Below, piece by piece: positions 1-64,000 of a stretch of 64,000 nucleotides of DNA. The translations under genes were made by a program, and so were the position numbers. Source of the stretch: Ignavibacteriota bacterium. Its GTDB lineage: Bacteria; Bacteroidota; Ignavibacteria; UBA10030. The notes beneath the pieces were generated by a model. The model was given only the letters and a program-made list of their open reading frames with translations. It ran no database searches and was not told the origin of the DNA. The stretch is from positions 2,400,001 through 2,464,000 of the forward strand of contig OY969585.1 in the NCBI GenBank assembly GCA_963701295.1, read 5' to 3'. Position 1 is the first letter of the stretch. The number at the start of each line of letters is the position of its first letter.

Positions 1-742
1 TCAGTCGCCAGAACTCAATTTTAAAGGCATATACAGGATAAGTCCGTCTGGAGTTGTGACATTGCTCGACAGTACATTTGACAAACCGAATGGTATTTGT
101 TTTTCTCCCGATGAGAAAAGATTGTATGTCAACGATACACCAGTGCGGAGTATTTATATGTGGGATGTTGTGGACGATTCGACAATTACAAATAGGAGAC
201 TATTTTACCAAATTCCCTCGAACTCAGGTGGGGTTGATGGAATGAAGGTTGACCAGGGAGGTAATATCTATTGCGCTGGACCAAACGGGTTGTGGATTAT
301 TTCATCGACCGGAACGTATCTGGATAAAATCCCCATATCTGTTGGTCCTTCAAATTGCGCTTGGGGTGATTCCGATGGAAAGACGTTATATATCACCGGG
401 GGGTATGGAGACGGAACACTATATAAAATCCACCTTGCTCCGGCCACAGGAGTCGAAGATTATGGAGCTCTTCCCAAAGCGGAGTTTGAGTTATATGCAA
501 ATTATCCCAATCCTTTTAATCCATCAACAAACATTTCTTTCAGCCTTCCAAAACGATCTTTTGTGTCATTGAAAGTATTTGATCTAATTGGAAGAGAGAT
601 CACAACGCTTCTTTCTGAAGAATTGCCAGCGGGAAACCACACGCGACAATGGAATGCTAACAGAGAACCAAGTGGAATTTACTTGTATCGTTTGCAGGCT
701 GGATCATTTACTGAGACGAAGAAATTGATTTTGCTTAAGTAA
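1..742 (+). CDS. SMP-30/gluconolactonase-family protein with T9SS C-terminal domain (5' truncated by window)
   Basis: PNGICFSPDEKRLYVNDT, DGMKVD, SNCAWG motifs; C-terminal YPNPFNPST...KKLILLK. Confidence 0.85.
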   Translation, partial: QSPELNFKGIYRISPSGVVTLLDSTFDKPNGICFSPDEKRLYVNDTPVRSIYMWDVVDDSTITNRRLFYQIPSNSGGVDGMKVDQGGNIYCAGPNGLWIISSTGTYLDKIPISVGPSNCAWGDSDGKTLYITGGYGDGTLYKIHLAPATGVEDYGALPKAEFELYANYPNPFNPSTNISFSLPKRSFVSLKVFDLIGREITTLLSEELPAGNHTRQWNANREPSGIYLYRLQAGSFTETKKLILLK

Positions 743-754
743 ATGGCAATTGTA

Positions 755-790
755 CGCTAACCTACTGGTCAAGCTAACGGAATGAGTGTG
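755..790 (+). repeat. attC-like site, left half only
   Basis: CGCTAAC-CTACT-GGTCAAGCTAACGGAATGAG matches the family left arm; no right arm follows. Confidence 0.7.
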
Positions 791-825
791 GACATCAAAA
801 GACAGGAAAAATGAAAAAGCAAATC

Positions 826-906
826 AAAGTTTTACCCATAAACTAAGAAATCCTACCCGAATTCCATCGATGAAGATTCTTCTTTAGACTTAGTAGCGGG
901 GGCAGG
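826..906 (-). repeat. tRNA-fMet 3' tail remnant plus terminator-like hairpin (copy A)
   Basis: GTAGCGGGGGCAGG (893-906) is the reverse complement of CCTGCCCCCGCTAC; flank is homologous to 19786-19887 and 40820-40896. Confidence 0.65.
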
Positions 907-1290
907 TCAAGCGATTCCAAAAAATATTTTTTTTAGAATTTATTTTTTCTCTTTTATGCGATTTTGTTACATTAGGTCTGCAATGTTCTCATTAATCTAT
1001 TCAACCCGACATACTTCGTGTGGTCAACTTGTCCGGATCTCTGACTATCGTTTTCAGTCACGAGAAGATTTGAAGCTGCATCAGAACTTTGAACCATTGA
1101 AGCTCCATTGCCCAAAGTGCTTGTTAGAAATAAACGCTACTCATTTTGAGCCGTGGGAATTCGTGCGTTTAGGAATGGAAAGAATTGCTGATGAAATGCC
1201 TCTTGAACAATAGTATGAGGTGCGTGGAAAGCTACTACAAATGATATGGTTTTATTTTTAAAAAATATGATTAAGTTACTTATGTTATCT

Positions 1291-1319
1291 TTGACACTCC
1301 TCGTTTCTTTCTCTATATT
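1291..1319 (+). promoter_or_regulatory. sigma70-type promoter upstream of GH116-like gene
   Basis: TTGACA-17 nt-TATATT. Confidence 0.6.
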
Positions 1320-1478
1320 CTTACGCGGTGTAATTTAGTAGAGTGATATCGTAGAGGTAATTTATTTAATCTCATCTCATAATGGAGTAGACCATAGAAA
1401 AGAATGAGATGCAGTAAAAGTAGACCAAAACTGCTTGCTTCAAGTATGAAATAATCCCATCCAAAAGAAGGGAAAAGG

Positions 1479-4400
1479 ATGAAATTTAAGCCGTTTTTGA
1501 TACTGCTTTTTCTCGTTGATAGTTTCCCTATTATTCATGTCCATGCAGCGGTTGATGGTACCACTGGGACACCACTGGGTGGACTTGGAACCGGTGCAGT
1601 GAAGTTCAATGCTGGCTATGGTACTTTCACTTTTAATGATCAAACGCCCACACGGTACGGAGATTATCAGTTGCTTGCCGGAGCTCAGTTTCAGCTTTAT
1701 ACCAAGAGTGCCGGGTCTATTATAACCAGCTATCCTCTCAAAGCTACACAGATGTCGGGCAGGATCGATGACAATGCTGTTTTCCCGACACACCAGGTCA
1801 ATTTCGGGATCTTAAATGGTACCGGAATCAATCTGAATGCATTCGGGCCTTTCGATCCTATTGTCTCTGATAACATGGCATTCCCGGGTGCATTCTACGA
1901 TTTCACGTTTACCAATACTGGCGATTCGGAGTCGGAAATATCTATAGCGTTTCAAATGACAACCGAACAAAATCCGATCATCATTAGCGGAAAAGGATTC
2001 TCAGACGAGACGGGCCTCCATCAAAAATGTGTCTTTGTTTACGACGAACAAGGTTCTGCAGTTGTAAGTGTCGGAAGCGACAGCGCTTTTTTTCAGACCG
2101 GGAATTGTGAGAATAGTATTAGCGGGAAAACAAATAGAGCTGCGGCTTTTTTCAAACTTCCAGTAGGTGGCGTAAAGACGGTTACCTTCATCTTTGCATG
2201 GTACAACAATTCTGATAAGACACGTTATTACTATACAAATTTTTATGGTAAAGCTACCGAAGTGGCAAACGCGGGGTTGATTCATTTGCCGGTATATAAA
2301 CAAGCCGCTTTTTCATTTGTGAACCGCATGCGAGCGTCAAACCTACCGTCATGGATCATTGATCAAACATTAAACTCGCTTGTCAATATCGTAAATAACA
2401 GCATTTACACAGCGGATGGTCGTTACTGCCACAATGAAGGAATGTATCAGATGGATGGCACCATGGATCAGATGTGGCATAGTCGGCAGATCAACGTCCA
2501 ACTTATACCGGAGATTGCCTGGAAAGAACTCGAGTATTGGGCACGGTGTCAGAAAAAAGCCGTAGCTTCAGAGGGTCAAATTCATCATGATTTCGGGAGT
2601 AATGCCACATACACGATCGCTAGTTGGGATGAATCGGAATATCAGGATTATCGCGATATTGATGCATGGGTGGATTTGAATTGCGGTTTTATTATATCTG
2701 TCTATGAAACTTACATTGCTACGGCAGACAGTATAAAACTTGCTTATCTATGGCCGTATGTGAAGAATGCGGGGCAAAGAATTTTAAATCAGGTCGTTCT
2801 CGAAGGTGATAAAACATATCCCTATACGTTTTCGACTTCCTCAAGTTCGTACGATAATGGGGGTGAGTCACAGGCGTTTAATTCGGGTTTGTCGATAGTG
2901 ACCTACAAAGTCCTTCATTCGCTTGCTGAGGAAATGGGTGAAACGGTTCTGGCTTCTACGTATACGGCAGCATGTGATACTGCTATAAAATATTTCTCCC
3001 AACGTTGGCTCGATCAACCATTTATAACAGGAAAAGCCTGTGAGTCTATTTTGGGGGGACCCTGGATAGCGAATTTTCTAAAATTGGATCAAGACTGGGC
3101 ATCATCAAAACTGAATATTCTTTTTTCCACGATTACTAATTTTTATAGTCCCCTTGGAAGCGGGCTAGGATATGCAGGTGGATCATATGAAGAATGGCAA
3201 ACGTACCTTGTTGGTCATCTCGGAGGCTATGCCCTTCAAACTGGTAGAGTCGATATCTGGCGCGCTTTACAGTATGATATGTATGAACGCAACACGCTTG
3301 ATCGCAATCGGGTCTTTAATGAGCCATTGGGCATACCTTCGAAAGTTATGTCCCCGGTTTACATTGCATCGAATTCCAGCAGTGCCGATCAGTACATCAG
3401 CATTCCGGTTTTGTGGCGAAATTATTATGACCTTATCGGATTTCATCGTAATAAGGCAACTGGAGAACTCTGGCTGGAACCGAATCTTCCGGCAGAATTA
3501 AATCATAACCTTTTGAACGCGTGTATTATTTCTCCCGAGGGATACGCCACTATAAGCACCTCTGAAAGCGGAGACTCGTGGCAGAATCAAAGAATCACTT
3601 TTACATCTGATAAGTCGATTCAGGTAAACGCGATTTATGCAAAAGATAAATACAGCGACACTATCCGGTCAGTCCGGGTAAATGGAGCAGACAAGCAGTA
3701 TATTCGGGTGGGGACCGGGTATCAACGGCAACTGAAAATTATCTGGTCTGGCAGCATCGATTCGTCGGGGATCATACTCGAGGTTGTAGGCGATCCGATC
3801 ATGCTTAAAACTCCTGCGGCACCAGATCAACTCAGAGCCACTTCAGTCTCACCGAGTCGCATTGATCTTGTTTGGCGGAATAATGCCGTAGATGCAACCG
3901 GTTATAGAATCGAATGCAAAATCGGGGGCGTATTTACTACAATTGGAACCGTTGGAGCACATGACACAACATTTTCCCATACAACACTTCTGCAAAATAC
4001 GCAATACTTCTACCACGTTGTGGCTTACAACAATGATGGAAACTCAGGTTTTTCAAATGTGGCGAGTGCGATAACAAAGAGTGCTGGAACAGGTGACGTT
4101 GTGATTGCGATTAATTCCGGCGGTCCCTTGTATCTGGGTAAGGAAGGGACCCAATATATAACGGATGTGAATGCTTCATTCTGCGCTGGTGGGACGGCAT
4201 ATTCCACGACAGCAACCGTTTCGGGAACACCAGATGGCTCGCTTTATCAAACTGAACGGTATGGGATTTTTTCTTATGCCTTGTCCATGCAAAACGGCTA
4301 TTATGAAGTAACACTCAAATTCGCGGAAATCTATCAAACAGGTGCCGGGTTGCGACTATTCAATGTCACCATTGAGGATTCTACGGTAATTTCGAATATG

Positions 4401-4847
4401 GATATTTTTGCCTTGGCTGGGGAAAATTCAGCTTATGATGTAACAATTCCTGTTACTCTTGCGGATGGAATACTCAATATCGCGTTCATCTCTGTTAAGG
4501 ATAATGCAAAACTCAGCGCACTCGTCGTACGCAAAGCTTCGCCGACGGGCGTTAAGAATCGTATAGAACAATCGCAAAAGTGCTTTGCATACTCATTATT
4601 TCAAAATCATCCCAACCCGTTTAACCCGTCGACATCGATCTCATTTACTCTTCCATCGCGTTCTTTTGTAACATTGAAAATATTTGATCTGTTAGGAAGA
4701 GAGGTTTCAACAATTGTCTCGGAGGAATTACCTGCAGGAGACCACTCACGGCAATGGAATGCAGAAGATTTTCCAAGCGGCGTTTACTTCTATCGCTTGC
4801 AAGCTGGTTCATTCATTGAAACAAAAAAACTTGTTTTGCTCAAGTGA
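1479..4847 (+). CDS. GH116-like glycoside hydrolase with FN3, malectin and T9SS CTD
   Basis: Signal peptide; GTPLGGLGTG N-terminal motif; FN3 (PAAPDQLRATSVSPSRIDLVW); malectin (AINSGG...LYQTERYG...LKFAEIY); CTD. Confidence 0.75.
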   Translation: MKFKPFLILLFLVDSFPIIHVHAAVDGTTGTPLGGLGTGAVKFNAGYGTFTFNDQTPTRYGDYQLLAGAQFQLYTKSAGSIITSYPLKATQMSGRIDDNAVFPTHQVNFGILNGTGINLNAFGPFDPIVSDNMAFPGAFYDFTFTNTGDSESEISIAFQMTTEQNPIIISGKGFSDETGLHQKCVFVYDEQGSAVVSVGSDSAFFQTGNCENSISGKTNRAAAFFKLPVGGVKTVTFIFAWYNNSDKTRYYYTNFYGKATEVANAGLIHLPVYKQAAFSFVNRMRASNLPSWIIDQTLNSLVNIVNNSIYTADGRYCHNEGMYQMDGTMDQMWHSRQINVQLIPEIAWKELEYWARCQKKAVASEGQIHHDFGSNATYTIASWDESEYQDYRDIDAWVDLNCGFIISVYETYIATADSIKLAYLWPYVKNAGQRILNQVVLEGDKTYPYTFSTSSSSYDNGGESQAFNSGLSIVTYKVLHSLAEEMGETVLASTYTAACDTAIKYFSQRWLDQPFITGKACESILGGPWIANFLKLDQDWASSKLNILFSTITNFYSPLGSGLGYAGGSYEEWQTYLVGHLGGYALQTGRVDIWRALQYDMYERNTLDRNRVFNEPLGIPSKVMSPVYIASNSSSADQYISIPVLWRNYYDLIGFHRNKATGELWLEPNLPAELNHNLLNACIISPEGYATISTSESGDSWQNQRITFTSDKSIQVNAIYAKDKYSDTIRSVRVNGADKQYIRVGTGYQRQLKIIWSGSIDSSGIILEVVGDPIMLKTPAAPDQLRATSVSPSRIDLVWRNNAVDATGYRIECKIGGVFTTIGTVGAHDTTFSHTTLLQNTQYFYHVVAYNNDGNSGFSNVASAITKSAGTGDVVIAINSGGPLYLGKEGTQYITDVNASFCAGGTAYSTTATVSGTPDGSLYQTERYGIFSYALSMQNGYYEVTLKFAEIYQTGAGLRLFNVTIEDSTVISNMDIFALAGENSAYDVTIPVTLADGILNIAFISVKDNAKLSALVVRKASPTGVKNRIEQSQKCFAYSLFQNHPNPFNPSTSISFTLPSRSFVTLKIFDLLGREVSTIVSEELPAGDHSRQWNAEDFPSGVYFYRLQAGSFIETKKLVLLK

Positions 4848-4857
4848 AACAATTGCA

Positions 4858-5070
4858 ACATAACCAGCAACTAAAGCTGACGGAATGAGCCCGCCAAAAA
4901 GACGGCGGGCAAGCGTGGTACGTTAAGCATGGCTTTTGGTGGGTTTCAGTTTCATTATTACGTTTTTTGTACTTCATGACTTTTGTGTAATTAATTTTGT
5001 ATTCAGTATGAACTCGTTTTCAAAAATTTGAAAATTATCAGCGCCGCAGCTTAGTGCCAATCCGTTAGAA
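4858..5070 (+). repeat. attC-like site (213 bp)
   Basis: ACATAAC-CAGCA-ACTAAAGCTGAC ... CGCAGCTTAGTGCCAATCC-GTTAGAA; internal hairpin GCCCGCC-AAAAAGAC-GGCGGGC. Confidence 0.85.
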
Positions 5071-5191
5071 CGCACGAATTATATATGGCGTAATTACTCT
5101 AGATTATATGCCGCGCAGCTTGATGATTGGTTTCGCAAAAGAAGTCTGTGGCTTGAACCAATTGAGGAGAACTATACATACTGGAGGCACA

Positions 5192-7216
5192 ATGTCACGA
5201 TTTAATTTATTATTTATGTTTCTGTTTTGTGCGTTTCAACTTAGTCAATCGCAACTGAGGTATGTGACTGCGGCAAATACGAGTACTATAACTAGCTACG
5301 GTTACGAATACCAAATGACGATTCAAAACAAGAGCAATGTTCTGATTGCTTTCAAAAGAGGTACAGGAGCAACTTCAGCAGACAGAGAAATTCGAGTTGC
5401 ATACTCTGCAGATGCCGGTCGTTCTTTTACTGAATCCAATATAACCATTCCTACTAATACTGGTACCTTTAGTCCAGTTATATCTAGCACCACAAGTTCC
5501 GTTGTCGCCATCTATCAGTATGATTCAAGTGTGACAAGAAATGTGTGTTTAGCGCGATCAACAAATGGGGGCAGTTCATTCACCTTGTCTTCTGTAGCCA
5601 ACTCAAATCTAAGTAATGCATGGTTAGAGACATTCATTTCTGATGGTGTTTCGAAATACTATGTTGGTGATAATTTTTACTTGTTCGCTTCGACTGACGA
5701 TGGCGTCTCATTCAAACAAATGAAAACCCCTTCAGATATGTCGTCCGGATCTGTATCTTATGCTCGTTGGGTAGCAACTCCTAATTATTTGTGGGTTGTG
5801 TATAATAAAGAAGCTGGAGATTCAATTTATGTTTATCGATCTAGCGACAACGGTAATACCTATCAATTCATAACCCAATACTTCGTAGATTTTCCATCCA
5901 ATTATCTTTTTTCCTGTTATGCAGTGGGTGATCAATTGTATATTTCTTGGGTTCACGAGGAAGTCGGAACATACTCGCTCAGAATGAGGACCATCACTGG
6001 AACTACAGTTGGCCCAATAAGAGATGTTCTTGTAACAACATCTAGCATCGACAAACCAATTTTGAAGAAAACTTCTGGTCGGGTTTTTATAGGAGTCTCT
6101 GATCAAATATTTCAATCAACAGACTCGGGTAATACTTGGAGTAGGGGTTCTGATGTGACCACGGAGATAAAAAATATAAAAAGCTCTCCAAACCTAAACG
6201 ACTTCATTCCATTGGATGACACGACCATATATTTGCACCTCAATAGTGATTTAACAGGATCATTGACACAGATTCTTTTTGCCAATTGGAAATGGACTGA
6301 TTTTCCAATAACTGATCTGACTGATGATACATTGATTACATTAAGTTCATCCGTCGACATTGGTTGGTGGAATCGTTACGTTGAAACGCCCATATACCGT
6401 TTGCAGATGTCAAATTCTCCGAGTTTTTCTCAGGTCATCTTTGATACTCTTGGAACATACTACTCATACATTCCTATGAAGAAAAGATTCCAAGCAAACG
6501 AAACAAGGTATTACTACCGAGTTCGTGGAGAGGATAATGGATACAATACTTCCTGGTCCCCGACGAAATCTTTCCGCTACGGTTCATCCATCACAGGTTC
6601 ACCTTCTCTCACCGCACCCATAAATGGCAGTACAGTAACCTATCCCAATATTGTCAATTTCCAATGGGGATCTGTAACCAATGCCGATAATTATGTCTTC
6701 CATATGTCGTCCACAACCACTTTTACAGATACACTCAATTATTTTGACTGGTTATCTGAAACTAAGACATCAGCTTTCCCTTGGAAGGGCGGTCTCCCGA
6801 TTTTGAATGGTACTTTCTATTGGCGTGTCAGAGGATTGGAGTATGAAACTGGAAGTACTGGCCCTTGGAGCGTCACGTGGAGCTTCAACTATACCGGGGC
6901 AACAGGGGTGTCTGAGGAACAAGTTGTAATTCCAAAAGACTATTCATTATCTCAGAATTTTCCTAATCCATTCAATCCATCCACAAGGATCACTTTTACA
7001 CTTCCGTTTCGTTCAAGAGTTACAGTCTACATATACAACATACTGGGTCAAGTAGTATCACGACTTTTGGATACCGATCTGGAAAAGGGATTCAAGTCTA
7101 TTGATTGGGAAGCTACGGTTTCCAGCGGAACGTACATCCTTCGCCTTGAGGCTATTTCTCTTCAAAATCCGAATGTCCATTTCGAGAGCACAAGGAAAAT
7201 GATTTTAATGCGATAA
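5192..7216 (+). CDS. BNR/Asp-box beta-propeller (sialidase-like fold) with FN3-like domains and T9SS CTD
   Basis: Repeated S-x-D-x-G-x-[ST]-[FWY] boxes; GGAGG RBS before ATG 5192; CTD. Confidence 0.75.
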   Translation: MSRFNLLFMFLFCAFQLSQSQLRYVTAANTSTITSYGYEYQMTIQNKSNVLIAFKRGTGATSADREIRVAYSADAGRSFTESNITIPTNTGTFSPVISSTTSSVVAIYQYDSSVTRNVCLARSTNGGSSFTLSSVANSNLSNAWLETFISDGVSKYYVGDNFYLFASTDDGVSFKQMKTPSDMSSGSVSYARWVATPNYLWVVYNKEAGDSIYVYRSSDNGNTYQFITQYFVDFPSNYLFSCYAVGDQLYISWVHEEVGTYSLRMRTITGTTVGPIRDVLVTTSSIDKPILKKTSGRVFIGVSDQIFQSTDSGNTWSRGSDVTTEIKNIKSSPNLNDFIPLDDTTIYLHLNSDLTGSLTQILFANWKWTDFPITDLTDDTLITLSSSVDIGWWNRYVETPIYRLQMSNSPSFSQVIFDTLGTYYSYIPMKKRFQANETRYYYRVRGEDNGYNTSWSPTKSFRYGSSITGSPSLTAPINGSTVTYPNIVNFQWGSVTNADNYVFHMSSTTTFTDTLNYFDWLSETKTSAFPWKGGLPILNGTFYWRVRGLEYETGSTGPWSVTWSFNYTGATGVSEEQVVIPKDYSLSQNFPNPFNPSTRITFTLPFRSRVTVYIYNILGQVVSRLLDTDLEKGFKSIDWEATVSSGTYILRLEAISLQNPNVHFESTRKMILMR

Positions 7217-7268
7217 TGCACAAAAATGTCAATCGGATCAGAAGTGACAATTGTTCAAGCTGCGCGGC

Positions 7269-7406
7269 ATATAATAACCAAAAGCACTATGCTCACATCA
7301 TTTGATATGGATTATAGAGTTCGCTCAATGCAGTTTGCCGCGTGTTGGTCGATTCGCTCTTTTGATAGCGGCAAACTGTGTTGCGTGCTTTTGGTAAACG
7401 TTATAT
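7269..7406 (+). repeat. Divergent attC-like hairpin of a different family
   Basis: ATATAAT-AA-CCAAAAGCAC ... GTGCTTTTGG-TAAAC-GTTATAT with inner inverted repeat CAGTTTGCCGC/GCGGCAAACTG. Confidence 0.5.
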
Positions 7407-7438
7407 AAAATATGACAATATAAAAGGAGGAAGAAGAA

Positions 7439-8506
7439 ATGGCTAAAATATTTACTATAAATATTGATAAATTGTCAACCATGAATGAAAGGCGACTGGA
7501 AAAAGAAGATGTGCTTCACAACCATCTCGAAAAATTCCCTGAGATTATTGCTGAGGCGTTAGATACGGATAATCCACGCAAGTTCATAGTACTCAATAGA
7601 GAAGCAGGGGTAGTTGGCTTCTCTATGGATTTACTTCTTCTCGACCAGAATTATATATTAACAGTGGTTGAAGCCAAGCGAGCAGAAAGTACAGACTTGA
7701 GAAGGAAAATCATTGGGCAAGGTATTGAATATGCAGCGAACCTTGTGATTGTATGGAAGACAAAAAAAATACTCGAACAAGCGAAGGATTATTGGAACGG
7801 CAAGGGAAAGAAACTTCTCGATGAGATAAATACCACCTTTGAACCAGAAGAACCAATAGAGGACGATAATATACTCCTTCAAAAGGTGCAAGAAGGACTC
7901 GATAACTTGCAGATAATATTTGCAGCAGATGGTCCATTTCCCAATGAACTGAAAACTGCCATAGAGTTCTTAAATAAGAATTTTAAAACTATCAAAGTAT
8001 ATGGTCTTGAAGTAAGATACTTCGGAGAAGAAAAGGGACAGCATATTATAACTCCATTAATCGTCGGCCGAACAACTGAAGCAGAAATTGGTAAGTCAAC
8101 AACAAAACAGTGGACAGAAGAGATGTTCCTTTCTGAATTAAAGAAGATATGCGGGGATGACACTGATAAAATCAGAGTTGCAGAAGATTTGCTTAACTTT
8201 TCTAAAGATGAAGGTTCCAAGAATCCGTTTGAGAAAGGTCCGTCAGTATCAGGCAATTTTAATTTCTACGTTAAAGAAGGGACTAAAGACTATGCGCTAT
8301 TTTATGTAAATGCTTTAGGTAATATTTATTTTTATGGATTACAAAATAAAATTCTCTTCACAAAGGAATTAATAAATATTGGTTTTGAGATTTTACCAGA
8401 GAAAAAGGAGAGTCTATTGAGTCTTGGTATTCTGGAGGATCCTGAAAAACTGAAGAATTTCAAGAACATAATAAGGACATACGTTAAAAGTAAATCTGAA
8501 AATTAG
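7439..8506 (+). CDS. PD-(D/E)XK nuclease-like protein (NucS-C/restriction endonuclease-like)
   Basis: E...MDLLLLD...VVEAKR...IIGQGIEY motif; strong AGGAGG RBS. Confidence 0.65.
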   Translation: MAKIFTINIDKLSTMNERRLEKEDVLHNHLEKFPEIIAEALDTDNPRKFIVLNREAGVVGFSMDLLLLDQNYILTVVEAKRAESTDLRRKIIGQGIEYAANLVIVWKTKKILEQAKDYWNGKGKKLLDEINTTFEPEEPIEDDNILLQKVQEGLDNLQIIFAADGPFPNELKTAIEFLNKNFKTIKVYGLEVRYFGEEKGQHIITPLIVGRTTEAEIGKSTTKQWTEEMFLSELKKICGDDTDKIRVAEDLLNFSKDEGSKNPFEKGPSVSGNFNFYVKEGTKDYALFYVNALGNIYFYGLQNKILFTKELINIGFEILPEKKESLLSLGILEDPEKLKNFKNIIRTYVKSKSEN

Positions 8507-8794
8507 CATGCAGTTAAAATGAGGCATGCATCAGAGAATAAAATATTATATGGTTATTTTGCTTTTAATTGGATCCAACTAATTCTTTTGCACATGTATT
8601 GAATATAAATATTCTACAGCGTGCGTTCTAACCATTTTAAAAAGGAAAGAGTCAAGTAAATAGTAATCTCCCGATGCGTCCCGCAGCAGCGGGATGCGGA
8701 GTTCTTTGAGAGTGATGACGACCGAACACGGCCGGCAGACAGCGATGAGAGAAGCCGCATTATCTATCGAGCAGAACGCCACGACCAGGCAATG

Positions 8795-8965
8795 ACGTCC
8801 AAACCATTTTTCGGATTAACCTCCAATTCATCAAAATACCGATGGTGGAAGCATGTCTCGTCCAAGCGAGAGGTTCCAGATATTTTCACGGCGCAACGCC
8901 TGACTTCCCAATCCAGCGGACGATGCTCTTACGGCATCAGTGAGGAAAGCGGGCTTGTCAGGCGC
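8795..8965 (-). ncRNA. Putative bridge/seekRNA of IS copy 1
   Basis: Stems CGCCTGAC/GTCAGGCG and GATGC/GCATC flank guide-like segments; CCATTTT (8804-8810) matches this copy's own end. Confidence 0.65.
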
Positions 8966-9942
8966 GGCCATTGCTGAGATTTCTGTCGGTTGATCGGCTG
9001 CCCTTTGAGACCATTATATGATGTTTTGTTCTTTAAGACATAGTAAACAATCTTTGCAAGCTCCTTCGCAAGAACAGCATAGGCGGTTGGCTCGTTAGAT
9101 CGACGAGCTAATTTCTGAAAGAGACGTTTGTATTCAGGATAATACTGAACAGCATGGACAGCGGCATCAGAGAAGGCGATTTTGAGATACTTATTGCCGT
9201 CTTTGCTGGAACGGTGGTGCACGGAACGATTGGGGTTATCAGCCGCAGGGACAAGTCGGCAGTACGAGACAAATCTCTTATCAGAGTCGAAGCGTTCGAT
9301 ACCGTCGATCTCAAGATACACCGTGAAGGCTGAGAGCTTGCCGATCCCTGGGATGTGCAGGAGACGTTGAATATCGTCATTGGGGATCAGGATCGGATGG
9401 AGAGATTTTTCCAGAGCGAGGATCTGAGAGGTGAACATATCGCGAGTATGTTCCAGCACAGCAGTCTGGAAGCGATAGGGATCATGGACAGAGCCGTTAA
9501 ATTTGGCGTGAATGCTGTAGAGACGCAGCAGACAGGCAGAGCGTTGCTGAACGAGCCGTAAGCGAATGCGCATGGTATCTCGTAAGCCGCGAAGATCGCG
9601 GCTGATTTTATGAGCTTGGGGAATGAGTCCCTGCCGTAAGAGGATAGCGAGAGTTTGCGAATCAACTTTATCGGTCTTAACTTTAGCATAGCTGATGGCT
9701 TTGAGATATTTTGCGTGAGCAAGGACGAGATCGATGCCGTGGTCTTCGAGTAAATCGTTGAGCCAGTACCACCCGGTGGTAGACTCGACGACAGCCTGAT
9801 GGGAACCAGGCAAGGAATGGAAGTAATCGAGAACCACCTCGTTGCTATTCTCGACGCGTTGTTGTTTGATGACAGCACCGGTGTCATCGACAGTGGTGAT
9901 ATAACTATTATCAGAGTGCAAATCGATACCTGAGTAATACAT
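8929..9942 (-). CDS. IS110-family recombinase/transposase, possibly inactive
   Basis: GIDLH, VVEST, KTDKVD (DEDD); IPGIG; LVPAADNPN has Pro where copy 2 has the expected catalytic Ser. Confidence 0.92.
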   Translation of the reverse strand: MYYSGIDLHSDNSYITTVDDTGAVIKQQRVENSNEVVLDYFHSLPGSHQAVVESTTGWYWLNDLLEDHGIDLVLAHAKYLKAISYAKVKTDKVDSQTLAILLRQGLIPQAHKISRDLRGLRDTMRIRLRLVQQRSACLLRLYSIHAKFNGSVHDPYRFQTAVLEHTRDMFTSQILALEKSLHPILIPNDDIQRLLHIPGIGKLSAFTVYLEIDGIERFDSDKRFVSYCRLVPAADNPNRSVHHRSSKDGNKYLKIAFSDAAVHAVQYYPEYKRLFQKLARRSNEPTAYAVLAKELAKIVYYVLKNKTSYNGLKGQPINRQKSQQWPRLTSPLSSLMP

Positions 9943-10283
9943 GGGAATCTCCTATTGTTGATGATGAATGTTTAATTCTTCAAGCTAAACATACAAAATC
10001 GGGAGGTTCCTTTTTGGTAATATCTAACAACTCAAGCTGACGAAATGAGCGCCCGCCCAAAGATAAAGCTTGGCGGGTAAATGGGTACGTTAAGCATGGC
10101 TAATAGAGGTTTAGATGTTTAATAATAAACTTATCAGAATGAACTATAGAAGAGGAAACACGCTGCGCGTGTTACAGTTATGGGGCTCCGCCTGTTATCA
10201 GTAACTTGCGGCTTCTCGTTGACGCAGCTTAGTTGCCAATCGTTAGGGCACAATTACTCATTCATTAGTTAGCTGGAAGATTT

Positions 10284-12890
10284 ATGAAAAACCTTTTATG
10301 CTTTTTTATTCTCCTCGTTTTTGCATCTTTGCTGTGTTATGCCAATCCAGGCAGAGGCAGAGTTAAAATAGCTCACGGTACAATAGTTACCGACAAAGGC
10401 ACTTTACTGCGCGGCTGCGTTGTTGGAACTGATATCGTCGGATATACCCGTGAACAATTCAATTCAATTAAAGAATACGGATTAAATACGTGTCATTTAG
10501 GTGTATGGAACGTGTCTGATGTAGGCACAGAATTAGCAGCTTCTATTGATAGTATAGTAAAATGGACTGAAGAAGACTCACTTTACCTGATTATTACACC
10601 GACATCTGGAGCAGCATGGAATCCATTATTTGGCCTGGTTGATAGTACGAATTATAAATGTACATTGGATTTTTGGAAATTTTACGCCCCGAGGTATAAA
10701 GACAAAACACATGTTATATACGAACTCGTAAATGAACCTTGTCAGTATCTCCATAGTTCAGACACGTTGCCAAGATTTTACAGTGATGGCTATAAGATTA
10801 TGCGTGATTCGGCCCCGGATACACATATTATTTTGCCAATTATTTGGTCAGCTGATTGGGATCCTTGGCATATGAAGGCTTGGGCAAATATTGAAAGTGA
10901 TATTAAAAGGTTAACGGATAGAGGGGTAGATATGTCGAATGTATCCATTTCATTTCATACCTATGGTTTCAGCGGTATAGCCCTGGATAGCATTTTGCTT
11001 TGTTTTAGAGCTTTAGGCCATTCTTTTATTTGTACAGAAATGCCGGCGTTTTTTAATATCTATTTACAAGATGCACATCTTAATTTCAAGGATGTTAAGA
11101 TTTATGAGAAAGACTCTGTGTCGTATGTTTATATACTTTCATTAAGCGATTTGTCACAAAATGAAAAATACAAAGATGTTTTAGAAGATTATGGCATTTC
11201 CTGGGCCCCTGATTTTGGAAAATGGCCTTACACGATAAAATCGGATACCAGGACATGGAATGCCAGTCAGCCTATTGGCGCTGAATGGTTCGATATAGGA
11301 GCGGATTCCAGTATAGCTGGTATATATTCCCAATTATATTATGTTGAAATTTGTCTGCCGAATCTTCCATGGATAATGTTTAAAAAAGTTGATTTCAATA
11401 AAGCAATCGGCTGTAATATCAGGATTGCAAGCACTGATGCCACCAATGATGATAATATCGAATTGCACCTTGATTCACTCACGGGGAAGAAAATTGGTGA
11501 ACTTACCAATTTTTATACAGGTGGGGATGATATCTGGCAAACATTTAGTTTCAAGATTGATACAACGGATGGGATACATGCTATCTATTTCGTAGTCCAT
11601 GGAGAAGCAAAAATCGAATGGTTTTATTTTAGCCAGGAAAGTGGAACCAGTCAAATACTGCAAATACCAAAATGCAGTACCCCGCCGGTTATTGATGGCG
11701 TGCTCGATGATATCTGGAATTATACTTATGCAGTCCCGTTATTAAATTATCAGGCAGGTCTTGATACACCGAAGTCATATATCGATCACTTCAGCACTTT
11801 ACGTACCATGTGGGACGATAATTATTTTTATGCATTTGTCCATGTCATGGACGATATAATTTGCGCAGGAAATCCAGCTCCGTGGAAAAATGATGCCATT
11901 GAACTATACTTTGATGGGGGAAATGATAAAACTCCCTTTAATGGGGTTCCCGATTATGATGCTAATGATAGACAATGGATATGGGTTTATGGCATACAGG
12001 ACACCAGTTCACTTCCTGTCAGCAGTTTTTGGAGGGGCCCCGGCAATTGGGTGTGGAAAAAAACTGCTGTGGGTTACGACTTTGAATTAAAAATCCCTAA
12101 AGATTCGCTTACTTTTCCATTGGTTGCGGGCCATGCAATTGGGTTTGAAATAGCAAATGATGATTGTGATAATAATATACAAGGACGTACCAATACTAAC
12201 CAGTGGTGGTCATCAAGCCCAGATGCCTGGAAGGATGCATCGGTATTTGGGACAGCATTGTTGAAGGATGGCAAATTAATTTACAGTTCGCCTCCTGCAC
12301 CTGTTCTTCTTGCTTGTGCACACAATGCAAAAGATCAACCGACAACGTTGACATTAAGCTGGAAACCATCTGCCCGCGCTTCAACCTACCAATTGCAGGT
12401 TGCAACAAGTTCTAATTTCGGGAGCGGACTGGTAGCTAACGATTCAACAATTATTGATCCCGTGAAGAAAGTTGGTTCACTTTCTCTTAATGTAACGTAT
12501 TACTGGAGAGTGCGTGCTGCAAATGCTTCAGGAAAAAGCGGTTGGTCGGAAATTTGGCAATTCACAACTTCAAAAAATACTGGAGTATCTGAGGAAGTGA
12601 ATATTCCATTAATTTACTCTCTAAGTCAAAACTACCCTAACCCGTTCAATCCATCGACGACAATAAAATATTCTCTTCCCGATCGAAGCCAAGTAAGACT
12701 TCAAATATTCAACATTCTTGGACAGATGGTAAAGGAACTTGTTAATAATGAACAAACAGCAGGATATAAATATGTTGTCTGGAATGCAAACGTATCGTCG
12801 GGATTGTATATCTATCGACTTGAGGCAACATCGAAAGACAATCCTTCGAAACGATTTATCAATACGAAGAAAATGATTTTGATAAAATGA
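10284..12890 (+). CDS. GH5-family glycoside hydrolase with CBM6, CBM9-like and FN3 domains and T9SS CTD
   Basis: HVIYELVNEP acid/base and ICTE nucleophile motifs; IELHLDSLTG...TGGDDIWQT (CBM6); PVIDGVLDDIW (CBM9-like); CTD. Confidence 0.8.
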   Translation: MKNLLCFFILLVFASLLCYANPGRGRVKIAHGTIVTDKGTLLRGCVVGTDIVGYTREQFNSIKEYGLNTCHLGVWNVSDVGTELAASIDSIVKWTEEDSLYLIITPTSGAAWNPLFGLVDSTNYKCTLDFWKFYAPRYKDKTHVIYELVNEPCQYLHSSDTLPRFYSDGYKIMRDSAPDTHIILPIIWSADWDPWHMKAWANIESDIKRLTDRGVDMSNVSISFHTYGFSGIALDSILLCFRALGHSFICTEMPAFFNIYLQDAHLNFKDVKIYEKDSVSYVYILSLSDLSQNEKYKDVLEDYGISWAPDFGKWPYTIKSDTRTWNASQPIGAEWFDIGADSSIAGIYSQLYYVEICLPNLPWIMFKKVDFNKAIGCNIRIASTDATNDDNIELHLDSLTGKKIGELTNFYTGGDDIWQTFSFKIDTTDGIHAIYFVVHGEAKIEWFYFSQESGTSQILQIPKCSTPPVIDGVLDDIWNYTYAVPLLNYQAGLDTPKSYIDHFSTLRTMWDDNYFYAFVHVMDDIICAGNPAPWKNDAIELYFDGGNDKTPFNGVPDYDANDRQWIWVYGIQDTSSLPVSSFWRGPGNWVWKKTAVGYDFELKIPKDSLTFPLVAGHAIGFEIANDDCDNNIQGRTNTNQWWSSSPDAWKDASVFGTALLKDGKLIYSSPPAPVLLACAHNAKDQPTTLTLSWKPSARASTYQLQVATSSNFGSGLVANDSTIIDPVKKVGSLSLNVTYYWRVRAANASGKSGWSEIWQFTTSKNTGVSEEVNIPLIYSLSQNYPNPFNPSTTIKYSLPDRSQVRLQIFNILGQMVKELVNNEQTAGYKYVVWNANVSSGLYIYRLEATSKDNPSKRFINTKKMILIK

Positions 12891-13054
12891 GATAATTATG
12901 TCCTAACCAGTTTAAAAAGGAAAGAGTCAAGTAAATAATATACTCCCGATGCGTTCCGCGCAATCGGAATGCAGAGTTCTTTAACATTAAGGACGACCGA
13001 ATCCGTGCCGATGCCGCGTTCTCTATCGAATAGACAGGCGATTACCAGAGCAAT

Positions 13055-13229
13055 GCCGTCCAAACCAGTTTACGGATTTACATTCACTCATTGAAGAAAC
13101 GATGGTGAAAGCGTATCTCGTCGAGCGAGATGTTCCAGATATTACCACGGCACAGCGCACTCTCTTCCCAATCCAGCGAACGATCCCGACGCAGTCGGGA
13201 TCAGTTAGGAAAGCGGGCTTGAGAGGCGC
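13055..13229 (-). ncRNA. Putative bridge/seekRNA of IS copy 2
   Basis: Two internal loops whose four segments match the attC target (CCTAAC, CCAGC) and the IS ends (GGTAATATC, CCAGTTTA). Confidence 0.75.
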
Positions 13230-14206
13230 GGCCACTGCTGAGATTTATGCCGGCTGATCGGCTGACCTTTGAGACCTTTATATATTGTTTTGTTTTTTAA
13301 GACATAGTAAACAATCTTCGCAAGTTCTTTGGCAACGACGGTTCGCGCAGTCGCCTCATTGGAGCGACGAGCTAATTTCTGGAATAAGCGTTTGTATTCC
13401 GGATAGTACTGAATAGCATGAACAGCGGCATCGGAGAAGGCGATTTTGAGATACTTATTGCCGTCTTTGCTGGAGCGATGGTGCACAGAGCGATTGGAGT
13501 TATCGGCAGCAGGGACGAGTCGGCAGTAAGAGACAAACTTTTTATCGGAGTCGAATCGTTCAATGCCGTCGATTTCAAGATACACCGTGAATGCGGTGAG
13601 CTTGCCGATACCTGGAATGTGCAAGAGCCGTTGAATATCGTCGTTGGGAATCAGCACAGGATGGAGAGATTTTTCCAGCGAGAGGATCTGAGCAGTAAAA
13701 GTGTCTCTGGTATGTTGCAAGACAGCAAGTTGAAAACGATACGGATCCGGAACAGAGCCGTTAAATTTGGTCTGAATACTGTAGAGACGCAGAAGACTGG
13801 CAGTTCGTTGCTGAACGAGCCGTAGACGAATACGCATGGTATCGCGCAGGCCGCGTAGTTCTCGGCTGATTTTGTGAGCCCGTGGAATGAGTCCCTGTCG
13901 TAAGAGAAGAGCAAGAGTTTGCGAATCGACTTTATCTGTTTTAACTTTAGCATAACTGATGGCTTTGAGATATTTGGCGTGAGCAAGGACAAGCTCGATG
14001 CCGTGATCGCTGAGAAGATCGTTGAGCCAGTACCATCCTGTGGTAGACTCAACGACTGCGTGATGAGGACCGGGCAGAGAGTGGAAGTAATCAAGAACAC
14101 GTTCATTGTTATTCTCGACACGTTGTCGCTTGATGACAGCACCAGTGTCATCAACAGTGGTGATAAAACAATTATCAGAATGCAAATCGATACCTGAGTA
14201 ATACAT
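13205..14206 (-). CDS. IS110-family recombinase/transposase (intact motifs)
   Basis: MYYSGIDLH start with AAGGAG RBS; DEDD motifs; LVPAADNS retains the Ser. Confidence 0.93.
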   Translation of the reverse strand: MYYSGIDLHSDNCFITTVDDTGAVIKRQRVENNNERVLDYFHSLPGPHHAVVESTTGWYWLNDLLSDHGIELVLAHAKYLKAISYAKVKTDKVDSQTLALLLRQGLIPRAHKISRELRGLRDTMRIRLRLVQQRTASLLRLYSIQTKFNGSVPDPYRFQLAVLQHTRDTFTAQILSLEKSLHPVLIPNDDIQRLLHIPGIGKLTAFTVYLEIDGIERFDSDKKFVSYCRLVPAADNSNRSVHHRSSKDGNKYLKIAFSDAAVHAIQYYPEYKRLFQKLARRSNEATARTVVAKELAKIVYYVLKNKTIYKGLKGQPISRHKSQQWPRLSSPLS

Positions 14207-14464
14207 GGGAATCTCCTTAGATTGTGGATGTTGGTGACCTAGAGAATTATCAATGTACATAATCGGGAGATTCCTTTTTGGTAATATCCAGCAACTCAAG
14301 CTGACGGAATGAGCGTAAGTAAGTACAAAATTGAAAGAACTAGCATGAACTTGTTTCGTTTAGTATATTTTGAAAGTTATCAGTGTCACAGCTTAACTGC
14401 CATCCGTTAGGCAGCGCAGCGTGCAGTAAGTGCTAATTGAAATAGCAAAAGGAATAAAACGCTT

Positions 14465-15355
14465 ATGATCCGATTATTTGCCATTTTAATGTTTTTATCT
14501 TCTCAAGTTGTGTCTATTGCAACTGCTCAAGATCTCTATTTTCAAAAAAAGACTGCAATAATTCGATGGTCAAATGGGAAAAAAATAGATACTATCTGGC
14601 AGGCACCATTCTCAGTAAATGATATAAGCTTGAGTCAAGATTGCCAATTTATTTGTTTCACAAAATCTGTAGTCAACGATAATTCTCGATCTGAAAGGGA
14701 AGTTGGATACTACTCATTAATCGATAAAAAGTTTACAATAATCAAATCTAATACATTATTTAATTATGGAGCCATTATGTCTCCATCAAATGAACTCATT
14801 GCCTTTAGTTATCTTCCTGGGCGCAGGGAATGGAAAACTGCTCTTTATAATCGAATTAAAAATACTTTGAATTATGATGTTGCCCCTTCAATTGCTGGCG
14901 ATGCCTACAATGCATTCAGCTGGCACTCAGATTCATTACTTTGCTTTGCCACGCTTGATAAGATCATTGAGAAGAATATCCACGATAGCACTACGAAAAT
15001 GTTCACACCGCCTGATTCAGAAATGTCGTTCACAGTGCCTGGTACTCAAATGCTATTTCTAAACGATACAGCTTTTGCCTTCGTTTGTGCTGATGTCAGC
15101 CGCCAAATATCTGCTGAATTCGATGGCCCTCCAACAAATGTCTTTCTTACCATTAGTGGAAGTACTGAGAGGCTTTTCTCAAAAAAAGAAGACGTCAATG
15201 CTTGTTTTATTTCTAACAAGAGCATTTATATCGGTTACACTGACTATGCACTTTCAAAAAAAGGTAGAGAAATGCTTGTGCGATATGATATTCGCTCTAA
15301 AAAAAAGGAATTGATAAAATCACTAGGACTTCTTATCGGTGTGTCTCATAATTAA
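14465..15355 (+). CDS. Secreted hypothetical protein, possible TolB-like propeller (cassette)
   Basis: Signal peptide; LSQD/MSPSNELIAFS/FSW repeats; flanked by attC sites. Confidence 0.55.
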   Translation: MIRLFAILMFLSSQVVSIATAQDLYFQKKTAIIRWSNGKKIDTIWQAPFSVNDISLSQDCQFICFTKSVVNDNSRSEREVGYYSLIDKKFTIIKSNTLFNYGAIMSPSNELIAFSYLPGRREWKTALYNRIKNTLNYDVAPSIAGDAYNAFSWHSDSLLCFATLDKIIEKNIHDSTTKMFTPPDSEMSFTVPGTQMLFLNDTAFAFVCADVSRQISAEFDGPPTNVFLTISGSTERLFSKKEDVNACFISNKSIYIGYTDYALSKKGREMLVRYDIRSKKKELIKSLGLLIGVSHN

Positions 15356-15389
15356 AGAGAACAATATCCGTAGAAAGCACTGGCGCGCC

Positions 15390-15584
15390 TTCTAACAAGG
15401 CGCTCAAGCTGACGGAATGAGGGTATGGACGTTAAGCATGCTGGTGGTGGGTTTTCGTTTTTATTATTCAGTTTGTAGTACCTATGACTTTTGTATTTAT
15501 TAATTTAGTTTTTAGCATGAACTCGTTTCGTTATCAGCAGCTTGAAAATTATTAACGCCGCAGCTTAGCGCCCGTCCGTTAGGC
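15390..15584 (+). repeat. attC-like site (195 bp, most canonical copy)
   Basis: TTCTAAC-AA-GGCGCT-C-AAGCTG ... CAGCTT-AGCGCC-CGTCC-GTTAGGC: stem with one unpaired base in the L box and an asymmetric spacer. Confidence 0.92.
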
Positions 15585-15608
15585 AGCCCTTACAAGGAGA
15601 AAAAACCA

Positions 15609-16358
15609 ATGAAAAAAGCAATCGTTGTCATTTTATTGTTGTCATGTCAGACACTTTATACTCAGCAATCTGAACAAAAAACCAATCAGATTTGTGTGCA
15701 AGGTAGTGTTGAATTGAAAGAAATGGCAGATCAGGCAACTTTAAGTTTTTCCGTTAAGGGAGTCGGTGCAAATCTCCGCCAAGCTGTAGAGAATGCTGAC
15801 AAGAATACAAAAGCTATTACAGATAAACTTATGTCATTGGGTATCAAAGAAAAAGATATTTCAACATCATCGTTCTATAGTGGTGAGAATAAAGGCGACA
15901 AGGCATTTCTATCCTCAAGTAGGGATTATCAGGCACATATAACGACCGTGATTAAAGTTGATAGTTTAAAATTATTGCAACCTATTCTGTTTGCAATAAG
16001 CGAATCTGATGTGCAAAACATATCTCAAATCATATTTTCTTTAAAAGATGAAGTTGGTTTTCGGCGAAGAGCGCGGATTGAAGCTGCTCTCAAAGCAAAA
16101 GAGAAAGCAGAGGACATGACGAAAGCTTTAAATATCACACTGGGAAGAGTGCTTTCTATCGATGAAGTGCAACCAACTCAATCTCGCCCAACATCTTTGT
16201 TGTCAAGAAGCGGAGTACCAAATCCATTTAATCCTATTTCATTCAACACGGTTGTTGGTCTTCAAGCCGGAGGTGTTGATGAGAGCATCGGGTCTGGTTT
16301 CTTTGCTCAGACAATTTCTGTCACGAGTCAGGTTTATGTAATATTTGAAATTAAATAA
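15609..16358 (+). CDS. SIMPL/DUF541 domain protein (cassette)
   Basis: ICVQGSVE..ADQATLSFSV; AALKAKEKAEDMTKALNITLGRVLSIDE. Confidence 0.85.
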   Translation: MKKAIVVILLLSCQTLYTQQSEQKTNQICVQGSVELKEMADQATLSFSVKGVGANLRQAVENADKNTKAITDKLMSLGIKEKDISTSSFYSGENKGDKAFLSSSRDYQAHITTVIKVDSLKLLQPILFAISESDVQNISQIIFSLKDEVGFRRRARIEAALKAKEKAEDMTKALNITLGRVLSIDEVQPTQSRPTSLLSRSGVPNPFNPISFNTVVGLQAGGVDESIGSGFFAQTISVTSQVYVIFEIK

Positions 16359-16364
16359 GAGCCG

Positions 16365-16523
16365 TCCTAACCAGGCGCTCAAGTTGACCGAATGAGCATG
16401 AGTGCATTAAGCATGGCGAGCATAGGTCTTGGTGTCTAATAATAAACTTTTCAGCATGAACTTGTTTCGTTTTGTGTATTTTGAAAGTTTTCAACATGGA
16501 AGCTTAGCCGCCATCCGTTAGGC
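16365..16523 (+). repeat. attC-like site (159 bp)
   Basis: TCCTAAC-CAGGC-GCTCAAGTTGAC ... AGCTTAGCCGCCATCC-GTTAGGC. Confidence 0.9.
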
Positions 16524-16551
16524 GCATTTTAAAATTATAGGAGAATGCTTA

Positions 16552-16929
16552 ATGAGCGAAAACGACAATTTTAAATATCTGGAACTATATATGAAGCAAA
16601 GCGAGTTCTTCTGGAAATATCAACAGACCGTTTCATTAGTTGAATTGGCTGCATTTGCAGGATGGTACAAACTATTCAAAGGAAGTGATTACTTTTTGGC
16701 AATGGGGGCACTAATATTGGGAAGTATTGTCTTATTCGTTCTATTTTTAATAATCTTACGAGCTGCACAATATCTAAATGCATTAAGGAAATCAGCGTTA
16801 AAAGCACTTCCATCTGATCTTCAACAACCTTTGCTTCATATCAAGAGTTCTCATATTGGTATTGCTATTCCAATAATTTGTATTGTTTTTAACATTGCTT
16901 TAATTCTTTATCAATTAAAATGCACCTAA
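16552..16929 (+). CDS. Small membrane protein (cassette); stop codon lies in the attC R'' box
   Basis: AGGAG RBS; hydrophobic segments; TAA within ACCTAAC. Confidence 0.7.
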   Translation: MSENDNFKYLELYMKQSEFFWKYQQTVSLVELAAFAGWYKLFKGSDYFLAMGALILGSIVLFVLFLIILRAAQYLNALRKSALKALPSDLQQPLLHIKSSHIGIAIPIICIVFNIALILYQLKCT

Positions 16930-16980
16930 CCGCGCTCAAGCTGACAGAATGAGCCGAGGTATGTTAAGCATGGCTGGTTC
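16924..16980 (+). repeat. attC-like left half
   Basis: ACCTAAC-CGC-GCTCAAGCTGACAGAATGAG...GTTAAGCATGG; no adjacent right arm. Confidence 0.8.
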
Positions 16981-17136
16981 TCATGAATAGCAGGTGTGGC
17001 GTCATCATATTTATGAATTTTCCCAATTGCTGTTTAAGTGATGCCAGAAGTTATCGGCTCATTTTTTCAACATGGAAATAGTTGTTTCTTTATAAATTCA
17101 TATACATATACTTTCAATAATGAACATTTAAAAATC

Positions 17137-19776
17137 ATGAAAAATATAAACCTTGGAATTTTACTAATTCTTGTCGTGTCTCTTACATTTAATCTATGTA
17201 AAGGAAGTGAAAAACTGCTTCCTTACCAGGATACCAGTCTTTCTATTGAAGAACGGGTGAACGATTTGGTATCAAGGATGACACTGGATGAAAAGATCAG
17301 CCAAATGATGAATGCCTCTGATTCTATTAGCCGATTGGGTATTCCGGATTATAACTGGTGGAGCGAAGGTTTGCATGGAGTTGCTAATTCTGGCATAGCA
17401 ACGGTCTTTCCGCAGGCAATAGGATTAAGCGCTACATGGAACGAAGATTTAATAAACCAGGTAGCTGATGTTATTTCTACGGAATTCAGAGCCAAATTCA
17501 ATGATTATCAGAAAAAAGGAGATCATAGCATTTTTAAAGGTTTGACAGTCTGGTCTCCCAATATCAATATTTTCCGTGATCCAAGATGGGGCAGAGGACA
17601 AGAAACCTATGGCGAAGATCCTTTTCTTACTTCTCGCATTGGTGTAGCTTTTGTAAAAGGTTTGCAGGGTAATGATCCTAAGTATTTAAAAGTTGTTTCT
17701 ACTCCAAAGCATTATGCAGTGCACAGCGGTCCTGAACCTGAACGTCATCACTTTGATGCTGTAACTGACTATCGCGACTTTGCTGAAACGTATACTCCTG
17801 CTTTCAAGGCTTGCGTCGTAGAGGGCGGTGCATATTCAATTATGGGCGCATACCAGAGATATCTTGGCACACCCTGTTGTGCGAGCGATTTGCTTTTGAA
17901 AGATGTATTGCGTGGAAAATGGAATTTCAAAGGTTACATGGTATCAGATTGCGGTGCAATTTCTGATATTTATTTAAATCATAAATTTGTAAAGACTCCG
18001 GAAGAAGCTGCTGCTTTGGCTGTTTTAGCCGGTTGCGATCTCGAGTGTGGTGATACATACAAATTTCTTAAAAATGCTGTTCAGAAAGGTTTACTTAAAG
18101 AGTCAGACATAGATGTTGCTGTGAAACGCTTATTTACAGCTCGTTTCAAATTAGGTTTGTTCGATCCTCCTGAAATGGTAAAATATGCGCAGATACCAAT
18201 CTCAGATAACGATTCACCGGAACATCGCGCATTGGCTTTAAAAACAGCTCGTGAATCAATAGTATTATTGAAAAATGAAAATAACTTTCTTCCGTTAAAA
18301 AAAGATATCAAAACGATTGCTGTTATCGGGCCTAATGCAAATATCCCGGAAGTTCTATACGGTAATTACAATGGTGTATCGTCAAAACCTATTGCACCAC
18401 TCGAAGGATTAAAAAATAATGCTCCAAAATCTACAAAGATTTTATACGAAGCCGGCTCTAATGCTGCTGATGATTCTCCTATTCTTTCAGCTATCCCTGA
18501 AGATGCTTTATCCACTGGCAACAAGAATGAGAAAGGATTAAAAGCTGAGTATTTTGATAATATGGAATTAAAAGGCACTCCTTTCATTACACGGATTGAT
18601 AAAAAGATTGACTTTGATTTTATCGATAATCCTCCTGCCCGTGGTAAAAGTATGAAATTCTCTGTGCGATGGACTGGCACTCTTTCAGTACCTGTAACAG
18701 ATACCTACTTCATCGGTTTTACCGGAGATGACGGTTATCGTGTCTATATTGACAATAAACTTCTTTTTGAAAGCTGGAAGGATCAAAGTCCTGCATTGAA
18801 AAAAGTTAAAATAGATCTTGTCAAAGAAAAAAAATATGAGATCAAAATTGAGTATTACCAAAACTTGGGTGGAGCTATTGCAAAATTTCAATGGGGGAAA
18901 GCTGATAAAGATTTTTTAAAAAGGGTTATCGATGTGACAAAACAAGCTGATGTTGTTGTTTATGTCGGCGGTATTACTCCATGGCTCGAAGGAGAAGAAA
19001 TGTCGGTTGAAATTGAAGGATTCAAAGGTGGTGACCGTACATCACTTGATTTACCTGCTGTTCAGGATAGAATACTTAAAGCAATCAAAGCTACAGGAAA
19101 ACCCATCGTTCTGATATTATTGAATGGTAGTGCCCTATCGGTAAATTGGGCAAACGAAAATGTAAATGCCATTCTCGAAGCCTGGTATCCGGGTGAAGAA
19201 GGCGGTAATGCAATTGCAGATGTTTTGTTTGGTGATTATAACCCTGCCGGACGTTTGCCTGTGACTTTCTATAAATCTGTTAAAGATTTACCGCCATTCG
19301 AAGATTATAATATGAAAGGTCGAACATATCGCTATTTCAACGGTATCCCTCTGTATGAGTTTGGTTATGGATTAAGCTATACAACTTTCAAATATTCTAA
19401 TATCAACGCACCTAAATCAGTTAAAACAAATGAAGATGTAAAAGTATCAGTTGAAGTTGAGAATACAGGAAAGATTGATGGCGACGAAGTTGTTGAATTG
19501 TATGTTAAAATACGGCACGCTAAAGCGCCTGTTCCTATCCATGCGCTTAAAGATTTCAAACGCATCCATATGAAGGTCGGTGAAAAGAAAACAGTTGAAT
19601 TTATTCTCAAACCTGATCAATTGTCATTGATAGATGATGATAACAAACGAGTAATAGAACCAGGCAAATTTCAAATATTTATCGGTGGTCGTCAACCCAA
19701 TCCTGATGTTCTGGCTTCAGGCGAAGTTCTCAAAGTAGATCTTGAAGTGACTGGAAATGTGAATGTGATAGAATAG
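17137..19776 (+). CDS. GH3 beta-glucosidase/xylosidase with PA14 and FN3-like domains
   Basis: WWSEGLHG, RDPRWGRGQETYGEDP, KHY, VSDC, GEEGG motifs; PA14 insert. Confidence 0.93.
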   Translation: MKNINLGILLILVVSLTFNLCKGSEKLLPYQDTSLSIEERVNDLVSRMTLDEKISQMMNASDSISRLGIPDYNWWSEGLHGVANSGIATVFPQAIGLSATWNEDLINQVADVISTEFRAKFNDYQKKGDHSIFKGLTVWSPNINIFRDPRWGRGQETYGEDPFLTSRIGVAFVKGLQGNDPKYLKVVSTPKHYAVHSGPEPERHHFDAVTDYRDFAETYTPAFKACVVEGGAYSIMGAYQRYLGTPCCASDLLLKDVLRGKWNFKGYMVSDCGAISDIYLNHKFVKTPEEAAALAVLAGCDLECGDTYKFLKNAVQKGLLKESDIDVAVKRLFTARFKLGLFDPPEMVKYAQIPISDNDSPEHRALALKTARESIVLLKNENNFLPLKKDIKTIAVIGPNANIPEVLYGNYNGVSSKPIAPLEGLKNNAPKSTKILYEAGSNAADDSPILSAIPEDALSTGNKNEKGLKAEYFDNMELKGTPFITRIDKKIDFDFIDNPPARGKSMKFSVRWTGTLSVPVTDTYFIGFTGDDGYRVYIDNKLLFESWKDQSPALKKVKIDLVKEKKYEIKIEYYQNLGGAIAKFQWGKADKDFLKRVIDVTKQADVVVYVGGITPWLEGEEMSVEIEGFKGGDRTSLDLPAVQDRILKAIKATGKPIVLILLNGSALSVNWANENVNAILEAWYPGEEGGNAIADVLFGDYNPAGRLPVTFYKSVKDLPPFEDYNMKGRTYRYFNGIPLYEFGYGLSYTTFKYSNINAPKSVKTNEDVKVSVEVENTGKIDGDEVVELYVKIRHAKAPVPIHALKDFKRIHMKVGEKKTVEFILKPDQLSLIDDDNKRVIEPGKFQIFIGGRQPNPDVLASGEVLKVDLEVTGNVNVIE

Positions 19777-19804
19777 GATTCCTTGTTTTGCCCATAAAAT
19801 AGAA

Positions 19805-19834
19805 AATCCTCACGGATTTTCATCGATGAGGATT
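19805..19834 (-). terminator. Rho-independent terminator downstream of the tRNA fragment
   Basis: AATCCTCA/TGAGGATT stem with a T-rich tail on the minus strand. Confidence 0.6.
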
Positions 19835-19848
19835 CTCCTTTAGTGTGT

Positions 19849-19887
19849 GTAGCGGGGCAGGACTTGAACCTACAACCTTCGGGTTAT
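19849..19887 (-). pseudogene. 3' half of tRNA-fMet (att-like remnant, copy B)
   Basis: Minus strand ATAACCCGAAGGTTGTAGGTTCAAGTCCTGCCCCGCTAC: anticodon 3' side, T-arm and acceptor; no 5' half. Confidence 0.8.
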
Positions 19888-20048
19888 ATCATTCTAGGGG
19901 AAAATAGGATGGGAGGGGCTTCTAACCAGAATCATAGATATTTCACTTTCACAAAAATTTCAGCAATTAGAATTGAGAATGTATAAAATTTCATAATTCT
20001 TTTTGATCACGAAGAGAAAAAATGAGACTATAATCCATTTTTTTGTAC

Positions 20049-20121
20049 TTGACAAATTATAAATGAATTATTATACTCGTCCACAATTCATCTGCTAACA
20101 GTGTGCTAACACTTTGCTAAT
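20049..20121 (+). promoter_or_regulatory. sigma70 promoter followed by three direct repeats
   Basis: TTGACA-17 nt-TATACT; TGCTAA(CA) at 20093, 20104 and 20115 (11-bp period). Confidence 0.55.
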
Positions 20122-20765
20122 GATATGGTAGTAAAAGTGGTAAATTCTTTTCGAATTCGATAGAATTTATGCACAGGGTCGGTTTGAAAATCCATATGTC
20201 GGGGACTCAATTCCCTCCCTGTCCACTGAAAAATCTTCTACCTTTATCCGCAATCCTGTCTGCAATTATTTTTGGAATGCTAAGACTACGGTGTTCGTTA
20301 GGGTTTATAAGCAGCGGGATGGATTTCCTATCCCTTCTTCAGCTTGCAATACCTCATGAGATTACTCTCTTATTTATTGGCACATAATCTGGGGGCAGGT
20401 CACTTCCAGACATTAAACCATTGAAGATGCATTGTCGCAAGTGCTACTTAGAGGTGGAGGTAACAAACCAAGATCTTACAATGTTTTACATAACTCCATC
20501 CTCATATATACGGTGATTACCGTAGATGATACGTATTTTGCCGTAATTTTATAAATAAGGTTTTCCCTTGATCCCTAATGACTTTTTATTCTGTATACTA
20601 ATTCAGTGAATTCAATGATAACATCTTCAAGGGGAAAATTATGGAAAGAAAATAATATTTCTTTTTCATTAGTAATTTTATTGATACAGTTTGATCAACT
20701 AAGCGTAAATATTTACACAATAAAACAGGTTGTGACTCATTTTCATTAACTCTATTAGGGTTTTT

Positions 20766-23402
20766 ATGAAAACCAATAAAAAGAATTCAACAACTGTCTT
20801 AAGCAGATGGACGCGCTTGTCCCGAATGATTCGGGGATTTCTTGAAGTCCCGTTACATGCGGGACTGATATTTGCTTTTATAGCGCCAGTCATTGCTAAA
20901 TCTCAAACTTACTATACAATCAACGAAAATTCATCACCCGTATTTTCTACACTTATCCCAGATGAAGCCTATGTCATAAAGGATAATGTAAATTACAAAC
21001 TCTATTATGCTGGGAATGACTTTACATCAATTAATCTCGCTCAATCACCTGACGGCATAACGTGGACTCCATATAATAGCGGAAATCCTATAATATCAGA
21101 TGCACAATATCATTCAGACGTAAAATACTATAGTACAGGATTCCCAGGAGCAAATAGCGGTACAAATCCAAGCTCATTGACGATGAACTATCGTATATGG
21201 TATCAAGGGTTAAACCAGAATAGCGTAGAAGGATGGAGATATGCTGAATCGCCGGATGGAATAAACTGGTATAATCACATACCCGTTTCCCAATTCGGAG
21301 CACCAGTATATAGTTCCGCCACAGGAGTAACCTATGGAATAGCTGATGTAATCTATACATCGGGAGCATCCAACACAGGAACAGACTGGACATTCAGAAT
21401 ATATGCAAACGTCCAATGGGAACCTGGTCAATACGGTGGAAAGGAACTCGTAGTCATAGCTTTTTCAACAAATGGATATGACTGGACTGGCTATGATCCA
21501 ACATTGGCAGGTTATGCAACACCAGTATTTGCAGGAACTCTAGACACAAGTCGGTTTGACTGCGACCACATAGGATGGTTCAAGGTCATAAAAAACAGTC
21601 CGATAGACTGGCAAGCGTTCTACTCCGGCGGGAAAGGGTCGACGTACCAGGCGTTGAATGGAATAGGCTACGCAACATCGACCGATGGCATAAACTGGAC
21701 ACACAGGCAAACACTCATCACAACAAATGACCCAGTGGCATGGAGAAAACAGAGCGTATGGATGCCATCAGTGGTAAAGTCTGGAAACAACTACGAGCTA
21801 TTTTTCCTCGGATCAGCAGATGTAAGTGACGGAAGTTGGATATGGTGGAAACTCGGAAGAGCTATCTTGACACCCGTTGCTGACCCTTTTGCAGGAATCA
21901 ATTTTGCAGAATATCCCAGCAATCCTTTATTTGGCGGAGATACAGAAGGAGTGGATCGCGCTTATCAAGCATATGTAATAAAAATAGGTGCAGTGTACAA
22001 TATGTGGTACGGGGATCATATTAATGCTAGATATGTCAGTAGTGCATATCCTGATTTCCATGACGTAACATTTCCTGGAACTAAAATCACTGTGCCAAAT
22101 GCAACTCAGCCTTACAAGTTCACAGTATATTATAATTCTGCTGGATGGACTCTTGGAGGAACCAGTTATTCTCAAAAATTAGTCGCCTATTACACTGATA
22201 ATGCAGACAACTTTTCTACAAATCCACAAGTCGCAGTCTCTGATGATGGAATAAATTGGACATATGTAGGGCGGACGAGCGGTGTGATTACCGGCCCACC
22301 TGCTGAGGTTTCAACCGTTTATAGATTATCTGTATTATATGAAGGAAATAATATTTGGAAAGGATATGGCGATCAAGGACAGGCATGGATCCAATATTAT
22401 ACTTCAACCGACGGGATGGCTTGGACAGTACAAGCATGGGACATATTAAATGATCGTAATCCTAGTCTATTACAGCCTTGGGAAATCGGTCCTGGGCCAC
22501 AATATCCTGGAGAAATAAGTCCTTATGTTTTCAAAGTGAATAATACTTATGTGATGACTTATAGCTCTGGCAAAACAAACAACAATCAAGGAATAGGCAT
22601 TGCATATTCTATTGATGGAATAAATTTTACCAAGTCAAGTACAAATCCAATATTTAGTATAGACGATGGCATCGCATGGAAAACTGTTAGAAATTACAAC
22701 GGCTACATAATGCTTGATGCCGGATTGTGGAGAATGTATTTTCAAGGAACAAATGCTGCTGGATTTTATGCTATTGGTATGGCAACTCCAGATGTACCTT
22801 TACCGGTGGAACAGGTATCGTTTACAGCCACAGTGGTAAGCAATGCTGCAACGCTGACATGGCAGACTGCCACGGAAGTCAATAACTATGGCTTTGATGT
22901 TGAACGTCGGTTGGTCAATAGTCAATCGTCAACACTCAATAGTTGGGGAAAGATCGGATTTGTAAAAGGAAGTGGAACGAGTAACATTGCGCATTCATAC
23001 AGCTATACAGATGTGAGTGTTTCGTCGGGAACGTATGCCTATAGGTTAAAGCAAATCGATAACAATGGGACGTATAAGTATTCGAGCGAAGCGGAAGTAA
23101 CGGTTTCGGTGCCGAAAGTATTTGCGCTGAATCAGAACTATCCTAACCCGTTCAACCCGTCGACGACAATCGAATATCAGTTACCAGGAACAGGGACACG
23201 ATTTAATGTGTCCTTAAAAGTGTATGATGTCATTGGGAGGGAGGTTTCAAATCTTGTGAATGAACAGCAGGAACCGGGATATTACCAAAAGACATTTGCT
23301 GCAAGTCGATATGCCAGCGGAATGTATATTTATCGCCTTGTTGCAACAGACGAGCAGAATAAACAGCATATATATCAGAAGAAAATGGTGCTCTTGCGCT
23401 AA
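20766..23402 (+). CDS. Tandem five-bladed beta-propeller glycosidase-like protein (GH32/43/117/130-like fold) with T9SS CTD
   Basis: Repeated A-x-S-x-D-G-I-x-W blades in two domains; PLPVE Ig-like module; YPNPFNPST CTD. Confidence 0.65.
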   Translation: MKTNKKNSTTVLSRWTRLSRMIRGFLEVPLHAGLIFAFIAPVIAKSQTYYTINENSSPVFSTLIPDEAYVIKDNVNYKLYYAGNDFTSINLAQSPDGITWTPYNSGNPIISDAQYHSDVKYYSTGFPGANSGTNPSSLTMNYRIWYQGLNQNSVEGWRYAESPDGINWYNHIPVSQFGAPVYSSATGVTYGIADVIYTSGASNTGTDWTFRIYANVQWEPGQYGGKELVVIAFSTNGYDWTGYDPTLAGYATPVFAGTLDTSRFDCDHIGWFKVIKNSPIDWQAFYSGGKGSTYQALNGIGYATSTDGINWTHRQTLITTNDPVAWRKQSVWMPSVVKSGNNYELFFLGSADVSDGSWIWWKLGRAILTPVADPFAGINFAEYPSNPLFGGDTEGVDRAYQAYVIKIGAVYNMWYGDHINARYVSSAYPDFHDVTFPGTKITVPNATQPYKFTVYYNSAGWTLGGTSYSQKLVAYYTDNADNFSTNPQVAVSDDGINWTYVGRTSGVITGPPAEVSTVYRLSVLYEGNNIWKGYGDQGQAWIQYYTSTDGMAWTVQAWDILNDRNPSLLQPWEIGPGPQYPGEISPYVFKVNNTYVMTYSSGKTNNNQGIGIAYSIDGINFTKSSTNPIFSIDDGIAWKTVRNYNGYIMLDAGLWRMYFQGTNAAGFYAIGMATPDVPLPVEQVSFTATVVSNAATLTWQTATEVNNYGFDVERRLVNSQSSTLNSWGKIGFVKGSGTSNIAHSYSYTDVSVSSGTYAYRLKQIDNNGTYKYSSEAEVTVSVPKVFALNQNYPNPFNPSTTIEYQLPGTGTRFNVSLKVYDVIGREVSNLVNEQQEPGYYQKTFAASRYASGMYIYRLVATDEQNKQHIYQKKMVLLR

Positions 23403-23699
23403 TCACGATTGATATGATTTCTTCTCTGCTGTTCAGACTGCGATTGAAAGTGCAGTGGATAATTTATGGATAGGGGGATAAGTTGATACCCTCCTCAATG
23501 AATGTCGATGGCTGTCTCAAAAAAGCACCACTGTATGTGTGCCCGGTGGTTGTTTGTCTCTCCCCATTAACCCTGACGTTTATGCGTTGGGGTTTTTTGT
23601 TTGTTATTAAAAAACAAATATCGTAGATTTTGAGTAAATATATTGGCTTTGACGAATTCGGAGAGGGGTCGCTCAATGTGTTTGTCCTTTTTGTTCCCA

Positions 23700-23738
23700 T
23701 AGTTTTCAGTGCCGCAGCTTAGCGCCCGTCTGTTAGGC
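23700..23738 (+). repeat. attC-like right half
   Basis: AGTTTTCAGTGCCGCAGCTTAGCGCCCGTCT-GTTAGGC with no adjacent left arm. Confidence 0.8.
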
Positions 23739-23822
23739 GGTGCAATAGAAATAAGGTTGCCATGATTAGTGGATAGTATTATTGCGATAATTCACACTGT
23801 TTCACAATTCCAGAGGTGCAAC

Positions 23823-24488
23823 ATGATGAATACTTATAGTAAACGGTTATGTCTGATGCTCTCCACTGTATTTGTGTTCTTCCTCAGTGGTTGCGCTACA
23901 TCGGGCTATGTTTCTGAAGAACCCGAGGCAAATACAAATGTAGTCGTTCCTGCCTGGGCACCCCCCTACCAAGATATTCATCTTGTCAGATACTACTACC
24001 TGCCCGACATAGAAGTGTACTATGATGTCTGGAACCAGGAGTTCGTTTATCTTCAAGATGGAAGTTGGATGTTTACGTCATCTTTCCCGCCAATCTATAC
24101 AGGATTCGATTTATACAACTGCTTTGTCGTAGTGCTGGACTACCATGTGTACGAACCCTGGATGCATTATCATTATTATGTTTCCCATTATCCACGTTAT
24201 TACTATCATTCAGTTTACAATGTCACCGATACACATGACCTCAGAGGTTTTAATGAAAACAAGGAAAGCGAAATCCGACTTAAACAGGAAGAAAAGATAA
24301 AGCTCAACGAAGCATCGAATAATAGACCTGAACATGAAAAAGTTCTACCCCTTAATCCAGAACTAAAAAAATCTGAATTCAAACGACCACCACAACGAAT
24401 GAAGTATTATGGACAGGATGTTGGCAAACCCGTCAAAGTTGAAAAACAAATGATGAAGCCACATGAAAATATTCAGAAGAATAAATGA
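23823..24488 (+). CDS. Hypothetical lipoprotein (cassette)
   Basis: LSGC lipobox; PAWAP...RYYYLPDIEVYYD. Confidence 0.75.
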   Translation: MMNTYSKRLCLMLSTVFVFFLSGCATSGYVSEEPEANTNVVVPAWAPPYQDIHLVRYYYLPDIEVYYDVWNQEFVYLQDGSWMFTSSFPPIYTGFDLYNCFVVVLDYHVYEPWMHYHYYVSHYPRYYYHSVYNVTDTHDLRGFNENKESEIRLKQEEKIKLNEASNNRPEHEKVLPLNPELKKSEFKRPPQRMKYYGQDVGKPVKVEKQMMKPHENIQKNK

Positions 24489-24644
24489 TGATGGTGTTTG
24501 CTTGGTAAATCTGAAAGGATGGATATGCCTCTATACTGTAAACCAATGGTCCAATTCGCTACTCTATTCTCGAACAATTAGACAAAGGTGACTTCAATCG
24601 CGAACGTACATTGTTAAAAGTCGTTGGTAATAAATAATTGCATC

Positions 24645-24775
24645 GCCTAACCATGCGCTCAAGCTGACAGAATGAGCGTAAGTACATTTTACATTGCGTG
24701 CAGAGATTTAGTGCAGATTTAAAAGTGAAGTGAATGAACTTGGTTCGTGTAGTACATTTTGAAAGTATTCGTTGA
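24645..24775 (+). repeat. attC-like site with decayed right end
   Basis: GCCTAAC-CATGC-GCTCAAGCTGACAGAATGAGC...ATGAACTTGGTTCG...TTTTGAAAGT. Confidence 0.8.
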
Positions 24776-24831
24776 GTCAACTAACCACGTTCCGATAGCC
24801 AACGCAAAGGAATATATCAAGGACAAGTAAA

Positions 24832-25236
24832 ATGGAAGACTCTCAACAACAGGTTCATGAAGTGTTGTCAGCAATAAACCAATCATGGCGAACCAATACG
24901 CCTCTTACCATGTCACAGCATTTGCACCCAAATATTATCATGAAATTTCCTGGATTCTCCGGTGAAGTAGTGGGACGTGACGCACTCCTCGCAAGTTTTG
25001 TTGAATTCTGTACCAATGCTCGAGTCCTTGAATATCAAGAGAACAACGAACAAATTAGCGTGATTGGAGATTGTGCCGTAGCGAGTTTTCAATTCGAGAT
25101 GATGTATGAAAGAACAAAGTATCGGGAACGATCAAAGGGACGAGACCTTTGGGTCTTTCAATGTATTTCTGATAAGTGGGTTGCAGTGTGGAGAACAATG
25201 ATGGAGTTAGAAGAATTACGAGAGAACCGTAAATAA
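24832..25236 (+). CDS. NTF2/SnoaL-like (DUF4440-type) protein
   Basis: VVGRDALL...GDCAVAS...GRDLWVF...WVAVWR. Confidence 0.75.
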   Translation: MEDSQQQVHEVLSAINQSWRTNTPLTMSQHLHPNIIMKFPGFSGEVVGRDALLASFVEFCTNARVLEYQENNEQISVIGDCAVASFQFEMMYERTKYRERSKGRDLWVFQCISDKWVAVWRTMMELEELRENRK

Positions 25237-25245
25237 TAATGTGCT

Positions 25246-25279
25246 GCTTAACTGACGGCTTAGCTGCATTCCGCTAGAG
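25246..25279 (+). repeat. Internally deleted attC remnant
   Basis: GCTTAAC-TGAC-GGCTTAGCTGCATTCC-GCTAGAG. Confidence 0.5.
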
Positions 25280-25371
25280 CACATGCAATTACATATGGAA
25301 TAATTACATACCGTCGAAACATCATTCCCTGGAATCTTTAACATCTTCCTATTTAATCTAAGGAGGTAGAA

Positions 25372-28300
25372 ATGAAGCGCTTAGTTTTTGTCTTTTCATT
25401 ATTCCTTGTTTCAGTTGTATCGTTTGCGAGTTTGAAACAGGGGTACTATAGATCTCCAGCTATTCATGGAGACAAAATAGTTTTCACGGCTGAAGGTGAT
25501 CTTTGGATGATCAGTACTAATGGTGGTATGGCAACGAGAATTACATCAAGTCATGGTACCGAATCACATGCGGTGATTTCACCTGATGGGTCACAGATTG
25601 CATTCTCTGCGCAATACGAAGGACCTACGGAAATTTACACTATGTCAATCGATGGAGGCGTCCCCAAGCGCTTGACATACGAAGGTCAGAGTGCAACAAT
25701 GATCGGATGGAGAGCAGATGGGAAAATAATCTACAGCACAGGGCATTATTCTACCCTGCCGAACGTTCAGCTGATGATTATCGACCCGAAAACTGGAGAG
25801 AAGAATCTAGTCCCTTTATCCCAGGCGAGCGATGGAGTATTTGATACGAGTGGAGACACGCTTTTCTTCACCCGACTTCCGTTCCAGGGCAGTCACACAA
25901 AAAGATATCAAGGAGGAACTGCGCAAAATATTTGGCGGTATGTCAAAGGCGATCAGGAGGCAGTTTCTCTGACAAGTGATTATCCTGGTACAAATAAGAA
26001 TCCTATGCTATGGAACAAGCGCGTGTATTTTCTCAGCGACCGAGATGGTACAATGAACATCTGGTCGATGAACAAAGACGGGAAAAATTTACGGCAAGAA
26101 ACATTCCATAAAGGATTCGATGCCGCATCGGCATCGCTTGACAACGGTAAAGTTGTCTATCAATGCGGTGCAGATATTTATTTATATGATATTACTTTGA
26201 AGTCAGACAATATAGTTCAGATTTCTCTATCTTCGGATTTTGATCAAGAAAGGACACAATGGGTCAAGAAACCAATGGACTATCTTACATCGGTTCATAT
26301 TTCTCCAGATGGCGATAGAGTTGTTCTCACAGCGCGCGGACAGGTTTTTATTGCACCAGTCAGTGATGGACGGTTTGTGGAACTGACACGGGAATCAGGA
26401 GTGAGATATCGAAATGCAAAATTCACTTACGAAGGGAAATCAATCATATTACAATCTGAACAAACGGGTGAAGTTGAGTTTTGGGAATATCCTGCTAACG
26501 GTATCGGGAAAGGGAGGCAGCTTACGAATGATGGGAAGGGTTTCAGAATGGATGGTATTCCTTCTCCTGATGGAAAATTAATTGCTTACACCGATAAAGA
26601 TAACCGGCTTCTTCTTTATGACTTAAACTCAAAAAAGGCAAAAATCATAGCCACATCGCAGTACGGAAGTTTCGAAGATTTGTGCTGGGCACCGGATGGT
26701 AAGTGGCTTGCATTCGTCTCGCCTGCTACCAACAGATTCTATCAGATTGTTATTTACAACATCTCTGATGAAAAGGTAACGTTATTGACCGATGATCGAA
26801 CAGACAGTTACCACCCGGTATGGAGTCCTGATGGAAAGTGGATGTATTTCTTGTCGGACAGAAATTTTCAATCTTCGGTTGAAAGTCCGTGGGGACCTCG
26901 GGAACCTGAACCATTCTTTGCGAATACGACAAAGATTTACGCAATCGCGCTCGTTAAGGATATTAGGTTTCCGTTTAGTCCTCCTGATGAGCTGCATTCC
27001 TCTTCCAAAACTTCTGATGAATCAAAAGGAAAATCTGATGATACGAAGGGAAAAGATTCCGAATCAAAGGAAAAGTCAAAAAGTGTAGAAGTGAAAATTG
27101 ATCTTGACGGAATACAAACAAGGATTTATCAGGTTCCGGTTGCAGCCGGAGATTATTCAAACCTCACTATGAACGATAAGATGCTCTTCGTAACTGAGAC
27201 CCCTCTAGCGGCAGAACGCAAAACAAAACTCGATGCTATTGAGATCATGAACAAAGATGTCTCTGTAAAATCGATCGTGGAAGATATTAAAAGTTATGAA
27301 CTTTCTGCAGATGGGAAGAAGATAATGGTGAGGAAGGGAGACGGCATTAATGTCATCGATGCATCCTCATCTCCGGTGACCGATTTCTCGAAAAACGCTA
27401 TCAACCTTAGCAAATGGACATTTTCATTTGACCCGCGTGAAGAATGGCGGCAAATGTTCATCGAAGCGTGGCGGCTTGAGCGCGACTTTTTCTATGACCC
27501 TGGTATGCAAGGTGTAGATTATGAAAAAACTCTGGTAAGATTTTTACCGTTAATTGATAGAGTAAGAGATAGAGATGAGTTGAATGACCTAATCGGTCAG
27601 ATTGTCGGCGAACTCTCAGCGTTGCATATTTTCGTCGTGGGTGGCGATGTAAGGAAACAGGAACTTCAAGTATCAGTTGGTTCACTTGGTGCGGAACTCC
27701 TTCATGATGATAAAAACGGTGGTTATAAAATCAATCAAATTTACAAATCCGATCCCGATTATCTCGAAGATATTTCACCGCTCGCAAGGACAGGATCCAA
27801 TATCAATGAAGGAGATATAATTCTCTCGATCAATGGAGTTTCAATTGATTCGGTTGCTTCGCCGAATGTACTCCTTGAGAACCAGGTTGGTCAGCAGGTG
27901 CTTCTGCATTTAAAGTCCGGTTCAACAGGAAAAGAATTTGATGCTGTCGTTGTTCCTATTTCACAGGAAGCCGCATTCAGCCTCCGGTACTATGAATGGG
28001 AATACACAAGAAGGCTTATCGTTGAAAAGGAAAGCGACAACCAGATTGGATATGTTCATCTTCGCGCTATGGGCGGTGGAAATTATACTGAATGGACAAA
28101 AGAATTTTATCCTGTTTTTGATCGGCAAGGCTTAATAATCGATGTGCGTCACAATAACGGCGGCAACATCGATAGTTGGATACTTGAAAAACTTCTTCGA
28201 AAAGCTTGGATGTATTGGAAAGACCGCGTCGGAGTGCCTACCTGGAATATGCAATATGCTTTTCGAGGTCATCTTGTCGTACTATGTGATCAAAATACAG

Positions 28301-28653
28301 CATCGGATGGTGAAGCATTCACCGAAGGTTTTAAGCGCCTCGGACTCGGCAAGGTAATAGGAATGAGAACGTGGGGCGGTGAGATTTGGTTGTCATTCGA
28401 CAATTGGCTGCGGGATAAAGGAATTGCTTCAGCCGCAGAATATGGAGTTTATGGTCCCGAAGGAAAATGGCTCATCGAAGGTCATGGGGTTGATCCGGAT
28501 ATCGTGGTTGATGATACTCCCCATCAAACATTTAGCGGACAAGATACCCAGCTTGAGGCGGCAATAAATTATTTGAGACAGGAAATTAAAGACCATCCTA
28601 TTCAAGTGCCTCTTCCTCCTGCATATCCAAATAAAGCTATGGATTATAAATGA
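25372..28653 (+). CDS. Tricorn protease homolog (S41)
   Basis: FTAEGDLW, PD40 propellers, GELSALH, PDZ, DVRHNNGG, ASDGE, RTWGG. Confidence 0.95.
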   Translation: MKRLVFVFSLFLVSVVSFASLKQGYYRSPAIHGDKIVFTAEGDLWMISTNGGMATRITSSHGTESHAVISPDGSQIAFSAQYEGPTEIYTMSIDGGVPKRLTYEGQSATMIGWRADGKIIYSTGHYSTLPNVQLMIIDPKTGEKNLVPLSQASDGVFDTSGDTLFFTRLPFQGSHTKRYQGGTAQNIWRYVKGDQEAVSLTSDYPGTNKNPMLWNKRVYFLSDRDGTMNIWSMNKDGKNLRQETFHKGFDAASASLDNGKVVYQCGADIYLYDITLKSDNIVQISLSSDFDQERTQWVKKPMDYLTSVHISPDGDRVVLTARGQVFIAPVSDGRFVELTRESGVRYRNAKFTYEGKSIILQSEQTGEVEFWEYPANGIGKGRQLTNDGKGFRMDGIPSPDGKLIAYTDKDNRLLLYDLNSKKAKIIATSQYGSFEDLCWAPDGKWLAFVSPATNRFYQIVIYNISDEKVTLLTDDRTDSYHPVWSPDGKWMYFLSDRNFQSSVESPWGPREPEPFFANTTKIYAIALVKDIRFPFSPPDELHSSSKTSDESKGKSDDTKGKDSESKEKSKSVEVKIDLDGIQTRIYQVPVAAGDYSNLTMNDKMLFVTETPLAAERKTKLDAIEIMNKDVSVKSIVEDIKSYELSADGKKIMVRKGDGINVIDASSSPVTDFSKNAINLSKWTFSFDPREEWRQMFIEAWRLERDFFYDPGMQGVDYEKTLVRFLPLIDRVRDRDELNDLIGQIVGELSALHIFVVGGDVRKQELQVSVGSLGAELLHDDKNGGYKINQIYKSDPDYLEDISPLARTGSNINEGDIILSINGVSIDSVASPNVLLENQVGQQVLLHLKSGSTGKEFDAVVVPISQEAAFSLRYYEWEYTRRLIVEKESDNQIGYVHLRAMGGGNYTEWTKEFYPVFDRQGLIIDVRHNNGGNIDSWILEKLLRKAWMYWKDRVGVPTWNMQYAFRGHLVVLCDQNTASDGEAFTEGFKRLGLGKVIGMRTWGGEIWLSFDNWLRDKGIASAAEYGVYGPEGKWLIEGHGVDPDIVVDDTPHQTFSGQDTQLEAAINYLRQEIKDHPIQVPLPPAYPNKAMDYK

Positions 28654-28836
28654 AAACGATGGAACTCATTTCATGATAAAAATTTTTAAACTTCCATTAA
28701 GCCTAGTTTATATTTTTAAGTGGACTTTTTGATCTAACAAGGAGAGAATCTTTTTTAGTAACAAGTTTATGGAGTATATGGCAAATAGTGTATGCATTGG
28801 TTAAGGATGCAATATAGAACTAAATAATATTCTGCC

Positions 28837-28990
28837 GCCCAACTAAACACTCAAGCTGACCATATGAACTAGATATGTTAAGCATGGCGAGCATAGGTCT
28901 TATGCAATCTGAAAAATTCTACATGAACCTGTTTCGTTTTGTGTATATCAAAAGTTTTCAGTGGCGCAGCTTAGGCGCCATTCGTTAGGA
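28837..28990 (+). repeat. attC-like site (154 bp)
   Basis: GCCCAAC-TAAAC-ACTCAAGCTGAC...GTTAAGCATGG...CATGAACCTGTTTCG...GCAGCTTAGGCGCCATTC-GTTAGGA. Confidence 0.88.
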
Positions 28991-29037
28991 ACGCATTGCC
29001 ACCATATAGACTTGAATACATTTTCATGGAGGTCACA

Positions 29038-30714
29038 ATGAAAAAACGACTTATCCTTTTCTGTTTATTCGTTCTTCTGCTTCCAGACTTTCTTTATACT
29101 CAAGCGAGGAACGGGATGGTTGTTTCGGCTGAGTCGAGCGCTTCTCAAGTTGGGATCGAAATATTAAAGAATGGTGGAAATGCAGTCGATGCTGCAGTTG
29201 CTGTCGGTTTTGCGCTTGCCGTTACCTATCCACAAGCAGGAAATATTGGCGGCGGTGGATTTATGGTTATCCGCTTGGCAGACGGGCGGATAACAACGAT
29301 TGATTACCGTGAAAAAGCGCCATTAAAAGCATGGAAGGATATGTTTCTTGATGATAAAGGGAACTATCTCCCCGAAAAAAGTCAAGAAGGATACTTGTCG
29401 TGCGGTGTTCCTGGCTCAGTCGCAGGATTGCTTCTGGCACTTGAACGATATGGAACGTTGAACAGAGATAAAATACTGCAACCTGCAATCGAATTAGCAG
29501 AAAAAGGAATTAAGGTGAGCGGAACATTCGCAGATGATATCAAATCGTCTCTCAGTCGCTTTACACGTTATAAATCGACTTGTCGGATTTTTCTAAAAAG
29601 CGGTAAACCGTATCGGTCGGGAGATACACTCTTTCAGCGTGACCTCGCAGCGACATTGAAACGCATTGTGTGCAATGGAAGAGATGGCTTCTACAAAGGA
29701 ACAACAGCCGATCTGATTGTTGCGGAAATGCAACGAGGTAATGGATTGATTTCGTATGATGATCTTGCTTCGTACCAAGCAATTGAAAGACCACCGGTTA
29801 TCGGCAAGTATCATGGTTATGAAATTATTTCTATGGGACCACCAAGCTCAGGTGGAATATTACTTATCCACCTGCTCAACTTATTAGAACCATACGATCT
29901 TAAGACATCAGGATTTGCATCAACGCGAACTATTGCTTTGATGGCAGAAGCGATGAAACTTGCATATGCTGATCGAGCGGAATTCTTTGGGGATATCGAT
30001 TTCTATCCGGTTCCTGTCGCAAAGCTGATTTCAAAATCATATGCTGATGAACGAAGAAAACTCATCGATTCAAGTTTAGCGAAACCAAGCAGCGCTATCT
30101 CACATGGCTCCTTTCAGCAACATGAACTTAGCGAGACGACGCATTACTCGGTGGTTGATCAATGGGGAAATGCGGTAAGTGTAACGACAACAATCAATGA
30201 TTGGTTTGGTAACAGTATCGTTGTCGATAGTGCAGGCTTTTTCCTCAACAATGAAATGGATGATTTTGCCGCAAAACCTGGTGTGCCGAATATGTTTGGT
30301 GTGACTGGAAGTGTAGCAAATGCAATCCAGCCTCAAAAGCGAATTCTTAGCAGTATGACACCGTCGATTGTTGTGAAAGATGAAAAACCATATCTCATCA
30401 TCGGTTCACCTGGAGGTCCGACTATTGTCACAACAGTTCTGCAGGTAATTCTCAATGTTATTGATCACCATATGAATATTCAGCAAGCAATTGACGCACT
30501 ACGGATTCATCACCAATGGTTGCCGGATACCCTTTGGTATGAAAAGTCGGGACTCACAGATGAGGTTGTACTGAATTTGAAACATCTTGGATTCAGCGTA
30601 ATTGAACGACACGGTTATCAAGGCAATGTTGAAGCTATTCTGATTGATCCACAAACACGATTGTATTATGGTATTGCTGATCGACGTGGATATGGAGCAG
30701 CGGTCGGATATTAA
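29038..30714 (+). CDS. ggt: Gamma-glutamyltransferase
   Basis: GGNAVDAAVA, IDYRE, ETTHYSV, LNNEMDDF, SSMTP, GSPGG. Confidence 0.96.
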   Translation: MKKRLILFCLFVLLLPDFLYTQARNGMVVSAESSASQVGIEILKNGGNAVDAAVAVGFALAVTYPQAGNIGGGGFMVIRLADGRITTIDYREKAPLKAWKDMFLDDKGNYLPEKSQEGYLSCGVPGSVAGLLLALERYGTLNRDKILQPAIELAEKGIKVSGTFADDIKSSLSRFTRYKSTCRIFLKSGKPYRSGDTLFQRDLAATLKRIVCNGRDGFYKGTTADLIVAEMQRGNGLISYDDLASYQAIERPPVIGKYHGYEIISMGPPSSGGILLIHLLNLLEPYDLKTSGFASTRTIALMAEAMKLAYADRAEFFGDIDFYPVPVAKLISKSYADERRKLIDSSLAKPSSAISHGSFQQHELSETTHYSVVDQWGNAVSVTTTINDWFGNSIVVDSAGFFLNNEMDDFAAKPGVPNMFGVTGSVANAIQPQKRILSSMTPSIVVKDEKPYLIIGSPGGPTIVTTVLQVILNVIDHHMNIQQAIDALRIHHQWLPDTLWYEKSGLTDEVVLNLKHLGFSVIERHGYQGNVEAILIDPQTRLYYGIADRRGYGAAVGY

Positions 30715-30851
30715 GACTTAATTAGTTTTTAGAAACTCTACAAGTTATTGATAGTTTAACGTTCTTTTCGTAGTAATTCTGTGATTTCTGTTTTTAGTGG
30801 ATCAAAGGGAAGTTGCTCAATAAGGTCGGTACTAGCTGTATTATATTTATG

Positions 30852-30895
30852 ATCCTAAATAGGAGTTCTTGAGACTTTGTCGCCATTCGTTAGGA
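30852..30895 (+). repeat. Possible attC remnant
   Basis: CGCCATTCGTTAGGA is identical to the end of the 28837-28990 site. Confidence 0.45.
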
Positions 30896-30903
30896 TGTCG
30901 TTT

Positions 30904-31110
30904 TCATTGCCTACTATCTTTTTGCAAAAGGAAATGATTTGTGAATATGACGTTGAGATCACCCAATACATACTCGATCGAATGTTCGACCGAAGAGATA
31001 AGCTGCTTACTCGTTCTCGTGAATACTGTCACGCGATGTCCCCGTGGAATGAGCTTACGACCGATCCGTGAACCGATGAAACTTATTCTCCCCAAAACAA
31101 GCGCTTTCAA
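30904..31110 (-). pseudogene. NAD-dependent epimerase/SDR N-terminal fragment
   Basis: MKALVLGRISFIGSRIG...GHRVTVFTR: degenerate Rossmann motif, truncated. Confidence 0.6.
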
Positions 31111-31274
31111 GGTTGGCCTCTTTCGATGAGGTTCACTCTCATTCCTGTTTTCTCTTGGTGTCTTGAACGGTTTGGTCGATCACAGACGATTCCACCATGC
31201 CCCGTCAATATGGAGTTGGATTCTTTCAGCATGGATTGTCGACTTCTTTTTCACTGCTTGAGACCATCAGTCTG

Positions 31275-32600
31275 TTAACGTCTTTTTCGAGGTTCTACGG
31301 TATGACTTGCAGATCCCTTTCTGTACCAATCAGCCCGGCTGAGGGGCATTCCGCTAACCCCTTGGTCTGGCTTCACGAGGAGGGATTGATAGACATTCGT
31401 CTGTTCGATCTCAAACCCGTGTGCTGCGGCCGACATAAAGAGTCGCCACACCCGATACGTTGTTTCATCCGTTGCGCGGATCGCCGCGGCGCGATGCGCT
31501 TCCAAGCGGGAGACCCAGTGACGAAGTGTCAAAAGATAATGTTCGCGCAGACTCTCAACATCGCGCACTTCAAATCCCACACGTTCAGCGATACTGGTAC
31601 TCTCACTAATGGGAACTGGCTCGCTGTCTGGGAAAACATAGCTTTGCGAAAACGTTGGACCACGGTGGTCAAGATTATCCGCAATTCCGTGATTCAAAAA
31701 AACACCACCCGGTCGAAGCAGGCGCCAGGCATTCCTAAAGTACTCGGGTAACATTGACCTACCAACGTGCTCGACCATCCCGATACTCGCGATTTTGTCA
31801 AACGGTTCTGAAAGTACAAGTTCTCTGTAGTCCAGCACCTCTGTCCGACATTTCCGGCTCAAGCCTCGCTGTTTGATTCGCTCATTGGCAAGTTTGGCTT
31901 GTGGTTCGCTAAGCGTAATCCCCAGTGCCGAGACTCCGTAATGTTTTGCCGCGTGCATGATCAGAGCACCCCACCCGCATCCGATATCTAGAAGACGCTC
32001 ACCACGTTTCAGCCGCAACTTGCGACACACGTAGTCGAGTTTACCCGTCTGAGCAGTAAACAAATCTTCGCCGGGCGACAGAAAATATGCACACGAATAG
32101 ACCAGGTTCTTATCAAGGAAGAGGGCGAAGAAATCATTCGAAGTGTTATAGTGATACGTTACAGCTTGGCGATCGCGTGTAGTCGAATGTTGAGCCCCGG
32201 TGAGATGAACTGGCTGCCTACCGGCCCGTGGACCGTGGTGAGAAGGGAGGGTGAGAAGCATTGAAGCGATACGAATACGGTCAGCGATACTCAAGTGCAA
32301 ACCTAAAAGATGTTCTGCCATGGGGAACGCTCTTTCGATGTTCCCCTCAATGTCGAAGTCATCAAAGATATAGGATTGACCGAGGGTATTTTCACTGGGC
32401 CGCAGGAACATTGCCCGGAGGGCACCAGGATGTCGAAGAACCATCGTAAACCCTGTAGGTTGGTCAGCTTCTGCATCCCAAACAGATCCATCCCAAAATC
32501 GGAATGAATAATCACGGGGATGATGATCCTTCAACAGGAATTGAAGGATCGACTTGCTTGTTTGTACAGCACGGTCACGAGTCTTGGTTTGAATAAGCAT
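31275..32600 (-). CDS. cfa: Cyclopropane-fatty-acyl-phospholipid synthase
   Basis: HYN.SNDFF, YSCAYF, LLDIGCGWG, SIGMVEHVG, YVFP, EHYLLTL. Confidence 0.93.
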   Translation of the reverse strand: MLIQTKTRDRAVQTSKSILQFLLKDHHPRDYSFRFWDGSVWDAEADQPTGFTMVLRHPGALRAMFLRPSENTLGQSYIFDDFDIEGNIERAFPMAEHLLGLHLSIADRIRIASMLLTLPSHHGPRAGRQPVHLTGAQHSTTRDRQAVTYHYNTSNDFFALFLDKNLVYSCAYFLSPGEDLFTAQTGKLDYVCRKLRLKRGERLLDIGCGWGALIMHAAKHYGVSALGITLSEPQAKLANERIKQRGLSRKCRTEVLDYRELVLSEPFDKIASIGMVEHVGRSMLPEYFRNAWRLLRPGGVFLNHGIADNLDHRGPTFSQSYVFPDSEPVPISESTSIAERVGFEVRDVESLREHYLLTLRHWVSRLEAHRAAAIRATDETTYRVWRLFMSAAAHGFEIEQTNVYQSLLVKPDQGVSGMPLSRADWYRKGSASHTVEPRKRR

Positions 32601-33028
32601 GGCAATTTCTCCTTCGTCTGATCGTTCAGAGGCAAGCAAATATCAGGATAACCCACCATCACTTCTATAATCTCTGTTAAATACTGACTGTGTTGAAGAA
32701 TTTTGTGTTACCCAAGATTCCGGTAATTTTCTTCCCATCGAAGATCTCTGCGCACCAAATTTCTATAGTATGCTGCCACCTAATTTCTCAAGGATTCTGT
32801 AATGAGATATCGTCTGGCCTATCATTGCCGGCATCCCTAGAACAAAAAAATCCACCTCCTCTTTCGAATCTGGAGGCTCTCAAAGAAGCGCCTTTCTGCA
32901 CGAGTCCCCTCCCCTAGGACTTTCACATGTATTTATTAAAAGTTAGATAGGAGTTCGGTCAATGTCAATGTGAATGAGACGACATTTCCACAACTGAGAA
33001 AGAAAGGAGCAGTTCTTCCGCAACGTTC

Positions 33029-33121
33029 TCACACGTTCCTTCGTCTCGGCAAAGCCTTTCCAAGCGTCACAGCGATGACGGCAAGAACACGCAGGATTCG
33101 TTTCCAGTTGATCTTTCTCAT
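33029..33121 (-). CDS. Putative 30-aa cationic/amphipathic small protein
   Basis: MRKINWKRILRVLAVIAVTLGKALPRRRNV with AAGGAG RBS; below the ORF-track cutoff. Confidence 0.4.
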   Translation of the reverse strand: MRKINWKRILRVLAVIAVTLGKALPRRRNV

Positions 33122-33249
33122 AATGGTTCTCCTTTTACGAGTGAATAAACCACCCTATTCCTTCCTTATACCGCAGAATTCATCGGTGGATTATGGAATA
33201 AGAGGATAAGTAAAGGTAATATTTATCCATTCACTATTCGGAGGTCAGA

Positions 33250-33684
33250 ATGAGCGAACAAGAATACGAAGACTTGTGGCATTATAGCGAGCAGTTTACG
33301 CGAGACAAATTCCAGAGATCAGAGCTTGTTACTATGGCTTGGAAAGAAGGACAGCGGCTTGGCGAACGTTGCACACCAGGACTGATGAAATCAATGATGC
33401 ACTTCTGTTCGAAGAAACTAGACAGACAATCTGCGTTCCCTGTAAAGGATATGGGCAAAATAACTCTCGACGCTTGGAATCACGACCGAGTTCACATTGA
33501 CAGGCCAATGACACTCGGAGATTTTCTGTTTCCGTTCAAGATTAATCTGTTAGAAAATGCTATTACGAATAACTTTCTGGAATCTCTGACTGCCGAAGAA
33601 CGATCATTTCTCGACGATCTGATAGCAGGATATTCGGTGAAAGACATTTCAAAACGTACCCGCAACATTCCATCCCTCCAATAA
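33250..33684 (+). CDS. Hypothetical protein with C-terminal sigma-4/LuxR-like HTH start, possibly truncated
   Basis: GGAGG RBS; LESLTAEERSFLDDLIAGYSVKDISKR. Confidence 0.5.
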   Translation: MSEQEYEDLWHYSEQFTRDKFQRSELVTMAWKEGQRLGERCTPGLMKSMMHFCSKKLDRQSAFPVKDMGKITLDAWNHDRVHIDRPMTLGDFLFPFKINLLENAITNNFLESLTAEERSFLDDLIAGYSVKDISKRTRNIPSLQ

Positions 33685-34334
33685 AAAGCTATTGCCTATC
33701 TGTAACGGTGGAGAAGAGCACGATGTGTTGCGCTTTTCTTTACAATATTGTCATCCTGCCATTGGCGAAATGGCAAATATGGAACCCTTTTTTAAGCCTT
33801 ACAGGAGATCCATCGAGCTGCTTCTGCTTCGAGATAGGACAGGAATCAATGTCGAAAGGGAGGGTCTTACGAATTTATAATAGAAAGTGGTTTCGCCAAA
33901 ATTTTTCTGGATTTTTTCATTCGACTTTGGCAAATCGATTTCGAAAATTCTTATTTATTTTTGAAAAAGGCCTTAATGCGAATTTAAAAAAGGTTGATAC
34001 CAGAGACCATCTCCTCGATGGGCGCTAACCTCCCATAGCCTCGGCATCTTGTAACGCGTCGTAGCTGATATTTTTTAGGCAAAATATATTTTACCTTATC
34101 AGGTAGCCAGTGCTTAATATTAGAAAAATACCAACTTATCATGAGCACATCAATCAGGGCAGGTCAAGACCATAGACTCTTATTAAAAGAAATTATGATG
34201 AAGTCCCTTGCATCATTCAATAATTCTGCTAACGTATTATATAGAAGAGAGACTGGGTTCTCGTGACAAACACAATTTCAGAGATATTGTTCTTCAGAGA
34301 TACTATTCTTAATTGATGTGGAATGGGAGTACTG

Positions 34335-37300
34335 ATGAAGAGATATTATTTGTTACTACTTGCTGTGATAGGAATTACGTTTGTTGCTTCGGCGAAAGAT
34401 CCTTCCCAAAAGCTCTCGCCCTTTTTTCAGCGTCTTCTGGATGCGAGATCAACGGCTTCACTCGCGAATAAAACGGGATATGCAAAACTTTCAGCAGAAC
34501 CAACAGTCACGACAACGGGCGATACACTCTACCGCGTGATCATCCACACCACGGATCCTTCATCGCTTCGAAACGAAGGAATTATTGTTAACACCGTCCG
34601 AAAGAATTTTGTAACGGCGCAGGCGACAAAGGGTCAGATTCGTCGCATTGCCGGGTTGAGTTCAATAAGTTTCATTCGTGAGGCTCGTAAACGAAAACCT
34701 ATAAACGATGTTGCCGCGGGTCTCAGCGGAGCGCGCTCGTTGCAAAACGGTTCAATTAATAATACGCAATATACCGGCGCCGGTGTTCTCATCAGCGATA
34801 TCGACACGGGTATCGATTGGAAACACCTCGACTTTCGCAATCCCACCGATACAACAAAAAGCCGCATCGTCTATTTGTGGGATCAAACACTGACGGCCGG
34901 ATCGGGCGATGCTACGGCAAAAGGATATGGAGTGCTCTATACCAACGCTCAAATAAATGCTGCAATTGCTTCCGGTTCTTCATCTGTGCGTTCTAGGGAT
35001 ATGCTTGGCCATGGAACGCACGTCGCCGGCATTATGGCCGGGAATGGCGCATCCATGCCTTCGAGGAAATATGCCGGTTTTGCTCCAAATGCAGATTTGC
35101 TGATCATTGAAACAAACTTTTCCGATGCAAGTATTATCGATGCGATGGATTGGGCCGATAGCATTGCCACGGCTCTCAACGAGCCGCTCGTCGTTAATCT
35201 CTCGCTTGGTTCGCAAATGAGTGCCCATGACGGTACAGAGGATGATGAGCAGGTTGTTGATGAGATTTCTATAAAAACGGGTCGCGCCTTTGCTATTTCT
35301 GCAGGCAACGACGGCGCGGACGGCATTCATATTTCCGGTTCTATTAATTCCCTTAGTACTGCGACGGTTACATTTTCTGTTCCCACATATACACCGAACC
35401 CCGGAACTCAAAATGACTATGTTCTTATTGATGGATGGATTAATAGCGATGATAACGTCACAGGATCGATCACTTCTCCCGATCCTGCAATAACCGTTAC
35501 AGCAACTCCGGAAACAGAATACTCTAATGATGGTGACGCAGGTTATATGGAAGTGGACAATTTTACTAGCCCGCTAAATAGTAAACGCGAAATTGTGACT
35601 TATATTTTTGATCATAACAGTTCAAAGAATCCACGTGCTGGCACGTGGACACTCAAATTATTAAATACTTCTTCTCACGCCGTAACATATAATGCCTGGT
35701 TCGATTCGGATTTTGGCACATCCGGATCGCTTGTGGCCGTGACGAACGCCGATAACAACTACACTGTCGCTTCACCGGGTGATGCAACCAGCGCTATTAC
35801 CGCAGCTGCATATGCAACTCGTTGGTATTGGAAGTCCACCGACGGCAGTGTCTACCTTGCATCAGGCATCAATACAAGCGATAGTATCGCTTACTTCAGC
35901 AGTATCGGTCCGCGAGCAGACGGTTATCAAAAACCGGATATTGCTGCGCCAGGCTTCTATGTAATCTCTGCTTTTCCGAACAGTTTTCTTTCCACAGCGA
36001 GTTATGCTTCTTCAGTAATGCCAGATAACAAACACTGGATAATGGCAGGAACCAGCATGGCGGCGCCGGGTGTAGCAGGAAGCATCGCGTTGCTCTTTCA
36101 AGCAAACGCGACCCTGACAGCATCAGCCGTGAAGAGCTTGCTTACATCTAACGCAATGATGGATGCTTTCACTGGATCGTTACTGCCAAATACTCGATGG
36201 GGCTATGGCAAATTGGATGTTGCTAAAGCGATGACAGCTCTCGTGGCGCCGAGCACAACAAACACAAGAAATATAATTTCCTATGACGATTGGAACCGAA
36301 CCACCAATGATGTCACGGATTTCAACAATTATGTGCAAGCCAGTGGAAGCGTGTCCGAAAAGTATGCTGTCCGCATAACTCCTACAACAGATTCCAAGTT
36401 AACAGGGATTCTATTCCACACCTACTCAACGGTGACATTGAATAATAATCTCATAGCTGAAGTCTGGTCGAACAATCAATTGGCCAATTTGCCGAGTGTT
36501 CTCATCGCCGGACCATTCACGATCAGTCCGAACGTAGTGGCGACTGCGGGATGGAACTATGTCGATATCCCCAAAGAGTCCACGTTTACGCTTGCAGCCA
36601 ATACAAGTTATCATCTCGTGTTTTATCCCGCGTCGGGGACAGCGGATATAATTTCGTTTACAAGGGACGCCAATGCGATTAGCGGGCGCAGTTCACATTA
36701 TTCGAGCGGTGCGTGGTCAGCATACATCAACGGCGATATACGCATTCGCGGTGTTGTGGTCGGAACAAACGGAGCATTGCCAGTAGAACTGAATTCATTC
36801 GCAGCGTCATCGTCTGGCAACGCGGTCGACCTGACGTGGACCACTGCAACCGAAACGAACAATTACGGTTTCAACATCGAGCGCGAGAAGATCGGAACCG
36901 ACGCTTCATGGAAAACGATCGGTTTCATTCCCGGCAATGGAACAAGTGCGATCACGCATCGCTACAGTTATATGGATAATAGCATCTCAATGGACGGTTC
37001 GTATCTTTACCGGCTCGGTCAGGTCGACAACAGCGGGGTATTGAAATACTCATCGGAACTCGAAGTTGCAATCAATCTCCCGAAACAATTTGCGGTCTGG
37101 CAAAACTATCCGAACCCGTTTAATTCATCGACAACCATTTCTTTTAATTTGCCGTCGCGGTCATTCATATCACTGAAAGTGTTCGATCTCATTGGAAGAG
37201 AGGTGGCAACAATTGTGTCAGAAGAACTGCAAGAGGGAAATTACTCTCGGCAATGGAATGCTTCTGATTTGCCTAGTGGCACTTATTTCTATCGTTTACA

Positions 37301-37346
37301 AGCTGGTTCGTTTACTGAAACAAAGAAACTTGTTTTACTGAAATGA
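34335..37346 (+). CDS. S8 subtilisin-family serine peptidase with T9SS CTD
   Basis: DIDTGID, GHGTHVAG, GTSMAAP catalytic triad; LPVEL module; CTD. Confidence 0.92.
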   Translation: MKRYYLLLLAVIGITFVASAKDPSQKLSPFFQRLLDARSTASLANKTGYAKLSAEPTVTTTGDTLYRVIIHTTDPSSLRNEGIIVNTVRKNFVTAQATKGQIRRIAGLSSISFIREARKRKPINDVAAGLSGARSLQNGSINNTQYTGAGVLISDIDTGIDWKHLDFRNPTDTTKSRIVYLWDQTLTAGSGDATAKGYGVLYTNAQINAAIASGSSSVRSRDMLGHGTHVAGIMAGNGASMPSRKYAGFAPNADLLIIETNFSDASIIDAMDWADSIATALNEPLVVNLSLGSQMSAHDGTEDDEQVVDEISIKTGRAFAISAGNDGADGIHISGSINSLSTATVTFSVPTYTPNPGTQNDYVLIDGWINSDDNVTGSITSPDPAITVTATPETEYSNDGDAGYMEVDNFTSPLNSKREIVTYIFDHNSSKNPRAGTWTLKLLNTSSHAVTYNAWFDSDFGTSGSLVAVTNADNNYTVASPGDATSAITAAAYATRWYWKSTDGSVYLASGINTSDSIAYFSSIGPRADGYQKPDIAAPGFYVISAFPNSFLSTASYASSVMPDNKHWIMAGTSMAAPGVAGSIALLFQANATLTASAVKSLLTSNAMMDAFTGSLLPNTRWGYGKLDVAKAMTALVAPSTTNTRNIISYDDWNRTTNDVTDFNNYVQASGSVSEKYAVRITPTTDSKLTGILFHTYSTVTLNNNLIAEVWSNNQLANLPSVLIAGPFTISPNVVATAGWNYVDIPKESTFTLAANTSYHLVFYPASGTADIISFTRDANAISGRSSHYSSGAWSAYINGDIRIRGVVVGTNGALPVELNSFAASSSGNAVDLTWTTATETNNYGFNIEREKIGTDASWKTIGFIPGNGTSAITHRYSYMDNSISMDGSYLYRLGQVDNSGVLKYSSELEVAINLPKQFAVWQNYPNPFNSSTTISFNLPSRSFISLKVFDLIGREVATIVSEELQEGNYSRQWNASDLPSGTYFYRLQAGSFTETKKLVLLK

Positions 37347-37424
37347 ACTGGCAATATAAACGTACATGTTGTCGAAGCTTTGCCACAATTGTAAGGTGGC
37401 TTTCAAAAATAACGCGGAGTATTT

Positions 37425-37625
37425 ATGAGTAAAGAAAAAAAAGCGAAGATCCTTTGGTTTATTGCTGGATTAATATTCTTAAGTGTCTGCTTGCATGATA
37501 TTTATTATTCTGGTTCATCGAATAAATCTATACTTATTATAGTCTTTGAAGGCATAGCAGGAATTGCTTCAATTATTAATGCAGTTACATTTAGAAGAAA
37601 GTATGTAGGTAAGAAACCTGCATAA
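37425..37625 (+). CDS. Small two-TM protein; stop codon in attC R'' box
   Basis: GGAG RBS; two hydrophobic helices; TAA within GCATAAC. Confidence 0.6.
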   Translation: MSKEKKAKILWFIAGLIFLSVCLHDIYYSGSSNKSILIIVFEGIAGIASIINAVTFRRKYVGKKPA

Positions 37626-37785
37626 CCGAATAAGAGTGTCCACAATATGTGGAACTTGTATACGTACATTCCAAATTTGGGAATGTAGTAAATGGACTTG
37701 GTTCGTGCGGTGGGATATTGAGATTTATCGTTGCGGCAGATTACTTCTTCGCCGTCTTTTGGGCGGAGCCGCCCATCCGTTAGGC
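37620..37785 (+). repeat. Divergent attC-like site
   Basis: GCATAAC ... ATGGACTTGGTTCG ... GCCGCCCATCC-GTTAGGC; hairpin TTCGCCGTCTTTTGGGCGGA inserted in the right arm. Confidence 0.7.
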
Positions 37786-37800
37786 GGCGGGAAATAAATC

Positions 37801-38421
37801 ATGAACATAAAAACTATCTCGATCTTTATTTTTGGCATAGCGTGTGGAGCTTTATTTAGTATTCTGATAATGAGGCTCACATTGTCACACTCTTACCAAC
37901 AAGAGAAGCCAATACAAAATATTCCTACGGCTAAGCCAACGATTGCCGATATGTGTGCTTTGCTGGATGCTCCACGAATGCCTCTTATGGTCGTCACTGG
38001 TTCAATCATCGACTTCAAAAATACTCAGTGGCAACTTCGGGGACTTAATAATACTATTATTTCTTTTGCTGATCTTCGTGGCAAAGTACTCTTCATAAAT
38101 TTTTGGGGAACATGGTGTGGACCCTGTGTTGCAGAGATGCCTTCTATCCAAGTATTGTATGATTCCCTAAAACACGATCCAGTTGAATTCCTTGCTATCT
38201 CAGATGAATCTATTTCAAAGATTCAAGAGTTTGCCAAACGCGAACAGCTTACTTTGCCACTTTTCCAGAGCATATCAAAGCCGCTTCCAGAATTTGATTT
38301 CAAAGTGTGGCCGGTAACAGCTATCGTAAACAAGTCTGGCACAATTGTATATGTTGAATCTGGAAGTGTGAAATGGGACGATCCATCTGTTATAAAATTT
38401 ATACGTAATCTTTGTAAGTAA
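37801..38421 (+). CDS. TlpA-family thiol-disulfide oxidoreductase (cassette)
   Basis: LRGKVLFINFWGTWCGPCVAEMP. Confidence 0.9.
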   Translation: MNIKTISIFIFGIACGALFSILIMRLTLSHSYQQEKPIQNIPTAKPTIADMCALLDAPRMPLMVVTGSIIDFKNTQWQLRGLNNTIISFADLRGKVLFINFWGTWCGPCVAEMPSIQVLYDSLKHDPVEFLAISDESISKIQEFAKREQLTLPLFQSISKPLPEFDFKVWPVTAIVNKSGTIVYVESGSVKWDDPSVIKFIRNLCK

Positions 38422-38427
38422 TCCGCT

Positions 38428-38448
38428 GTTTAACCAGGCGCTCAGGCT
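38428..38448 (+). repeat. attC-like left-end remnant
   Basis: GTTTAAC-CAGGC-GCTCAGGCT. Confidence 0.65.
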
Positions 38449-38594
38449 TTAGCAGAGGCAAGCGTAATCAATTGACTTTTTAAACATCACATCTGACAAA
38501 TGCTATATTTTGATGCAGATTTCTTTTTATCCGGTTTTTTATTTTTACTGGTCTTCATGTATCTATAAACGAAGAGGGAAAAAGAGGATATACT

Positions 38595-39890
38595 ATGGCC
38601 CCCACAAAGAAAAAATCTATTGCAATGCGACCGTCTATCCGGAAGCTGGAATCGCTCATAGATGCTGCGAAGCAACTCAACACTACATTTGATCTGGATA
38701 AACTTCTTTCTATCATTCTCGGCCATGCCACGAAGAATCTCAATGCAGCGCGAGGAACGATCTATCTCATCGACGAACGGACACAGGAGATTTGGTCAAA
38801 AGTGGTGAAAGGCACTGGACTAGTCGAAATCAGATTGCCGATTGGGACTGGCATTTCTGGGACAGTCGCTAAAACCGGAAGAACAATCAACGTGAAAGAT
38901 GCAAGCAAAGATAAGCGATTCTATTCGGCTATTGATAATAAATCTGGTTTTCATACAAAAACGATGCTTTGCAGACCAATGAGAAATAGAAACGGCGTCA
39001 TTATAGGGGTCTTTCAGATTATAAACAAAAAACGTGGTGTTTTTAATCGGAACGATGAATTTTTCCTGGATGCGTTTTCAGAACACGCTTCTCTCGCCAT
39101 CAAAAATGCTAGACTCTTTCAAGCGGATCTTGAACATGTGCGGGTGGATAAAGAAATTCAAATCGCTGCTGAAATGCAGCAACAGCTTTTCCCGAAAGTA
39201 ATAATTCAAATCCCATCGTATGAACTCTCCGTCACGGTCCAACCTTGTGCATCAATCGGCGGTGATTCGTACGACATCATTCCACTCAAGGATGGGAAAT
39301 TTGCTATCACTATCGCTGACGTCTCTGGAAAAGGAATCCCAGCTGCTCTTTTAGTGTCGACTTTGCATGCCTTATTGCGAGTGTACCTTCAGTATCCAAT
39401 GGAATTGGTTGAGCTTGTTAGGAGATTGAATGCTCTCGTTTACAATAATAGTCCAGCAGAACGCTTTATCACTTTTTTTATCATGATTTTTGATCCGATT
39501 AATCATAAGTTCACCTATGTGAATGCCGGTCATAACCCGCCTTTCCTTTTCCGAAAAAGCAGAAACGATATTAACGAACTTATGGCGAGCGGTTTACCTC
39601 TGGGAATCGTGGAAGAACAGCAGTTTGAAACCCATCAGATAAACCTTCAACATGGCGATACGTTGGTTTTGTATACTGATGGAGTGACAGAGGCGGCAAA
39701 TAAAAAGCTTCAACAATATGGTGAACAGAAATTACGTGAATGTGTTCTTAGGAACTTCGAGACAACAGCCGAGACGATCAAAGGATGTATAGTGAGAGAC
39801 GTTCAAGGGTTCATTGGAAATTATCCGCTGTCCGATGATTTCACCTTAATGGGGCTGAAGAGAGACCCCGAGGCATCGTTCAAATTATGA
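38595..39890 (+). CDS. GAF + PP2C/SpoIIE serine phosphatase (RsbU-like)
   Basis: GAF (QIINKK..F...DE); GGDSYD, ADVSGKG, NAGH, YTDGV, DDFT. Confidence 0.92.
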   Translation: MAPTKKKSIAMRPSIRKLESLIDAAKQLNTTFDLDKLLSIILGHATKNLNAARGTIYLIDERTQEIWSKVVKGTGLVEIRLPIGTGISGTVAKTGRTINVKDASKDKRFYSAIDNKSGFHTKTMLCRPMRNRNGVIIGVFQIINKKRGVFNRNDEFFLDAFSEHASLAIKNARLFQADLEHVRVDKEIQIAAEMQQQLFPKVIIQIPSYELSVTVQPCASIGGDSYDIIPLKDGKFAITIADVSGKGIPAALLVSTLHALLRVYLQYPMELVELVRRLNALVYNNSPAERFITFFIMIFDPINHKFTYVNAGHNPPFLFRKSRNDINELMASGLPLGIVEEQQFETHQINLQHGDTLVLYTDGVTEAANKKLQQYGEQKLRECVLRNFETTAETIKGCIVRDVQGFIGNYPLSDDFTLMGLKRDPEASFKL

Positions 39891-39978
39891 CGCCGTTTAT
39901 ATTCTTTGAATTTGTTGTCACCGGTACTAGCCGGTGCAGATCTATCTATCGAGAGGACAGTCACGACGAAGCAACGAT

Positions 39979-40100
39979 ATCCAAAACTGCGCTCAAGCTG
40001 ACGGAGTGAGCGTGCGTACGTTAAGTATGACTGGTATAGGTTTCGTTTACTACAAAATTGGAAGTTATCAATATGGCAGCTTAGTACCCATTCGTTAGGC
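39979..40100 (+). repeat. attC-like site (122 bp)
   Basis: ATCCAAA-ACTGC-GCTCAAGCTGACGGAGTGAG...GCAGCTTAGTACCCATTC-GTTAGGC. Confidence 0.85.
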
Positions 40101-40149
40101 GGCTCACAAAGAATTCATAAAAGAATTGAACGTAGAAAAGGAAGATTTT

Positions 40150-40725
40150 ATGCGATGGAAGTATGGACGTATAGCCAGAGGAATGACCTTCGGGACACTA
40201 TTCGGCTTGCTCTGGTTACTTATTCCGTTTCAAGATAATAATCTTAACGGAACACCGTTAAGCTTGTCGGTGGTTTTTATGATCTTGCTTATTATAGGTT
40301 GTATTTATCTGTTTCACATTGCTGCGAGTGCACCGAAAGAATCCGAAGAAAATATGATTCTTTACAAATCCGAGCGGAGTAGAACAGGTAAGATGTTTGG
40401 TGTAGTGTTCTCAGCTGAGTTTGTGCTAATTGGGTTGGTCGCAAGTATATTGATTCCCAAAGGACTTTATGATTTATTCGTACCCATCATCGCTATTATT
40501 GTTGGTGTACACTTTTTTCCTCTTGCTAAATTATTCAAAGCGTATATTTATAATATTACCGGTGCTGTGGCTGTCATAGCTGGATTAGCTTCTTTTCTTG
40601 TGCGTACAGAACCTGCCCGGCAGGATTTTGTCGGATTTAGCATGGGTATCATCCTGTGGTTGACGGCGGCATACTCTTTTATACACGTGAGAAAAGAAAT
40701 GACGAATGTTAAGTTGAATAATTAA
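40150..40725 (+). CDS. Multi-pass membrane protein (cassette)
   Basis: About six hydrophobic segments; IVGVHFFPLA. Confidence 0.7.
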   Translation: MRWKYGRIARGMTFGTLFGLLWLLIPFQDNNLNGTPLSLSVVFMILLIIGCIYLFHIAASAPKESEENMILYKSERSRTGKMFGVVFSAEFVLIGLVASILIPKGLYDLFVPIIAIIVGVHFFPLAKLFKAYIYNITGAVAVIAGLASFLVRTEPARQDFVGFSMGIILWLTAAYSFIHVRKEMTNVKLNN

Positions 40726-40749
40726 CACTTAGAGAAAATTAAATCCGTT

Positions 40750-40896
40750 GCTTAACCAACCGCTCAAGCTGACCGAATGAGCATGGGTGTCAAAAGACAA
40801 AAAATAGAATACCACATTAAAGTTTTGCACATAAACTAGGAATCCTCACCAATTATATTCGATGAGGATTCTTCTTTAGACTTTGTAGCGGGGGAG
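40750..40896 (+). repeat. attC left half fused to terminator plus tRNA-fMet tail (copy C)
   Basis: GCTTAAC-CAACC-GCTCAAGCTGACCGAATGAG, then CAAAAGACA...AATCCTCA/TGAGGATT...GTAGCGGGGG; homologous to 755-906. Confidence 0.75.
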
Positions 40897-41368
40897 ACTT
40901 ATTCGGCTACTGATAGCTTGGTAGACGTTCACATAATGCATTACTGATATCCTAAATTGTAATCGTAACCATAATCGTAATTCAAATTAGCATTGATTTT
41001 GGCTTTGTTTATAACTAAGGTTACAATTACGATATATTCTTCATCTAGATAAATATCAAAATAGAAATTTGATCTTTTGTCCTATCAGTGAATCGTATTC
41101 GTAAAATCGTAATTTCGATACTCCGTTCAAGTTCGAGGCTGAAAACTTAAATATATATTTTGTACAAAGTTGAAAAAAAGAGGACGAAACTTTTCAGAAT
41201 CGGCCTTTCCGTAGCGGGGGAGGAAACTGTTCCGGACTCATACAAGAATTTTGCGTTCTTTTCAGCGAATGAATATGATTTCTAGACAAGGAGGATACAA
41301 GTCATCGTCTGATAAGGTTGGTACAAAGATTTCTGGATTTAATAGAAAGTAAATTTCATGTTTTGTTC

Positions 41369-42679
41369 TTAATTATTTCTACTACTATCCTGTAGAGATT
41401 CTGAAAAGAAATTCCGTGGTATTTCCTTAAAGTATTTCAGTTCATTGGTAAAACCGGTTCTTTCGATGCTCTTGACTTCGAAGAGAGCGATAAAATATTC
41501 CGGTACAGATTTGTTTATCTTATTGATATCTTCTATGAACTTCACCCGTAATGCAGAATTTGCCAGCATTTTCGTTCGTTCCAAACGGCCGCCATACCCA
41601 AACCCGACAATAAACATGAAATTTTCCTTCGAGAATCCAGGCATTTTAATCAATAATGAGTAATCAACATTGTACTTATTCTGCTGTTCGTAAGATGCTT
41701 CAACTCGGAGAAACATATTTACTACATTACTTTTTTCATCAATAATAAACAATCGCTCGTCTGGGGAATATTGATAACGAATAGGCGTTTTGTAAAAAAT
41801 TTTATTTAAAATTCGTAAATTTCTAAATTCGCCAATATAGATGATGTTATGATCTCGAATTTTATCAAGAGAGAGCAATGAAGACAAAGAGAGAGATACA
41901 TCATTTTGAAAATGATATACAATGTGAAGAATATCCACTAAATTATCGGCGGCACCGAATGGAATTCCTGTTATTTCGGACTTCACTAAGTTTGCTTTGG
42001 GATATTTTATTAAAAAATTGGATAAGTCATTCTCAGAAGATATTTTCCAATCCCGAACTTGACGGTAACGTTTAAATTCCGGATTGTACTCATCCAGCCA
42101 AAAATCATCTCCTAAAATGACACTCACAGGATAACCATTTTTAAAAAAAGAACCCCATACCTTATCCTGAGGATCGACAAAATACGACGTTTGAAAAGCT
42201 GAAGAGAGAAAGTTTACATTGGTTTGACGAAAAATGATAAAGAAATTAATGAATAACAGAACTACAATAACGGCTACTTCCCAGCGTTTTAATGATGAAA
42301 TGATACGATTCAATATCTTGGGATGTTCAATTTTTGAAGGTATGATCTGAATCTCATAATGTCCTTTAGGTATAACCAACCTGAATTTATCTTCTTTGCC
42401 TTCGTTCTTGTAATAGTTACCCAGTTTATTACGTAAAACTAGAATGTGATGACGTACTGTCGAATCTTTATTCGAATTAAAGCCCGAATCCTTACCGAAA
42501 ATATCAATGGCGATAGTGATTTCTTTTGGAATATTTTTTGACAGAGTGGACTGCGCAAGGTACGAAAGCAGGTTTGAATATATGGGCGAATCTTTAAAAT
42601 CCTTGCTTTGCAGTACGGCATTGACGATGGATTTTATTTCTTTATTGGAGGGTATATTTACATTATTTTGCTCTACCAT
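41369..42679 (-). CDS. Putative membrane-spanning one-component regulator
   Basis: N-terminal KEITIAIDIFG...DSTVR...LRNKL..YY...IPKGHY (winged-helix-like), one TM, C-terminal extracytoplasmic domain; divergent from the receptor gene. Confidence 0.6.
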   Translation of the reverse strand: MVEQNNVNIPSNKEIKSIVNAVLQSKDFKDSPIYSNLLSYLAQSTLSKNIPKEITIAIDIFGKDSGFNSNKDSTVRHHILVLRNKLGNYYKNEGKEDKFRLVIPKGHYEIQIIPSKIEHPKILNRIISSLKRWEVAVIVVLLFINFFIIFRQTNVNFLSSAFQTSYFVDPQDKVWGSFFKNGYPVSVILGDDFWLDEYNPEFKRYRQVRDWKISSENDLSNFLIKYPKANLVKSEITGIPFGAADNLVDILHIVYHFQNDVSLSLSSLLSLDKIRDHNIIYIGEFRNLRILNKIFYKTPIRYQYSPDERLFIIDEKSNVVNMFLRVEASYEQQNKYNVDYSLLIKMPGFSKENFMFIVGFGYGGRLERTKMLANSALRVKFIEDINKINKSVPEYFIALFEVKSIERTGFTNELKYFKEIPRNFFSESLQDSSRNN

Positions 42680-43076
42680 AAATTGCAATATATAACAAAC
42701 GCACCAAAAAGCAAACGCCAAATTTATCTATTAAAATATTTCTAAAATTGTTAATAAACGGTTTTATAACGGTTTTAGCTTTGCTAAAGCGCTTATAATG
42801 ATGTAAATAAAGCAAGATTTAATTTGGACCTGTTTAGTTTCTATATTCATTGGGTTCACTTTACCTTTTCAAAAATATTTCAATGTATACCAAGTAGTCC
42901 GGTAATGTTACGGAGTGCTCCAACTGAAAGTTTTTATGGAATTAAATATTAAAATGACGTGGCGTAAAGTGGGTTCTTTTAAATGTACAAATGTATGCGG
43001 GAACGATTATATATCTTGAGCATTAAAATTGTGACAAGAGAACATTTTTATCAGAAGGATTGATTTTTTTTGATTG

Positions 43077-43100
43077 TTTTTTGCAAACGTTTGCAAAAAA
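43077..43100. promoter_or_regulatory. LacI-family operator
   Basis: Perfect 24-bp palindrome TTTTTTGCAAACGTTTGCAAAAAA. Confidence 0.85.
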
Positions 43101-43226
43101 ATCTGAAATGCATTAAGCTAAAACCAAAAATTCACGTTGATTCCATAATTTATCATTACAAAATTGTTTCTGACTGAAAACGCATTTAGAATCAAAAACC
43201 TTTCAAGAAATCATAAGGAGAATAAA

Positions 43227-46200
43227 ATGGCTATTGGTACATTTCGTTTTCGGGTTTCACTTGTTTGTGCGATAATAATAACATTTTCTTTAACCTTTCA
43301 ATCTTTATACGCTGCCGGATCTGGGTCTATCAAAGGACATGTTTTTGATAAAGTAACAAGTGAACCTCTTATTGGAGCGAATGTTGTAGTTCTCAATACA
43401 AGTTTGGGAGCTTCTGCAAATATAGATGGTTTGATAACAATATATGGTGTACCGGCAGGACAGCAAACATTAAAGATATCCTATGTTGGATATAAGACGA
43501 TCACCGTACAAGTGACAGTTCCTGAAAATGGTGTAATTGAACAGGAATTCCGTTTATCACCTCAGGCAATTCAGGGACAAGAAGTAGTCGTTACGGCGCA
43601 GGCAAGCGGTCAAGATGCAGCCATCAATCAGCAGTTGACTTCAAATAACATTACAAATGTAGTTTCATCTGCGCGTATACAAGAACTTCCTGATGCCAAC
43701 GCTGCGGAATCCATTGGCAGATTGCCCGGTGTTTCAGTTGTACGGAACGGCGGTGAAGCCACGCAAGTGGTTATTCGTGGACTTGAACCAAAATATAATT
43801 CCATCACCATTGATGGAGTACCAATACCCTCAAACGATGTAGGCAGCTTTTCTGCCACCAATGGTGATTATTCTAAGCTTACGGACAATCCTGGTGGCCG
43901 TTCGGTAGACATGAGTATGATTTCATCTAGCTCGCTGGAAGGTATAGAAGTCTTCAAGACAGTTACACCTGATATGGATGCTGCAGCTATCGGAGGCACC
44001 GTCAACTTTGATATTCGTCGTGCAAAATCAAATCCCGATAACGCAGCTTCAATTTTTCTTCTTACGCAAGATGGTTATAATGATTTGATGAGTTCATCCA
44101 AAGACTATAAATTTGTCGCAAGCATCGAAAAAAGATTTTTTGATGATAAATTTGGCGTCTTTATACAGGGAATTGCACAAAGACAAAATTTGACTTCAGA
44201 TCAGCTCGGAGCATACTATTACAATTCAAGTCTAAATGTAAATATAAATCCCAATGCTATTGAGATGGGATATACAACTCTGACCTTTATCCCTTCAACC
44301 CAAAAACGATATGATGGAACAATAACATTTGATTATAAGATACCCAATGGTGAGTTGGCTCTTTTTAACGTCGTCAGTCATGGTACAAAGACATCAGAAC
44401 AGCATTCCGATCAGTATACCGTACAAAACTATACTCCTTTATCAGATCGAATTATTTTTGGTACATCATTGCAGGAGAACGATCTTAATGTTGTCTCAAA
44501 TATTCTGAGTTATAAACAGGAATTCGGGTCATTAAAAGTAGAAGCAAAACTATCGAATGCATATTCAGATAATTCTACGCCGTACGACTGGTATATGGAT
44601 TTCATACAACAAGGATCAGGAGCAAAAAATATTTCGGCTAATCTCCCTCCTGCAGATATTGTTCGCCAAGAACAGCCCTTGATCAATCTTGCTCAAATGT
44701 TCTGGACAAATAATACTGCGTGGAGCAGTTTCAACAAGCAGGATGATAAGCAAGCTATTCTTGATATTAAATATAATTTTAATCTTTCAGACCTCATATC
44801 CTTATCTGTAAAAGGAGGAGGCGCGTACAAATATACTACACGGTATTACGATTATGATTCTTGGTATGGCCATATAAATGATGGCAGTGCGTCGGTGGGC
44901 TTCCGACAATCTCTTGTACAAGCTCTTCCATGGTTGGCGCAGGCACCATATAATCTTGACCCAACAGGACGGAGTCCATTTCCTATCTCGGGATTTTATA
45001 ATAATAAAATGGATATTGGAAAATTCCTCAAAGGCGAGTATTCCATATACTCAGAAGTCAATGCAGATGTCATCGATCAAATTATTAGTAGAATGAAAAC
45101 GGTTGGAGCTCAACGGACAACGGTAGCAGATCAGCCGGATTTTCTTTATGATATGGTCCAAAGTACAGCAAATGATTATTCCGGATATGAAATCCGCAGC
45201 GCCGCGTATCTCATGGCTACGTTGAATATAGGTCCATGGATATCTGTAATTCCCGGTGTCCGATATCAAGCGCTGAGAACCTCCTATACTGCAGCTCACT
45301 TTATGAAATATGATGATACTAAAATTATCTATCCCCTTTCATATCCGTACACGATGGTAACAGATGAAGAATATCATGGATATTGGCTTCCTGATCTCAT
45401 AATAAAATATAATCCATCGGACGCGATCGGTTTTCGAGCATCATTCACAAACACAATAGCATATCCTGATTTCAACACCTTTGTTCCAAAAGAAGATATT
45501 GGTACTACGACGAAATTTATTACATGGAATAATACTTCATTAAAACCAGAACGGGCGTATAATTATGATTTTCAGGTATCCATCCATGATAATACTATTG
45601 GATTATTTGCTGTAAGCCCTTTTCTGAAAACAATTGATAATCAAATTTATAATCCTCAAAATATCCACCTTGATTCAAATCAAGTCAAAGCTTTTGGATT
45701 TCCTAGTTACACCAACCTTTATACTCTCAATACCTATATTAATAACCCTTTTCGGATAAACGATTGGGGGATTGAAACAGAATGGCAAACACATTTTTGG
45801 TATTTGCCGGGACCATTGAGCGGGTTAGTAATGAATATTAATTATACACATATATTTTCTAAGGCGAAGTATCCGTATACAAATACCGTGGTTGTTTTTG
45901 GTCATCCCGTCCAATATGTCGATACATCATTTATCGACCGGCTCATTCAACAACCTAACGATGTTGTGAATCTTTCGCTTGGCTATGACTACCGGAAATT
46001 TTCCATTCTTGCTTCTGTGATTTATCAATCAAATGTATTCTACCAAAGCAATTTCTATGAGAGTCTGCGTTCTGATAAAGCAAAATATCTCCGATGGGAT
46101 CTTGCCGTGAAACAAGGATTACCATGGTACGATATAGAGCTTTATTTGGATATCAATGACGTGAATAAGGAAGCCGACATTTATACCACAAGAGAAAATG

Positions 46201-46265
46201 GATTCCCTACGGCAGAATATAATTATGGTTTGACTGCGGACTTAGGAATTCGATTGAAATTTTAA
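43227..46265 (+). CDS. TonB-dependent receptor
   Basis: CarboxypepD_reg-like N-terminus (GSIKG...EPLIGANV); plug (ELPDANAAESIGRLPGV, IEVFK); C-terminal GIRLKF. Confidence 0.93.
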   Translation: MAIGTFRFRVSLVCAIIITFSLTFQSLYAAGSGSIKGHVFDKVTSEPLIGANVVVLNTSLGASANIDGLITIYGVPAGQQTLKISYVGYKTITVQVTVPENGVIEQEFRLSPQAIQGQEVVVTAQASGQDAAINQQLTSNNITNVVSSARIQELPDANAAESIGRLPGVSVVRNGGEATQVVIRGLEPKYNSITIDGVPIPSNDVGSFSATNGDYSKLTDNPGGRSVDMSMISSSSLEGIEVFKTVTPDMDAAAIGGTVNFDIRRAKSNPDNAASIFLLTQDGYNDLMSSSKDYKFVASIEKRFFDDKFGVFIQGIAQRQNLTSDQLGAYYYNSSLNVNINPNAIEMGYTTLTFIPSTQKRYDGTITFDYKIPNGELALFNVVSHGTKTSEQHSDQYTVQNYTPLSDRIIFGTSLQENDLNVVSNILSYKQEFGSLKVEAKLSNAYSDNSTPYDWYMDFIQQGSGAKNISANLPPADIVRQEQPLINLAQMFWTNNTAWSSFNKQDDKQAILDIKYNFNLSDLISLSVKGGGAYKYTTRYYDYDSWYGHINDGSASVGFRQSLVQALPWLAQAPYNLDPTGRSPFPISGFYNNKMDIGKFLKGEYSIYSEVNADVIDQIISRMKTVGAQRTTVADQPDFLYDMVQSTANDYSGYEIRSAAYLMATLNIGPWISVIPGVRYQALRTSYTAAHFMKYDDTKIIYPLSYPYTMVTDEEYHGYWLPDLIIKYNPSDAIGFRASFTNTIAYPDFNTFVPKEDIGTTTKFITWNNTSLKPERAYNYDFQVSIHDNTIGLFAVSPFLKTIDNQIYNPQNIHLDSNQVKAFGFPSYTNLYTLNTYINNPFRINDWGIETEWQTHFWYLPGPLSGLVMNINYTHIFSKAKYPYTNTVVVFGHPVQYVDTSFIDRLIQQPNDVVNLSLGYDYRKFSILASVIYQSNVFYQSNFYESLRSDKAKYLRWDLAVKQGLPWYDIELYLDINDVNKEADIYTTRENGFPTAEYNYGLTADLGIRLKF

Positions 46266-46448
46266 TAAAACTATATAAGCCACATGAAACCAATTCATAA
46301 CGGAATTGCGGAAAGGAGGATAACTTAAAACAGCAGTTATTCGAATGGATTCCGGTGAGGTCACTCGGTATTGAGCAAATTGATCGGACATCTATTGCAG
46401 TTAGTGCACAATTAACAAAATATAAACCTCAATGAAAGGATGTTTGTT

Positions 46449-48173
46449 ATGAAAAAGATATTCATTTCACTATTTTTTTCTGTGTCGCTGCTGTTGTCCT
46501 TAGCAGCAACAATGATCGCAGGAGTTCCTGATACCGTACGTATATATGCACATCCTTCAACATGGCCTACGGGATCATTCGATGACGTTATTAACAGTGA
46601 TACTATTGCTGGAGGTTACGTTAAACCGAATACAGTGTTTCTTCTGCAACAAACCGGCGGTATCGATACAGTGTATTACGTATCGGCTCCCATTACAGTA
46701 AAAGGCAACGTTACTGTTATCGGAAAAATAAATCCAGCGACTGGTCATCCACCGGTACTTGCACCGAATATTAACCAAGATAATAGTTCTATCGGTGATT
46801 ACTTTGAACCTCAGGGTAATGATACTCTTACATTAAAAGGATTATATTTCATAGGTACTCGTTCGGATGGCGCTGCGAATACTGGCCGTTTTGTTACTCC
46901 TTCTGGAGATAGCAATGTATTCGTTTTTGATCATTGCATCATTGAAAATATTACCGGTCCTCAACACACGCCAAACCTGATTGATACTTGGGCGCACGCT
47001 CATTGCAGTTTCTATATAACCAACTGTGAGTTTCGGAACAATCAAGATGACGCAGTAGGAAATCCTGGACTTGCATGGATCGAAGTCAGTGATCCGTTAG
47101 GCATTCCTTGCGATACGGCATATTTCCGTAATAATACCTTTTTCTTTACCGGTGGCCTAGTACTTGGTGGAGGAGGGTATGCATGCAATAAGTTGGATTT
47201 CCAGCATAATACAATTTTTATGTCAACCCAACAAGGCGTTTTCGAATTATATCATCTCACCAATGCAGTTATTACAAACAATGTCTTCTACAGCGTAGGT
47301 TCGGCAAGTCAACCCGTTTCGTGGGGTTGGACTCCAGGCAATTGGTTTACTGGTGCAATTGTTTTAGATACTCTTACAGCAGCGTTAAAAGGAGCTCCAT
47401 TGAACCTGACAGAAGCTGGCCGGCATATTACCATCACAAATAATGCTTATTTCTGGTCGGTTGCAATCCAAAATGTATGGTCAACGCTTAGTCTTTCTCC
47501 CCAACAATTTATTGGAGCCCGAGCTGGTATTCTTACAGATAAAACAACATGGCCCAATGTCAACGTAGCAAACAACGATAGCGTTGATCCAGGGTTTAAC
47601 TCTACACTTGTAGCAACATCAATCGCCAATATGATTACTTTGGTAGATACGGCTTATGGTGGTACTGCCAGTGGTAGTGCAGGTGGTTATCGTCCGTACG
47701 TTTATCCGCTGGCTGCACCAACTGATAGAATTACATGGACAAATGTTGCATCAAACTGGGCATCAACACAAGGGTATCCGGTTCCGGAAAATCTGCGCTA
47801 CTCCAGTACAACACTTCAAACTGCAGGAACCGATGGAAAAGCACTCGGCGACTTGAACTGGTTCCCGGAACAGGTTACGGGCGTTTCACGAACACCCAAT
47901 TCATTGCCAGGGAAGTTCGAGTTATGTCAAAACTATCCGAATCCATTTAACCCGAGCACAAAGATTTCGTATACACTCGAGATCAAAGGCATAACGAGAC
48001 TCTCAGTGTTCGACATCCTCGGCAGAGAAGTGGCAGTTCTGGTGAACGAGGTTCAAAATGCTGGATCTCATGACGTTACTTTTACCGCCAACAATTTAAG
48101 CAGCGGTGTTTATTTCTACAAACTCATGAGCTCCGAAACTACGACTACAATGAAAATGCTTTTGATGAAATAG
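46449..48173 (+). CDS. T9SS-exported beta-helix (pectin-lyase-like) protein
   Basis: NCEFRN/NNTF/HNTI/NNVF repeats; LGDLNWFP; CTD. Confidence 0.7.
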   Translation: MKKIFISLFFSVSLLLSLAATMIAGVPDTVRIYAHPSTWPTGSFDDVINSDTIAGGYVKPNTVFLLQQTGGIDTVYYVSAPITVKGNVTVIGKINPATGHPPVLAPNINQDNSSIGDYFEPQGNDTLTLKGLYFIGTRSDGAANTGRFVTPSGDSNVFVFDHCIIENITGPQHTPNLIDTWAHAHCSFYITNCEFRNNQDDAVGNPGLAWIEVSDPLGIPCDTAYFRNNTFFFTGGLVLGGGGYACNKLDFQHNTIFMSTQQGVFELYHLTNAVITNNVFYSVGSASQPVSWGWTPGNWFTGAIVLDTLTAALKGAPLNLTEAGRHITITNNAYFWSVAIQNVWSTLSLSPQQFIGARAGILTDKTTWPNVNVANNDSVDPGFNSTLVATSIANMITLVDTAYGGTASGSAGGYRPYVYPLAAPTDRITWTNVASNWASTQGYPVPENLRYSSTTLQTAGTDGKALGDLNWFPEQVTGVSRTPNSLPGKFELCQNYPNPFNPSTKISYTLEIKGITRLSVFDILGREVAVLVNEVQNAGSHDVTFTANNLSSGVYFYKLMSSETTTTMKMLLMK

Positions 48174-48199
48174 CATTGGGTTTGTGATCTGTGAAATGT

Positions 48200-48240
48200 A
48201 CGTGTATAACAGCATTTCTGCTGTTATACACGTGTTTTTT
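48200..48240 (+). terminator. Rho-independent terminator
   Basis: 15-bp stem ACGTGTATAACAGCA/TGCTGTTATACACGT followed by a T tract. Confidence 0.85.
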
Positions 48241-48446
48241 AGTAGATTTGTATGGAATGTGGCACACAGATCTTTGCAGTCTGAGCAACTCGTGGATATT
48301 ACACAGGAAGATTATTTCACCGTTGAGTTCTATGAGACTTAAATCAAGTTCTACGAAGTTAGAGGTCCGAACCATGACTTCAGTGTAGTATCGGTAGATG
48401 GAGGGATTGAAATCAATTATTTTTATAATATAAACGATTACAGGTA

Positions 48447-49460
48447 ATGAAATATACTTCAAAACATGCCACGATAATAGATATTGCCAAGAAACTGGGA
48501 ATTTCACCTTCAACAGTATCACGTGCATTAAGTGATCATCCCTATATCAAAAAAGAAACCAAGGCACAAGTCAAGAAAATAGCAAAAGAGTTACGATATT
48601 CTCCAAATCAGATGGCTCAAAGTTTAAAAAATAACCGTACTACTGCTATCGGTGTCATCGTTCCTGAAATTAAACACGATTTTTTTTCTTCAGCAATCAG
48701 TGGTATCGAAGATGTTGCCTATCGATCAGGCTATACTATTATTGTTTGTCAATCAAATGAAAGCTATGAAAGAGAAGTCCTCAATGCGAATCTGCTGATC
48801 AACCATCGCGTTGCAGGAGTGGTCGTTTCTATCTCGCAAAACACAAAAGATGGAGAACATTTTAATGATTTCCTGAGACGGAAAATTCCTTTAGTATTTT
48901 TTGACCGTGTATGTAATGATGTGATAGCAAGTAAAGTTGTGATTGATGATTACAAGAGCGCTTTTGATGCAGTTACATATCTCATCGGAAAAGGATATAA
49001 AAAAATTGCGCACTTTGCCGGACCAAAAGAATTAAGCATTTGCAAAAACAGGATGAGCGGTTATATAGATGCTTTAAAAAAAGTTCATATAACATCCCTA
49101 AATGGATTTGTCCGTTATGGTGGATTACATGAACAAGACGGATATAATTCCATGAATACTTTGTTGAAAGAAAATATGCTTCCGGATGCGATATTCGCTG
49201 TCAACGATCCTGTTGCGATCGGCGCTTATCAAAGAATTAAAGAGGCTAAATTGAACATTCCAGATGATATCGCCGTTATGGGATTTTCTAATAATAAAAT
49301 TACAAGTTTGATTGATCCGCAGCTGACAACTGTTGACCAGCCTTCGTTTGAAATGGGGAGAAAGTCTGCAGAAATATTGATCAATATGATAGAAGACAAA
49401 TTTATAGAACCAAAGACATATGTGTTAGATACGAAGCTTATTATTCGTGGATCTACATAA
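48447..49460 (+). CDS. LacI-family transcriptional regulator
   Basis: TIIDIAKKLGISPSTVSRAL; PQLTTVDQP. Confidence 0.95.
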   Translation: MKYTSKHATIIDIAKKLGISPSTVSRALSDHPYIKKETKAQVKKIAKELRYSPNQMAQSLKNNRTTAIGVIVPEIKHDFFSSAISGIEDVAYRSGYTIIVCQSNESYEREVLNANLLINHRVAGVVVSISQNTKDGEHFNDFLRRKIPLVFFDRVCNDVIASKVVIDDYKSAFDAVTYLIGKGYKKIAHFAGPKELSICKNRMSGYIDALKKVHITSLNGFVRYGGLHEQDGYNSMNTLLKENMLPDAIFAVNDPVAIGAYQRIKEAKLNIPDDIAVMGFSNNKITSLIDPQLTTVDQPSFEMGRKSAEILINMIEDKFIEPKTYVLDTKLIIRGST

Positions 49461-49475
49461 TTATTTTACATTTTT

Positions 49476-49489
49476 TGCAAACGTTTGCA
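49476..49489. promoter_or_regulatory. LacI-family operator upstream of galK
   Basis: TGCAAACGTTTGCA, identical core to 43082-43095. Confidence 0.85.
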
Positions 49490-49554
49490 GGAGCTCGGCG
49501 ACTGCATTGCAATGATGTATTTAAAGACACGAAAGCAAACGAGATGAGTTGCTT

Positions 49555-50730
49555 ATGAATACTGTTTATAGAGTGGAAAAGAAATTCAAGGAACATTTTG
49601 CAGAACAGCCTCTCTTAGTGCGATCTCCCGGGAGAGTGAACCTCATCGGAGAACATACGGATTATAATTTAGGATATGTTCTCCCTGCGGCTATAGATAA
49701 GGCAATTTATTTTGCAATCACTCCTCGCAATGACAGATTATGTAATATCTTTGCACTTGACATGGGCGATGAATACAAGTTTACCTTAGATGATCTCCAA
49801 TTTACGCCAAAAGAATGGCCGAACTATTTCATGGGTGTTGTTGATCAGGTTATGAAGGCACAGTATCCAATACGAGGATTTAATTGCTACTTCGGTGGCG
49901 ATATTCCCATCGGTGCAGGATTGTCTTCTTCTGCTGCACTTGAAGCAGGCTTGGCTTTTGCCCTGAATACACTCTTCGACTTACAAATAGAGGATCTTTC
50001 TCTTGTGAAACTTGCACAAGCAGCAGAGAATGAATTTGTCGGTGTTCGATGTGGCATTATGGATCAATACATAAATATTTTTGGTGAGCAAGATAAAGTG
50101 CTTCGCATAGATTGTAAATCACTGGAATATAAATATTATCCTTTTGCCCATCCCAATGTATCCATTGTTCTCTTTGATACATACGTTTCTCATTCATTGG
50201 CTTCATCAGAATATAATAGAAGAAGAGAAGAGTGCAGTGAGGGAGTATCGGTAATAAAAAGATGTTGTCCAGAAGTGGTCTCTTTGCGGGACGTTTCTGT
50301 CGATTTGATAGAGAAAAGTAAGCCCTTCATGAATCCAACGATATATCGGCGATGTAAATATGTTGTCGAGGAGAATGATCGGGTTTTGAAAGCTTGTCAG
50401 GAGCTGGAAAATGGTGATTTAAAAGCCTTTGGCGCTTTTATGAATCAGACACATGAAGGATTGAAGCGTGACTATGAAGTGAGCTGTAAAGAACTCGACT
50501 TCTTGAAAACGTTAGTCGAAGACAAACCGCAGGTATATGGATCGCGGATGATGGGAGGCGGATTTGGGGGGTGCACAATCAACATTATAGAGAACGATGG
50601 AATAGAAGAGATCAGTACATATGTTGCTGAAAAGTATAGACAAGAATTCAATATCGATCTAAAAACATATATAACATCAATCAGCTCCGGAACGAACATC
50701 ATTACTGTGAATGAATATGCAAAAATCTGA
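49555..50730 (+). CDS. galK: Galactokinase
   Basis: PGRVNLIGEHTDYN, GAGLSSSAA, CGIMDQ, GGGFGG. Confidence 0.97.
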   Translation: MNTVYRVEKKFKEHFAEQPLLVRSPGRVNLIGEHTDYNLGYVLPAAIDKAIYFAITPRNDRLCNIFALDMGDEYKFTLDDLQFTPKEWPNYFMGVVDQVMKAQYPIRGFNCYFGGDIPIGAGLSSSAALEAGLAFALNTLFDLQIEDLSLVKLAQAAENEFVGVRCGIMDQYINIFGEQDKVLRIDCKSLEYKYYPFAHPNVSIVLFDTYVSHSLASSEYNRRREECSEGVSVIKRCCPEVVSLRDVSVDLIEKSKPFMNPTIYRRCKYVVEENDRVLKACQELENGDLKAFGAFMNQTHEGLKRDYEVSCKELDFLKTLVEDKPQVYGSRMMGGGFGGCTINIIENDGIEEISTYVAEKYRQEFNIDLKTYITSISSGTNIITVNEYAKI

Positions 50731-51760
50731 ACTTTTTCATTCTCCTCATCGAAGGAAGAACATTTTAACAGGGGAATGGATATTGGTTTCTCCACAGAGA
50801 ACTCAACGCCCCTGGCAAGGTGAAATCTCTGCTTTAGCAAATGTTCCAAGCCGTGCGTATGAACCGGAGTGCTATTTATGTCCCGGGAATAAACGTGCCA
50901 ATGGCGATTTGAATCCTCAGTATACCGGCACATATGCTTTTACCAATGATTTCACAGCACTGGTTCCAGATATCCCAAAAGGAAATTTAGAAAAAAATGG
51001 CTTGTTGATTGCGAAATCCGAAAAGGGAATTTGCAGAGTTGTCAATTTTTCACCAAAACATAATGTGACTCTCGCAGAAATGAAGGAAAGCGAAATAGAG
51101 GATGTTATCACAATCTGGCAAGACGAATTCAAATCATTAGGTAAGCAACCGCATATCAACTATGTGCAAATATTTGAAAACAAAGGGTCAATAATGGGGA
51201 ACAGCAATCCCCATCCCCATGGACAAATCTGGGCGCAGGAAAGTATTCCACGAGAACCGGCAAAAGAACTTAGACAATTCAAATTATACTACGAGCAACA
51301 CAAACGGAATCTTTTGCTGGATTATCTCAAATTAGAGATACGTACAAAAGAGAGACTTGTCTACGAAAATGAATTATTTGTTGTACTCGTTCCATTCTGG
51401 GCAACCTGGCCATACGAGACGATTATCATTCCTAGAAGAAGAACTGCCTGCATTCTCGAGTTGAAGACAAAAGAAATAAAAGATTATGCCAATGCGTTAA
51501 GTAGCCTGACCATCAAATACGATAATCTTTTCAATACATCATTCCCTTATTCATCCGGACTTCATCAAGCGCCGACAACTGGCAAGATATATAAGGAATG
51601 GCAATTGCATATGCATTTCTATCCACCGCTTTTACGGTCAGCAAGTATTAAAAAATTTATGGTAGGGTATGAAATGCTCGCTGAACCTCAGAGGGATATC
51701 ACTCCAGAGTATAGCGCACACATCTTACATGAGTTGCCAACTGTTCATTATAAAAGATAA
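50711..51760 (+). CDS. galT: Galactose-1-phosphate uridylyltransferase
   Basis: CYLCPGN, FENKG, SNPHPHGQIW, KFMVGYE. Confidence 0.97.
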   Translation: MNMQKSELFHSPHRRKNILTGEWILVSPQRTQRPWQGEISALANVPSRAYEPECYLCPGNKRANGDLNPQYTGTYAFTNDFTALVPDIPKGNLEKNGLLIAKSEKGICRVVNFSPKHNVTLAEMKESEIEDVITIWQDEFKSLGKQPHINYVQIFENKGSIMGNSNPHPHGQIWAQESIPREPAKELRQFKLYYEQHKRNLLLDYLKLEIRTKERLVYENELFVVLVPFWATWPYETIIIPRRRTACILELKTKEIKDYANALSSLTIKYDNLFNTSFPYSSGLHQAPTTGKIYKEWQLHMHFYPPLLRSASIKKFMVGYEMLAEPQRDITPEYSAHILHELPTVHYKR

Positions 51761-51876
51761 AATGTGTTCAAAGAAGCAGATCCTACTGATGGTTCTCAGC
51801 ATTTTAATGGAAAGAAAATAATCATTTTCTCTTTCAATTTGAATAAAATGATATATAAAGATTAAGGAGTATATGG

Positions 51877-53712
51877 ATGGATAAGTTTATTCTTAATTTG
51901 ATCCACCGGCCTGAGCTGGTGCCTGAGTACATCGACACAAGTGCGCAGGAAGGACAAACGGCAGAGGTCAGTAAGGCAAACGTGGTCAAAGAATCCATTG
52001 ATATTTTCCGTTTGCAGCAGGAGATCGCTCATAAGAATGGGCTGAGGACAACCATTCAAATGACCTATTCCAGCCTCTATAATGATGAGTGTATCGCTCT
52101 TGTGAAAAAATATCATGATGAATTCAACGATGAGATCGGTCATACATTCCTCGGTGTGAATTGCAAAGAGTTCCGCGAGAAATACAAGTCGAAGGAACTG
52201 GCGATCTGGCTGTTTCCGATGGACATGAAGAAGAGGATCGTGATAGACTCCTTTGAACGTTTCAAAGAAGTGTTCAGCTTCTATCCGACGTCAACAGGCT
52301 CGTACTTCATGGATGCAGAGCTGATTAACTTCATCAAAGAAAAGTATCCGATGGTAAAGACCGCGGTAGCGACATGCTTTGAGGAAGGACCGAAAGTATT
52401 CCGTCATACTAACTCTTCATGGTATACGTTGTTGGATGGTTCTCCGTGGACAGCCTGGATCCCTTCAAAGAAGAATACTCATGCTATCGCAGAGGACGAA
52501 AATGATGATATCGGAATCGTAGCTATGCCTCATCTTTCGCGCGATCTGCTGGCGATCATGGATAATGCCGGAGATATGTTCGGCACACATCCGCAGAATA
52601 TCATACGCGGCCTGATCTATGACGGTGATCGTTTGCCGTATATGTATAATCTTGTCAACCATTACCAGGTGATGAAAAAATACAACAAGGGTTTCACTTA
52701 CAATCTTGTTTATGTCGGACCTGGCTGGATGGGTAAAGGAGGGCGCTGGGAAGCAGACTACAGGATCCTTAAGAAAAGTTATGAGGATTTCCTTGCCTAT
52801 TATGGAAAGCTGAAAAAAGAAGGCAAAGTGGAAGACATGACGATGACAGAATTCGCCGATTGGTTTCGCAAGAATCAGCCTCGCAGTGGACCGATATGCG
52901 GCCTCTGGAAGGACCTCATCTTTGGGACAAAGAATCAGGCTTTCTGGTACGCGGATTCAAAGTTCCGAGTTCAGATCGATTTGAAACAAGGAGGAGCTAT
53001 AACGGATCTTCGTCCTTATGCATCAAAATTAACACGTCCCTGCGGCGTTGGTACCAAGGCGCATCAGGATGCCTCATATCCGTACATCGTTCACTCTCGA
53101 TACCGCGCAGGCGCATTCACTCATTATGCTGGCGAAGGATCCATCAAAAGCGGCAAAGTCCGCTATGGTTCAGAAGAGGTAGATATCAGTTCATGCCGAA
53201 GCACCGGCGTTTACAGTGAAGGAAAAGGATGCAGAATCCTTGGTGTAAAGCCGGTCGAAATTGAATTCAATAAATTGACCATTAAACTGGTAACAACCTA
53301 TACATTCAAAGAAAACACAGGTGAGATTCTGATTAGCCGCAAGATCGTTGGATTAAGCGATCCGTCGGCAAAAGTGGAGGTGGATGAATTTCTCGCTTCC
53401 TGCTGGGGCACGAACGAGTATCCAGAAGATCTGACCGGATGTACACTCACTGTGATAGGTAAAGACAAATCACGCAATGCACTGAACTATGAATACAGGT
53501 GCAGAGAATATTCCGCAGAGAATGTGGAATGTGTGGAAGCTGTTATTCCGCAGGTTCAAACGAAAGTCAGCTTGATCCCATGCAGTGATTGCTGTAAAGG
53601 TTATTATGAGGAAGGGTATTCGTTCGCACCTAATATAAAAATTGGCATCATAAAAAAGATCGGACTTAATGAGGAGCTAGTGACATGTCTCAAGGTAGAA
53701 AAGGCAAAATAA
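51877..53712 (+). CDS. Uncharacterised cytoplasmic protein, possible GH57/deacetylase-like barrel with a beta-sandwich C-terminus
   Basis: No signal peptide; DEIGH...FERFKEVFSFYPTSTGS...MDA pattern; embedded in a galactoside operon. Confidence 0.55.
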   Translation: MDKFILNLIHRPELVPEYIDTSAQEGQTAEVSKANVVKESIDIFRLQQEIAHKNGLRTTIQMTYSSLYNDECIALVKKYHDEFNDEIGHTFLGVNCKEFREKYKSKELAIWLFPMDMKKRIVIDSFERFKEVFSFYPTSTGSYFMDAELINFIKEKYPMVKTAVATCFEEGPKVFRHTNSSWYTLLDGSPWTAWIPSKKNTHAIAEDENDDIGIVAMPHLSRDLLAIMDNAGDMFGTHPQNIIRGLIYDGDRLPYMYNLVNHYQVMKKYNKGFTYNLVYVGPGWMGKGGRWEADYRILKKSYEDFLAYYGKLKKEGKVEDMTMTEFADWFRKNQPRSGPICGLWKDLIFGTKNQAFWYADSKFRVQIDLKQGGAITDLRPYASKLTRPCGVGTKAHQDASYPYIVHSRYRAGAFTHYAGEGSIKSGKVRYGSEEVDISSCRSTGVYSEGKGCRILGVKPVEIEFNKLTIKLVTTYTFKENTGEILISRKIVGLSDPSAKVEVDEFLASCWGTNEYPEDLTGCTLTVIGKDKSRNALNYEYRCREYSAENVECVEAVIPQVQTKVSLIPCSDCCKGYYEEGYSFAPNIKIGIIKKIGLNEELVTCLKVEKAK

Positions 53713-53918
53713 ATTATCGTTGTCCGAATTGTCTCTTTCGTGACATTGATTTTGACCTGCTTTATGATAAAGAAGCGGATCAGTTTTATTGCAGGCGGTG
53801 TAATTGGGAAGGAACGGAGCCAGATATACTTCTCCGTTATTCTTTCTATAAAAGTAAATACAAGGATATGCTTAAACGCTATACTGTCGAGGATATCCTG
53901 GCTAAGGATGAGGACTAA
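53685..53918 (+). CDS. Small Zn-ribbon protein
   Basis: CPNC...CRRC; GAGGAG RBS; overlaps the upstream gene. Confidence 0.65.
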   Translation: MSQGRKGKINYRCPNCLFRDIDFDLLYDKEADQFYCRRCNWEGTEPDILLRYSFYKSKYKDMLKRYTVEDILAKDED

Positions 53919-53960
53919 GATATCATAGATTAGGATCGGTAATCTGAATTGAGATCAAAT

Positions 53961-56150
53961 ATGACAACACAAAAAAAATTAACAGGTCATTTCACGCTTC
54001 CTGCCCAGAAAGGAATGGACAAGGAAGTGAAGATGCTATGCGAAAAATGGGGAGTCGATGCGGTTCGCGACAGCGATGGGACCACGCTCTCGCCGGAGAT
54101 ACTCGGCATAGGACCAGATGTTTACTCCACCATCTGTCTTATAAGAGCTGACCAGGCATGGGCGAAATCCCATCCCGGTCAATGCCAACAGAAATTCCTT
54201 ATGTCGTTTCATGTTACATGTAATACTGACGGCGAACTGAGGATTAAAATTCAAAAGGGATACAGCAAGGAACAGTTCAGGATAGATACGGAACATGCTC
54301 CTGAAAAATACTGGGAAGTAATCGACCGTACCGCGAATAAAGTTGTAAATGTTCGAGATTGGCGGTATCTGGAAAGCGGCGAAGTTCTGATAAAGAATCC
54401 CATCAAGTGGCATGTTTACACTGTCAATTTTCTCGTATACCAGATCTGGGAATCGACCTCGATGTACAATTATATCACGAATAATTGGACAGGCGAGCAT
54501 CAGATGGGAGTCGATCCACGCCAGCCCCAGACGGGAGAACATTTGTTGGAATATCTTGACAAATGGCTTGAGACGCATCCCGATACGGATTATGTCCGCT
54601 TCACATCAATGATGTATCAATTCCCTCTGATAAAAAACGAGAAGAGAGAGAATGTCTACCAGGACTGGAGCGGGTATTTGGATCCGATGAGTGCTCTCGC
54701 ATTGGATGAGTTTGAAAAGCAAAAAGGGTACCGCCTGCGAAGCGAAGATATAGTCGATGAAGGTTATTTCAATGCGTCGTACAGGATTCCCAAGAAACAG
54801 TTCCTGGATTGGATGGGCTTTGTTCAGGAATTTGTACGTGCCTACACTAAAAAGTGTGTCGAGAAAGTTCACGGAGCCGATAAGAAAGCAATACTTTTTT
54901 TTTGTGACCATTGGATCGGAACAGAACCTTATCTGGATGGATTTGAAAAGCTTGGTTTCGATGGAATCATCGGGCCTTGTTTAAGCGGTGTAGAACTAAG
55001 AAGGATCTCTGACGTTCCTGGAAATATAATCAAAGAGGTCAGGCTGTATCCATATTTTTTTGAAGTGAATCTTCAGGATGAGCCGGTTTTCAAAGGCAAT
55101 GGCGACCCTGTCGAAGAATGCAAGAAGTGGTGGAAAAGTATCCGAAGAGCTTTACTTAGGCGCTGTGTCGATAGGATCGGGTTCGGCGGCTATCTCGATC
55201 TCGCTGTCAAATATCCTGATTTCTTGAATTATGTCGAGGAATTAGCCGACGAATTTAGAACCGTTCTTGACAGAACGAAAAAGACAATTCCTTGTAACGT
55301 TGCAAAGAAAGTGGCATTGTTAGATTGTTGGGGCAGGATGCGTTCGTGGATGCATAATGATAATTGGCCGCAGGGACATATTCCCGAGTTCTTAAGCGGT
55401 TTCCCTGCAGAGATTGAATTCATAAGTTTCGATGATATACATAAGAAGGGTATCAGTGAAGATATTGGGACCATCATCAATTGGGGCAGCGTCGGAAGTT
55501 CATGGAGCGGCGGCAAAAACTGGGCCGACCCGGAGGTCGTTGAGAAGATACGCGCCTGGGTTGATAACAGAGGCGGATTTATTGGTGTCGAGGATCCGAC
55601 AGCGTACGAATATCAGGGGCGATTTTTCCAGCTTGCAGATGTTCTTGGTGTGGAGAAGGAGATCGGCAATAGGCTTTCGTGGGCAAAAAATATTCGTCCC
55701 GATGTGAATCGCAAACATTTCATACTGGAAGATGCGGTGGATAAAATAGATCTCGGTACTATCAGATCATCTGTTCATTTGAATAGTGAGAGTGCTGAAT
55801 TATTGGCCGGCACTCCGAATGCTGTGCAATTATCAACGAACAAATTCGGTAGGGGCAGGTCTGTTTATTTTGCAAATTATTTACACAACGCTCAGAACAT
55901 GCGGATATTATACCGCGCCATCCTATGGGCATCCGGACAGGAAGATGGATTAAGAAAATGGTTTAGTACCGATATCAATACTGAATGTGCCTGCTATCCT
56001 GAAGTCGGACAGTTCGTTGTCATGAATAATTCCGAGCAGGATCGGAACACGACTGTTTACAATGCGGACGGAAGATCGGCAAATATCTTCTTGAAGCCGC
56101 TGGAAATGAAATGGTTCACATTGGATGAGTTCAATCGAATCTGTCAATGA
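53961..56150 (+). CDS. GH112 beta-galactoside phosphorylase (GNB/LNB or Gal-Rha type)
   Basis: GHFTLP, WGVDAVRDSDGT, DHWIGTEPY, EVRLYPYFF, DRIGFGGYL. Confidence 0.9.
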   Translation: MTTQKKLTGHFTLPAQKGMDKEVKMLCEKWGVDAVRDSDGTTLSPEILGIGPDVYSTICLIRADQAWAKSHPGQCQQKFLMSFHVTCNTDGELRIKIQKGYSKEQFRIDTEHAPEKYWEVIDRTANKVVNVRDWRYLESGEVLIKNPIKWHVYTVNFLVYQIWESTSMYNYITNNWTGEHQMGVDPRQPQTGEHLLEYLDKWLETHPDTDYVRFTSMMYQFPLIKNEKRENVYQDWSGYLDPMSALALDEFEKQKGYRLRSEDIVDEGYFNASYRIPKKQFLDWMGFVQEFVRAYTKKCVEKVHGADKKAILFFCDHWIGTEPYLDGFEKLGFDGIIGPCLSGVELRRISDVPGNIIKEVRLYPYFFEVNLQDEPVFKGNGDPVEECKKWWKSIRRALLRRCVDRIGFGGYLDLAVKYPDFLNYVEELADEFRTVLDRTKKTIPCNVAKKVALLDCWGRMRSWMHNDNWPQGHIPEFLSGFPAEIEFISFDDIHKKGISEDIGTIINWGSVGSSWSGGKNWADPEVVEKIRAWVDNRGGFIGVEDPTAYEYQGRFFQLADVLGVEKEIGNRLSWAKNIRPDVNRKHFILEDAVDKIDLGTIRSSVHLNSESAELLAGTPNAVQLSTNKFGRGRSVYFANYLHNAQNMRILYRAILWASGQEDGLRKWFSTDINTECACYPEVGQFVVMNNSEQDRNTTVYNADGRSANIFLKPLEMKWFTLDEFNRICQ

Positions 56151-56166
56151 TTGTTGAAATGAAAAT

Positions 56167-58242
56167 ATGAATAATGATCGCAAAATAATATTTGGCGGAG
56201 ATTATTTCCCGGAACAATGGTCTGAGGAAATATGGAAAGAGGACATTCACCTCATGAAGCAAGCGAATGTCAACATGGTCAGTATTGGTATCTTCGCGTG
56301 GGCGCTGCTGCAGCCTGATGAGAACACATTTACATTCGGCTGGCTTGATAAGATCATGGATCTGCTGGCGGAAAATGGTATCGATGTCTGTTTGGGGACG
56401 TCAACGGCAGCCCAGCCTAACTGGCTGACGCAAAAATATGATGATATTCTCTTCATGAGGGAAACAGGAGAGCGGGTCGCTTGCGGCTCGAGGCAAACCT
56501 ATTGCATCAATAGTCCTAGTTATAGAAAAGCAGTTAGAAGACTTGCCAAAGAAATGGCGCTTCATTACAAAGGACACAGAGCATTGAAGCTGTGGCATAT
56601 CAATAATGAATATGCAAACAAGAACAGCATGTGTTTCTGTAAGAACTGCGAAAAATGTTTTCAGAAATGGCTGAAGGAAAAATATAAGACATTGACCGAT
56701 CTAAATGAATGTTGGGGTACAGTCTTCTGGAGCGAAAAATATTCTGATTGGAAGGAGATCAATACTCCGCGTGCAAGCGCCGGCGGCCGTAACGCAACGA
56801 AGCTGCTGGACTATAAACGATTCTTGAGCGAGAGTTTCTTCACACTGTACAAGGAAGAATACGATGTGATTCGAACAATCACACCGGATATTCCTGTCAC
56901 AACAAATTTTGAAGGTGACTGGAGCAAATTTAACCACTTCCATTTCAGGGATCATCTGGATGTTGCTTCACTGAATTTTTACCCGAATCCCGGTGATCCG
57001 AATTCCTATAAATGGGCTGCTCTCAGACATTCGATGATGCGTTCTCTGCTGGGCAAACCATTCATGGTGATGGAACAGGCTCCTTCACAGGTTGACTGGT
57101 ATCCTGTGAACATAGCCAAACCTCCCGGACTGATGCGTCTTTGGAGTTATCAGGCTTTGGCTCACGGATCTGATTCGGTGATGTTCTTTCAATGGAGAGC
57201 TTCTAAAAAAGGGGCAGAGAAGTACCACAGCGGCATGGTTCCTCACTATGGCGAGAACTCCCGTGTGTTCAAAGAGATTAGCGCTTTAGGTAATGAATTG
57301 AAGAAAGTTGAGGATATAGCTGGTTCTAAAGTGAATTCAGAAGTTGCTGTTCTTTTAGATAACGATTCCTGGTGGTCTATAGATAGCCCGTATGGCCGCG
57401 GTACAAAATCATTGGATAATGAAGTCTTCTGGTCGGCCAACGGCCAACCTTTTCCCACGGTCTTGGTAAGTTATTTTGGCGAACTGGAATATTATTTCAA
57501 TGCCTTTCACGACTTGAATGTTCCCGTAGATGTAATCGGTATCGATTACGATCTTTCAAAATACAAGATAGTCGTTGCACCGCTTTTGCATATGATCAAA
57601 CCCGGATTGAAAGAAGCCGTGCAGGACTTTGTCAAAAAAGGCGGCATATTCATCACAACTTATTTCTCGGGGGTCATCGATGAATTCGTCGGTGTTTTTT
57701 TAGATGGTTATCTTGGTCCATTAAAGGACGTGCTGGGAGTGAAAGTTGAAGAATATAATCCTCTGCCTCCCGGTGGTATAAATGGGATGATGATGACAGA
57801 AACTACCGAAGGCTTCCGTAAAGAATACGGCTGTTCTATTTGGTGTGATGTTGCTTATACGACAACCGCTAGAACACTCGCTGCTTTCACCGATGGCTAT
57901 TATTCAGGAGCGCCATCCCTTACAGAAAATAAATTCGGAGATGGAAAAGCATACTACGTGGCTACAAGGCCAGACAAAGATTTCATGCGTGACTTTTTAT
58001 CCAAGATCCTGAGCGAGCAGCATATCAAAGTGTCACTGCTGCCTGAAGAAGTTGAATTGGTGGTTCGTTCACAAAATGGCGAGGATTATAATTTTTATCT
58101 GAATCATGGAGAGACTGAAAAACAAGTTAAGCTGCCCGAAGGAAAGTATGAGGATCTGCTTACCGGTGCGGTATATGAAAGCATTTTGCATCTAGCTAAA
58201 TATGGGGTTTACATTCTAAGGACAAAGGAAAGAAAGTCGTAA
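56167..58242 (+). CDS. GH42 beta-galactosidase
   Basis: FGGDYFPEQW, IFAW, WHINNEY, MEQ, FQWR...AEKYH. Confidence 0.95.
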   Translation: MNNDRKIIFGGDYFPEQWSEEIWKEDIHLMKQANVNMVSIGIFAWALLQPDENTFTFGWLDKIMDLLAENGIDVCLGTSTAAQPNWLTQKYDDILFMRETGERVACGSRQTYCINSPSYRKAVRRLAKEMALHYKGHRALKLWHINNEYANKNSMCFCKNCEKCFQKWLKEKYKTLTDLNECWGTVFWSEKYSDWKEINTPRASAGGRNATKLLDYKRFLSESFFTLYKEEYDVIRTITPDIPVTTNFEGDWSKFNHFHFRDHLDVASLNFYPNPGDPNSYKWAALRHSMMRSLLGKPFMVMEQAPSQVDWYPVNIAKPPGLMRLWSYQALAHGSDSVMFFQWRASKKGAEKYHSGMVPHYGENSRVFKEISALGNELKKVEDIAGSKVNSEVAVLLDNDSWWSIDSPYGRGTKSLDNEVFWSANGQPFPTVLVSYFGELEYYFNAFHDLNVPVDVIGIDYDLSKYKIVVAPLLHMIKPGLKEAVQDFVKKGGIFITTYFSGVIDEFVGVFLDGYLGPLKDVLGVKVEEYNPLPPGGINGMMMTETTEGFRKEYGCSIWCDVAYTTTARTLAAFTDGYYSGAPSLTENKFGDGKAYYVATRPDKDFMRDFLSKILSEQHIKVSLLPEEVELVVRSQNGEDYNFYLNHGETEKQVKLPEGKYEDLLTGAVYESILHLAKYGVYILRTKERKS

Positions 58243-59711
58243 TGGAAAAGTCAAAACTTAAATCTGAAGATAAAGTGCATTTTCGGGAAAAGATAGCGCT
58301 GGGTGTAGGTGGATTCAGCAATATGTTCGGTTATATCGGTATTAATACAGTTGCCAGAACTGCATATGTCATGATACTTGGATTAAACGCAGCATGGGTT
58401 GGTATAGCACTGACAATTCCTAGATTTTTAGATGCATTTATTGATCCTCTTATGGGTAAAATTTCTGACAATTTTCATTCTCGATGGGGACGGCGCCGAC
58501 CATTTATTGTTGTCGGAGCAATATTAATGGGAATCACTTTCGGTTTTATATGGATGGTCCCTGATGCATGGAGCCCTACATTGAAGATCATCTATTTTAT
58601 ACTTATGCAGATTCTCTTTTATACCTTTTATTCTGTTTTTGCTGTGCCATTTAAAGCTTTAACATACGAAATGACACCCGATTATAACGAGCGTAATCGT
58701 GTCATGGCATATGTTGCTTTTTTTCATAAGGCAGCAGAATTTTTATACGAATGGATCATCCCTCTGGCTGCAGTTATCAGCTCGGCGTATTTTGCATCAA
58801 AACTGCCCCCAGGTAGTAAAGTGGAAATGACAGGCGTCATTATAGTGGCATGGTTGGTTGGAATTATTATCATGAGTGGAATAGGCATGCTTCCGGGTCT
58901 GTTTGTACGAGAACGTTTTGCAAAAAAAATCGAACGTCAGGAAAAAGTAAAACTGTTCACAACCGCCCGAGAAGCATTCCAGAGCCGGCCATTCCAGATA
59001 CTGATCAGCATTATTATATTAAATACTCTGGCAGGTATTCTGGCTTCAAACATAGATCATTTTGTCATGGTCTATTATATGGCAAACGGCGATATTGCAC
59101 TTGGCAGCATATGGAAGGGCTTACTCTCATCGGGTTATGCTATCACCGGATTTGCATTTATTCCACTTATCACATGGATCGCAAATAAATTTGGTAAAAA
59201 ACAAGCCCTCTATATTGTTTACTCATTAAATGTTTTTGGCGGTATTATGAAATGGTTCATTTTTCAACCTGGCCACAATTTATATTATATCGGCACAGTT
59301 GCAATTGATCCGATTATTCTGATCGATCCACTTCTTTGTGGACCGATGTGGGTCGCTGTGAAGATCCTGCTTGAATCCATGATGGCAGATATATGCGATG
59401 AAGATGAATTGCGATACGGACAACGCCGTGAAGGTGTGTTCGGTGCGGTATTCTCATGGCTGGAGAAATCGGCATTATCACTTGCTTCTTTGGGCGTCGG
59501 CTTGACCATTTGGCTTGCCGGTTTTAGGAGTGAACTTGGCGGTGCTCAGGATCCCAATACATTCCTAATTATGCGCCTGTTCTTATCTGGTGCCACATCG
59601 ATCACAGCATTATTTGCAATTATTGCTTTAAAATTCTATCCTATTACTGCTGAACGTGCTCATGAAACACGCCGTAAGCTTGAAGAAAGAAGAGGTAATG
59701 TTACGGTCTGA
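58242..59711 (+). CDS. GPH-family (MFS) glycoside:cation symporter
   Basis: DAFIDPLMGKISD...RWGRRRP; MMADICDEDE...RREG. Confidence 0.9.
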   Translation: MEKSKLKSEDKVHFREKIALGVGGFSNMFGYIGINTVARTAYVMILGLNAAWVGIALTIPRFLDAFIDPLMGKISDNFHSRWGRRRPFIVVGAILMGITFGFIWMVPDAWSPTLKIIYFILMQILFYTFYSVFAVPFKALTYEMTPDYNERNRVMAYVAFFHKAAEFLYEWIIPLAAVISSAYFASKLPPGSKVEMTGVIIVAWLVGIIIMSGIGMLPGLFVRERFAKKIERQEKVKLFTTAREAFQSRPFQILISIIILNTLAGILASNIDHFVMVYYMANGDIALGSIWKGLLSSGYAITGFAFIPLITWIANKFGKKQALYIVYSLNVFGGIMKWFIFQPGHNLYYIGTVAIDPIILIDPLLCGPMWVAVKILLESMMADICDEDELRYGQRREGVFGAVFSWLEKSALSLASLGVGLTIWLAGFRSELGGAQDPNTFLIMRLFLSGATSITALFAIIALKFYPITAERAHETRRKLEERRGNVTV

Positions 59712-59773
59712 ATTGAGCGTTAGGGGAATCTCAATTTGATCATATCTAAGCAAAATAGTAAACTGTGAGCATG

Positions 59774-61417
59774 ATGAAATTCATACGCCTGATTCCCTCC
59801 GGAACTGCGCAGCGCAGCATATTGCATTATAGCATATCGCTTATTTTCGTGTGTGCTGCATATGATTCTCTGCTCAGTGCGAGCCAGATAAAAGATGACA
59901 ACCCTGCCACTGTAAGTGAATTTCAGGATTCCGTGATCGTCAACAGCGGATTTGAGTCGGATGCGCCGACGATTTTCCCTTATGGATGGATCACAGCTGC
60001 GGATCTAAATAATTCTGATGCGAGCCGCACTGTGGAGGGCGGATATTCCGGCAAATATGCGTTAGAACACAGAAAAGGGACAGCGTACAAAGTCACTACA
60101 TCGCAGACACTGACAGGTCTGTCGGATGGTTATTATTCTCTCTGGGCTTGGGTCAGAAATAGCGGAGGTCAAAACTTTTGTTTCCTTGCAATGCAGGCGG
60201 ACGGAGATATTCAAAGGATGACAAGCCTTCCGGTTGCGGATGAGTGGACGCATGTTGTTGTAAGGGGCGCCACTGTCAAAAATGGAAGATGCACGATTAG
60301 TCTGTCATCGGATGCGAATGCCGAAAATTGGTGTCAGGTAGATGATCTGCAGCTTGTAAGGGACAGTAAACCGTATACATTTTTAAAAGGCGGGGATATC
60401 TCTGAACTGAGCTATATAGAATCGATGGGAGGGAAATTTTTCGACAACGGTAAGGAAAAGGATTGTCTGCAGATACTCAAGGACCATGGATTCAATATAG
60501 TGCGCCTGAGGCTTTATAATGATCCGGGCAATCCAAATTTCAGTCCGTCTAAACGTCTTCCTGCAGGTTTTCAAAATCCGGCGGATATACTGGCCATGTC
60601 AAAGCGCGCGAAAGCCATAGGTTTCCAGATCGTTCTTACTTTTTATTACAGTGATTACTGGTCGAATGGGAAACCTCATGAGTGGGATTCATTGAGTTTC
60701 AACGATATTAAAACCGCTGTGTACGATTTCACATTCAATATCATGAACCAGATGCAGGCACAGGGAACGGTACCTGAATTTGTCTCGTTGGGGAATGAGA
60801 TCGCAGGCGGAATTCTCCTTCCGTCCGGACTATCGAGCGACTTCGGATCGATGAGCGATCTTCTTAAGGAGGGATATAAAGCTGTGAAAGCTGTATCTCC
60901 TTCCACAAAAATAATACTCCATCTTGATGACGGCGGCAATTCTGATAAGTACAGTTGGTTTTTCGGCCAATGCCGGGAACACGGTTTGCAGTTTGATATA
61001 ATTGGCGCTTCCTATTATCCCTTCTGGACTAAAAGGACCATTTCACAAATTCGCGATTGGGCGAACTATGTAAGCGCTAAATTTGACAAGGATATCATGA
61101 TCATGGAAACCGGGTACAATTGGAACCCGACAATCCTTGACGGAAAAATAGGACAACTCAACAATAACGGCCCATATGATTCTGTCTATCAGAGTTCGCC
61201 TGCCGGACAAAGGGATTTTCTCTATGATTGTTTCAACAGCTTGAAGACTGTGAATAATGGAAGTGTCATCGGGGTCTTATACTGGGACCCGGTGATGATT
61301 GCAGTGCCTGGCGTTGGATGGGAATTAGGCGGTCCCAATGCTGTCTCAAATTCTACATTGTTCGATTTCAATGGCAACGCACTTCCCGCACTGAAAGCGT
61401 TTCAGTATAATAACTGA
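59774..61417 (+). CDS. GH53 endo-beta-1,4-galactanase with N-terminal CBM-like domain
   Basis: NSGFE module; GGDIS, VRLRL, YYSDYW, LGNE, SYYPFW, METGY. Confidence 0.88.
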   Translation: MKFIRLIPSGTAQRSILHYSISLIFVCAAYDSLLSASQIKDDNPATVSEFQDSVIVNSGFESDAPTIFPYGWITAADLNNSDASRTVEGGYSGKYALEHRKGTAYKVTTSQTLTGLSDGYYSLWAWVRNSGGQNFCFLAMQADGDIQRMTSLPVADEWTHVVVRGATVKNGRCTISLSSDANAENWCQVDDLQLVRDSKPYTFLKGGDISELSYIESMGGKFFDNGKEKDCLQILKDHGFNIVRLRLYNDPGNPNFSPSKRLPAGFQNPADILAMSKRAKAIGFQIVLTFYYSDYWSNGKPHEWDSLSFNDIKTAVYDFTFNIMNQMQAQGTVPEFVSLGNEIAGGILLPSGLSSDFGSMSDLLKEGYKAVKAVSPSTKIILHLDDGGNSDKYSWFFGQCREHGLQFDIIGASYYPFWTKRTISQIRDWANYVSAKFDKDIMIMETGYNWNPTILDGKIGQLNNNGPYDSVYQSSPAGQRDFLYDCFNSLKTVNNGSVIGVLYWDPVMIAVPGVGWELGGPNAVSNSTLFDFNGNALPALKAFQYNN

Positions 61418-61557
61418 CAGCCTGATAAGTCCAGAGCTTTTTATTGACAATGCCTGCTTATTTTGCAGTCTGCAGAAGAAAAAGGATCCATACAAGTGCT
61501 CGCTGAATCGAAGACGTTACCCAGCGGTGATGTTGTGTTATTCTAAAGATAAGAAGA

Positions 61558-62642
61558 ATGGATAATGATATGAAAGTATTTCATAAAACTTCACCTCATG
61601 TAATTCTAAATCAACTAGGTATTACTGTTTTCCTTTTTTTAATGCTATGTATTGAGTCGAGAGCACAGAATTATGCGGTAGGGGCAGATCTATCTTTTAT
61701 GAAACAAGCGGAAGATAATGGATTTACTTTTAAAGAAAATGGACACATAGAACCTTGTCTCCAGATATTCAAAGATCATGGATATAATTGGATACGCTTG
61801 CGATTGTTTCATACACCGAAAGAATTACCGAACACTCTTGAGTATACCATTGCAGCAGCCAAACAGGCGAAAGCTCTTGGTTTTAGGTTCTTGCTCGATT
61901 ATCATTATTCCGATACTTGGGCGGATCCGAAAAAGCAGTTTATTCCAAAAGCCTGGGAAGGAAAATCTCATGCTGAATTGGTCAAAGCAGTATTTGAATA
62001 TACACAAGCTACGATGATTGCATTTCGCGACTCTGGAGCGTTTCCGGATATGGTAGAGGTTGGGAATGAAATTATCAATGGAATGCTCTGGCCGGATGGG
62101 AAACTGCCGGAGAATTGGAATAATTTTGCAGAATTGGTACAAGCAGGTATTAACGGAGTATATGCAAGCTGCGGAAACAATCCCTGCCCTAAAATAATGA
62201 TTCATATTGATCAGGGTGCGAATAAAAATGCTACAAAATATTTTTTTGATAAACTTAAATCTTATGGAATACAATACGACGTAATCGGACAATCCTATTA
62301 TCCGTGGTGGCATGGCAGTTTGCTCGACTTACGGGAATGTTTAGGCTTTACTGCAAACGAATATAAGAAAGACATAATTGTTGTAGAGACTGCGTATAAC
62401 TGGACACCCAAAGAATACATTAATAAAAACGCTCCATTTCCGGAATCTCCCAAAGGTCAAAAAGAATTTTGGGAGGAAGTTAATAGAATCGTTTTGGGTG
62501 TGCCAGATAACAGGGGCGCTGGCGTCTTCTGGTGGGAACCTGCTGTATTGCGCGGAGGTACCAGGTACCTAGAAGTTTTTTTGATGAGAAGGGAAATGTA
62601 TTACCTGTGATTAATGTGTTTGACAGGTTTATAAGAAAGTAG
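61558..62642 (+). CDS. GH53 endo-beta-1,4-galactanase, apparent frameshift near the C-terminus
   Basis: GADLS, HYSDTWADP, VGNE, SYYPWWHG, VETAY; the typical SFFDEKGNVLPV tail is in another frame (62571-62642). Confidence 0.85.
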
Positions 62643-62728
62643 AATTCGAAAAAGACAAAACAATAAATAAGTTTATTTATCCGTTAACAAAAAACAGTTC
62701 TTAAGTTATAGGTTTAAGGAGAGACTTC

Positions 62729-64000
62729 ATGAAACAATCCAAAGTATTGTTTCTGATAAAACATTTACCGGTATCAATTCTCTTTCTTTTATTTCTAGTT
62801 CAACACCAGGAGGTACATTCACAATTTGCAAATGGCGCGGATATCGGTTGGCTATCGCAGATGGAGTCGGCCGGATATGTTTTTTACAACGATTCCGGAA
62901 TCCAAAAGAACTGCATGGAGATATTAAAAGAGAAAGGAATGAATGCACTCCGATTCAGAGTGTGGGTAAATCCAACCGGCGGCTATTGCAATAGGAAAGA
63001 CGTGGCATATATGGCTCATCGTGCAGACAGCATGGGATTCAGTGTGATGATAGATTTTCACTGCAGCGATACCTGGGCTGATCCGTCACATCAAGCTAAA
63101 CCGGCGGCATGGCTAAATGACACGTATCCCCAATTGCTCACAGATCTTTACAACCATATTTACGGCGTGTTGGATACACTCAAATCACTCGGCGTAGTTC
63201 CTAAATGGGTGCAGATCGGGAATGAAACTAACGACGGCATGTTATGGGAAGATGGAAGAGCATCGACACATATGAATAATTTTGCTGCAATGATCAAAAT
63301 CGGTTACGAAGCCGCTAAGGCTGTTGACAGCTCAATCCAGGTAATTGTTCATCTGTCAAACGGAAATGACAATGCGATGTTTAGACAGATGTTCGATGGC
63401 CTGAAAAGCAACGGCGCCAAGTGGGATATCATTGGAATGTCGGTGTATCCCTATTGGGCTAATTTGCCGTGGAATACTGATGATAGTTTGGCACTCATAA
63501 ACATGAAGGATATGATTGCCAGGTATCAAACGAAAGTCATGGTTTGTGAAACAGGCTATCTGTATAACCAGGCAATCACTGCGAATCATTTTCTTCTCGA
63601 CCTGATAGAGAGAACAAAATCAGTAGATGGATTGGGTGTTTTTTATTGGGAACCCGAATGTTATAGCTGGCAGAATTATCAACTCGGTGCATGGGATCCT
63701 CTAACAAAACGACCTACGGTTGCTTTAAATGCTTTTGTAGGTATAAGTACTACTTCGGTAAAACAAGAAAAGAATATTCTTATTTATGATCTCAATATTT
63801 ATCCTAATCCGTTTAATCCAACAACTACAATCGAGTTCACACTTGCTGAAGACAGCCATGTCTTATTAAAGGTGTACGATGTGTTGGGTCGAGAAGTGGC
63901 AATCTTGATACATCAAGACTTGAAAGCAGGTGAACCGCACAGTTCTGTCTTCAATGCTTCGCGACTTGCTTCTGGTATATACTTCTGCTGCCTGGAAACT
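62729..64000 (+). CDS. GH53 endo-beta-1,4-galactanase with T9SS CTD (runs off window end; not in ORF track)
   Basis: MKQSKV... GADIGWL, RFRVWVNP, SDTWADP, QIGNE, SVYPYW, YWEPE; IYPNPFNPTT. Confidence 0.9.
   Translation, partial: MKQSKVLFLIKHLPVSILFLLFLVQHQEVHSQFANGADIGWLSQMESAGYVFYNDSGIQKNCMEILKEKGMNALRFRVWVNPTGGYCNRKDVAYMAHRADSMGFSVMIDFHCSDTWADPSHQAKPAAWLNDTYPQLLTDLYNHIYGVLDTLKSLGVVPKWVQIGNETNDGMLWEDGRASTHMNNFAAMIKIGYEAAKAVDSSIQVIVHLSNGNDNAMFRQMFDGLKSNGAKWDIIGMSVYPYWANLPWNTDDSLALINMKDMIARYQTKVMVCETGYLYNQAITANHFLLDLIERTKSVDGLGVFYWEPECYSWQNYQLGAWDPLTKRPTVALNAFVGISTTSVKQEKNILIYDLNIYPNPFNPTTTIEFTLAEDSHVLLKVYDVLGREVAILIHQDLKAGEPHSSVFNASRLASGIYFCCLET

Follow-up and report, generated by a model that had tools for sequence, protein, structure and literature searches.

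The window analysed here is a stretch of 64,000 nt (contig OY969585.1, positions 2,400,001-2,464,000), and about 40 kb of it (755..40790) carries attC-like repeats interspersed with genes, several of which encode proteins with type IX secretion system (T9SS) C-terminal sorting domains (CTDs, or tags) (Table 1). A cassette was regarded as having matched ends when its 5' core (head) could pair with the inverse core at its own 3' end (tail). At the left end of the window, the SGL gene has a cassette-type CTD and an attC tail without a matching head, and the GH116-like gene likewise has a cassette-type CTD, a tail and a full attC downstream, without a cassette head; a promoter-like site lies ahead of the latter at 1291-1319. 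The broken attC between these two genes belongs to a region with 83% identity over 291 nt to a sequence next to a tRNA-Met (C1:1811151-1811437).

Two large complete cassettes follow. The ends of the two-gene cassette match with 0 mismatches in 12 and are complementary over 14 bp. Its propeller-like T9SS gene (5108-7216) is flanked by a perfect 21-bp inverted repeat (5103-5123 and 7255-7275), which, together with the gene frame, is common to two other cassettes, and its second gene (7439-8506) encodes a 355-aa orphan protein. The ends of the GH5 cassette match with 2 mismatches in 14, and those of the three small cassettes behind it with 3, 4 and 1 mismatches in 12. In the related genome G004, the ortholog of the SIMPL gene is a cassette adjoining a T9SS cassette, and the ortholog of the gene in the 920-bp cassette has other neighbours in G012. 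The SnoaL-like, tricorn protease and gamma-glutamyltranspeptidase genes are likely old or headless cassettes. The CTD of the S8 peptidase is 80% identical to that of a tailed gene, and no attC was recognisable at the peptidase gene. The GH3, tricorn protease, S8 peptidase and 878-aa protein genes, which are without matched ends, are candidate cassettes only.

Table 1. Genes, cassettes, attC sites and insertion elements in the 64,000-nt window
Feature	Position	Strand	Basis
SMP-30/gluconolactonase-like (SGL) gene, 3' part (start upstream of the window)	56..742	+	Pfam PF08450 and PF18962
attC left half, broken, fused to ~110-nt repeat from tRNA-Met 3' flank	755..905	+	
GH116-like/fn3/malectin/T9SS CTD gene, 1122 aa	1479..4847	+	Pfam
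Full attC, 213 nt	4858..5070	+	
Complete 3,569-bp two-gene cassette (propeller-like T9SS gene and orphan gene)	5064..8632	+	
IS110-family element directly after attC R'' box, ends approximate	8636..10023	-	NF033542 above cut-off; junctions
Rest of IS-split attC	10018..10248	+	
Complete 2,666-bp single-gene cassette, GH5-CBM6-CBM9-Ig-T9SS CTD (ORF 10284-12890)	10242..12907	+	Pfam
Second IS110-family element, in attC of GH5 cassette, ends approximate	12911..14287	-	
Three small cassettes (296-aa orphan, SIMPL/DUF541, 125-aa protein); attC at 14282, 15390 and 16365, left half at 16923	14282..16945	+	Pfam; head/tail match
GH3-PA14 gene, no CTD and no cassette ends; tRNA-Met-flank repeat behind it (19785-19890)	17038..19776	+	Pfam
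878-aa T9SS gene, no cassette end here	20766..23402	+	
Right-half attC, 920-bp cassette (orphan gene), left-half attC	23714..24670	+	1 mismatch in 12
SnoaL-like, tricorn protease and gamma-glutamyltranspeptidase genes; attC remnants at 25258 and 30883, one full attC (28837-28990)	24832..30894	+	Pfam
S8 peptidase gene with cassette-type T9SS CTD	34323..37346	+	Pfam
Decayed cassettes (66-aa ORF, thioredoxin-like, DUF7010) and GAF-SpoIIE gene; full attC (39980-40100), terminal left half fused to tRNA-Met-flank repeat	37425..40900	+	
Full attC copies (n = 7)	4858-5070, 10018-10248, 14282-14412, 15390-15584, 16365-16523, 28837-28990, 39980-40100	+	
attC halves and remnants (about 9)	755, 16923, 23714, 24645, 25258, 30883, 37617/37773, 38425, 40750		

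The repeat is a real attC family. It has inverted R''/R' and L''/L' boxes with an extrahelical base, and 122 full copies were found genome-wide, with 147 right-half and 146 left-half matches compared to 0 and 1, respectively, in the reversed genome. Complementarity of the four bases flanking the two L boxes was found in 72 of 116 sites (mean of shuffles 29, maximum 46), and in 67 of 116 cases genome-wide the head was matched by the following tail with at most 2 mismatches in 14 (mean of shuffles 4.6, maximum 12), the complementarity of cassette ends extending over 12-16 bp. The preliminary description, made from the window alone, had listed about 14 copies or half-copies of attC geometry on the plus strand and two stop codons inside the R'' box (16927 and 37623); both the geometry and the stop codons were confirmed, and every scored copy in the window, seven full sites of 120-230 nt among them, is on the plus strand.

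That the repeat is a dispersed REP- or MITE-like element merely resembling attC might be proposed from its distribution in nine clusters around the chromosome and from the folding of the window copies, most of which fold no better than shuffles. Terminal pairing of at least 12 pairs in the minimum-energy fold of the bottom strand was found in two of the seven window sites, compared to 86 of 122 sites genome-wide, and three window sites had fold energies no better than those of shuffled sequences (z +0.55 to +0.98), the z-scores being mostly not significant. However, the cassette-specific complementary ends, the covarying L boxes, the position of IS110 elements at a single fixed point of the attC, and an integrase gene (intI) accompanied by attI and a divergently oriented array make this explanation scarcely tenable. 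No matches were obtained in the window with Rfam or with ARAGORN.

The genome encodes an intact IntI at C1:3566706 (TIGR02249, 453 bits; cut-off 265), and its translation contains the catalytic residues and the integron-specific insertion. IntI was also above the cut-off in 12 of 15 congeners. This establishes the integron identity that had been proposed; the gene, which had been expected upstream of the first base of the window if the array was not a CALIN, is 1.1 Mb away, and none is present immediately ahead of that base. Seven attI-like copies each head a separate array, and the first cassette behind attI has a head matching its tail within 1 mismatch in five of the seven; six of the seven intact attI copies are without an adjoining intI. 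The nearest attI-like site upstream of the window array (C1:2387952) is broken, as it has no GTT core. The window array, with at least two attC sites on one strand and no neighbouring intI, is thus a CALIN as had been suggested, and it lacks the adjoining intI and intact attI of a complete integron. The attC copies form nine chromosomal clusters, and the bottom strand is the leading-strand template in eight of the nine arrays, an orientation also reported for most sedentary integrons (PMC5371416). Since several gaps between attC sites exceed the 4-kb default of IntegronFinder, the program would likely split the window array.

The window array is the most decayed array of the genome: cassette heads still match the tail in 7 of 21 cases, compared to 20 of 26 in the next array. 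The continuous 40-kb array initially described is reduced to six cassettes with matched ends, which together make up 9,354 bp, or 23% of the span. Two attC sites, both belonging to the large cassettes, are split by IS110-family elements, on which the preliminary description was silent, and copies more than 99% identical to the second element (12911..14287) are found in other arrays. These elements sit at one fixed position of attC, with 17 such left junctions genome-wide. An IS1111-attC group was reportedly described by Tetu and Holmes in 2008 and by Post and Hall in 2009. The elements found here are like those of that group in that IS110-family transposase elements occupy one attC position, and they are assigned to it by target position alone (PMC11187229, available text).

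The preliminary description had interpreted the 40 kb as a library of exported enzymes for degradation that could be shuffled. The intact IntI, the existence of real large cassettes and the occurrence of enzymes in complete cassettes (the GH5 enzyme in the window, a C25 peptidase in G009 and an alpha/beta hydrolase in G005) are consistent with this interpretation, as is gene order: the genes adjoining the orthologs of window genes (75-93% identity) differ among relatives, and therefore gene order is not fixed. One DNA sequencing run, too shallow to reveal such events, showed no excised circle or skipped cassette, only scattered short contigs. However, matched cassettes cover less than a quarter of the span, the window array has no intact attI, its sites fold poorly, both large cassettes have IS-split attC sites, and the complete T9SS cassettes mostly encode propellers of unassigned activity. 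An active library spanning the whole 40 kb is therefore very unlikely. Because of its decay and its two split attC sites the window array does not serve well as an example of active shuffling; it is an outlying and worn part of a true chromosomal integron, some cassettes of which carry unusually large secreted-protein genes.

The cassettes of the genome (n = 112) have a median length of 695 bp; 12 exceed 2 kb, the maximum being 3.7 kb, and 9 of these 12 contain a CTD gene. The small size of cassettes is thought to be due to the process by which they are created. The giant T9SS cassettes previously noted are real, and large ones were found in congeners too; two of the six T9SS genes at or in the window span lie inside complete cassettes. 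Genome-wide, 23 of 95 T9SS-tag genes, representing 13 unrelated payload groups, end at an attC; among ORFs of at least 250 aa with a CTD, 23 of 88 end at an attC tail, compared to 47 of 1,833 other ORFs, an approximately tenfold enrichment. Identity among the CTDs of the 23 attC-ended genes is 61.5%, compared to 45.1% for the remaining CTDs (0 of 2000 permutations). The motif AATTG is present in the tail of 16 of these 23 genes and of 2 of 100 other cassettes. In the congeners, 16 of 24 AATTG-tailed attC sites come after a CTD.

The proteins carry a C-terminal sorting domain (PF18962/TIGR04183 above cut-off) and, by eye, an N-terminal signal-like leader, as in type A cargo. SprA and PorV were above cut-off in the genome, and export through SprA/PorV is predicted; GldM and GldN gave no match in the genome, nor in any control genome. 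Among the domain labels first given, GH116-like, GH5-CBM6 and T9SS CTD were recovered by Pfam, and the Asp-box label was weak (BNR_2, E 1.9e-4, below cut-off). Searches of 5 genomes returned no orthologs of the Asp-box or S41 genes, which is no evidence of their absence. The degradative character of the cargo had been overstated: the GH5 gene is in a clean cassette, whereas the complete T9SS cassettes mostly encode propeller, GLUG or FG-GAP proteins, which are not recognisable degradative enzymes, and several enzyme genes, including the GH116-like gene, have the 3' cassette end only. The best PDB match of the GH5 gene was 2y8k (CtXyl5A; E 1.8e-21), with the NEP and TE motifs aligned; the gene likely encodes an arabinoxylanase-type enzyme. 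Its CTD differs from the main cassette type. No close relative of this cassette was found, the 15 congeners giving CTD matches only; 7 distant loci were present in genome contigs and 18 partial loci in metagenomes. The best homolog, P0002 (same domains; 42% identity in the searched region), whose contig is not among these metagenome loci, comes from a contig of 2,733 bp, a length that would fit a cassette.

In two pairs of orthologs, with 97% and 90% identity, the similarity breaks off abruptly at the NYPNPFNP motif of the tag, and in each pair a clear cassette end is present on one partner only. The first pair comprises a DUF362-CTD gene, located 12 kb upstream of the window, and a chromosomal locus of G011, the two being 97% identical up to NYPNPFNPST. 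The identity covers a malic enzyme 3' stub, which is of chromosomal origin and was carried into the window's array with this segment; the CTDs are only 56% identical, and the attC is on the array copy alone. An IntI-made 5' junction of the segment was ruled out, as no GTT core is present there. In the G011 copy, ACAATTG is located immediately 3' of the stop codon; this copy, too, may thus represent what is left of a cassette end, making it less certain in which direction the 3' exchange took place. In the second pair, identity between the gene at 20766 and its G011 ortholog is about 90% over the body and 59% over the CTD; a cassette-type tail is present in G011 only and was judged by eye, not being matched by the pattern search. 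For the SGL gene, the CTD is 70-72% identical to cassette CTDs and 40-55% identical to the CTDs of 20 orthologs, and it groups with cassette CTDs in the CTD tree (SH-aLRT 89); by the AU test, neither its grouping with the nearest ortholog (p 0.098) nor that with all SGL CTDs (p 0.127) was rejected. By eye, no tail was seen at any of 22 SGL homolog loci of relatives.

Alternatively, the tail-bearing T9SS genes might be old cassettes created by the ordinary route, which lost their heads by decay, with CTD swaps being general and having no role in gene entry. The window array is heavily decayed, and worn ends were found elsewhere: the GH16 gene has a head remnant in G000 and a worn head and tail in G004, so that decay accounts for some headless genes, and the GH116 copy in G002 has a worn tail. 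Furthermore, CTD identity was at most 59% in 7 of 21 ortholog pairs, five of which have no tail on either side, and unrelated proteases with common CTDs are already known (PMC4404884). However, an orphan malic-enzyme stub 97% identical to a chromosomal gene is unexpected in a cassette, the SGL homolog loci of relatives are tailless, and a CTD type or tail motif is common to 13 unrelated payloads. We consider old cassettes an unlikely explanation of these genes as a whole.

The reading that we favour, and regard as probable, is a decayed outlying integron array with a single distant intI and true T9SS cassettes of up to 3.6 kb, the other T9SS genes having become attC-ended by tag recombination. 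IntI would have acted in trans to load the window array while its attI was intact. A T9SS gene likely recombines with the tag of a cassette at the conserved tag start and thereby gains the attC end, presumably by ordinary homology-driven recombination in the ~40-nt block coding for NYPNPFNPST. Tail-only genes could still be excisable between two attC sites, along with the DNA upstream of them, and part of the headless genes are merely decayed cassettes. Recombination at the tag thus likely attaches the attC end of a cassette, which is one half of cassette creation. A bolder proposal, possible but on balance doubtful, is that the tag DNA serves as a universal adaptor, by which any of the approximately 95 tagged genes, or incoming genes of relatives, could gain tag, tail and attC in one crossover, the 12-16-bp head then being copied from the tail. 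If so, intermediates in the de novo creation of cassettes would be preserved in the genus, and secreted proteins as large as 1,000 aa would be fed into a multi-dock integron.

The arrays are like the sedentary integrons and CALINs described in the available text of earlier studies (Cury 2016, PMC4889954; Neron 2022, 10.1101/2022.02.28.482270; Loot 2017, PMC5371416) in having IntI, attI, homogeneous attC sites, mostly small single-ORF cassettes, leading-strand orientation and integrase-less clusters, and complete integrons have been noted in Chlorobi and Ignavibacteriae (Neron 2022, 10.1101/2022.02.28.482270). They differ in the cassettes above 2 kb (12/112), as the largest known cassettes were reported to be about 2 kb (Cury 2016, PMC4889954), and in the length of attC, the intact attI copies without intI and the T9SS-tag enrichment. 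Insertion of cassettes at genomic attG sites accounts for cassettes and small CALINs remote from intI (10.1101/2022.09.11.507474, available text); unlike these, the large arrays here begin at attI copies, and the DUF362 segment has a 5' junction without an IntI core. The KLIKK proteases of Tannerella forsythia have unrelated catalytic domains and a near-identical, apparently recently acquired CTD (PMC4404884), and the genes described here are similar in bearing one CTD type on unrelated cargo; here, in contrast, the exchanged 3' block can bear an integron recombination site, and no integron link for KLIKK CTDs was found in the available text of that paper. Our literature searches found no report on integron attC with type IX secretion, CTD-linked cassette ends or extended end complementarity; subscription papers and supplements may list such cassettes.

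In conclusion, the genus has cassettes of 2-3.7 kb encoding tagged secreted proteins, and ortholog pairs with and without a cassette end, joined at a defined motif. Gain of an attC end is therefore directly testable by comparative genomics and by a recombination assay. The results also suggest that arrays of this kind will be undercounted when integron searches use default thresholds for the length and spacing of attC. The origin of integron cassettes has been stated to be unknown (PMC4889954, PMC5371416, available text), and the swap of a tag together with a cassette end, if correctly interpreted, would in part indicate the way in which new cassettes originate.

The intergenic repeat reported in the preliminary description is real: the window holds seven full copies and about nine halves or remnants, and every scored copy lies on the + strand. 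The window corresponds to C1:2400001-2464000. Across the genome (G000, a single contig, C1, of 3.64 Mb that is 99% complete), end profiles detected 146 left and 147 right half-sites, compared with one left and no right match in the reversed-genome control, and these assemble into 122 full sites (median 159 nt) that fall in nine clusters on the chromosome. In 72 of 116 sites the four-base flanks of the L boxes complement each other, where shuffling gave a mean of 29 and at most 46, and three variants covary; minimum-energy folds of the bottom strand paired the ends of 86 of the 122 sites genome-wide and of two of the seven in the window. The repeat is an attC family. Seventeen IS110-type left junctions in the genome lie directly past the R'' box of an attC, one position, as is given for IS1111-attC elements in PMC11187229.

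The start of a cassette agreed with the reverse complement of its own end in 67 of 116 cases (at most two mismatches in 14; shuffled 4.6). In 57 cassettes the 12-mer is perfect; there the agreement extends over 12-16 bp and is down to chance at position 17, and the ends, cassette-specific in sequence, comprise 52 different ones. This complementarity goes well past the 7-bp core and has a sharp limit, which is a clue to how cassette ends are made or repaired.

A single intact IntI (TIGR02249, 453 bits against a cut-off of 265) is encoded in the genome, adjoined by an attI-like site and an array in divergent orientation; the preliminary description had left open either an integrase gene upstream of base 1 or a CALIN, and no intI lies just upstream of base 1, the one in the genome being 1.1 Mb away. 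The attI sequence is intact seven times, and in five of the seven arrays the ends of the first cassette agree within one mismatch, the other two having three and four. Several attI copies retain 80-300 nt of the intI-proximal region, with one intI for all seven. IntI exceeded the cut-off in 12 of 15 congeners and in 20 of the 41 genomes searched, G000 counted, and the attI motif was found in 9 of 86 family genomes; in the relative G009 it occurs on four separate contigs, yet there is one intI. Eight of the nine arrays are oriented in the manner that PMC5371416 describes as typical for sedentary integrons. In kind and in how it works the system is a sedentary integron, and it includes arrays without an integrase; the attC family, the intact IntI and the attI copies bear out the original integron call; SprA, PorV and the proteins with a T9SS C-terminal sorting domain (CTD) are consistent with the FCB group.

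Coordinates of features in G000 (w, window positions; C1, contig positions)
Feature	Coordinates	Remark
Intact intI	C1:3566706-3567665	
intI 3'-end fragment	C1:581759-581886	78% identical; no array adjoining
Intact attI copies	C1:224104, 1796905, 2464753, 2834172, 3172114, 3446594, 3566510	each heads a separate array
Broken attI copy	C1:2387952	without GTT core; window's array; 12 kb upstream of base 1
Window's array	C1:2373-2441 kb	
21-bp inverted repeat	w 5103-5123, 7255-7275	perfect; unique in genome
Cassettes with the same outer frame as the propeller-like gene's	C1:241728, 3168729	
tRNA-Met 3' flank	w 786-905, 19785-19890, 40781-40900; C1:1811329, 2819553, 3133235	~110 nt; six copies
Orphan half-CTD	C1:1811151-1811437	with tail, broken attC and tRNA-Met flank
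144-aa orphan ORF region	w 33250-33684	
Its copy	C1:3447133-3447655	81% identical; just upstream of an attI-headed array
651-aa CTD genes	C1:2286175, 2497611	identical CTDs; one right after the 2465-2496 kb array
Stretch between arrays	w 41369-64000	
SprA	C1:3470871-3477363	above cut-off
PorV	C1:2968882-2969928	above cut-off

The window's array, whose sole attI copy is the broken one, is the most decayed: 7 of 21 heads (cassette 5' ends) agree with a tail (the 3' end running into attC) with at most one mismatch, whereas two other arrays reach 20 of 26 and 18 of 22. Description of the whole ~40 kb as a cassette array proved too broad, since the cassettes with matching ends number six and total 9,354 bp. 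Large T9SS cargo had also been proposed as cassettes, and this stood for two genes: the GH5-CBM6-CBM9 gene (nearest solved structure of its protein, 2y8k) forms a 2,666-bp cassette by itself, and the propeller-like T9SS gene sits within a two-gene cassette of 3,569 bp, the attC sites of both being IS-split. It did not stand for the GH116 gene, which, like the gluconolactonase-like gene that opens the window, has an attC at its 3' end and no matching head; headless genes arise by decay too, as in a GH16 example. Cassette status lacks support for the GH3, 878-aa, tricorn, GGT, CFA-synthase-like and S8 genes, whose orthologs are 75-93% identical and have other neighbours in relatives, often near attC remnants.

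The propeller-like gene is bracketed by the inverted repeat, and the outer frame of its cassette recurs in two others. Copies of the tRNA-Met flank lie mostly right behind a broken attC at an array's far end, some including part of the tRNA; a search of congeners did not find this repeat. The orphan half-CTD shares 83% identity with the 3' end of the first gene in the window, and the 144-aa ORF region has further copies in congeners. Between the window's array and the next, a fresh attI-headed one beginning 750 bp beyond the window's end, lie a TonB-dependent receptor, a T9SS gene and, by eye, apparent galactose-utilisation genes.

T9SS genes are a major cassette class in this genome. Its 112 cassettes have a median length of 695 bp, and 12 exceed 2 kb, nine of these with a CTD gene, whereas cassettes in known integrons reach about 2 kb in Cury 2016 and are described as small in general (10.1101/2024.07.02.601686). 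Among motif-detected CTD genes, 23 of 95 end 10-20 nt ahead of an attC; for ORFs of at least 250 aa, the attC-ended share was 23 of 88 with a CTD versus 47 of 1,833 others. Head/tail comparisons judged the matching head clear in 11 of the 23, doubtful in four and absent in eight. They carry payloads of 13 unrelated kinds: ten are propellers, two are GLUG proteins, and the other eleven occur once each. The CTDs of these 23 resemble one another more closely than the remaining CTDs do (61.5% vs 45.1% identity; 0 of 2000 permutations). AATTG occurs in 16 of the 23 tails versus 2 of 100 other cassettes. Complete cassettes with unrelated payloads have AATT in common in head and tail alike, which is compatible either with payloads replaced inside a single ancestral frame or with a head copied from the tail.

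The tail pattern was present in 10 of 15 congeners searched. It gave 44 matches, of which 30 were retrieved, 26 lay outside G000 and 24 had sufficient upstream DNA; a CTD precedes it in 16 of these 24. Twenty congener regions, picked by tail pattern and hence biased, held 25 tailed CTD genes, 14 of them flagged complete (at least two doubtfully), with payloads including a C25 peptidase, an alpha/beta hydrolase and a 3,068-bp propeller cassette.

CTD identity was at most 59% in 7 of 21 ortholog pairs with bodies at least 72% identical. CTD exchange is therefore frequent, whether or not a cassette is involved, and two of the pairs with CTD divergence involve a cassette end. One DUF362-CTD gene in the window's array, lying 12 kb ahead of base 1, matches a chromosomal locus of the relative G011 at 92-100% identity per 100-nt stretch, from within the upstream malic-enzyme gene as far as the NYPNPFNPST codons at the CTD start, and at about 50% thereafter; a cassette-type CTD with a full attC is present in the array copy alone. 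G000 has its own malic enzyme at another place, ~80% identical, so the segment derives from a G011-like chromosome. Counting against this case, ACAATTG also stands behind the stop of the G011 copy, and the 5' junction, beside the broken attI, has no IntI core. Between window gene 20766-23402 and a gene of G011, identity is ~90% as far as the CTD and 59% inside it; judged by eye, the G011 counterpart has a cassette-type tail and an IS-like junction at its 3' end, and a third ortholog bears a third CTD. Against 20 CTD-bearing homologs, the gluconolactonase-like gene reaches 57-72% identity over the body and 40-55% over the CTD, while this CTD shares 70-72% with cassette CTDs, among which it groups in the tree (SH-aLRT 89); AU tests did not reject alternative placements (p 0.098, 0.127). 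No tail was seen by eye at 22 homolog loci; the automated pattern also missed both of its own positives.

Integrons in Ignavibacteriae (Neron 2022), mobilisation of CALINs in trans (10.1101/2025.06.18.660453, PMC9668308), the frequency of cassettes encoding signal peptides (PMC8618304) and common CTDs on unrelated cargo (PMC4404884) are already on record; literature searches found no paper tying T9SS cargo to integron cassettes. The tag, together with SprA and PorV (the latter with many weaker matches besides), predicts export of the proteins; GldM and GldN were searched for in G000 and not found, and the motor of the T9SS is possibly divergent or absent. What the analysis observed are the components, the large cassettes and the point of exchange. 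Beyond these, IntI may have supplied the window's array in trans, and homology of the tag-coding block would have enabled ordinary T9SS genes to acquire a cassette's tag, tail and attC.

What the first reader, a model, noticed from the sequence alone, without database searches (positions are those of the whole stretch)
5064..24651. Cassette ends are complementary well beyond the 7-bp R box, giving each cassette its own terminal inverted repeat
The start of each cassette pairs with its own end, not with its neighbour's. 5064 GTTAGAACGCACG pairs with 8620 CGTGCGTTCTAAC (13/13). 10242 GTTAGGGCACAATTACTCA pairs with 12888 TGAGATAATTATGTCCTAAC (2 mismatches plus 1 indel, reaching the stop codon). 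16517 GTTAGGCGCATTTTAA pairs with 16915 TTAAAATGCACCTAAC (15/16, inside the coding end). 23732 GTTAGGCGGTGCAAT pairs with 24637 ATTGCATCGCCTAAC (14/15). Weaker pairing occurs at 15578/16356 and 37779/38423. This is what a circular cassette intermediate predicts, and it independently defines the units. The extra cassette-specific length may stabilise these long attC hairpins or reflect how the cassettes were made.
Basis: seen in the sequence. Interest (0 to 1): 0.7.

Follow-up and report, generated by a model that had tools for sequence, protein, structure and literature searches.

The report
Longer self-pairing integron cassette ends
The first and last 13-15 bases of most integron gene cassettes in this bacterium and its close relatives are complementary, a longer form of a pairing already described (9-11 bases) that likely gives the integrase a full double-stranded grip once a cassette is cut out as a circle; the copies in this window are mostly mismatched.

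Summary
The four main pairs read as described, and own ends beat shuffled ends in the window (12 of 40,320 permutations) and genome-wide (0 of 10,000; 91 cassette families). The sites are attC sites (149-213 bp) in arrays far from the genome's single full-length integron integrase.

The phenomenon is known: PMC2727003 says pairing extends to 9-11 nt in most cassettes. I measured medians of 10 (Vibrio), 11 (another family of this phylum) and 9 (other Pseudomonadota); two class 1 cassettes reach 12-13. This genus is shifted: 153 of 241 families pair perfectly over at least 13 bp, against 1-5% elsewhere, and the signal ends at base 15.

Most likely the arm is the outer duplex of the integrase half-site in the excised circle, kept by selection at integration: bases 9-11 match 11-bp repeats in this genus's attI, and predicted R-box pairing rises from 0.39 (array) to 0.75 (circle). 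Arm length does not track attC length. Arms are not unique: identical arms sit on unrelated genes. How they first arise is open. The scan reported this theme before in at least eight other genomes.

The parts
4858..5070 (+). attC site upstream of cassette 1 (R'' 4858-4864, L''/L' stem, crossover G|TT at 5064)
5064..5076 (+). start arm of cassette 1 (5064-8632); member of an end family shared with unrelated cargos
5108..7216 (+). cargo of cassette 1: 702-aa protein with a C-terminal secretion sorting domain (PF18962)
7439..8506 (+). second cargo ORF of cassette 1, 355 aa, no Pfam family
8620..8632 (+). end arm of cassette 1, 13/13 complementary to 5064-5076
8634..10023 (-). IS110/IS1111-type element inserted just after the AAC of the attC of cassette 1; transposase 8929-9942 on the minus strand (ends approximate by 1 base)
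10024..10248 (+). rest of the IS-split attC of cassette 1 (spacer, L'', terminal structure, L', GTT at 10242)
10242..10260 (+). start arm of cassette 2 (10242-12907)
10284..12890 (+). cargo of cassette 2: 868-aa GH5 + CBM6 + CBM9 + sorting domain protein
12888..12907 (+). end arm of cassette 2, two mismatches and one indel against the start
12909..14287 (-). second IS110/IS1111-type element at the same position in the attC of cassette 2 (transposase frame listed as 13205-14299, minus)
14406..15396 (+). cassette 3 (296-aa ORF); eroded arms, 5 contiguous pairs
15390..15584 (+). intact 195-bp attC of cassette 3
15578..16371 (+). cassette 4 (SIMPL/DUF541 protein 15609-16358); eroded arms, 6 contiguous pairs; end arm lies directly behind the stop codon
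16365..16523 (+). 159-bp attC of cassette 4; folds no better than shuffles in its array form (z 0.02)
16517..16532 (+). start arm of cassette 5 (16517-16930)
16915..16930 (+). end arm of cassette 5, 15/16, inside the last codons of ORF 16552-16929; followed by a left-half-only attC
23732..23746 (+). start arm of cassette 6 (23732-24651)
24637..24651 (+). end arm of cassette 6, 14/15; its attC has a damaged right end
37779..38434 (+). eroded cassette (thioredoxin-like ORF 37801-38421); 9 of first 13 positions pair
40094..40756 (+). eroded cassette (199-aa ORF); pairing near background beyond base 7

Best explanation
These are integron gene cassettes whose first and last 13-15 bases are complementary, and the extra paired bases likely form the outer double-stranded part of the site that the integrase grips when the excised circle's attC folds, likely kept intact by selection each time a cassette integrates. 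In the array a cassette's end faces its neighbour's start and only about 6 bases match (shown); excision at G|TT would bring the cassette's own start to its own end and close a 13-15 bp GC-rich stem under the R box (follows from the established mechanism; folding predicted). Bases 1-11 carry a sequence preference (GTTAGGnnGCA) like the 11-bp repeats in this genus's attI, so they likely are the integrase half-site; bases 12-15 pair with little sequence preference and would act as a clamp. The result would favour integration of circles over excision from arrays (inferred). Arms decay once a cassette stops cycling, as in this window (decay pattern shown, cause inferred). The arms pass along cassette lineages and are reused on new cargo (shown for some families); the enzymatic step that first makes them is not shown.
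For: Sharp positional profile ending at base 15, repeated in 149 further families from 6 congeneric genomes. Consensus G9 C10 A11 in the arms matches four 11-bp repeats in attI of this genome and repeats in attI of three relatives, of 7 relatives' loci viewed; class 1 attI1 carries two GTTA-n4-GCA repeats; the family f31 has no such arm consensus and only 1 of 5 of its attI regions showed the motif. Circular attC: R-box pairing probability 0.75 against 0.39 (array) and 0.37 (shuffled), mean 6.6 kcal/mol lower, 69 of 74. Homologous cassettes change both arms together. Where the terminal stem is only 7-9 bp (8 short families), start bases 9-21 pair with an internal copy in 7 of 8, against 3 of 216 controls (these families are related, so this is one or a few events). 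One unpaired position in the cleavage triplet cut recombination from 2.2e-3 to 6e-6 in PMC2811028 (passage).
Against: No experiment or structure here shows that this integrase contacts bases 12-15. Vibrio arms pair to 9-11 with no GCA consensus, so pairing and sequence preference can be uncoupled. Excision must still work from array sites with about 6 matching bases. No excess of bottom-strand G.T wobble among mismatches (15 against 11, p=0.56), which selection on the bottom strand might give. Selection alone does not easily explain 116 different arms among 153 perfect ones or concerted transversions and a concerted indel. The integrase-adjacent array is not the best preserved (5 of 7 perfect stems of 12 or more).
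Confidence: 0.6

Rival explanations
1. The arms are kept identical by a templated step: mismatches in the folded stem of the single-stranded circle are repaired, or one arm is copied from the other, over a patch of about 15 bases. Selection would then be secondary.
For: High diversity with high perfection (116 distinct among 153; 16 of 17 perfect in one array). Concerted changes in this genus include transversions and one indel. Ten of 21 sorting-domain cassettes carry a GCAATT end arm against 4 of 220 others (p=2e-9); their 3' flanks are homologous (score 7.7 against -4.2) but their 5' leaders beyond the arm barely are (-0.5 against -3.6, sd 3.5), as if the start arm were remade.
Against: Outside this genus all concerted changes seen were transitions (8 counted, not independent), as stepwise compensation through wobble pairs predicts. 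Mismatched arms persist in many cassettes. The internal partner in gene-less cassettes is not a terminal copy.
Confidence: 0.2
2. The arms are relics of cassette birth: a circular attC with both arms is a reusable frame, and new genes are joined at the base of its stem, so base 15 marks the donor/cargo border.
For: Identical 13-nt arms in 53 family pairs against 28.6 expected under a first-order model (maximum 52 in 500 simulations), only 3 with protein homology. The 5064 cassette shares about 30-45 nt of leader and 20-30 nt of trailer with four cassettes of unrelated cargo (family picked by motif). A non-cassette homologue (58%) of the SIMPL cargo ends at nearly the same residue and shows no arms (one case). 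Most stop codons lie upstream of the arm.
Against: Same-arm cassettes do not share the attC body more than others (0.22 against 0.29, p=0.06, wrong direction). The excess of identical arms is under twofold and the null was fitted to the same data. It does not explain arm-length differences between integrons by itself. It is compatible with the best explanation.
Confidence: 0.15
3. The longer arm is purely a thermodynamic clamp for long attC sites with a wide unpaired spacer (or for a warm habitat), unrelated to integrase contacts.
For: attC here is 149-213 bp against 57-141 bp in PMC5027507 (passage), with an 8-nt right spacer. Arm duplex energy -17.5 against about -10.5 kcal/mol elsewhere. 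An array of 57-bp sites has median 7.
Against: No link to own attC length within the genome (p=0.87); f31 with mostly 90-bp sites has 11 and Vibrio with ~125-bp sites has 10. It does not explain the attI-like consensus. No growth temperature is known.
Confidence: 0.1
4. The pairing is chance plus a shared consensus at cassette ends.
For: Positions 5-6 and 9-10 match often in shuffled pairs too.
Against: 0 of 10,000 permutations genome-wide; 12 of 40,320 in the window; replicated in six other genomes.
Confidence: 0.01

Closest known systems
Extended R'/R'' pairing of integron cassettes (Bouvier et al. 2009, PMC2727003, introduction; it cites Rowe-Magnus 2003 and Sundstrom 1991, neither of which I could read)
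   Same: Own start pairs with own end beyond the 7-nt box; same crossover triplet; same attC anatomy; my Vibrio measurement (median 10, 120 families) reproduces the stated 9-11 nt.
   Different: Here 13-15 bp: 153 of 241 families reach 13 or more, against 6 of 120 (Vibrio), 3 of 93 (f31) and 1 of 83 (other Pseudomonadota) (the last two sets not collapsed to families); arms are GC-rich (0.68 against 0.45) with a G9-C10-A11 preference.
Sedentary chromosomal integrons and CALINs (Vibrio cholerae VchIntIA/VCR, PDB 2A3V; CALIN definition in PMC8618304, passage)
   Same: Full-length integron integrase (TIGR02249 453 bits; 2A3V E=4e-86 over 312 residues), homogeneous attC family, several arrays far from the integrase gene.
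   Different: attC 149-213 bp with an 8-nt right spacer; many cassettes of 2-4 kb with secreted multi-domain proteins; attI with two tandem inverted-repeat pairs.
Class 1 integron cassettes (blaGES-5, aac(6')-Ib4 on NZ_KX912255.1)
   Same: 13 and 12 contiguous end pairs, so single classical cassettes reach the lower edge of this range.
   Different: Only 2 cassettes read; these are acquired cassettes with short attC sites.
IS1111-attC group (described in PMC11187229, passages; original papers seen only in its reference list)
   Same: DEDD transposase elements inserted at one fixed position in attC, non-coding region downstream of the transposase.

Membership tests
Integron (IntI/attI/attC) | Integron integrase with the IntI-specific extra segment | tested here: met
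   G000:C1:3566706-3567665 matches TIGR02249 positions 1-314 at 453 bits, cut-off 265; aligns to 2A3V over 7-318 with a single one-residue gap. It lies about 1.1 Mb from the window.
Integron (IntI/attI/attC) | attI beside intI with a G|TT crossover followed by the first cassette | tested here: met
   Repeats then GTT upstream of intI; the unit's start matches an end 1.6 kb on at 15 of 16 bases. By sequence only.
attC site | R''-spacer-L'' ... L'-spacer-R' with AAC/GTT and pairing L boxes | tested here: met
   144 left and 149 right arm hits, a few of them false; 95 complete sites.
attC site | Two extrahelical bases (G and T on the bottom strand) 6 bp apart | tested here: met
   Top-strand C and A at these places; seen as bulges in the predicted fold of the 15390-15584 site.
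attC site | Usual size: 57-141 bp, spacers of 5-6 nt (typical range in PMC5027507, not a strict criterion) | tested here: not met
   149-213 bp; right spacer 8 nt.
Gene cassette | Tandem same-strand units, mostly one ORF, bounded by GTT and AAC | tested here: met
Gene cassette | Excised as circles and recombined by IntI through the folded bottom strand | not testable with these tools
   The one public run holding part of the integrase-adjacent array is kept as contigs and gave no informative joint.
Known extended R-box pairing (9-11 nt) | Own ends pair beyond 7 nt | tested here: met
   the length here (13-15) exceeds the stated range
IS1111-attC group | DEDD transposase, fixed insertion point in attC, non-coding region downstream of the gene | tested here: met
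   PF01548 + PF02371; both window copies sit right after AAC-C; about 295 nt between gene end and element end.
IS1111-attC group | Subterminal inverted repeats of 11-13 bp; transposase phylogeny | tested here: inconclusive
   An 8-bp subterminal repeat is visible; no tree was built.

The most novel reading that the evidence does not exclude
The 13-15 bp arm pair is made by a templated step or handed on as a frame when a cassette is born, so its outer edge marks the junction between a donor attC and a newly captured gene. This lineage, with long high-information arms, hundreds of cassettes, identical arms on unrelated genes and gene-less framed cassettes, would then let one trace cassette genealogy and test how integron cassettes are created.
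Probability: 0.2. Interest if true: 0.75.

Novelty: new variant of a known kind. Interest (0 to 1): 0.3.

Why it matters
The pairing itself is in print, so the window adds no new system. What it adds is a measured, lineage-wide longer arm next to a classical integrase, with a defined end at base 15, a sequence preference shared with attI, and decay in arrays that seem inactive. That gives a simple test of how far an integron integrase needs duplex beyond the R box, a way to rank arrays by how recently their cassettes cycled, and, if arms prove to be templated or inherited as frames, a handle on cassette formation, which reviews list as unsolved (PMC5371416, PMC8618304, passages).

Tried and rejected
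Rfam scan of the window: 0 matches at gathering scores; no tRNA in the window. A hard ceiling at 16 bp, suggested by this genome (13 reach 16, 0 reach 17), was rejected: 5 of 33 pooled families go on to 17. Link of arm length to own attC length: none; to cassette length: rho 0.19, p=0.11. Strand bias of wobble mismatches: none. Arms plus attC body inherited as one unit: not supported. Direction of copying from homologues: the 125-aa cargo has only two other homologues (82% with the same C-terminus, 62% with a different one), without DNA context, so no verdict. Generic attC detector: of 77 loci screened, 14 arrays outside this genus had three or more sites and went into; it found only part of the sites in the V. 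cholerae control locus (7 calls, one mis-paired, against 14 motif matches), so it is insensitive and absence of arrays elsewhere means nothing. Sequencing runs: no RNA holder listed; one DNA run with a fifth of the words, contigs only; joints fell in attC repeats with short sides. Rowe-Magnus 2003 (PMC430272) is not held. No protein fold or complex was predicted, since neither bears on a DNA contact. Supplements were not read; supplementary attC alignments of the cited papers could show longer arms.
Full report
WHAT IS THERE. The window (G000:C1:2400001-2464000 of a 3.64-Mb single-contig genome) holds a broken array of integron cassettes. A repeat with a left arm (TAAC, spacer, TCAAGCTGAC) and a right arm (GCAGCTTA, spacer, GTTAG) occurs about 145 times in the genome, in nine main clusters on both strands; 95 complete sites measure 149-213 bp. 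One full-length integron integrase lies 1.1 Mb away (TIGR02249, 453 bits; closest solved structure 2A3V), divergent from an attI and its own array. In the window two attC sites are split by IS110/IS1111-type elements inserted right after the AAC, others are truncated or damaged. Earlier AI notes on this genome call it Ignavibacteria-like; I did not test that label.

THE OBSERVATION. For eight window cassettes, own ends match at 44 of 72 positions 8-16, cross pairs at 21.3; 12 of 40,320 permutations reach the observed value. To avoid picking by pairing, I defined ends genome-wide from the L boxes or the IS junction: 107 units, 2 dropped, 105 kept, 91 families. Match rate is 0.85-0.89 at positions 7-12, then 0.80, 0.62, 0.51, 0.36, then background; no permutation of 10,000 reaches it; the neighbour pairing that exists in the array equals shuffled. 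In stretches of six congeneric genomes, 149 further families give the same profile. Pooled, 241 families continue from 13 to 14 in 115 of 153, 14 to 15 in 80 of 115, 15 to 16 in 33 of 80 and 16 to 17 in 5 of 33: the signal ends at about base 15, without a hard ceiling. The window's array is the most eroded by mean mismatch count: 1 of 11 perfect stems of 12 or more, against 16 of 17 and 15 of 20 in two others.

IS IT SPECIAL? Only in length. Vibrio cassettes (120 families from loci) pair at 0.92, 0.88, 0.62, 0.62 at positions 8-11 and at background from 12, median 10. Arrays beside integrases elsewhere give median 11 for family f31 of the same phylum (88 families, mostly 90-bp attC), 9 for other Pseudomonadota (73 families) and 7 for one array of mostly 57-bp sites. 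Two class 1 cassettes give 13 and 12. Perfect stems of 13 or more: 153 of 241 here, 6 of 120, 3 of 93 and 1 of 83 elsewhere (kin are not independent, so the p-values overstate). PMC2727003 states that for most cassettes pairing extends beyond the 7-nt boxes to 9-11 consecutive nt (passage), and PMC5371416 notes that R' does not match R'' in the array (passage). In nine literature searches I saw no paper that measures arm length per integron or tests bases beyond the box; the library lacks most subscription journals, and I read only passages of eight papers (PMC5027507, PMC5371416, PMC2727003, PMC8946536, PMC3053210, PMC11187229, PMC8618304, PMC2811028). The scan's own notes report the theme in at least eight other genomes, several with longer stems and atypical recombinases (unchecked); this case has a classical integrase and a milder shift.

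HOW IT LIKELY WORKS. Established: IntI recombines the folded bottom strand of attC, cutting in the AAC of the R box, and excision gives a circle in which a cassette's start meets its end (PMC5027507, PMC5371416). Computed: rebuilding the circular attC for 74 cassettes raises the probability that the R triplet is paired from 0.39 (array) or 0.37 (random start) to 0.75 and lowers the energy by 6.6 kcal/mol on average, in 69 of 74. Seen: arms prefer G9, C10, A11 (0.77, 0.87, 0.53), and attI holds two tandem inverted pairs of an 11-bp repeat with the same bases, also found in attI of three relatives among seven relatives' loci viewed; attI1 has two such GTTA-n4-GCA repeats. Family f31 lacks the arm consensus. 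Half-sites of 11-13 bp are usual for tyrosine recombinases (recalled). Seen: homologous cassettes change both arms together. Inferred: the start strand must be duplex well past base 7 for good integration, bases 1-11 being the half-site and 12-15 a clamp; selection acts only in the circle, so arms decay in arrays that stop cycling; circles would integrate better than array sites excise.

AGAINST, AND WHAT IS OPEN. Mismatches show no bottom-strand wobble bias. Vibrio arms pair without a consensus. Selection does not say how 116 different arms among 153 arose. Evidence for inheritance and reuse: 53 identical-arm pairs against 28.6 expected, 50 without protein homology; the 5064 cassette shares leader and trailer with four unrelated cassettes; sorting-domain cassettes share one arm type (10 of 21 against 4 of 220) with weak leader homology; a non-cassette homologue of the SIMPL cargo shows no arms. 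Against a fixed donor unit: same-arm cassettes do not share the attC body. Concerted changes are transitions outside this genus but include transversions and an indel inside it, too few to separate stepwise compensation from templated repair.

VERDICT. Real, statistically strong, and a longer variant of a published property of ordinary integron cassettes. It works like, and by the tested features is, a classical attC/IntI system with oversized attC sites. Interest 0.3; the bold reading (arms mark how cassettes are born) has about 0.2 probability.

Noticed in passing
window 5108-7216, 10284-12890, 1479-4847; genome-wide: Large secreted carbohydrate-active proteins with a C-terminal sorting domain sit inside cassettes of 2-3.6 kb; 17 of 98 ORFs ending in this domain are followed by an attC or IS-split attC. 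PMC5371416 describes chromosomal cassettes as usually short.
   Followed up: partly
window 8634-10023 and 12909-14287; genome-wide: IS110/IS1111-type elements target one position of this attC family: 17 left and 11 right junctions in the genome; a guide RNA may lie in the ~295-nt region downstream of the transposase.
   Followed up: partly
G000:C1 230358, 230792, 232040, 1799387, 2478234, 2478694, 2481890, 2485959 and others; relatives: Multi-copy gene-less cassettes (157-320 bp) with an 8-bp terminal stem and a 13-bp GC-rich internal stem; the most repeated cassettes in the genus (13 copies of one family). Already noted as e1-7611664.
   Followed up: partly
G000:C1 about 3566410-3566510 (L001); L007, L014, L020: attI is built from two tandem inverted pairs of an 11-bp repeat; the G009 copy lacks the first pair.
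   Followed up: partly
G000:C1 251861, 1157272, 3159810, 2826433, 2821613, 1045255: In six attC sites the R'' box is replaced by a short GC-rich hairpin directly before L''; similar hairpins lie inside the attC at window ~4890 and ~10050. Possibly the end of another attC-targeting element.
   Followed up: no
window 829-901, 19785-19890, 40821-40893: Three copies of a 73-nt repeat, two joined to truncated attC left halves; the copy at 19850-19890 reads on the minus strand like the 3' half of a tRNA (resemblance recalled; no second match in the genome at 6 mismatches). Possible island junctions that broke up the array.
   Followed up: partly
window 25248-25285: A collapsed attC remnant in which the left and right L boxes are fused.
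   Followed up: no
L261, L263-L265, L267, L270, L272 (family f31): A mostly 90-bp attC family with a 9-nt right spacer in several genomes of the same phylum; integron integrases occur in 88 of 301 sampled genomes of the phylum.
   Followed up: partly
window 43164-62610: An ordinary-looking galactan/galactose use cluster (TonB receptor, LacI regulator, galK, galT, GH42, two GH53, MFS transporter).
   Followed up: no

Follow-up and report, generated by a model that had tools for sequence, protein, structure and literature searches.

A predicted bridge RNA that shares its first guide with the recombinase stop codon in an attC-targeting IS110-family element of Ignavibacteriota

An IS110-family element in the window (the whole 64,000-nt stretch of Ignavibacteriota contig OY969585.1 that was analysed) very likely yields, from its 3' region, a two-loop bridge RNA, the first stem strand and first guide of which coincide with the final nine codons and the stop of the recombinase gene. 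The element is RNA-guided and of the known IS110/IS1111 kind; its guides are well supported, the coding overlap is clade-wide, and one branch has uncoupled the two functions naturally. The target-loop/donor-loop layout of IS110 bridge RNAs that had been read from this DNA in the original prediction is upheld, with guide-DNA covariation, site choice within the genome, stem covariation and the DEDD/serine recombinase all in agreement.

The recombinase contains the PF01548 and PF02371 domains and scores above the cut-off of NF033542 in profile searches. D7, E53 and D91 are invariant among 95 sequences, D94 and S237 are retained in at least 90% of them, and the AlphaFold model matches the IS621 and ISCro4 fold (E 1e-15, TM ~0.7). 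The serine region reads RLVPAADNSN and lacks the GL-P----S(t)G motif of the IS1111 group; at position 238, among 122 loci, 76 have N, 28 have G and 16 have A. The best named plasmid match is to the ISGsu4 family (30.5%), with ISEc11 at 24.6%, and the closest named relatives come from Ignavibacteriota and Bacteroidota assemblies. The motifs GIDLH..WYWL..SYCRLV fit the ISGsu4 row, not the ISKpn4 row (AVDLAK..LGLTP), in the consulted part of Supplementary Table 1 of PMC11208160. The recombinase is thus assigned to an ISGsu4-like branch, set apart from ISKpn4 by these table motifs.

The element spans 12907-14289, and a genome search recovered nine identical copies of 1,381 bp, which by their identity mark an apparently intact element that was recently active or expanded, along with two copies of an 89% relative. 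All nine copies interrupt the R'' box of an attC site at the same base, antiparallel to the cassette genes, and all nine have the dinucleotide CC at both ends. From the overlap of the guides and the register of the handshake we infer that this CC is the core. In a numbering of 1-14 with the core at 8-9, as for the 14-nt target and donor of IS621 in the consulted parts of PMC11208158 and PMC13626964, the target reads GTCCTAA-CC-AGCAA and the donor GTAATAT-CC-AGTTT. The recombinase gene is followed by 296 nt and preceded by 81 nt of non-coding sequence, and 8 bp, the 2-bp core and 5 bp lie between the subterminal repeats. The features of the element and its insertion site are as follows:

12900..12906, plus strand: target positions 1-7 (GTCCTAA), on the R'' side of the attC, immediately past the stop of an 868-aa cassette gene
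12907..12908, plus strand: core CC, copy 1, at the junction of target left side and element right end (both ends, 9/9 copies)
12909..12913, plus strand: right end of the element (donor positions 10-14), recognised by the right donor guide
12914..12922, plus strand: subterminal inverted repeat, right copy, 9 bp, perfect
12925..12930, minus strand: predicted -35 hexamer (TTGACT) of a circle-junction promoter, from a conserved end-pair pattern
13205..14206, minus strand: IS110-family recombinase, 333 aa, with D7, E53, D91, D94 and S237 intact
14271..14279, plus strand: subterminal inverted repeat, left copy
14280..14287, plus strand: left end of the element (donor positions 1-7), recognised by the left donor guide; also the predicted -10 box
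14288..14289, plus strand: core CC, copy 2
14290..14412, plus strand: rest of the interrupted attC, starting with target positions 10-14 (L'' at ~14296, L' at ~14392, R' GTTAGGC at 14406-14412)

The predicted junction promoter, TTGACT-17-GATATT, recurs in 68 of 70 distinct end pairs, TTGAC having been the search anchor. Joined element ends were not seen among the contigs of four DNA runs (X1, X2, X3, X5), contigs being a form of data that drops rare forms. Subterminal repeats of 7-14 bp are present in 64 of the 70 end pairs and change in step between clades. Inside them lies a second 8-bp inverted repeat (~12943-12950 and ~14260-14267), the right-end offset of which corresponds to the stretch with the -35 box. 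A promoter-like pattern near chance level, at 12911-12973 on the plus strand, points from the right end into the element, antisense to the RNA, and is followed by a terminator-like hairpin.

The RNA is predicted on the minus strand, with these parts:

13055..13234, minus strand: predicted bridge/seek RNA of ~180 nt (fold, alignment, covariation)
13063..13064, minus strand: donor-loop handshake UU, complementary to target positions 6-7 (AA), with agreement in 94/95 at position 7 and 87/95 at position 6
13065..13072, minus strand: right donor guide UAAACUGG (match and covariation)
13137..13146, minus strand: left donor guide GGUAAUAUCU (match; no phylogenetic covariation signal)
13155..13169, minus strand: 3' strand of the target-loop outer stem and closing GGG (covariation)
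13171..13172, minus strand: target-loop handshake AU, complementary to donor positions 6-7 (AT), with the same letters as in IS621; its first base was a search anchor
13173..13179, minus strand: right target guide (UC)GCUGG, of which positions 8-12 are read
13182..13202, minus strand: target-loop inner hairpin, variable among relatives (fold, alignment)
13203..13211, minus strand: left target guide UUCCUAACU, with the UAA stop (13207-13205)
13212..13234, minus strand: dual-coded stretch, codons WPRLSSPL and 5' strand of the target-loop stem

The coordinates originally given for the four matching segments are exact (GTTAGG at 13204-13209, CCAGC at 13173-13177, GATATTACC at 13138-13146 and CCAGTTTA at 13065-13072), and the inner 9-bp hairpin at 13182-13202 is present, with a sequence specific to this copy. 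The fold with two internal loops was reproduced (z -2.1), 5 of 200 shuffles being equally good. When the 186-nt region was shuffled 20,000 times with dinucleotides preserved, the single matches arose in 2.3%, 25%, 0.05% and 0.24% of the shuffles and all four together in none (0/20,000). Stem conservation was assessed in an alignment of 60 RNAs, a hand-picked spread of 58 de-duplicated relatives and the two window copies. Pairing of the outer stem is 98.7%, with two-sided changes in 8 of its 9 pairs. The GCCGT/ACGGC stem proposed for the second loop forms in this copy but is not conserved, only 63% of cells being paired in the 60 relatives; the conserved closure is CC (13150-13149) with GG (13061-13060), 99% paired. 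An RNAalifold alternative pairs columns 8-10 with 99-101 in place of this symmetric CC/GG closure, and because both use invariant bases the two are indistinguishable. A long-range outer stem (7-10 with 215-218), paired in 81% and free of two-sided changes, was rejected. Rfam gave no match at E up to 1 in a search of 8500-14500. In contigs of relatives from four RNA runs (X15, X16, X18, X19), the gene and the 3' region are covered alike, over the whole element. In four relatives (L036, L047, L060, L077), the donor loop is reduced to a tiny inner hairpin, making their RNAs of ~140 nt natural minimal bridge RNAs.

The proposed sharing of a TAA stop (13207-13205) between the gene and the CCTAAC guide was borne out across the relatives. 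These comprised 157 loci and three local copies (160 in total; recombinase identity of the relatives, 43-91%), with a C-terminal match in 147 and a parsable target loop in 134, or 122 after de-duplication. The stop occupies guide positions 5-7 in 118 of the 134 loci (107 of the 122 distinct ones), and 115 of 120 protein matches end nine residues from the W of WPR. The 5' strand of the outer stem and the left guide are together translated as WPRLSSPLS and a stop, in a reading frame that is kept from 43% to 100% identity. The exceptions are a frameshifted locus (L065), four TCA loci with read-through and a clade of 12 loci. WPR-type tails are limited to the closer relatives; the pattern was found in 5 of 94 distant representatives, two of them likely by chance. 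By eye, the GKP, SP and EP ends of distant relatives resemble the same RNA motif in other frames. In the AlphaFold model the last two blocks, which cover the dual-coded tail, have pLDDT of 56 and 47 and the alignment is thin over the tail, so the model says nothing on the role of this tail.

Conservation of the TAA as a stop codon was considered and rejected, given that the triplet is kept out of frame as well and that guide positions 5-7 among the 122 loci are TAA in 118 and TCA in four, never TAG or TGA. What fixes the TAA appears to be the TAAC of attC sites and not a need for termination at that place. The change from TAA to TCA took place in at least two separate branches (the 8931-8947 region of the window, L061, L130); the three TCA loci with a readable flank adjoin AA at target positions 6-7, and the catalytic residues are intact in two of the four.

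The 12-locus clade is nested among coupled elements (support 95 in a quick tree), with ten members in the parsed set, and likely arose by duplication of the shared stretch. Here [WY]PRL is preserved in an upstream copy, with synonymous codons left free, and the RNA in a downstream one. Translation continues through the RNA in a different frame in nine of the 12 and ends ~88 nt ahead of the guide in three. The TAA nevertheless persists as an out-of-frame or non-coding triplet in the guides of all ten parsed loci and, judged by eye, of L131, and the catalytic residues are intact. Of the coupled RNAs, 73 of 74 retain the stem bases that encode Arg and a hydrophobic residue, vs 3 of 8 uncoupled ones, a comparison that does not amount to independent sampling, since the uncoupled clade represents one event. 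The best reading is that the protein tail [WY]PR[LVI] and the RNA stem and guide are each under their own selection and that the overlap is compact dual coding.

The overlap could alternatively couple the enzyme to its guide in a regulatory manner, which we regard as doubtful. Translation covers half of the target-loop stem, so that the guide could not stay folded while a ribosome terminates there, and vice versa; either the stop codon would be lost on excision of the RNA or termination would be blocked by loop-bound recombinase, with feedback on the enzyme level and new enzyme being handed its own RNA as the outcome. With the ribosome-covered stretch blocked, folding is predicted at -37.1 instead of -71.4 kcal/mol and the target loop is lost, but this would hold for any overlap. 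A sigma-70 scan of the 3' end of the gene found no internal minus-strand promoter upstream of the RNA, the frame is held over the whole identity range, and TnpB, according to the consulted part of 10.64898/2026.09.09.750255, derives its guide by processing its own message, from the 3' coding region. Against these points, the 12-locus clade is uncoupled with its catalytic residues intact, and the GKP, SP and EP endings of distant relatives suggest passive read-through. Similarly improbable, in our estimate, is a wider reading as a self-limiting single-transcript system: guide RNA cut from the end of the message would destroy the stop, or bound enzyme would block termination; retargeting of the left guide would rewrite the last residues and the stop; and the lineage would have found attC independently of ISKpn4, with one branch escaping by duplication of the shared stretch. 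The overlap and its natural undoing offer a direct test of how a 3' guide RNA is released from its message.

Codon optimisation of the gene end would break the RNA, and bridge-RNA screens restricted to sequence between genes would truncate it and lose the first guide. A 2026 screen used intergenic sequence (10.64898/2026.10.21.760802, consulted in part). A literature search that covered neither subscription papers nor figures nor preprint supplements found no bridge or seek RNA guide inside its own gene, and no mention of this lineage; the consensus structures of PMC11208160, consulted in part, could include a gene-internal guide.

To what extent guides and DNA change together was assessed in the relatives, with search patterns that fixed CT at left-guide positions 8-9, G at right-guide position 8 and the first handshake base; four left-end calls were left out as mis-anchored (L023, L040, L083, L124). 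The right donor guide agrees with the element end in 95 of 95 cases at positions 10 (39.8 expected), 12 and 14, and in 81 of 95 at position 11 (43.7 expected). The right target guide agrees with the target at position 12 in 75 of 94 (39.1 expected); for the left target guide, agreement at position 4 is 79 of 96 (60.8 expected). Permutation tests, which ignore kinship, placed positions 10, 11, 12 and 14 of the right donor guide, 10-14 of the right target guide, 2-4 of the left target guide and 2 of the left donor guide above expectation.

Kinship was taken into account by comparing own with crossed DNA in independent pairs on a recombinase tree built without the C-terminal overlap. Covariation was strongest for right donor positions 10-14 (14.3 to 0.0 pairs, p 1e-4), followed by left target positions 1-7 (14.5 to 2.4, median p 0.004, worst 0.08). 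For the right target guide, positions 10-12 gave 10.2 to 0.1 (median p 0.002), the full range 10-14 was not significant (13.3 to 5.8, p 0.12) and positions 13-14 had no signal (p 0.45); the sub-ranges 10-12 and 2-4 were picked after the per-position counts had been seen. The left donor guide gave no signal (p 1), as did the four crossed controls (p 1), and tests of single positions had too few pairs to reach significance. The expectation that guides covary with targets and ends therefore holds for the right donor and left target guides, for the right target guide at positions 10-12 only, and fails for the left donor guide. The near-invariance of the left donor end probably reflects its second role as the -10 box of the predicted junction promoter. 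The relatives form a natural reprogramming series of ~120 guide-target pairs. In several branches (L053-L058, L066-L073 and part of L127-L147), the junction cores have changed to CA and both right guides have changed with them; other relatives, with guides for CC, are often found at CA sites, so position 9 seems to be loosely read.

These results bear on the question of whether seekRNAs have a working donor loop. An 82-nt ISEc11 seekRNA sufficed for movement (PMC11187229, consulted in part), and by analogy the target loop could here be the only working part, with a dispensable donor loop, which would fit the left donor guide without covariation; we consider this very improbable, as it is the right donor guide that shows the strongest covariation of all (95/95 at positions 10, 12 and 14; 14.3 to 0 pairs).

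The two left guides share the ending CU, the two right guides the ending GG. The predicted handshake pairing rises from two Watson-Crick pairs before strand exchange to four after it; because the handshake letters are nearly invariant and partly fixed by the search anchors, this is a fit and not covariation. By inference from IS621 and ISEc11, the element would form a circle, the joined ends of which would create the promoter TTGACT-17-GATATT, and the recombinase message and the RNA would share a single transcript. Both strands of CCTAA-CC-AGC at the attC R'' box may then base-pair with the target loop, and both strands of the circle junction with the donor loop, and the DEDD/serine enzyme would exchange strands around the CC core. 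The gain of pairs by the AU and UU handshakes (2 to 4) would favour insertion.

Site choice within the host genome follows the guide. CCAGC, predicted by the guide for positions 8-12, is found at 8 of 9 occupied sites vs 29 of 97 empty ones (Fisher p 8e-4), the empty set consisting of attC sites found by pattern in nine arrays; as two copies share flanks, the test was repeated with distinct flanks only (7/8, p 0.002). CCAGG, the commonest empty site (45/97), is occupied only once. Two identical copies depart from the guide, one in CCAGG and one in CATAAC. That targeting is mostly the work of the protein or of folded single-stranded attC, the matches being relics or partly used and the left target guide being kept as a stop, is hardly credible: mismatched guides do persist (TCA in 4/122; positions 13-14 unlinked), all targets share the attC structure and the host sites are alike, yet the TAA is kept where it is not a stop (TAG/TGA, 0/122), guides and DNA change together on independent branches, and choice among sites in one genome tracks the guide.

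Comparisons with characterized systems were drawn from the consulted parts of the cited papers. The description of the element as an attC-targeting IS1111 holds with respect to attC targeting, the 3' RNA and guide order, but not the ISKpn4 branch, insertion point, end geometry or serine motif. SeekRNAs have been reported for the attC-targeting ISKpn4 and ISPst6 (Siddiquee et al. 2024, PMC11187229), and 93% of IS1111 elements are predicted to have 3' bridge RNAs, often with multi-loop donor domains (PMC11208160). With the IS1111-attC elements (ISKpn4, ISPst6, ISPa21, ISPa25) our element shares the DEDD recombinase, long 3' non-coding region, attC target and its orientation, and a target loop that comes first, with the top-strand match before the bottom-strand match; the strand with which the first guide pairs is the one that encodes the recombinase direction, in the IS1111 top-before-bottom order. 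In contrast, the core lies at the last C of AAC, unlike the insertion point of ISKpn4 and ISPst6, ISKpn4 inserting ~5-6 bp further into attC (PMC13604230, Table 1) and our element nearer the R'' box. The guides of ISKpn4 and ISPst6 lie within the listed non-coding region, whereas the target loop here starts inside the gene. The terminal extensions of IS1111 (7 bp left and 3 bp right) are replaced by the 8+2+5 arrangement, and its subterminal repeats, usually 11-13 bp (PMC11187229) or 7-17 bp (PMC11208160), compare with 9 bp in this copy. Given the other branch, cut point, end geometry and serine motif, the element works like an IS1111-attC element without being a member, and attC targeting likely had a second origin here, independent of the ISKpn4 lineage.

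IS621 and ISCro4 (Durrant 2024, PMC11208160; Hiraizumi 2024, PMC11208158; PMC13626964) have in common with our element two loops, four guides, a 2-nt core at 8-9, left guides ending in CU, a target-loop handshake AU opposite donor AT and the protein fold. On exchange, handshake pairs rise from 1 to 3 in IS621 and from 2 to 4 here, a net gain of two in both. They differ in an RNA located 5' of the gene, not 3' and overlapping it, and in a CT core, vs CC or CA here and in relatives; our element furthermore has one or two inner donor-loop hairpins, subterminal repeats of 9-14 bp and ~21% protein identity to them. The four-guide and handshake rules of IS621 thereby extend to a distant element with a 3' RNA. 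The ISEc11 and ISPa11 seekRNAs (bioRxiv 2024.04.26.591405) resemble the RNA predicted here as 3' parts of a junction-promoter transcript with two hairpin domains containing internal loops, but start 39-86 nt past the stop, whereas the first stem here starts 22 nt before it, and the end geometry is 7+3 as opposed to 8+2+5. The TnpB reRNA that overlaps the 3' end of tnpB (10.64898/2026.09.09.750255) is a comparable case of a guide RNA scaffold inside the enzyme's own 3' coding region; TnpB is unrelated and has been shown to self-process, and in our element a predicted programmable guide, not only a scaffold, lies in coding sequence.

The window contains a second relative:

8632..10025, minus strand: second relative, 89% aa identity, likely inactive (Ser237 to Pro; guide TAA to TCA with a 4-codon read-through)

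The two genomic copies of this relative (the other at 2396324-2397725 of the genome contig) have identical genes and left flanks and differ in their last ~130 bp and left targets, the differing right ends suggesting recombination between copies. Its poor guide matches weigh little, because it is likely a dead, rearranged relic.

Insertion cuts the R'' box off from the rest of attC, and the cassettes in these arrays are therefore likely immobilised. The left end (14280-14289) puts ATC in place of the attC AAC triplet beside the remaining arm, which is predicted to weaken the site. A loose pattern detected an L''-like box after the insertion in 62 of 77 relatives; the corresponding R' motif test had a 75% background and hence was uninformative. 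The array in the window (1-41000) carries very large cassettes of 700-1,100 aa with attC sites of ~130-190 bp, and the integron integrase is located away from it, more than 1 Mb distant, at genome position 3,566,721. Two cassette products were scanned, and both contain a secretion-system C-terminal domain, one of them also glycoside hydrolase and carbohydrate-binding domains. On the genome contig, solo right ends of related elements, devoid of a recombinase, are found at 1810046, 2382028, 2384981 (plus strand), 3333607 and 97794 (minus strand); at 1810046 and 2384981, ~60-90 bp of the element end are joined to the right arm of an attC.
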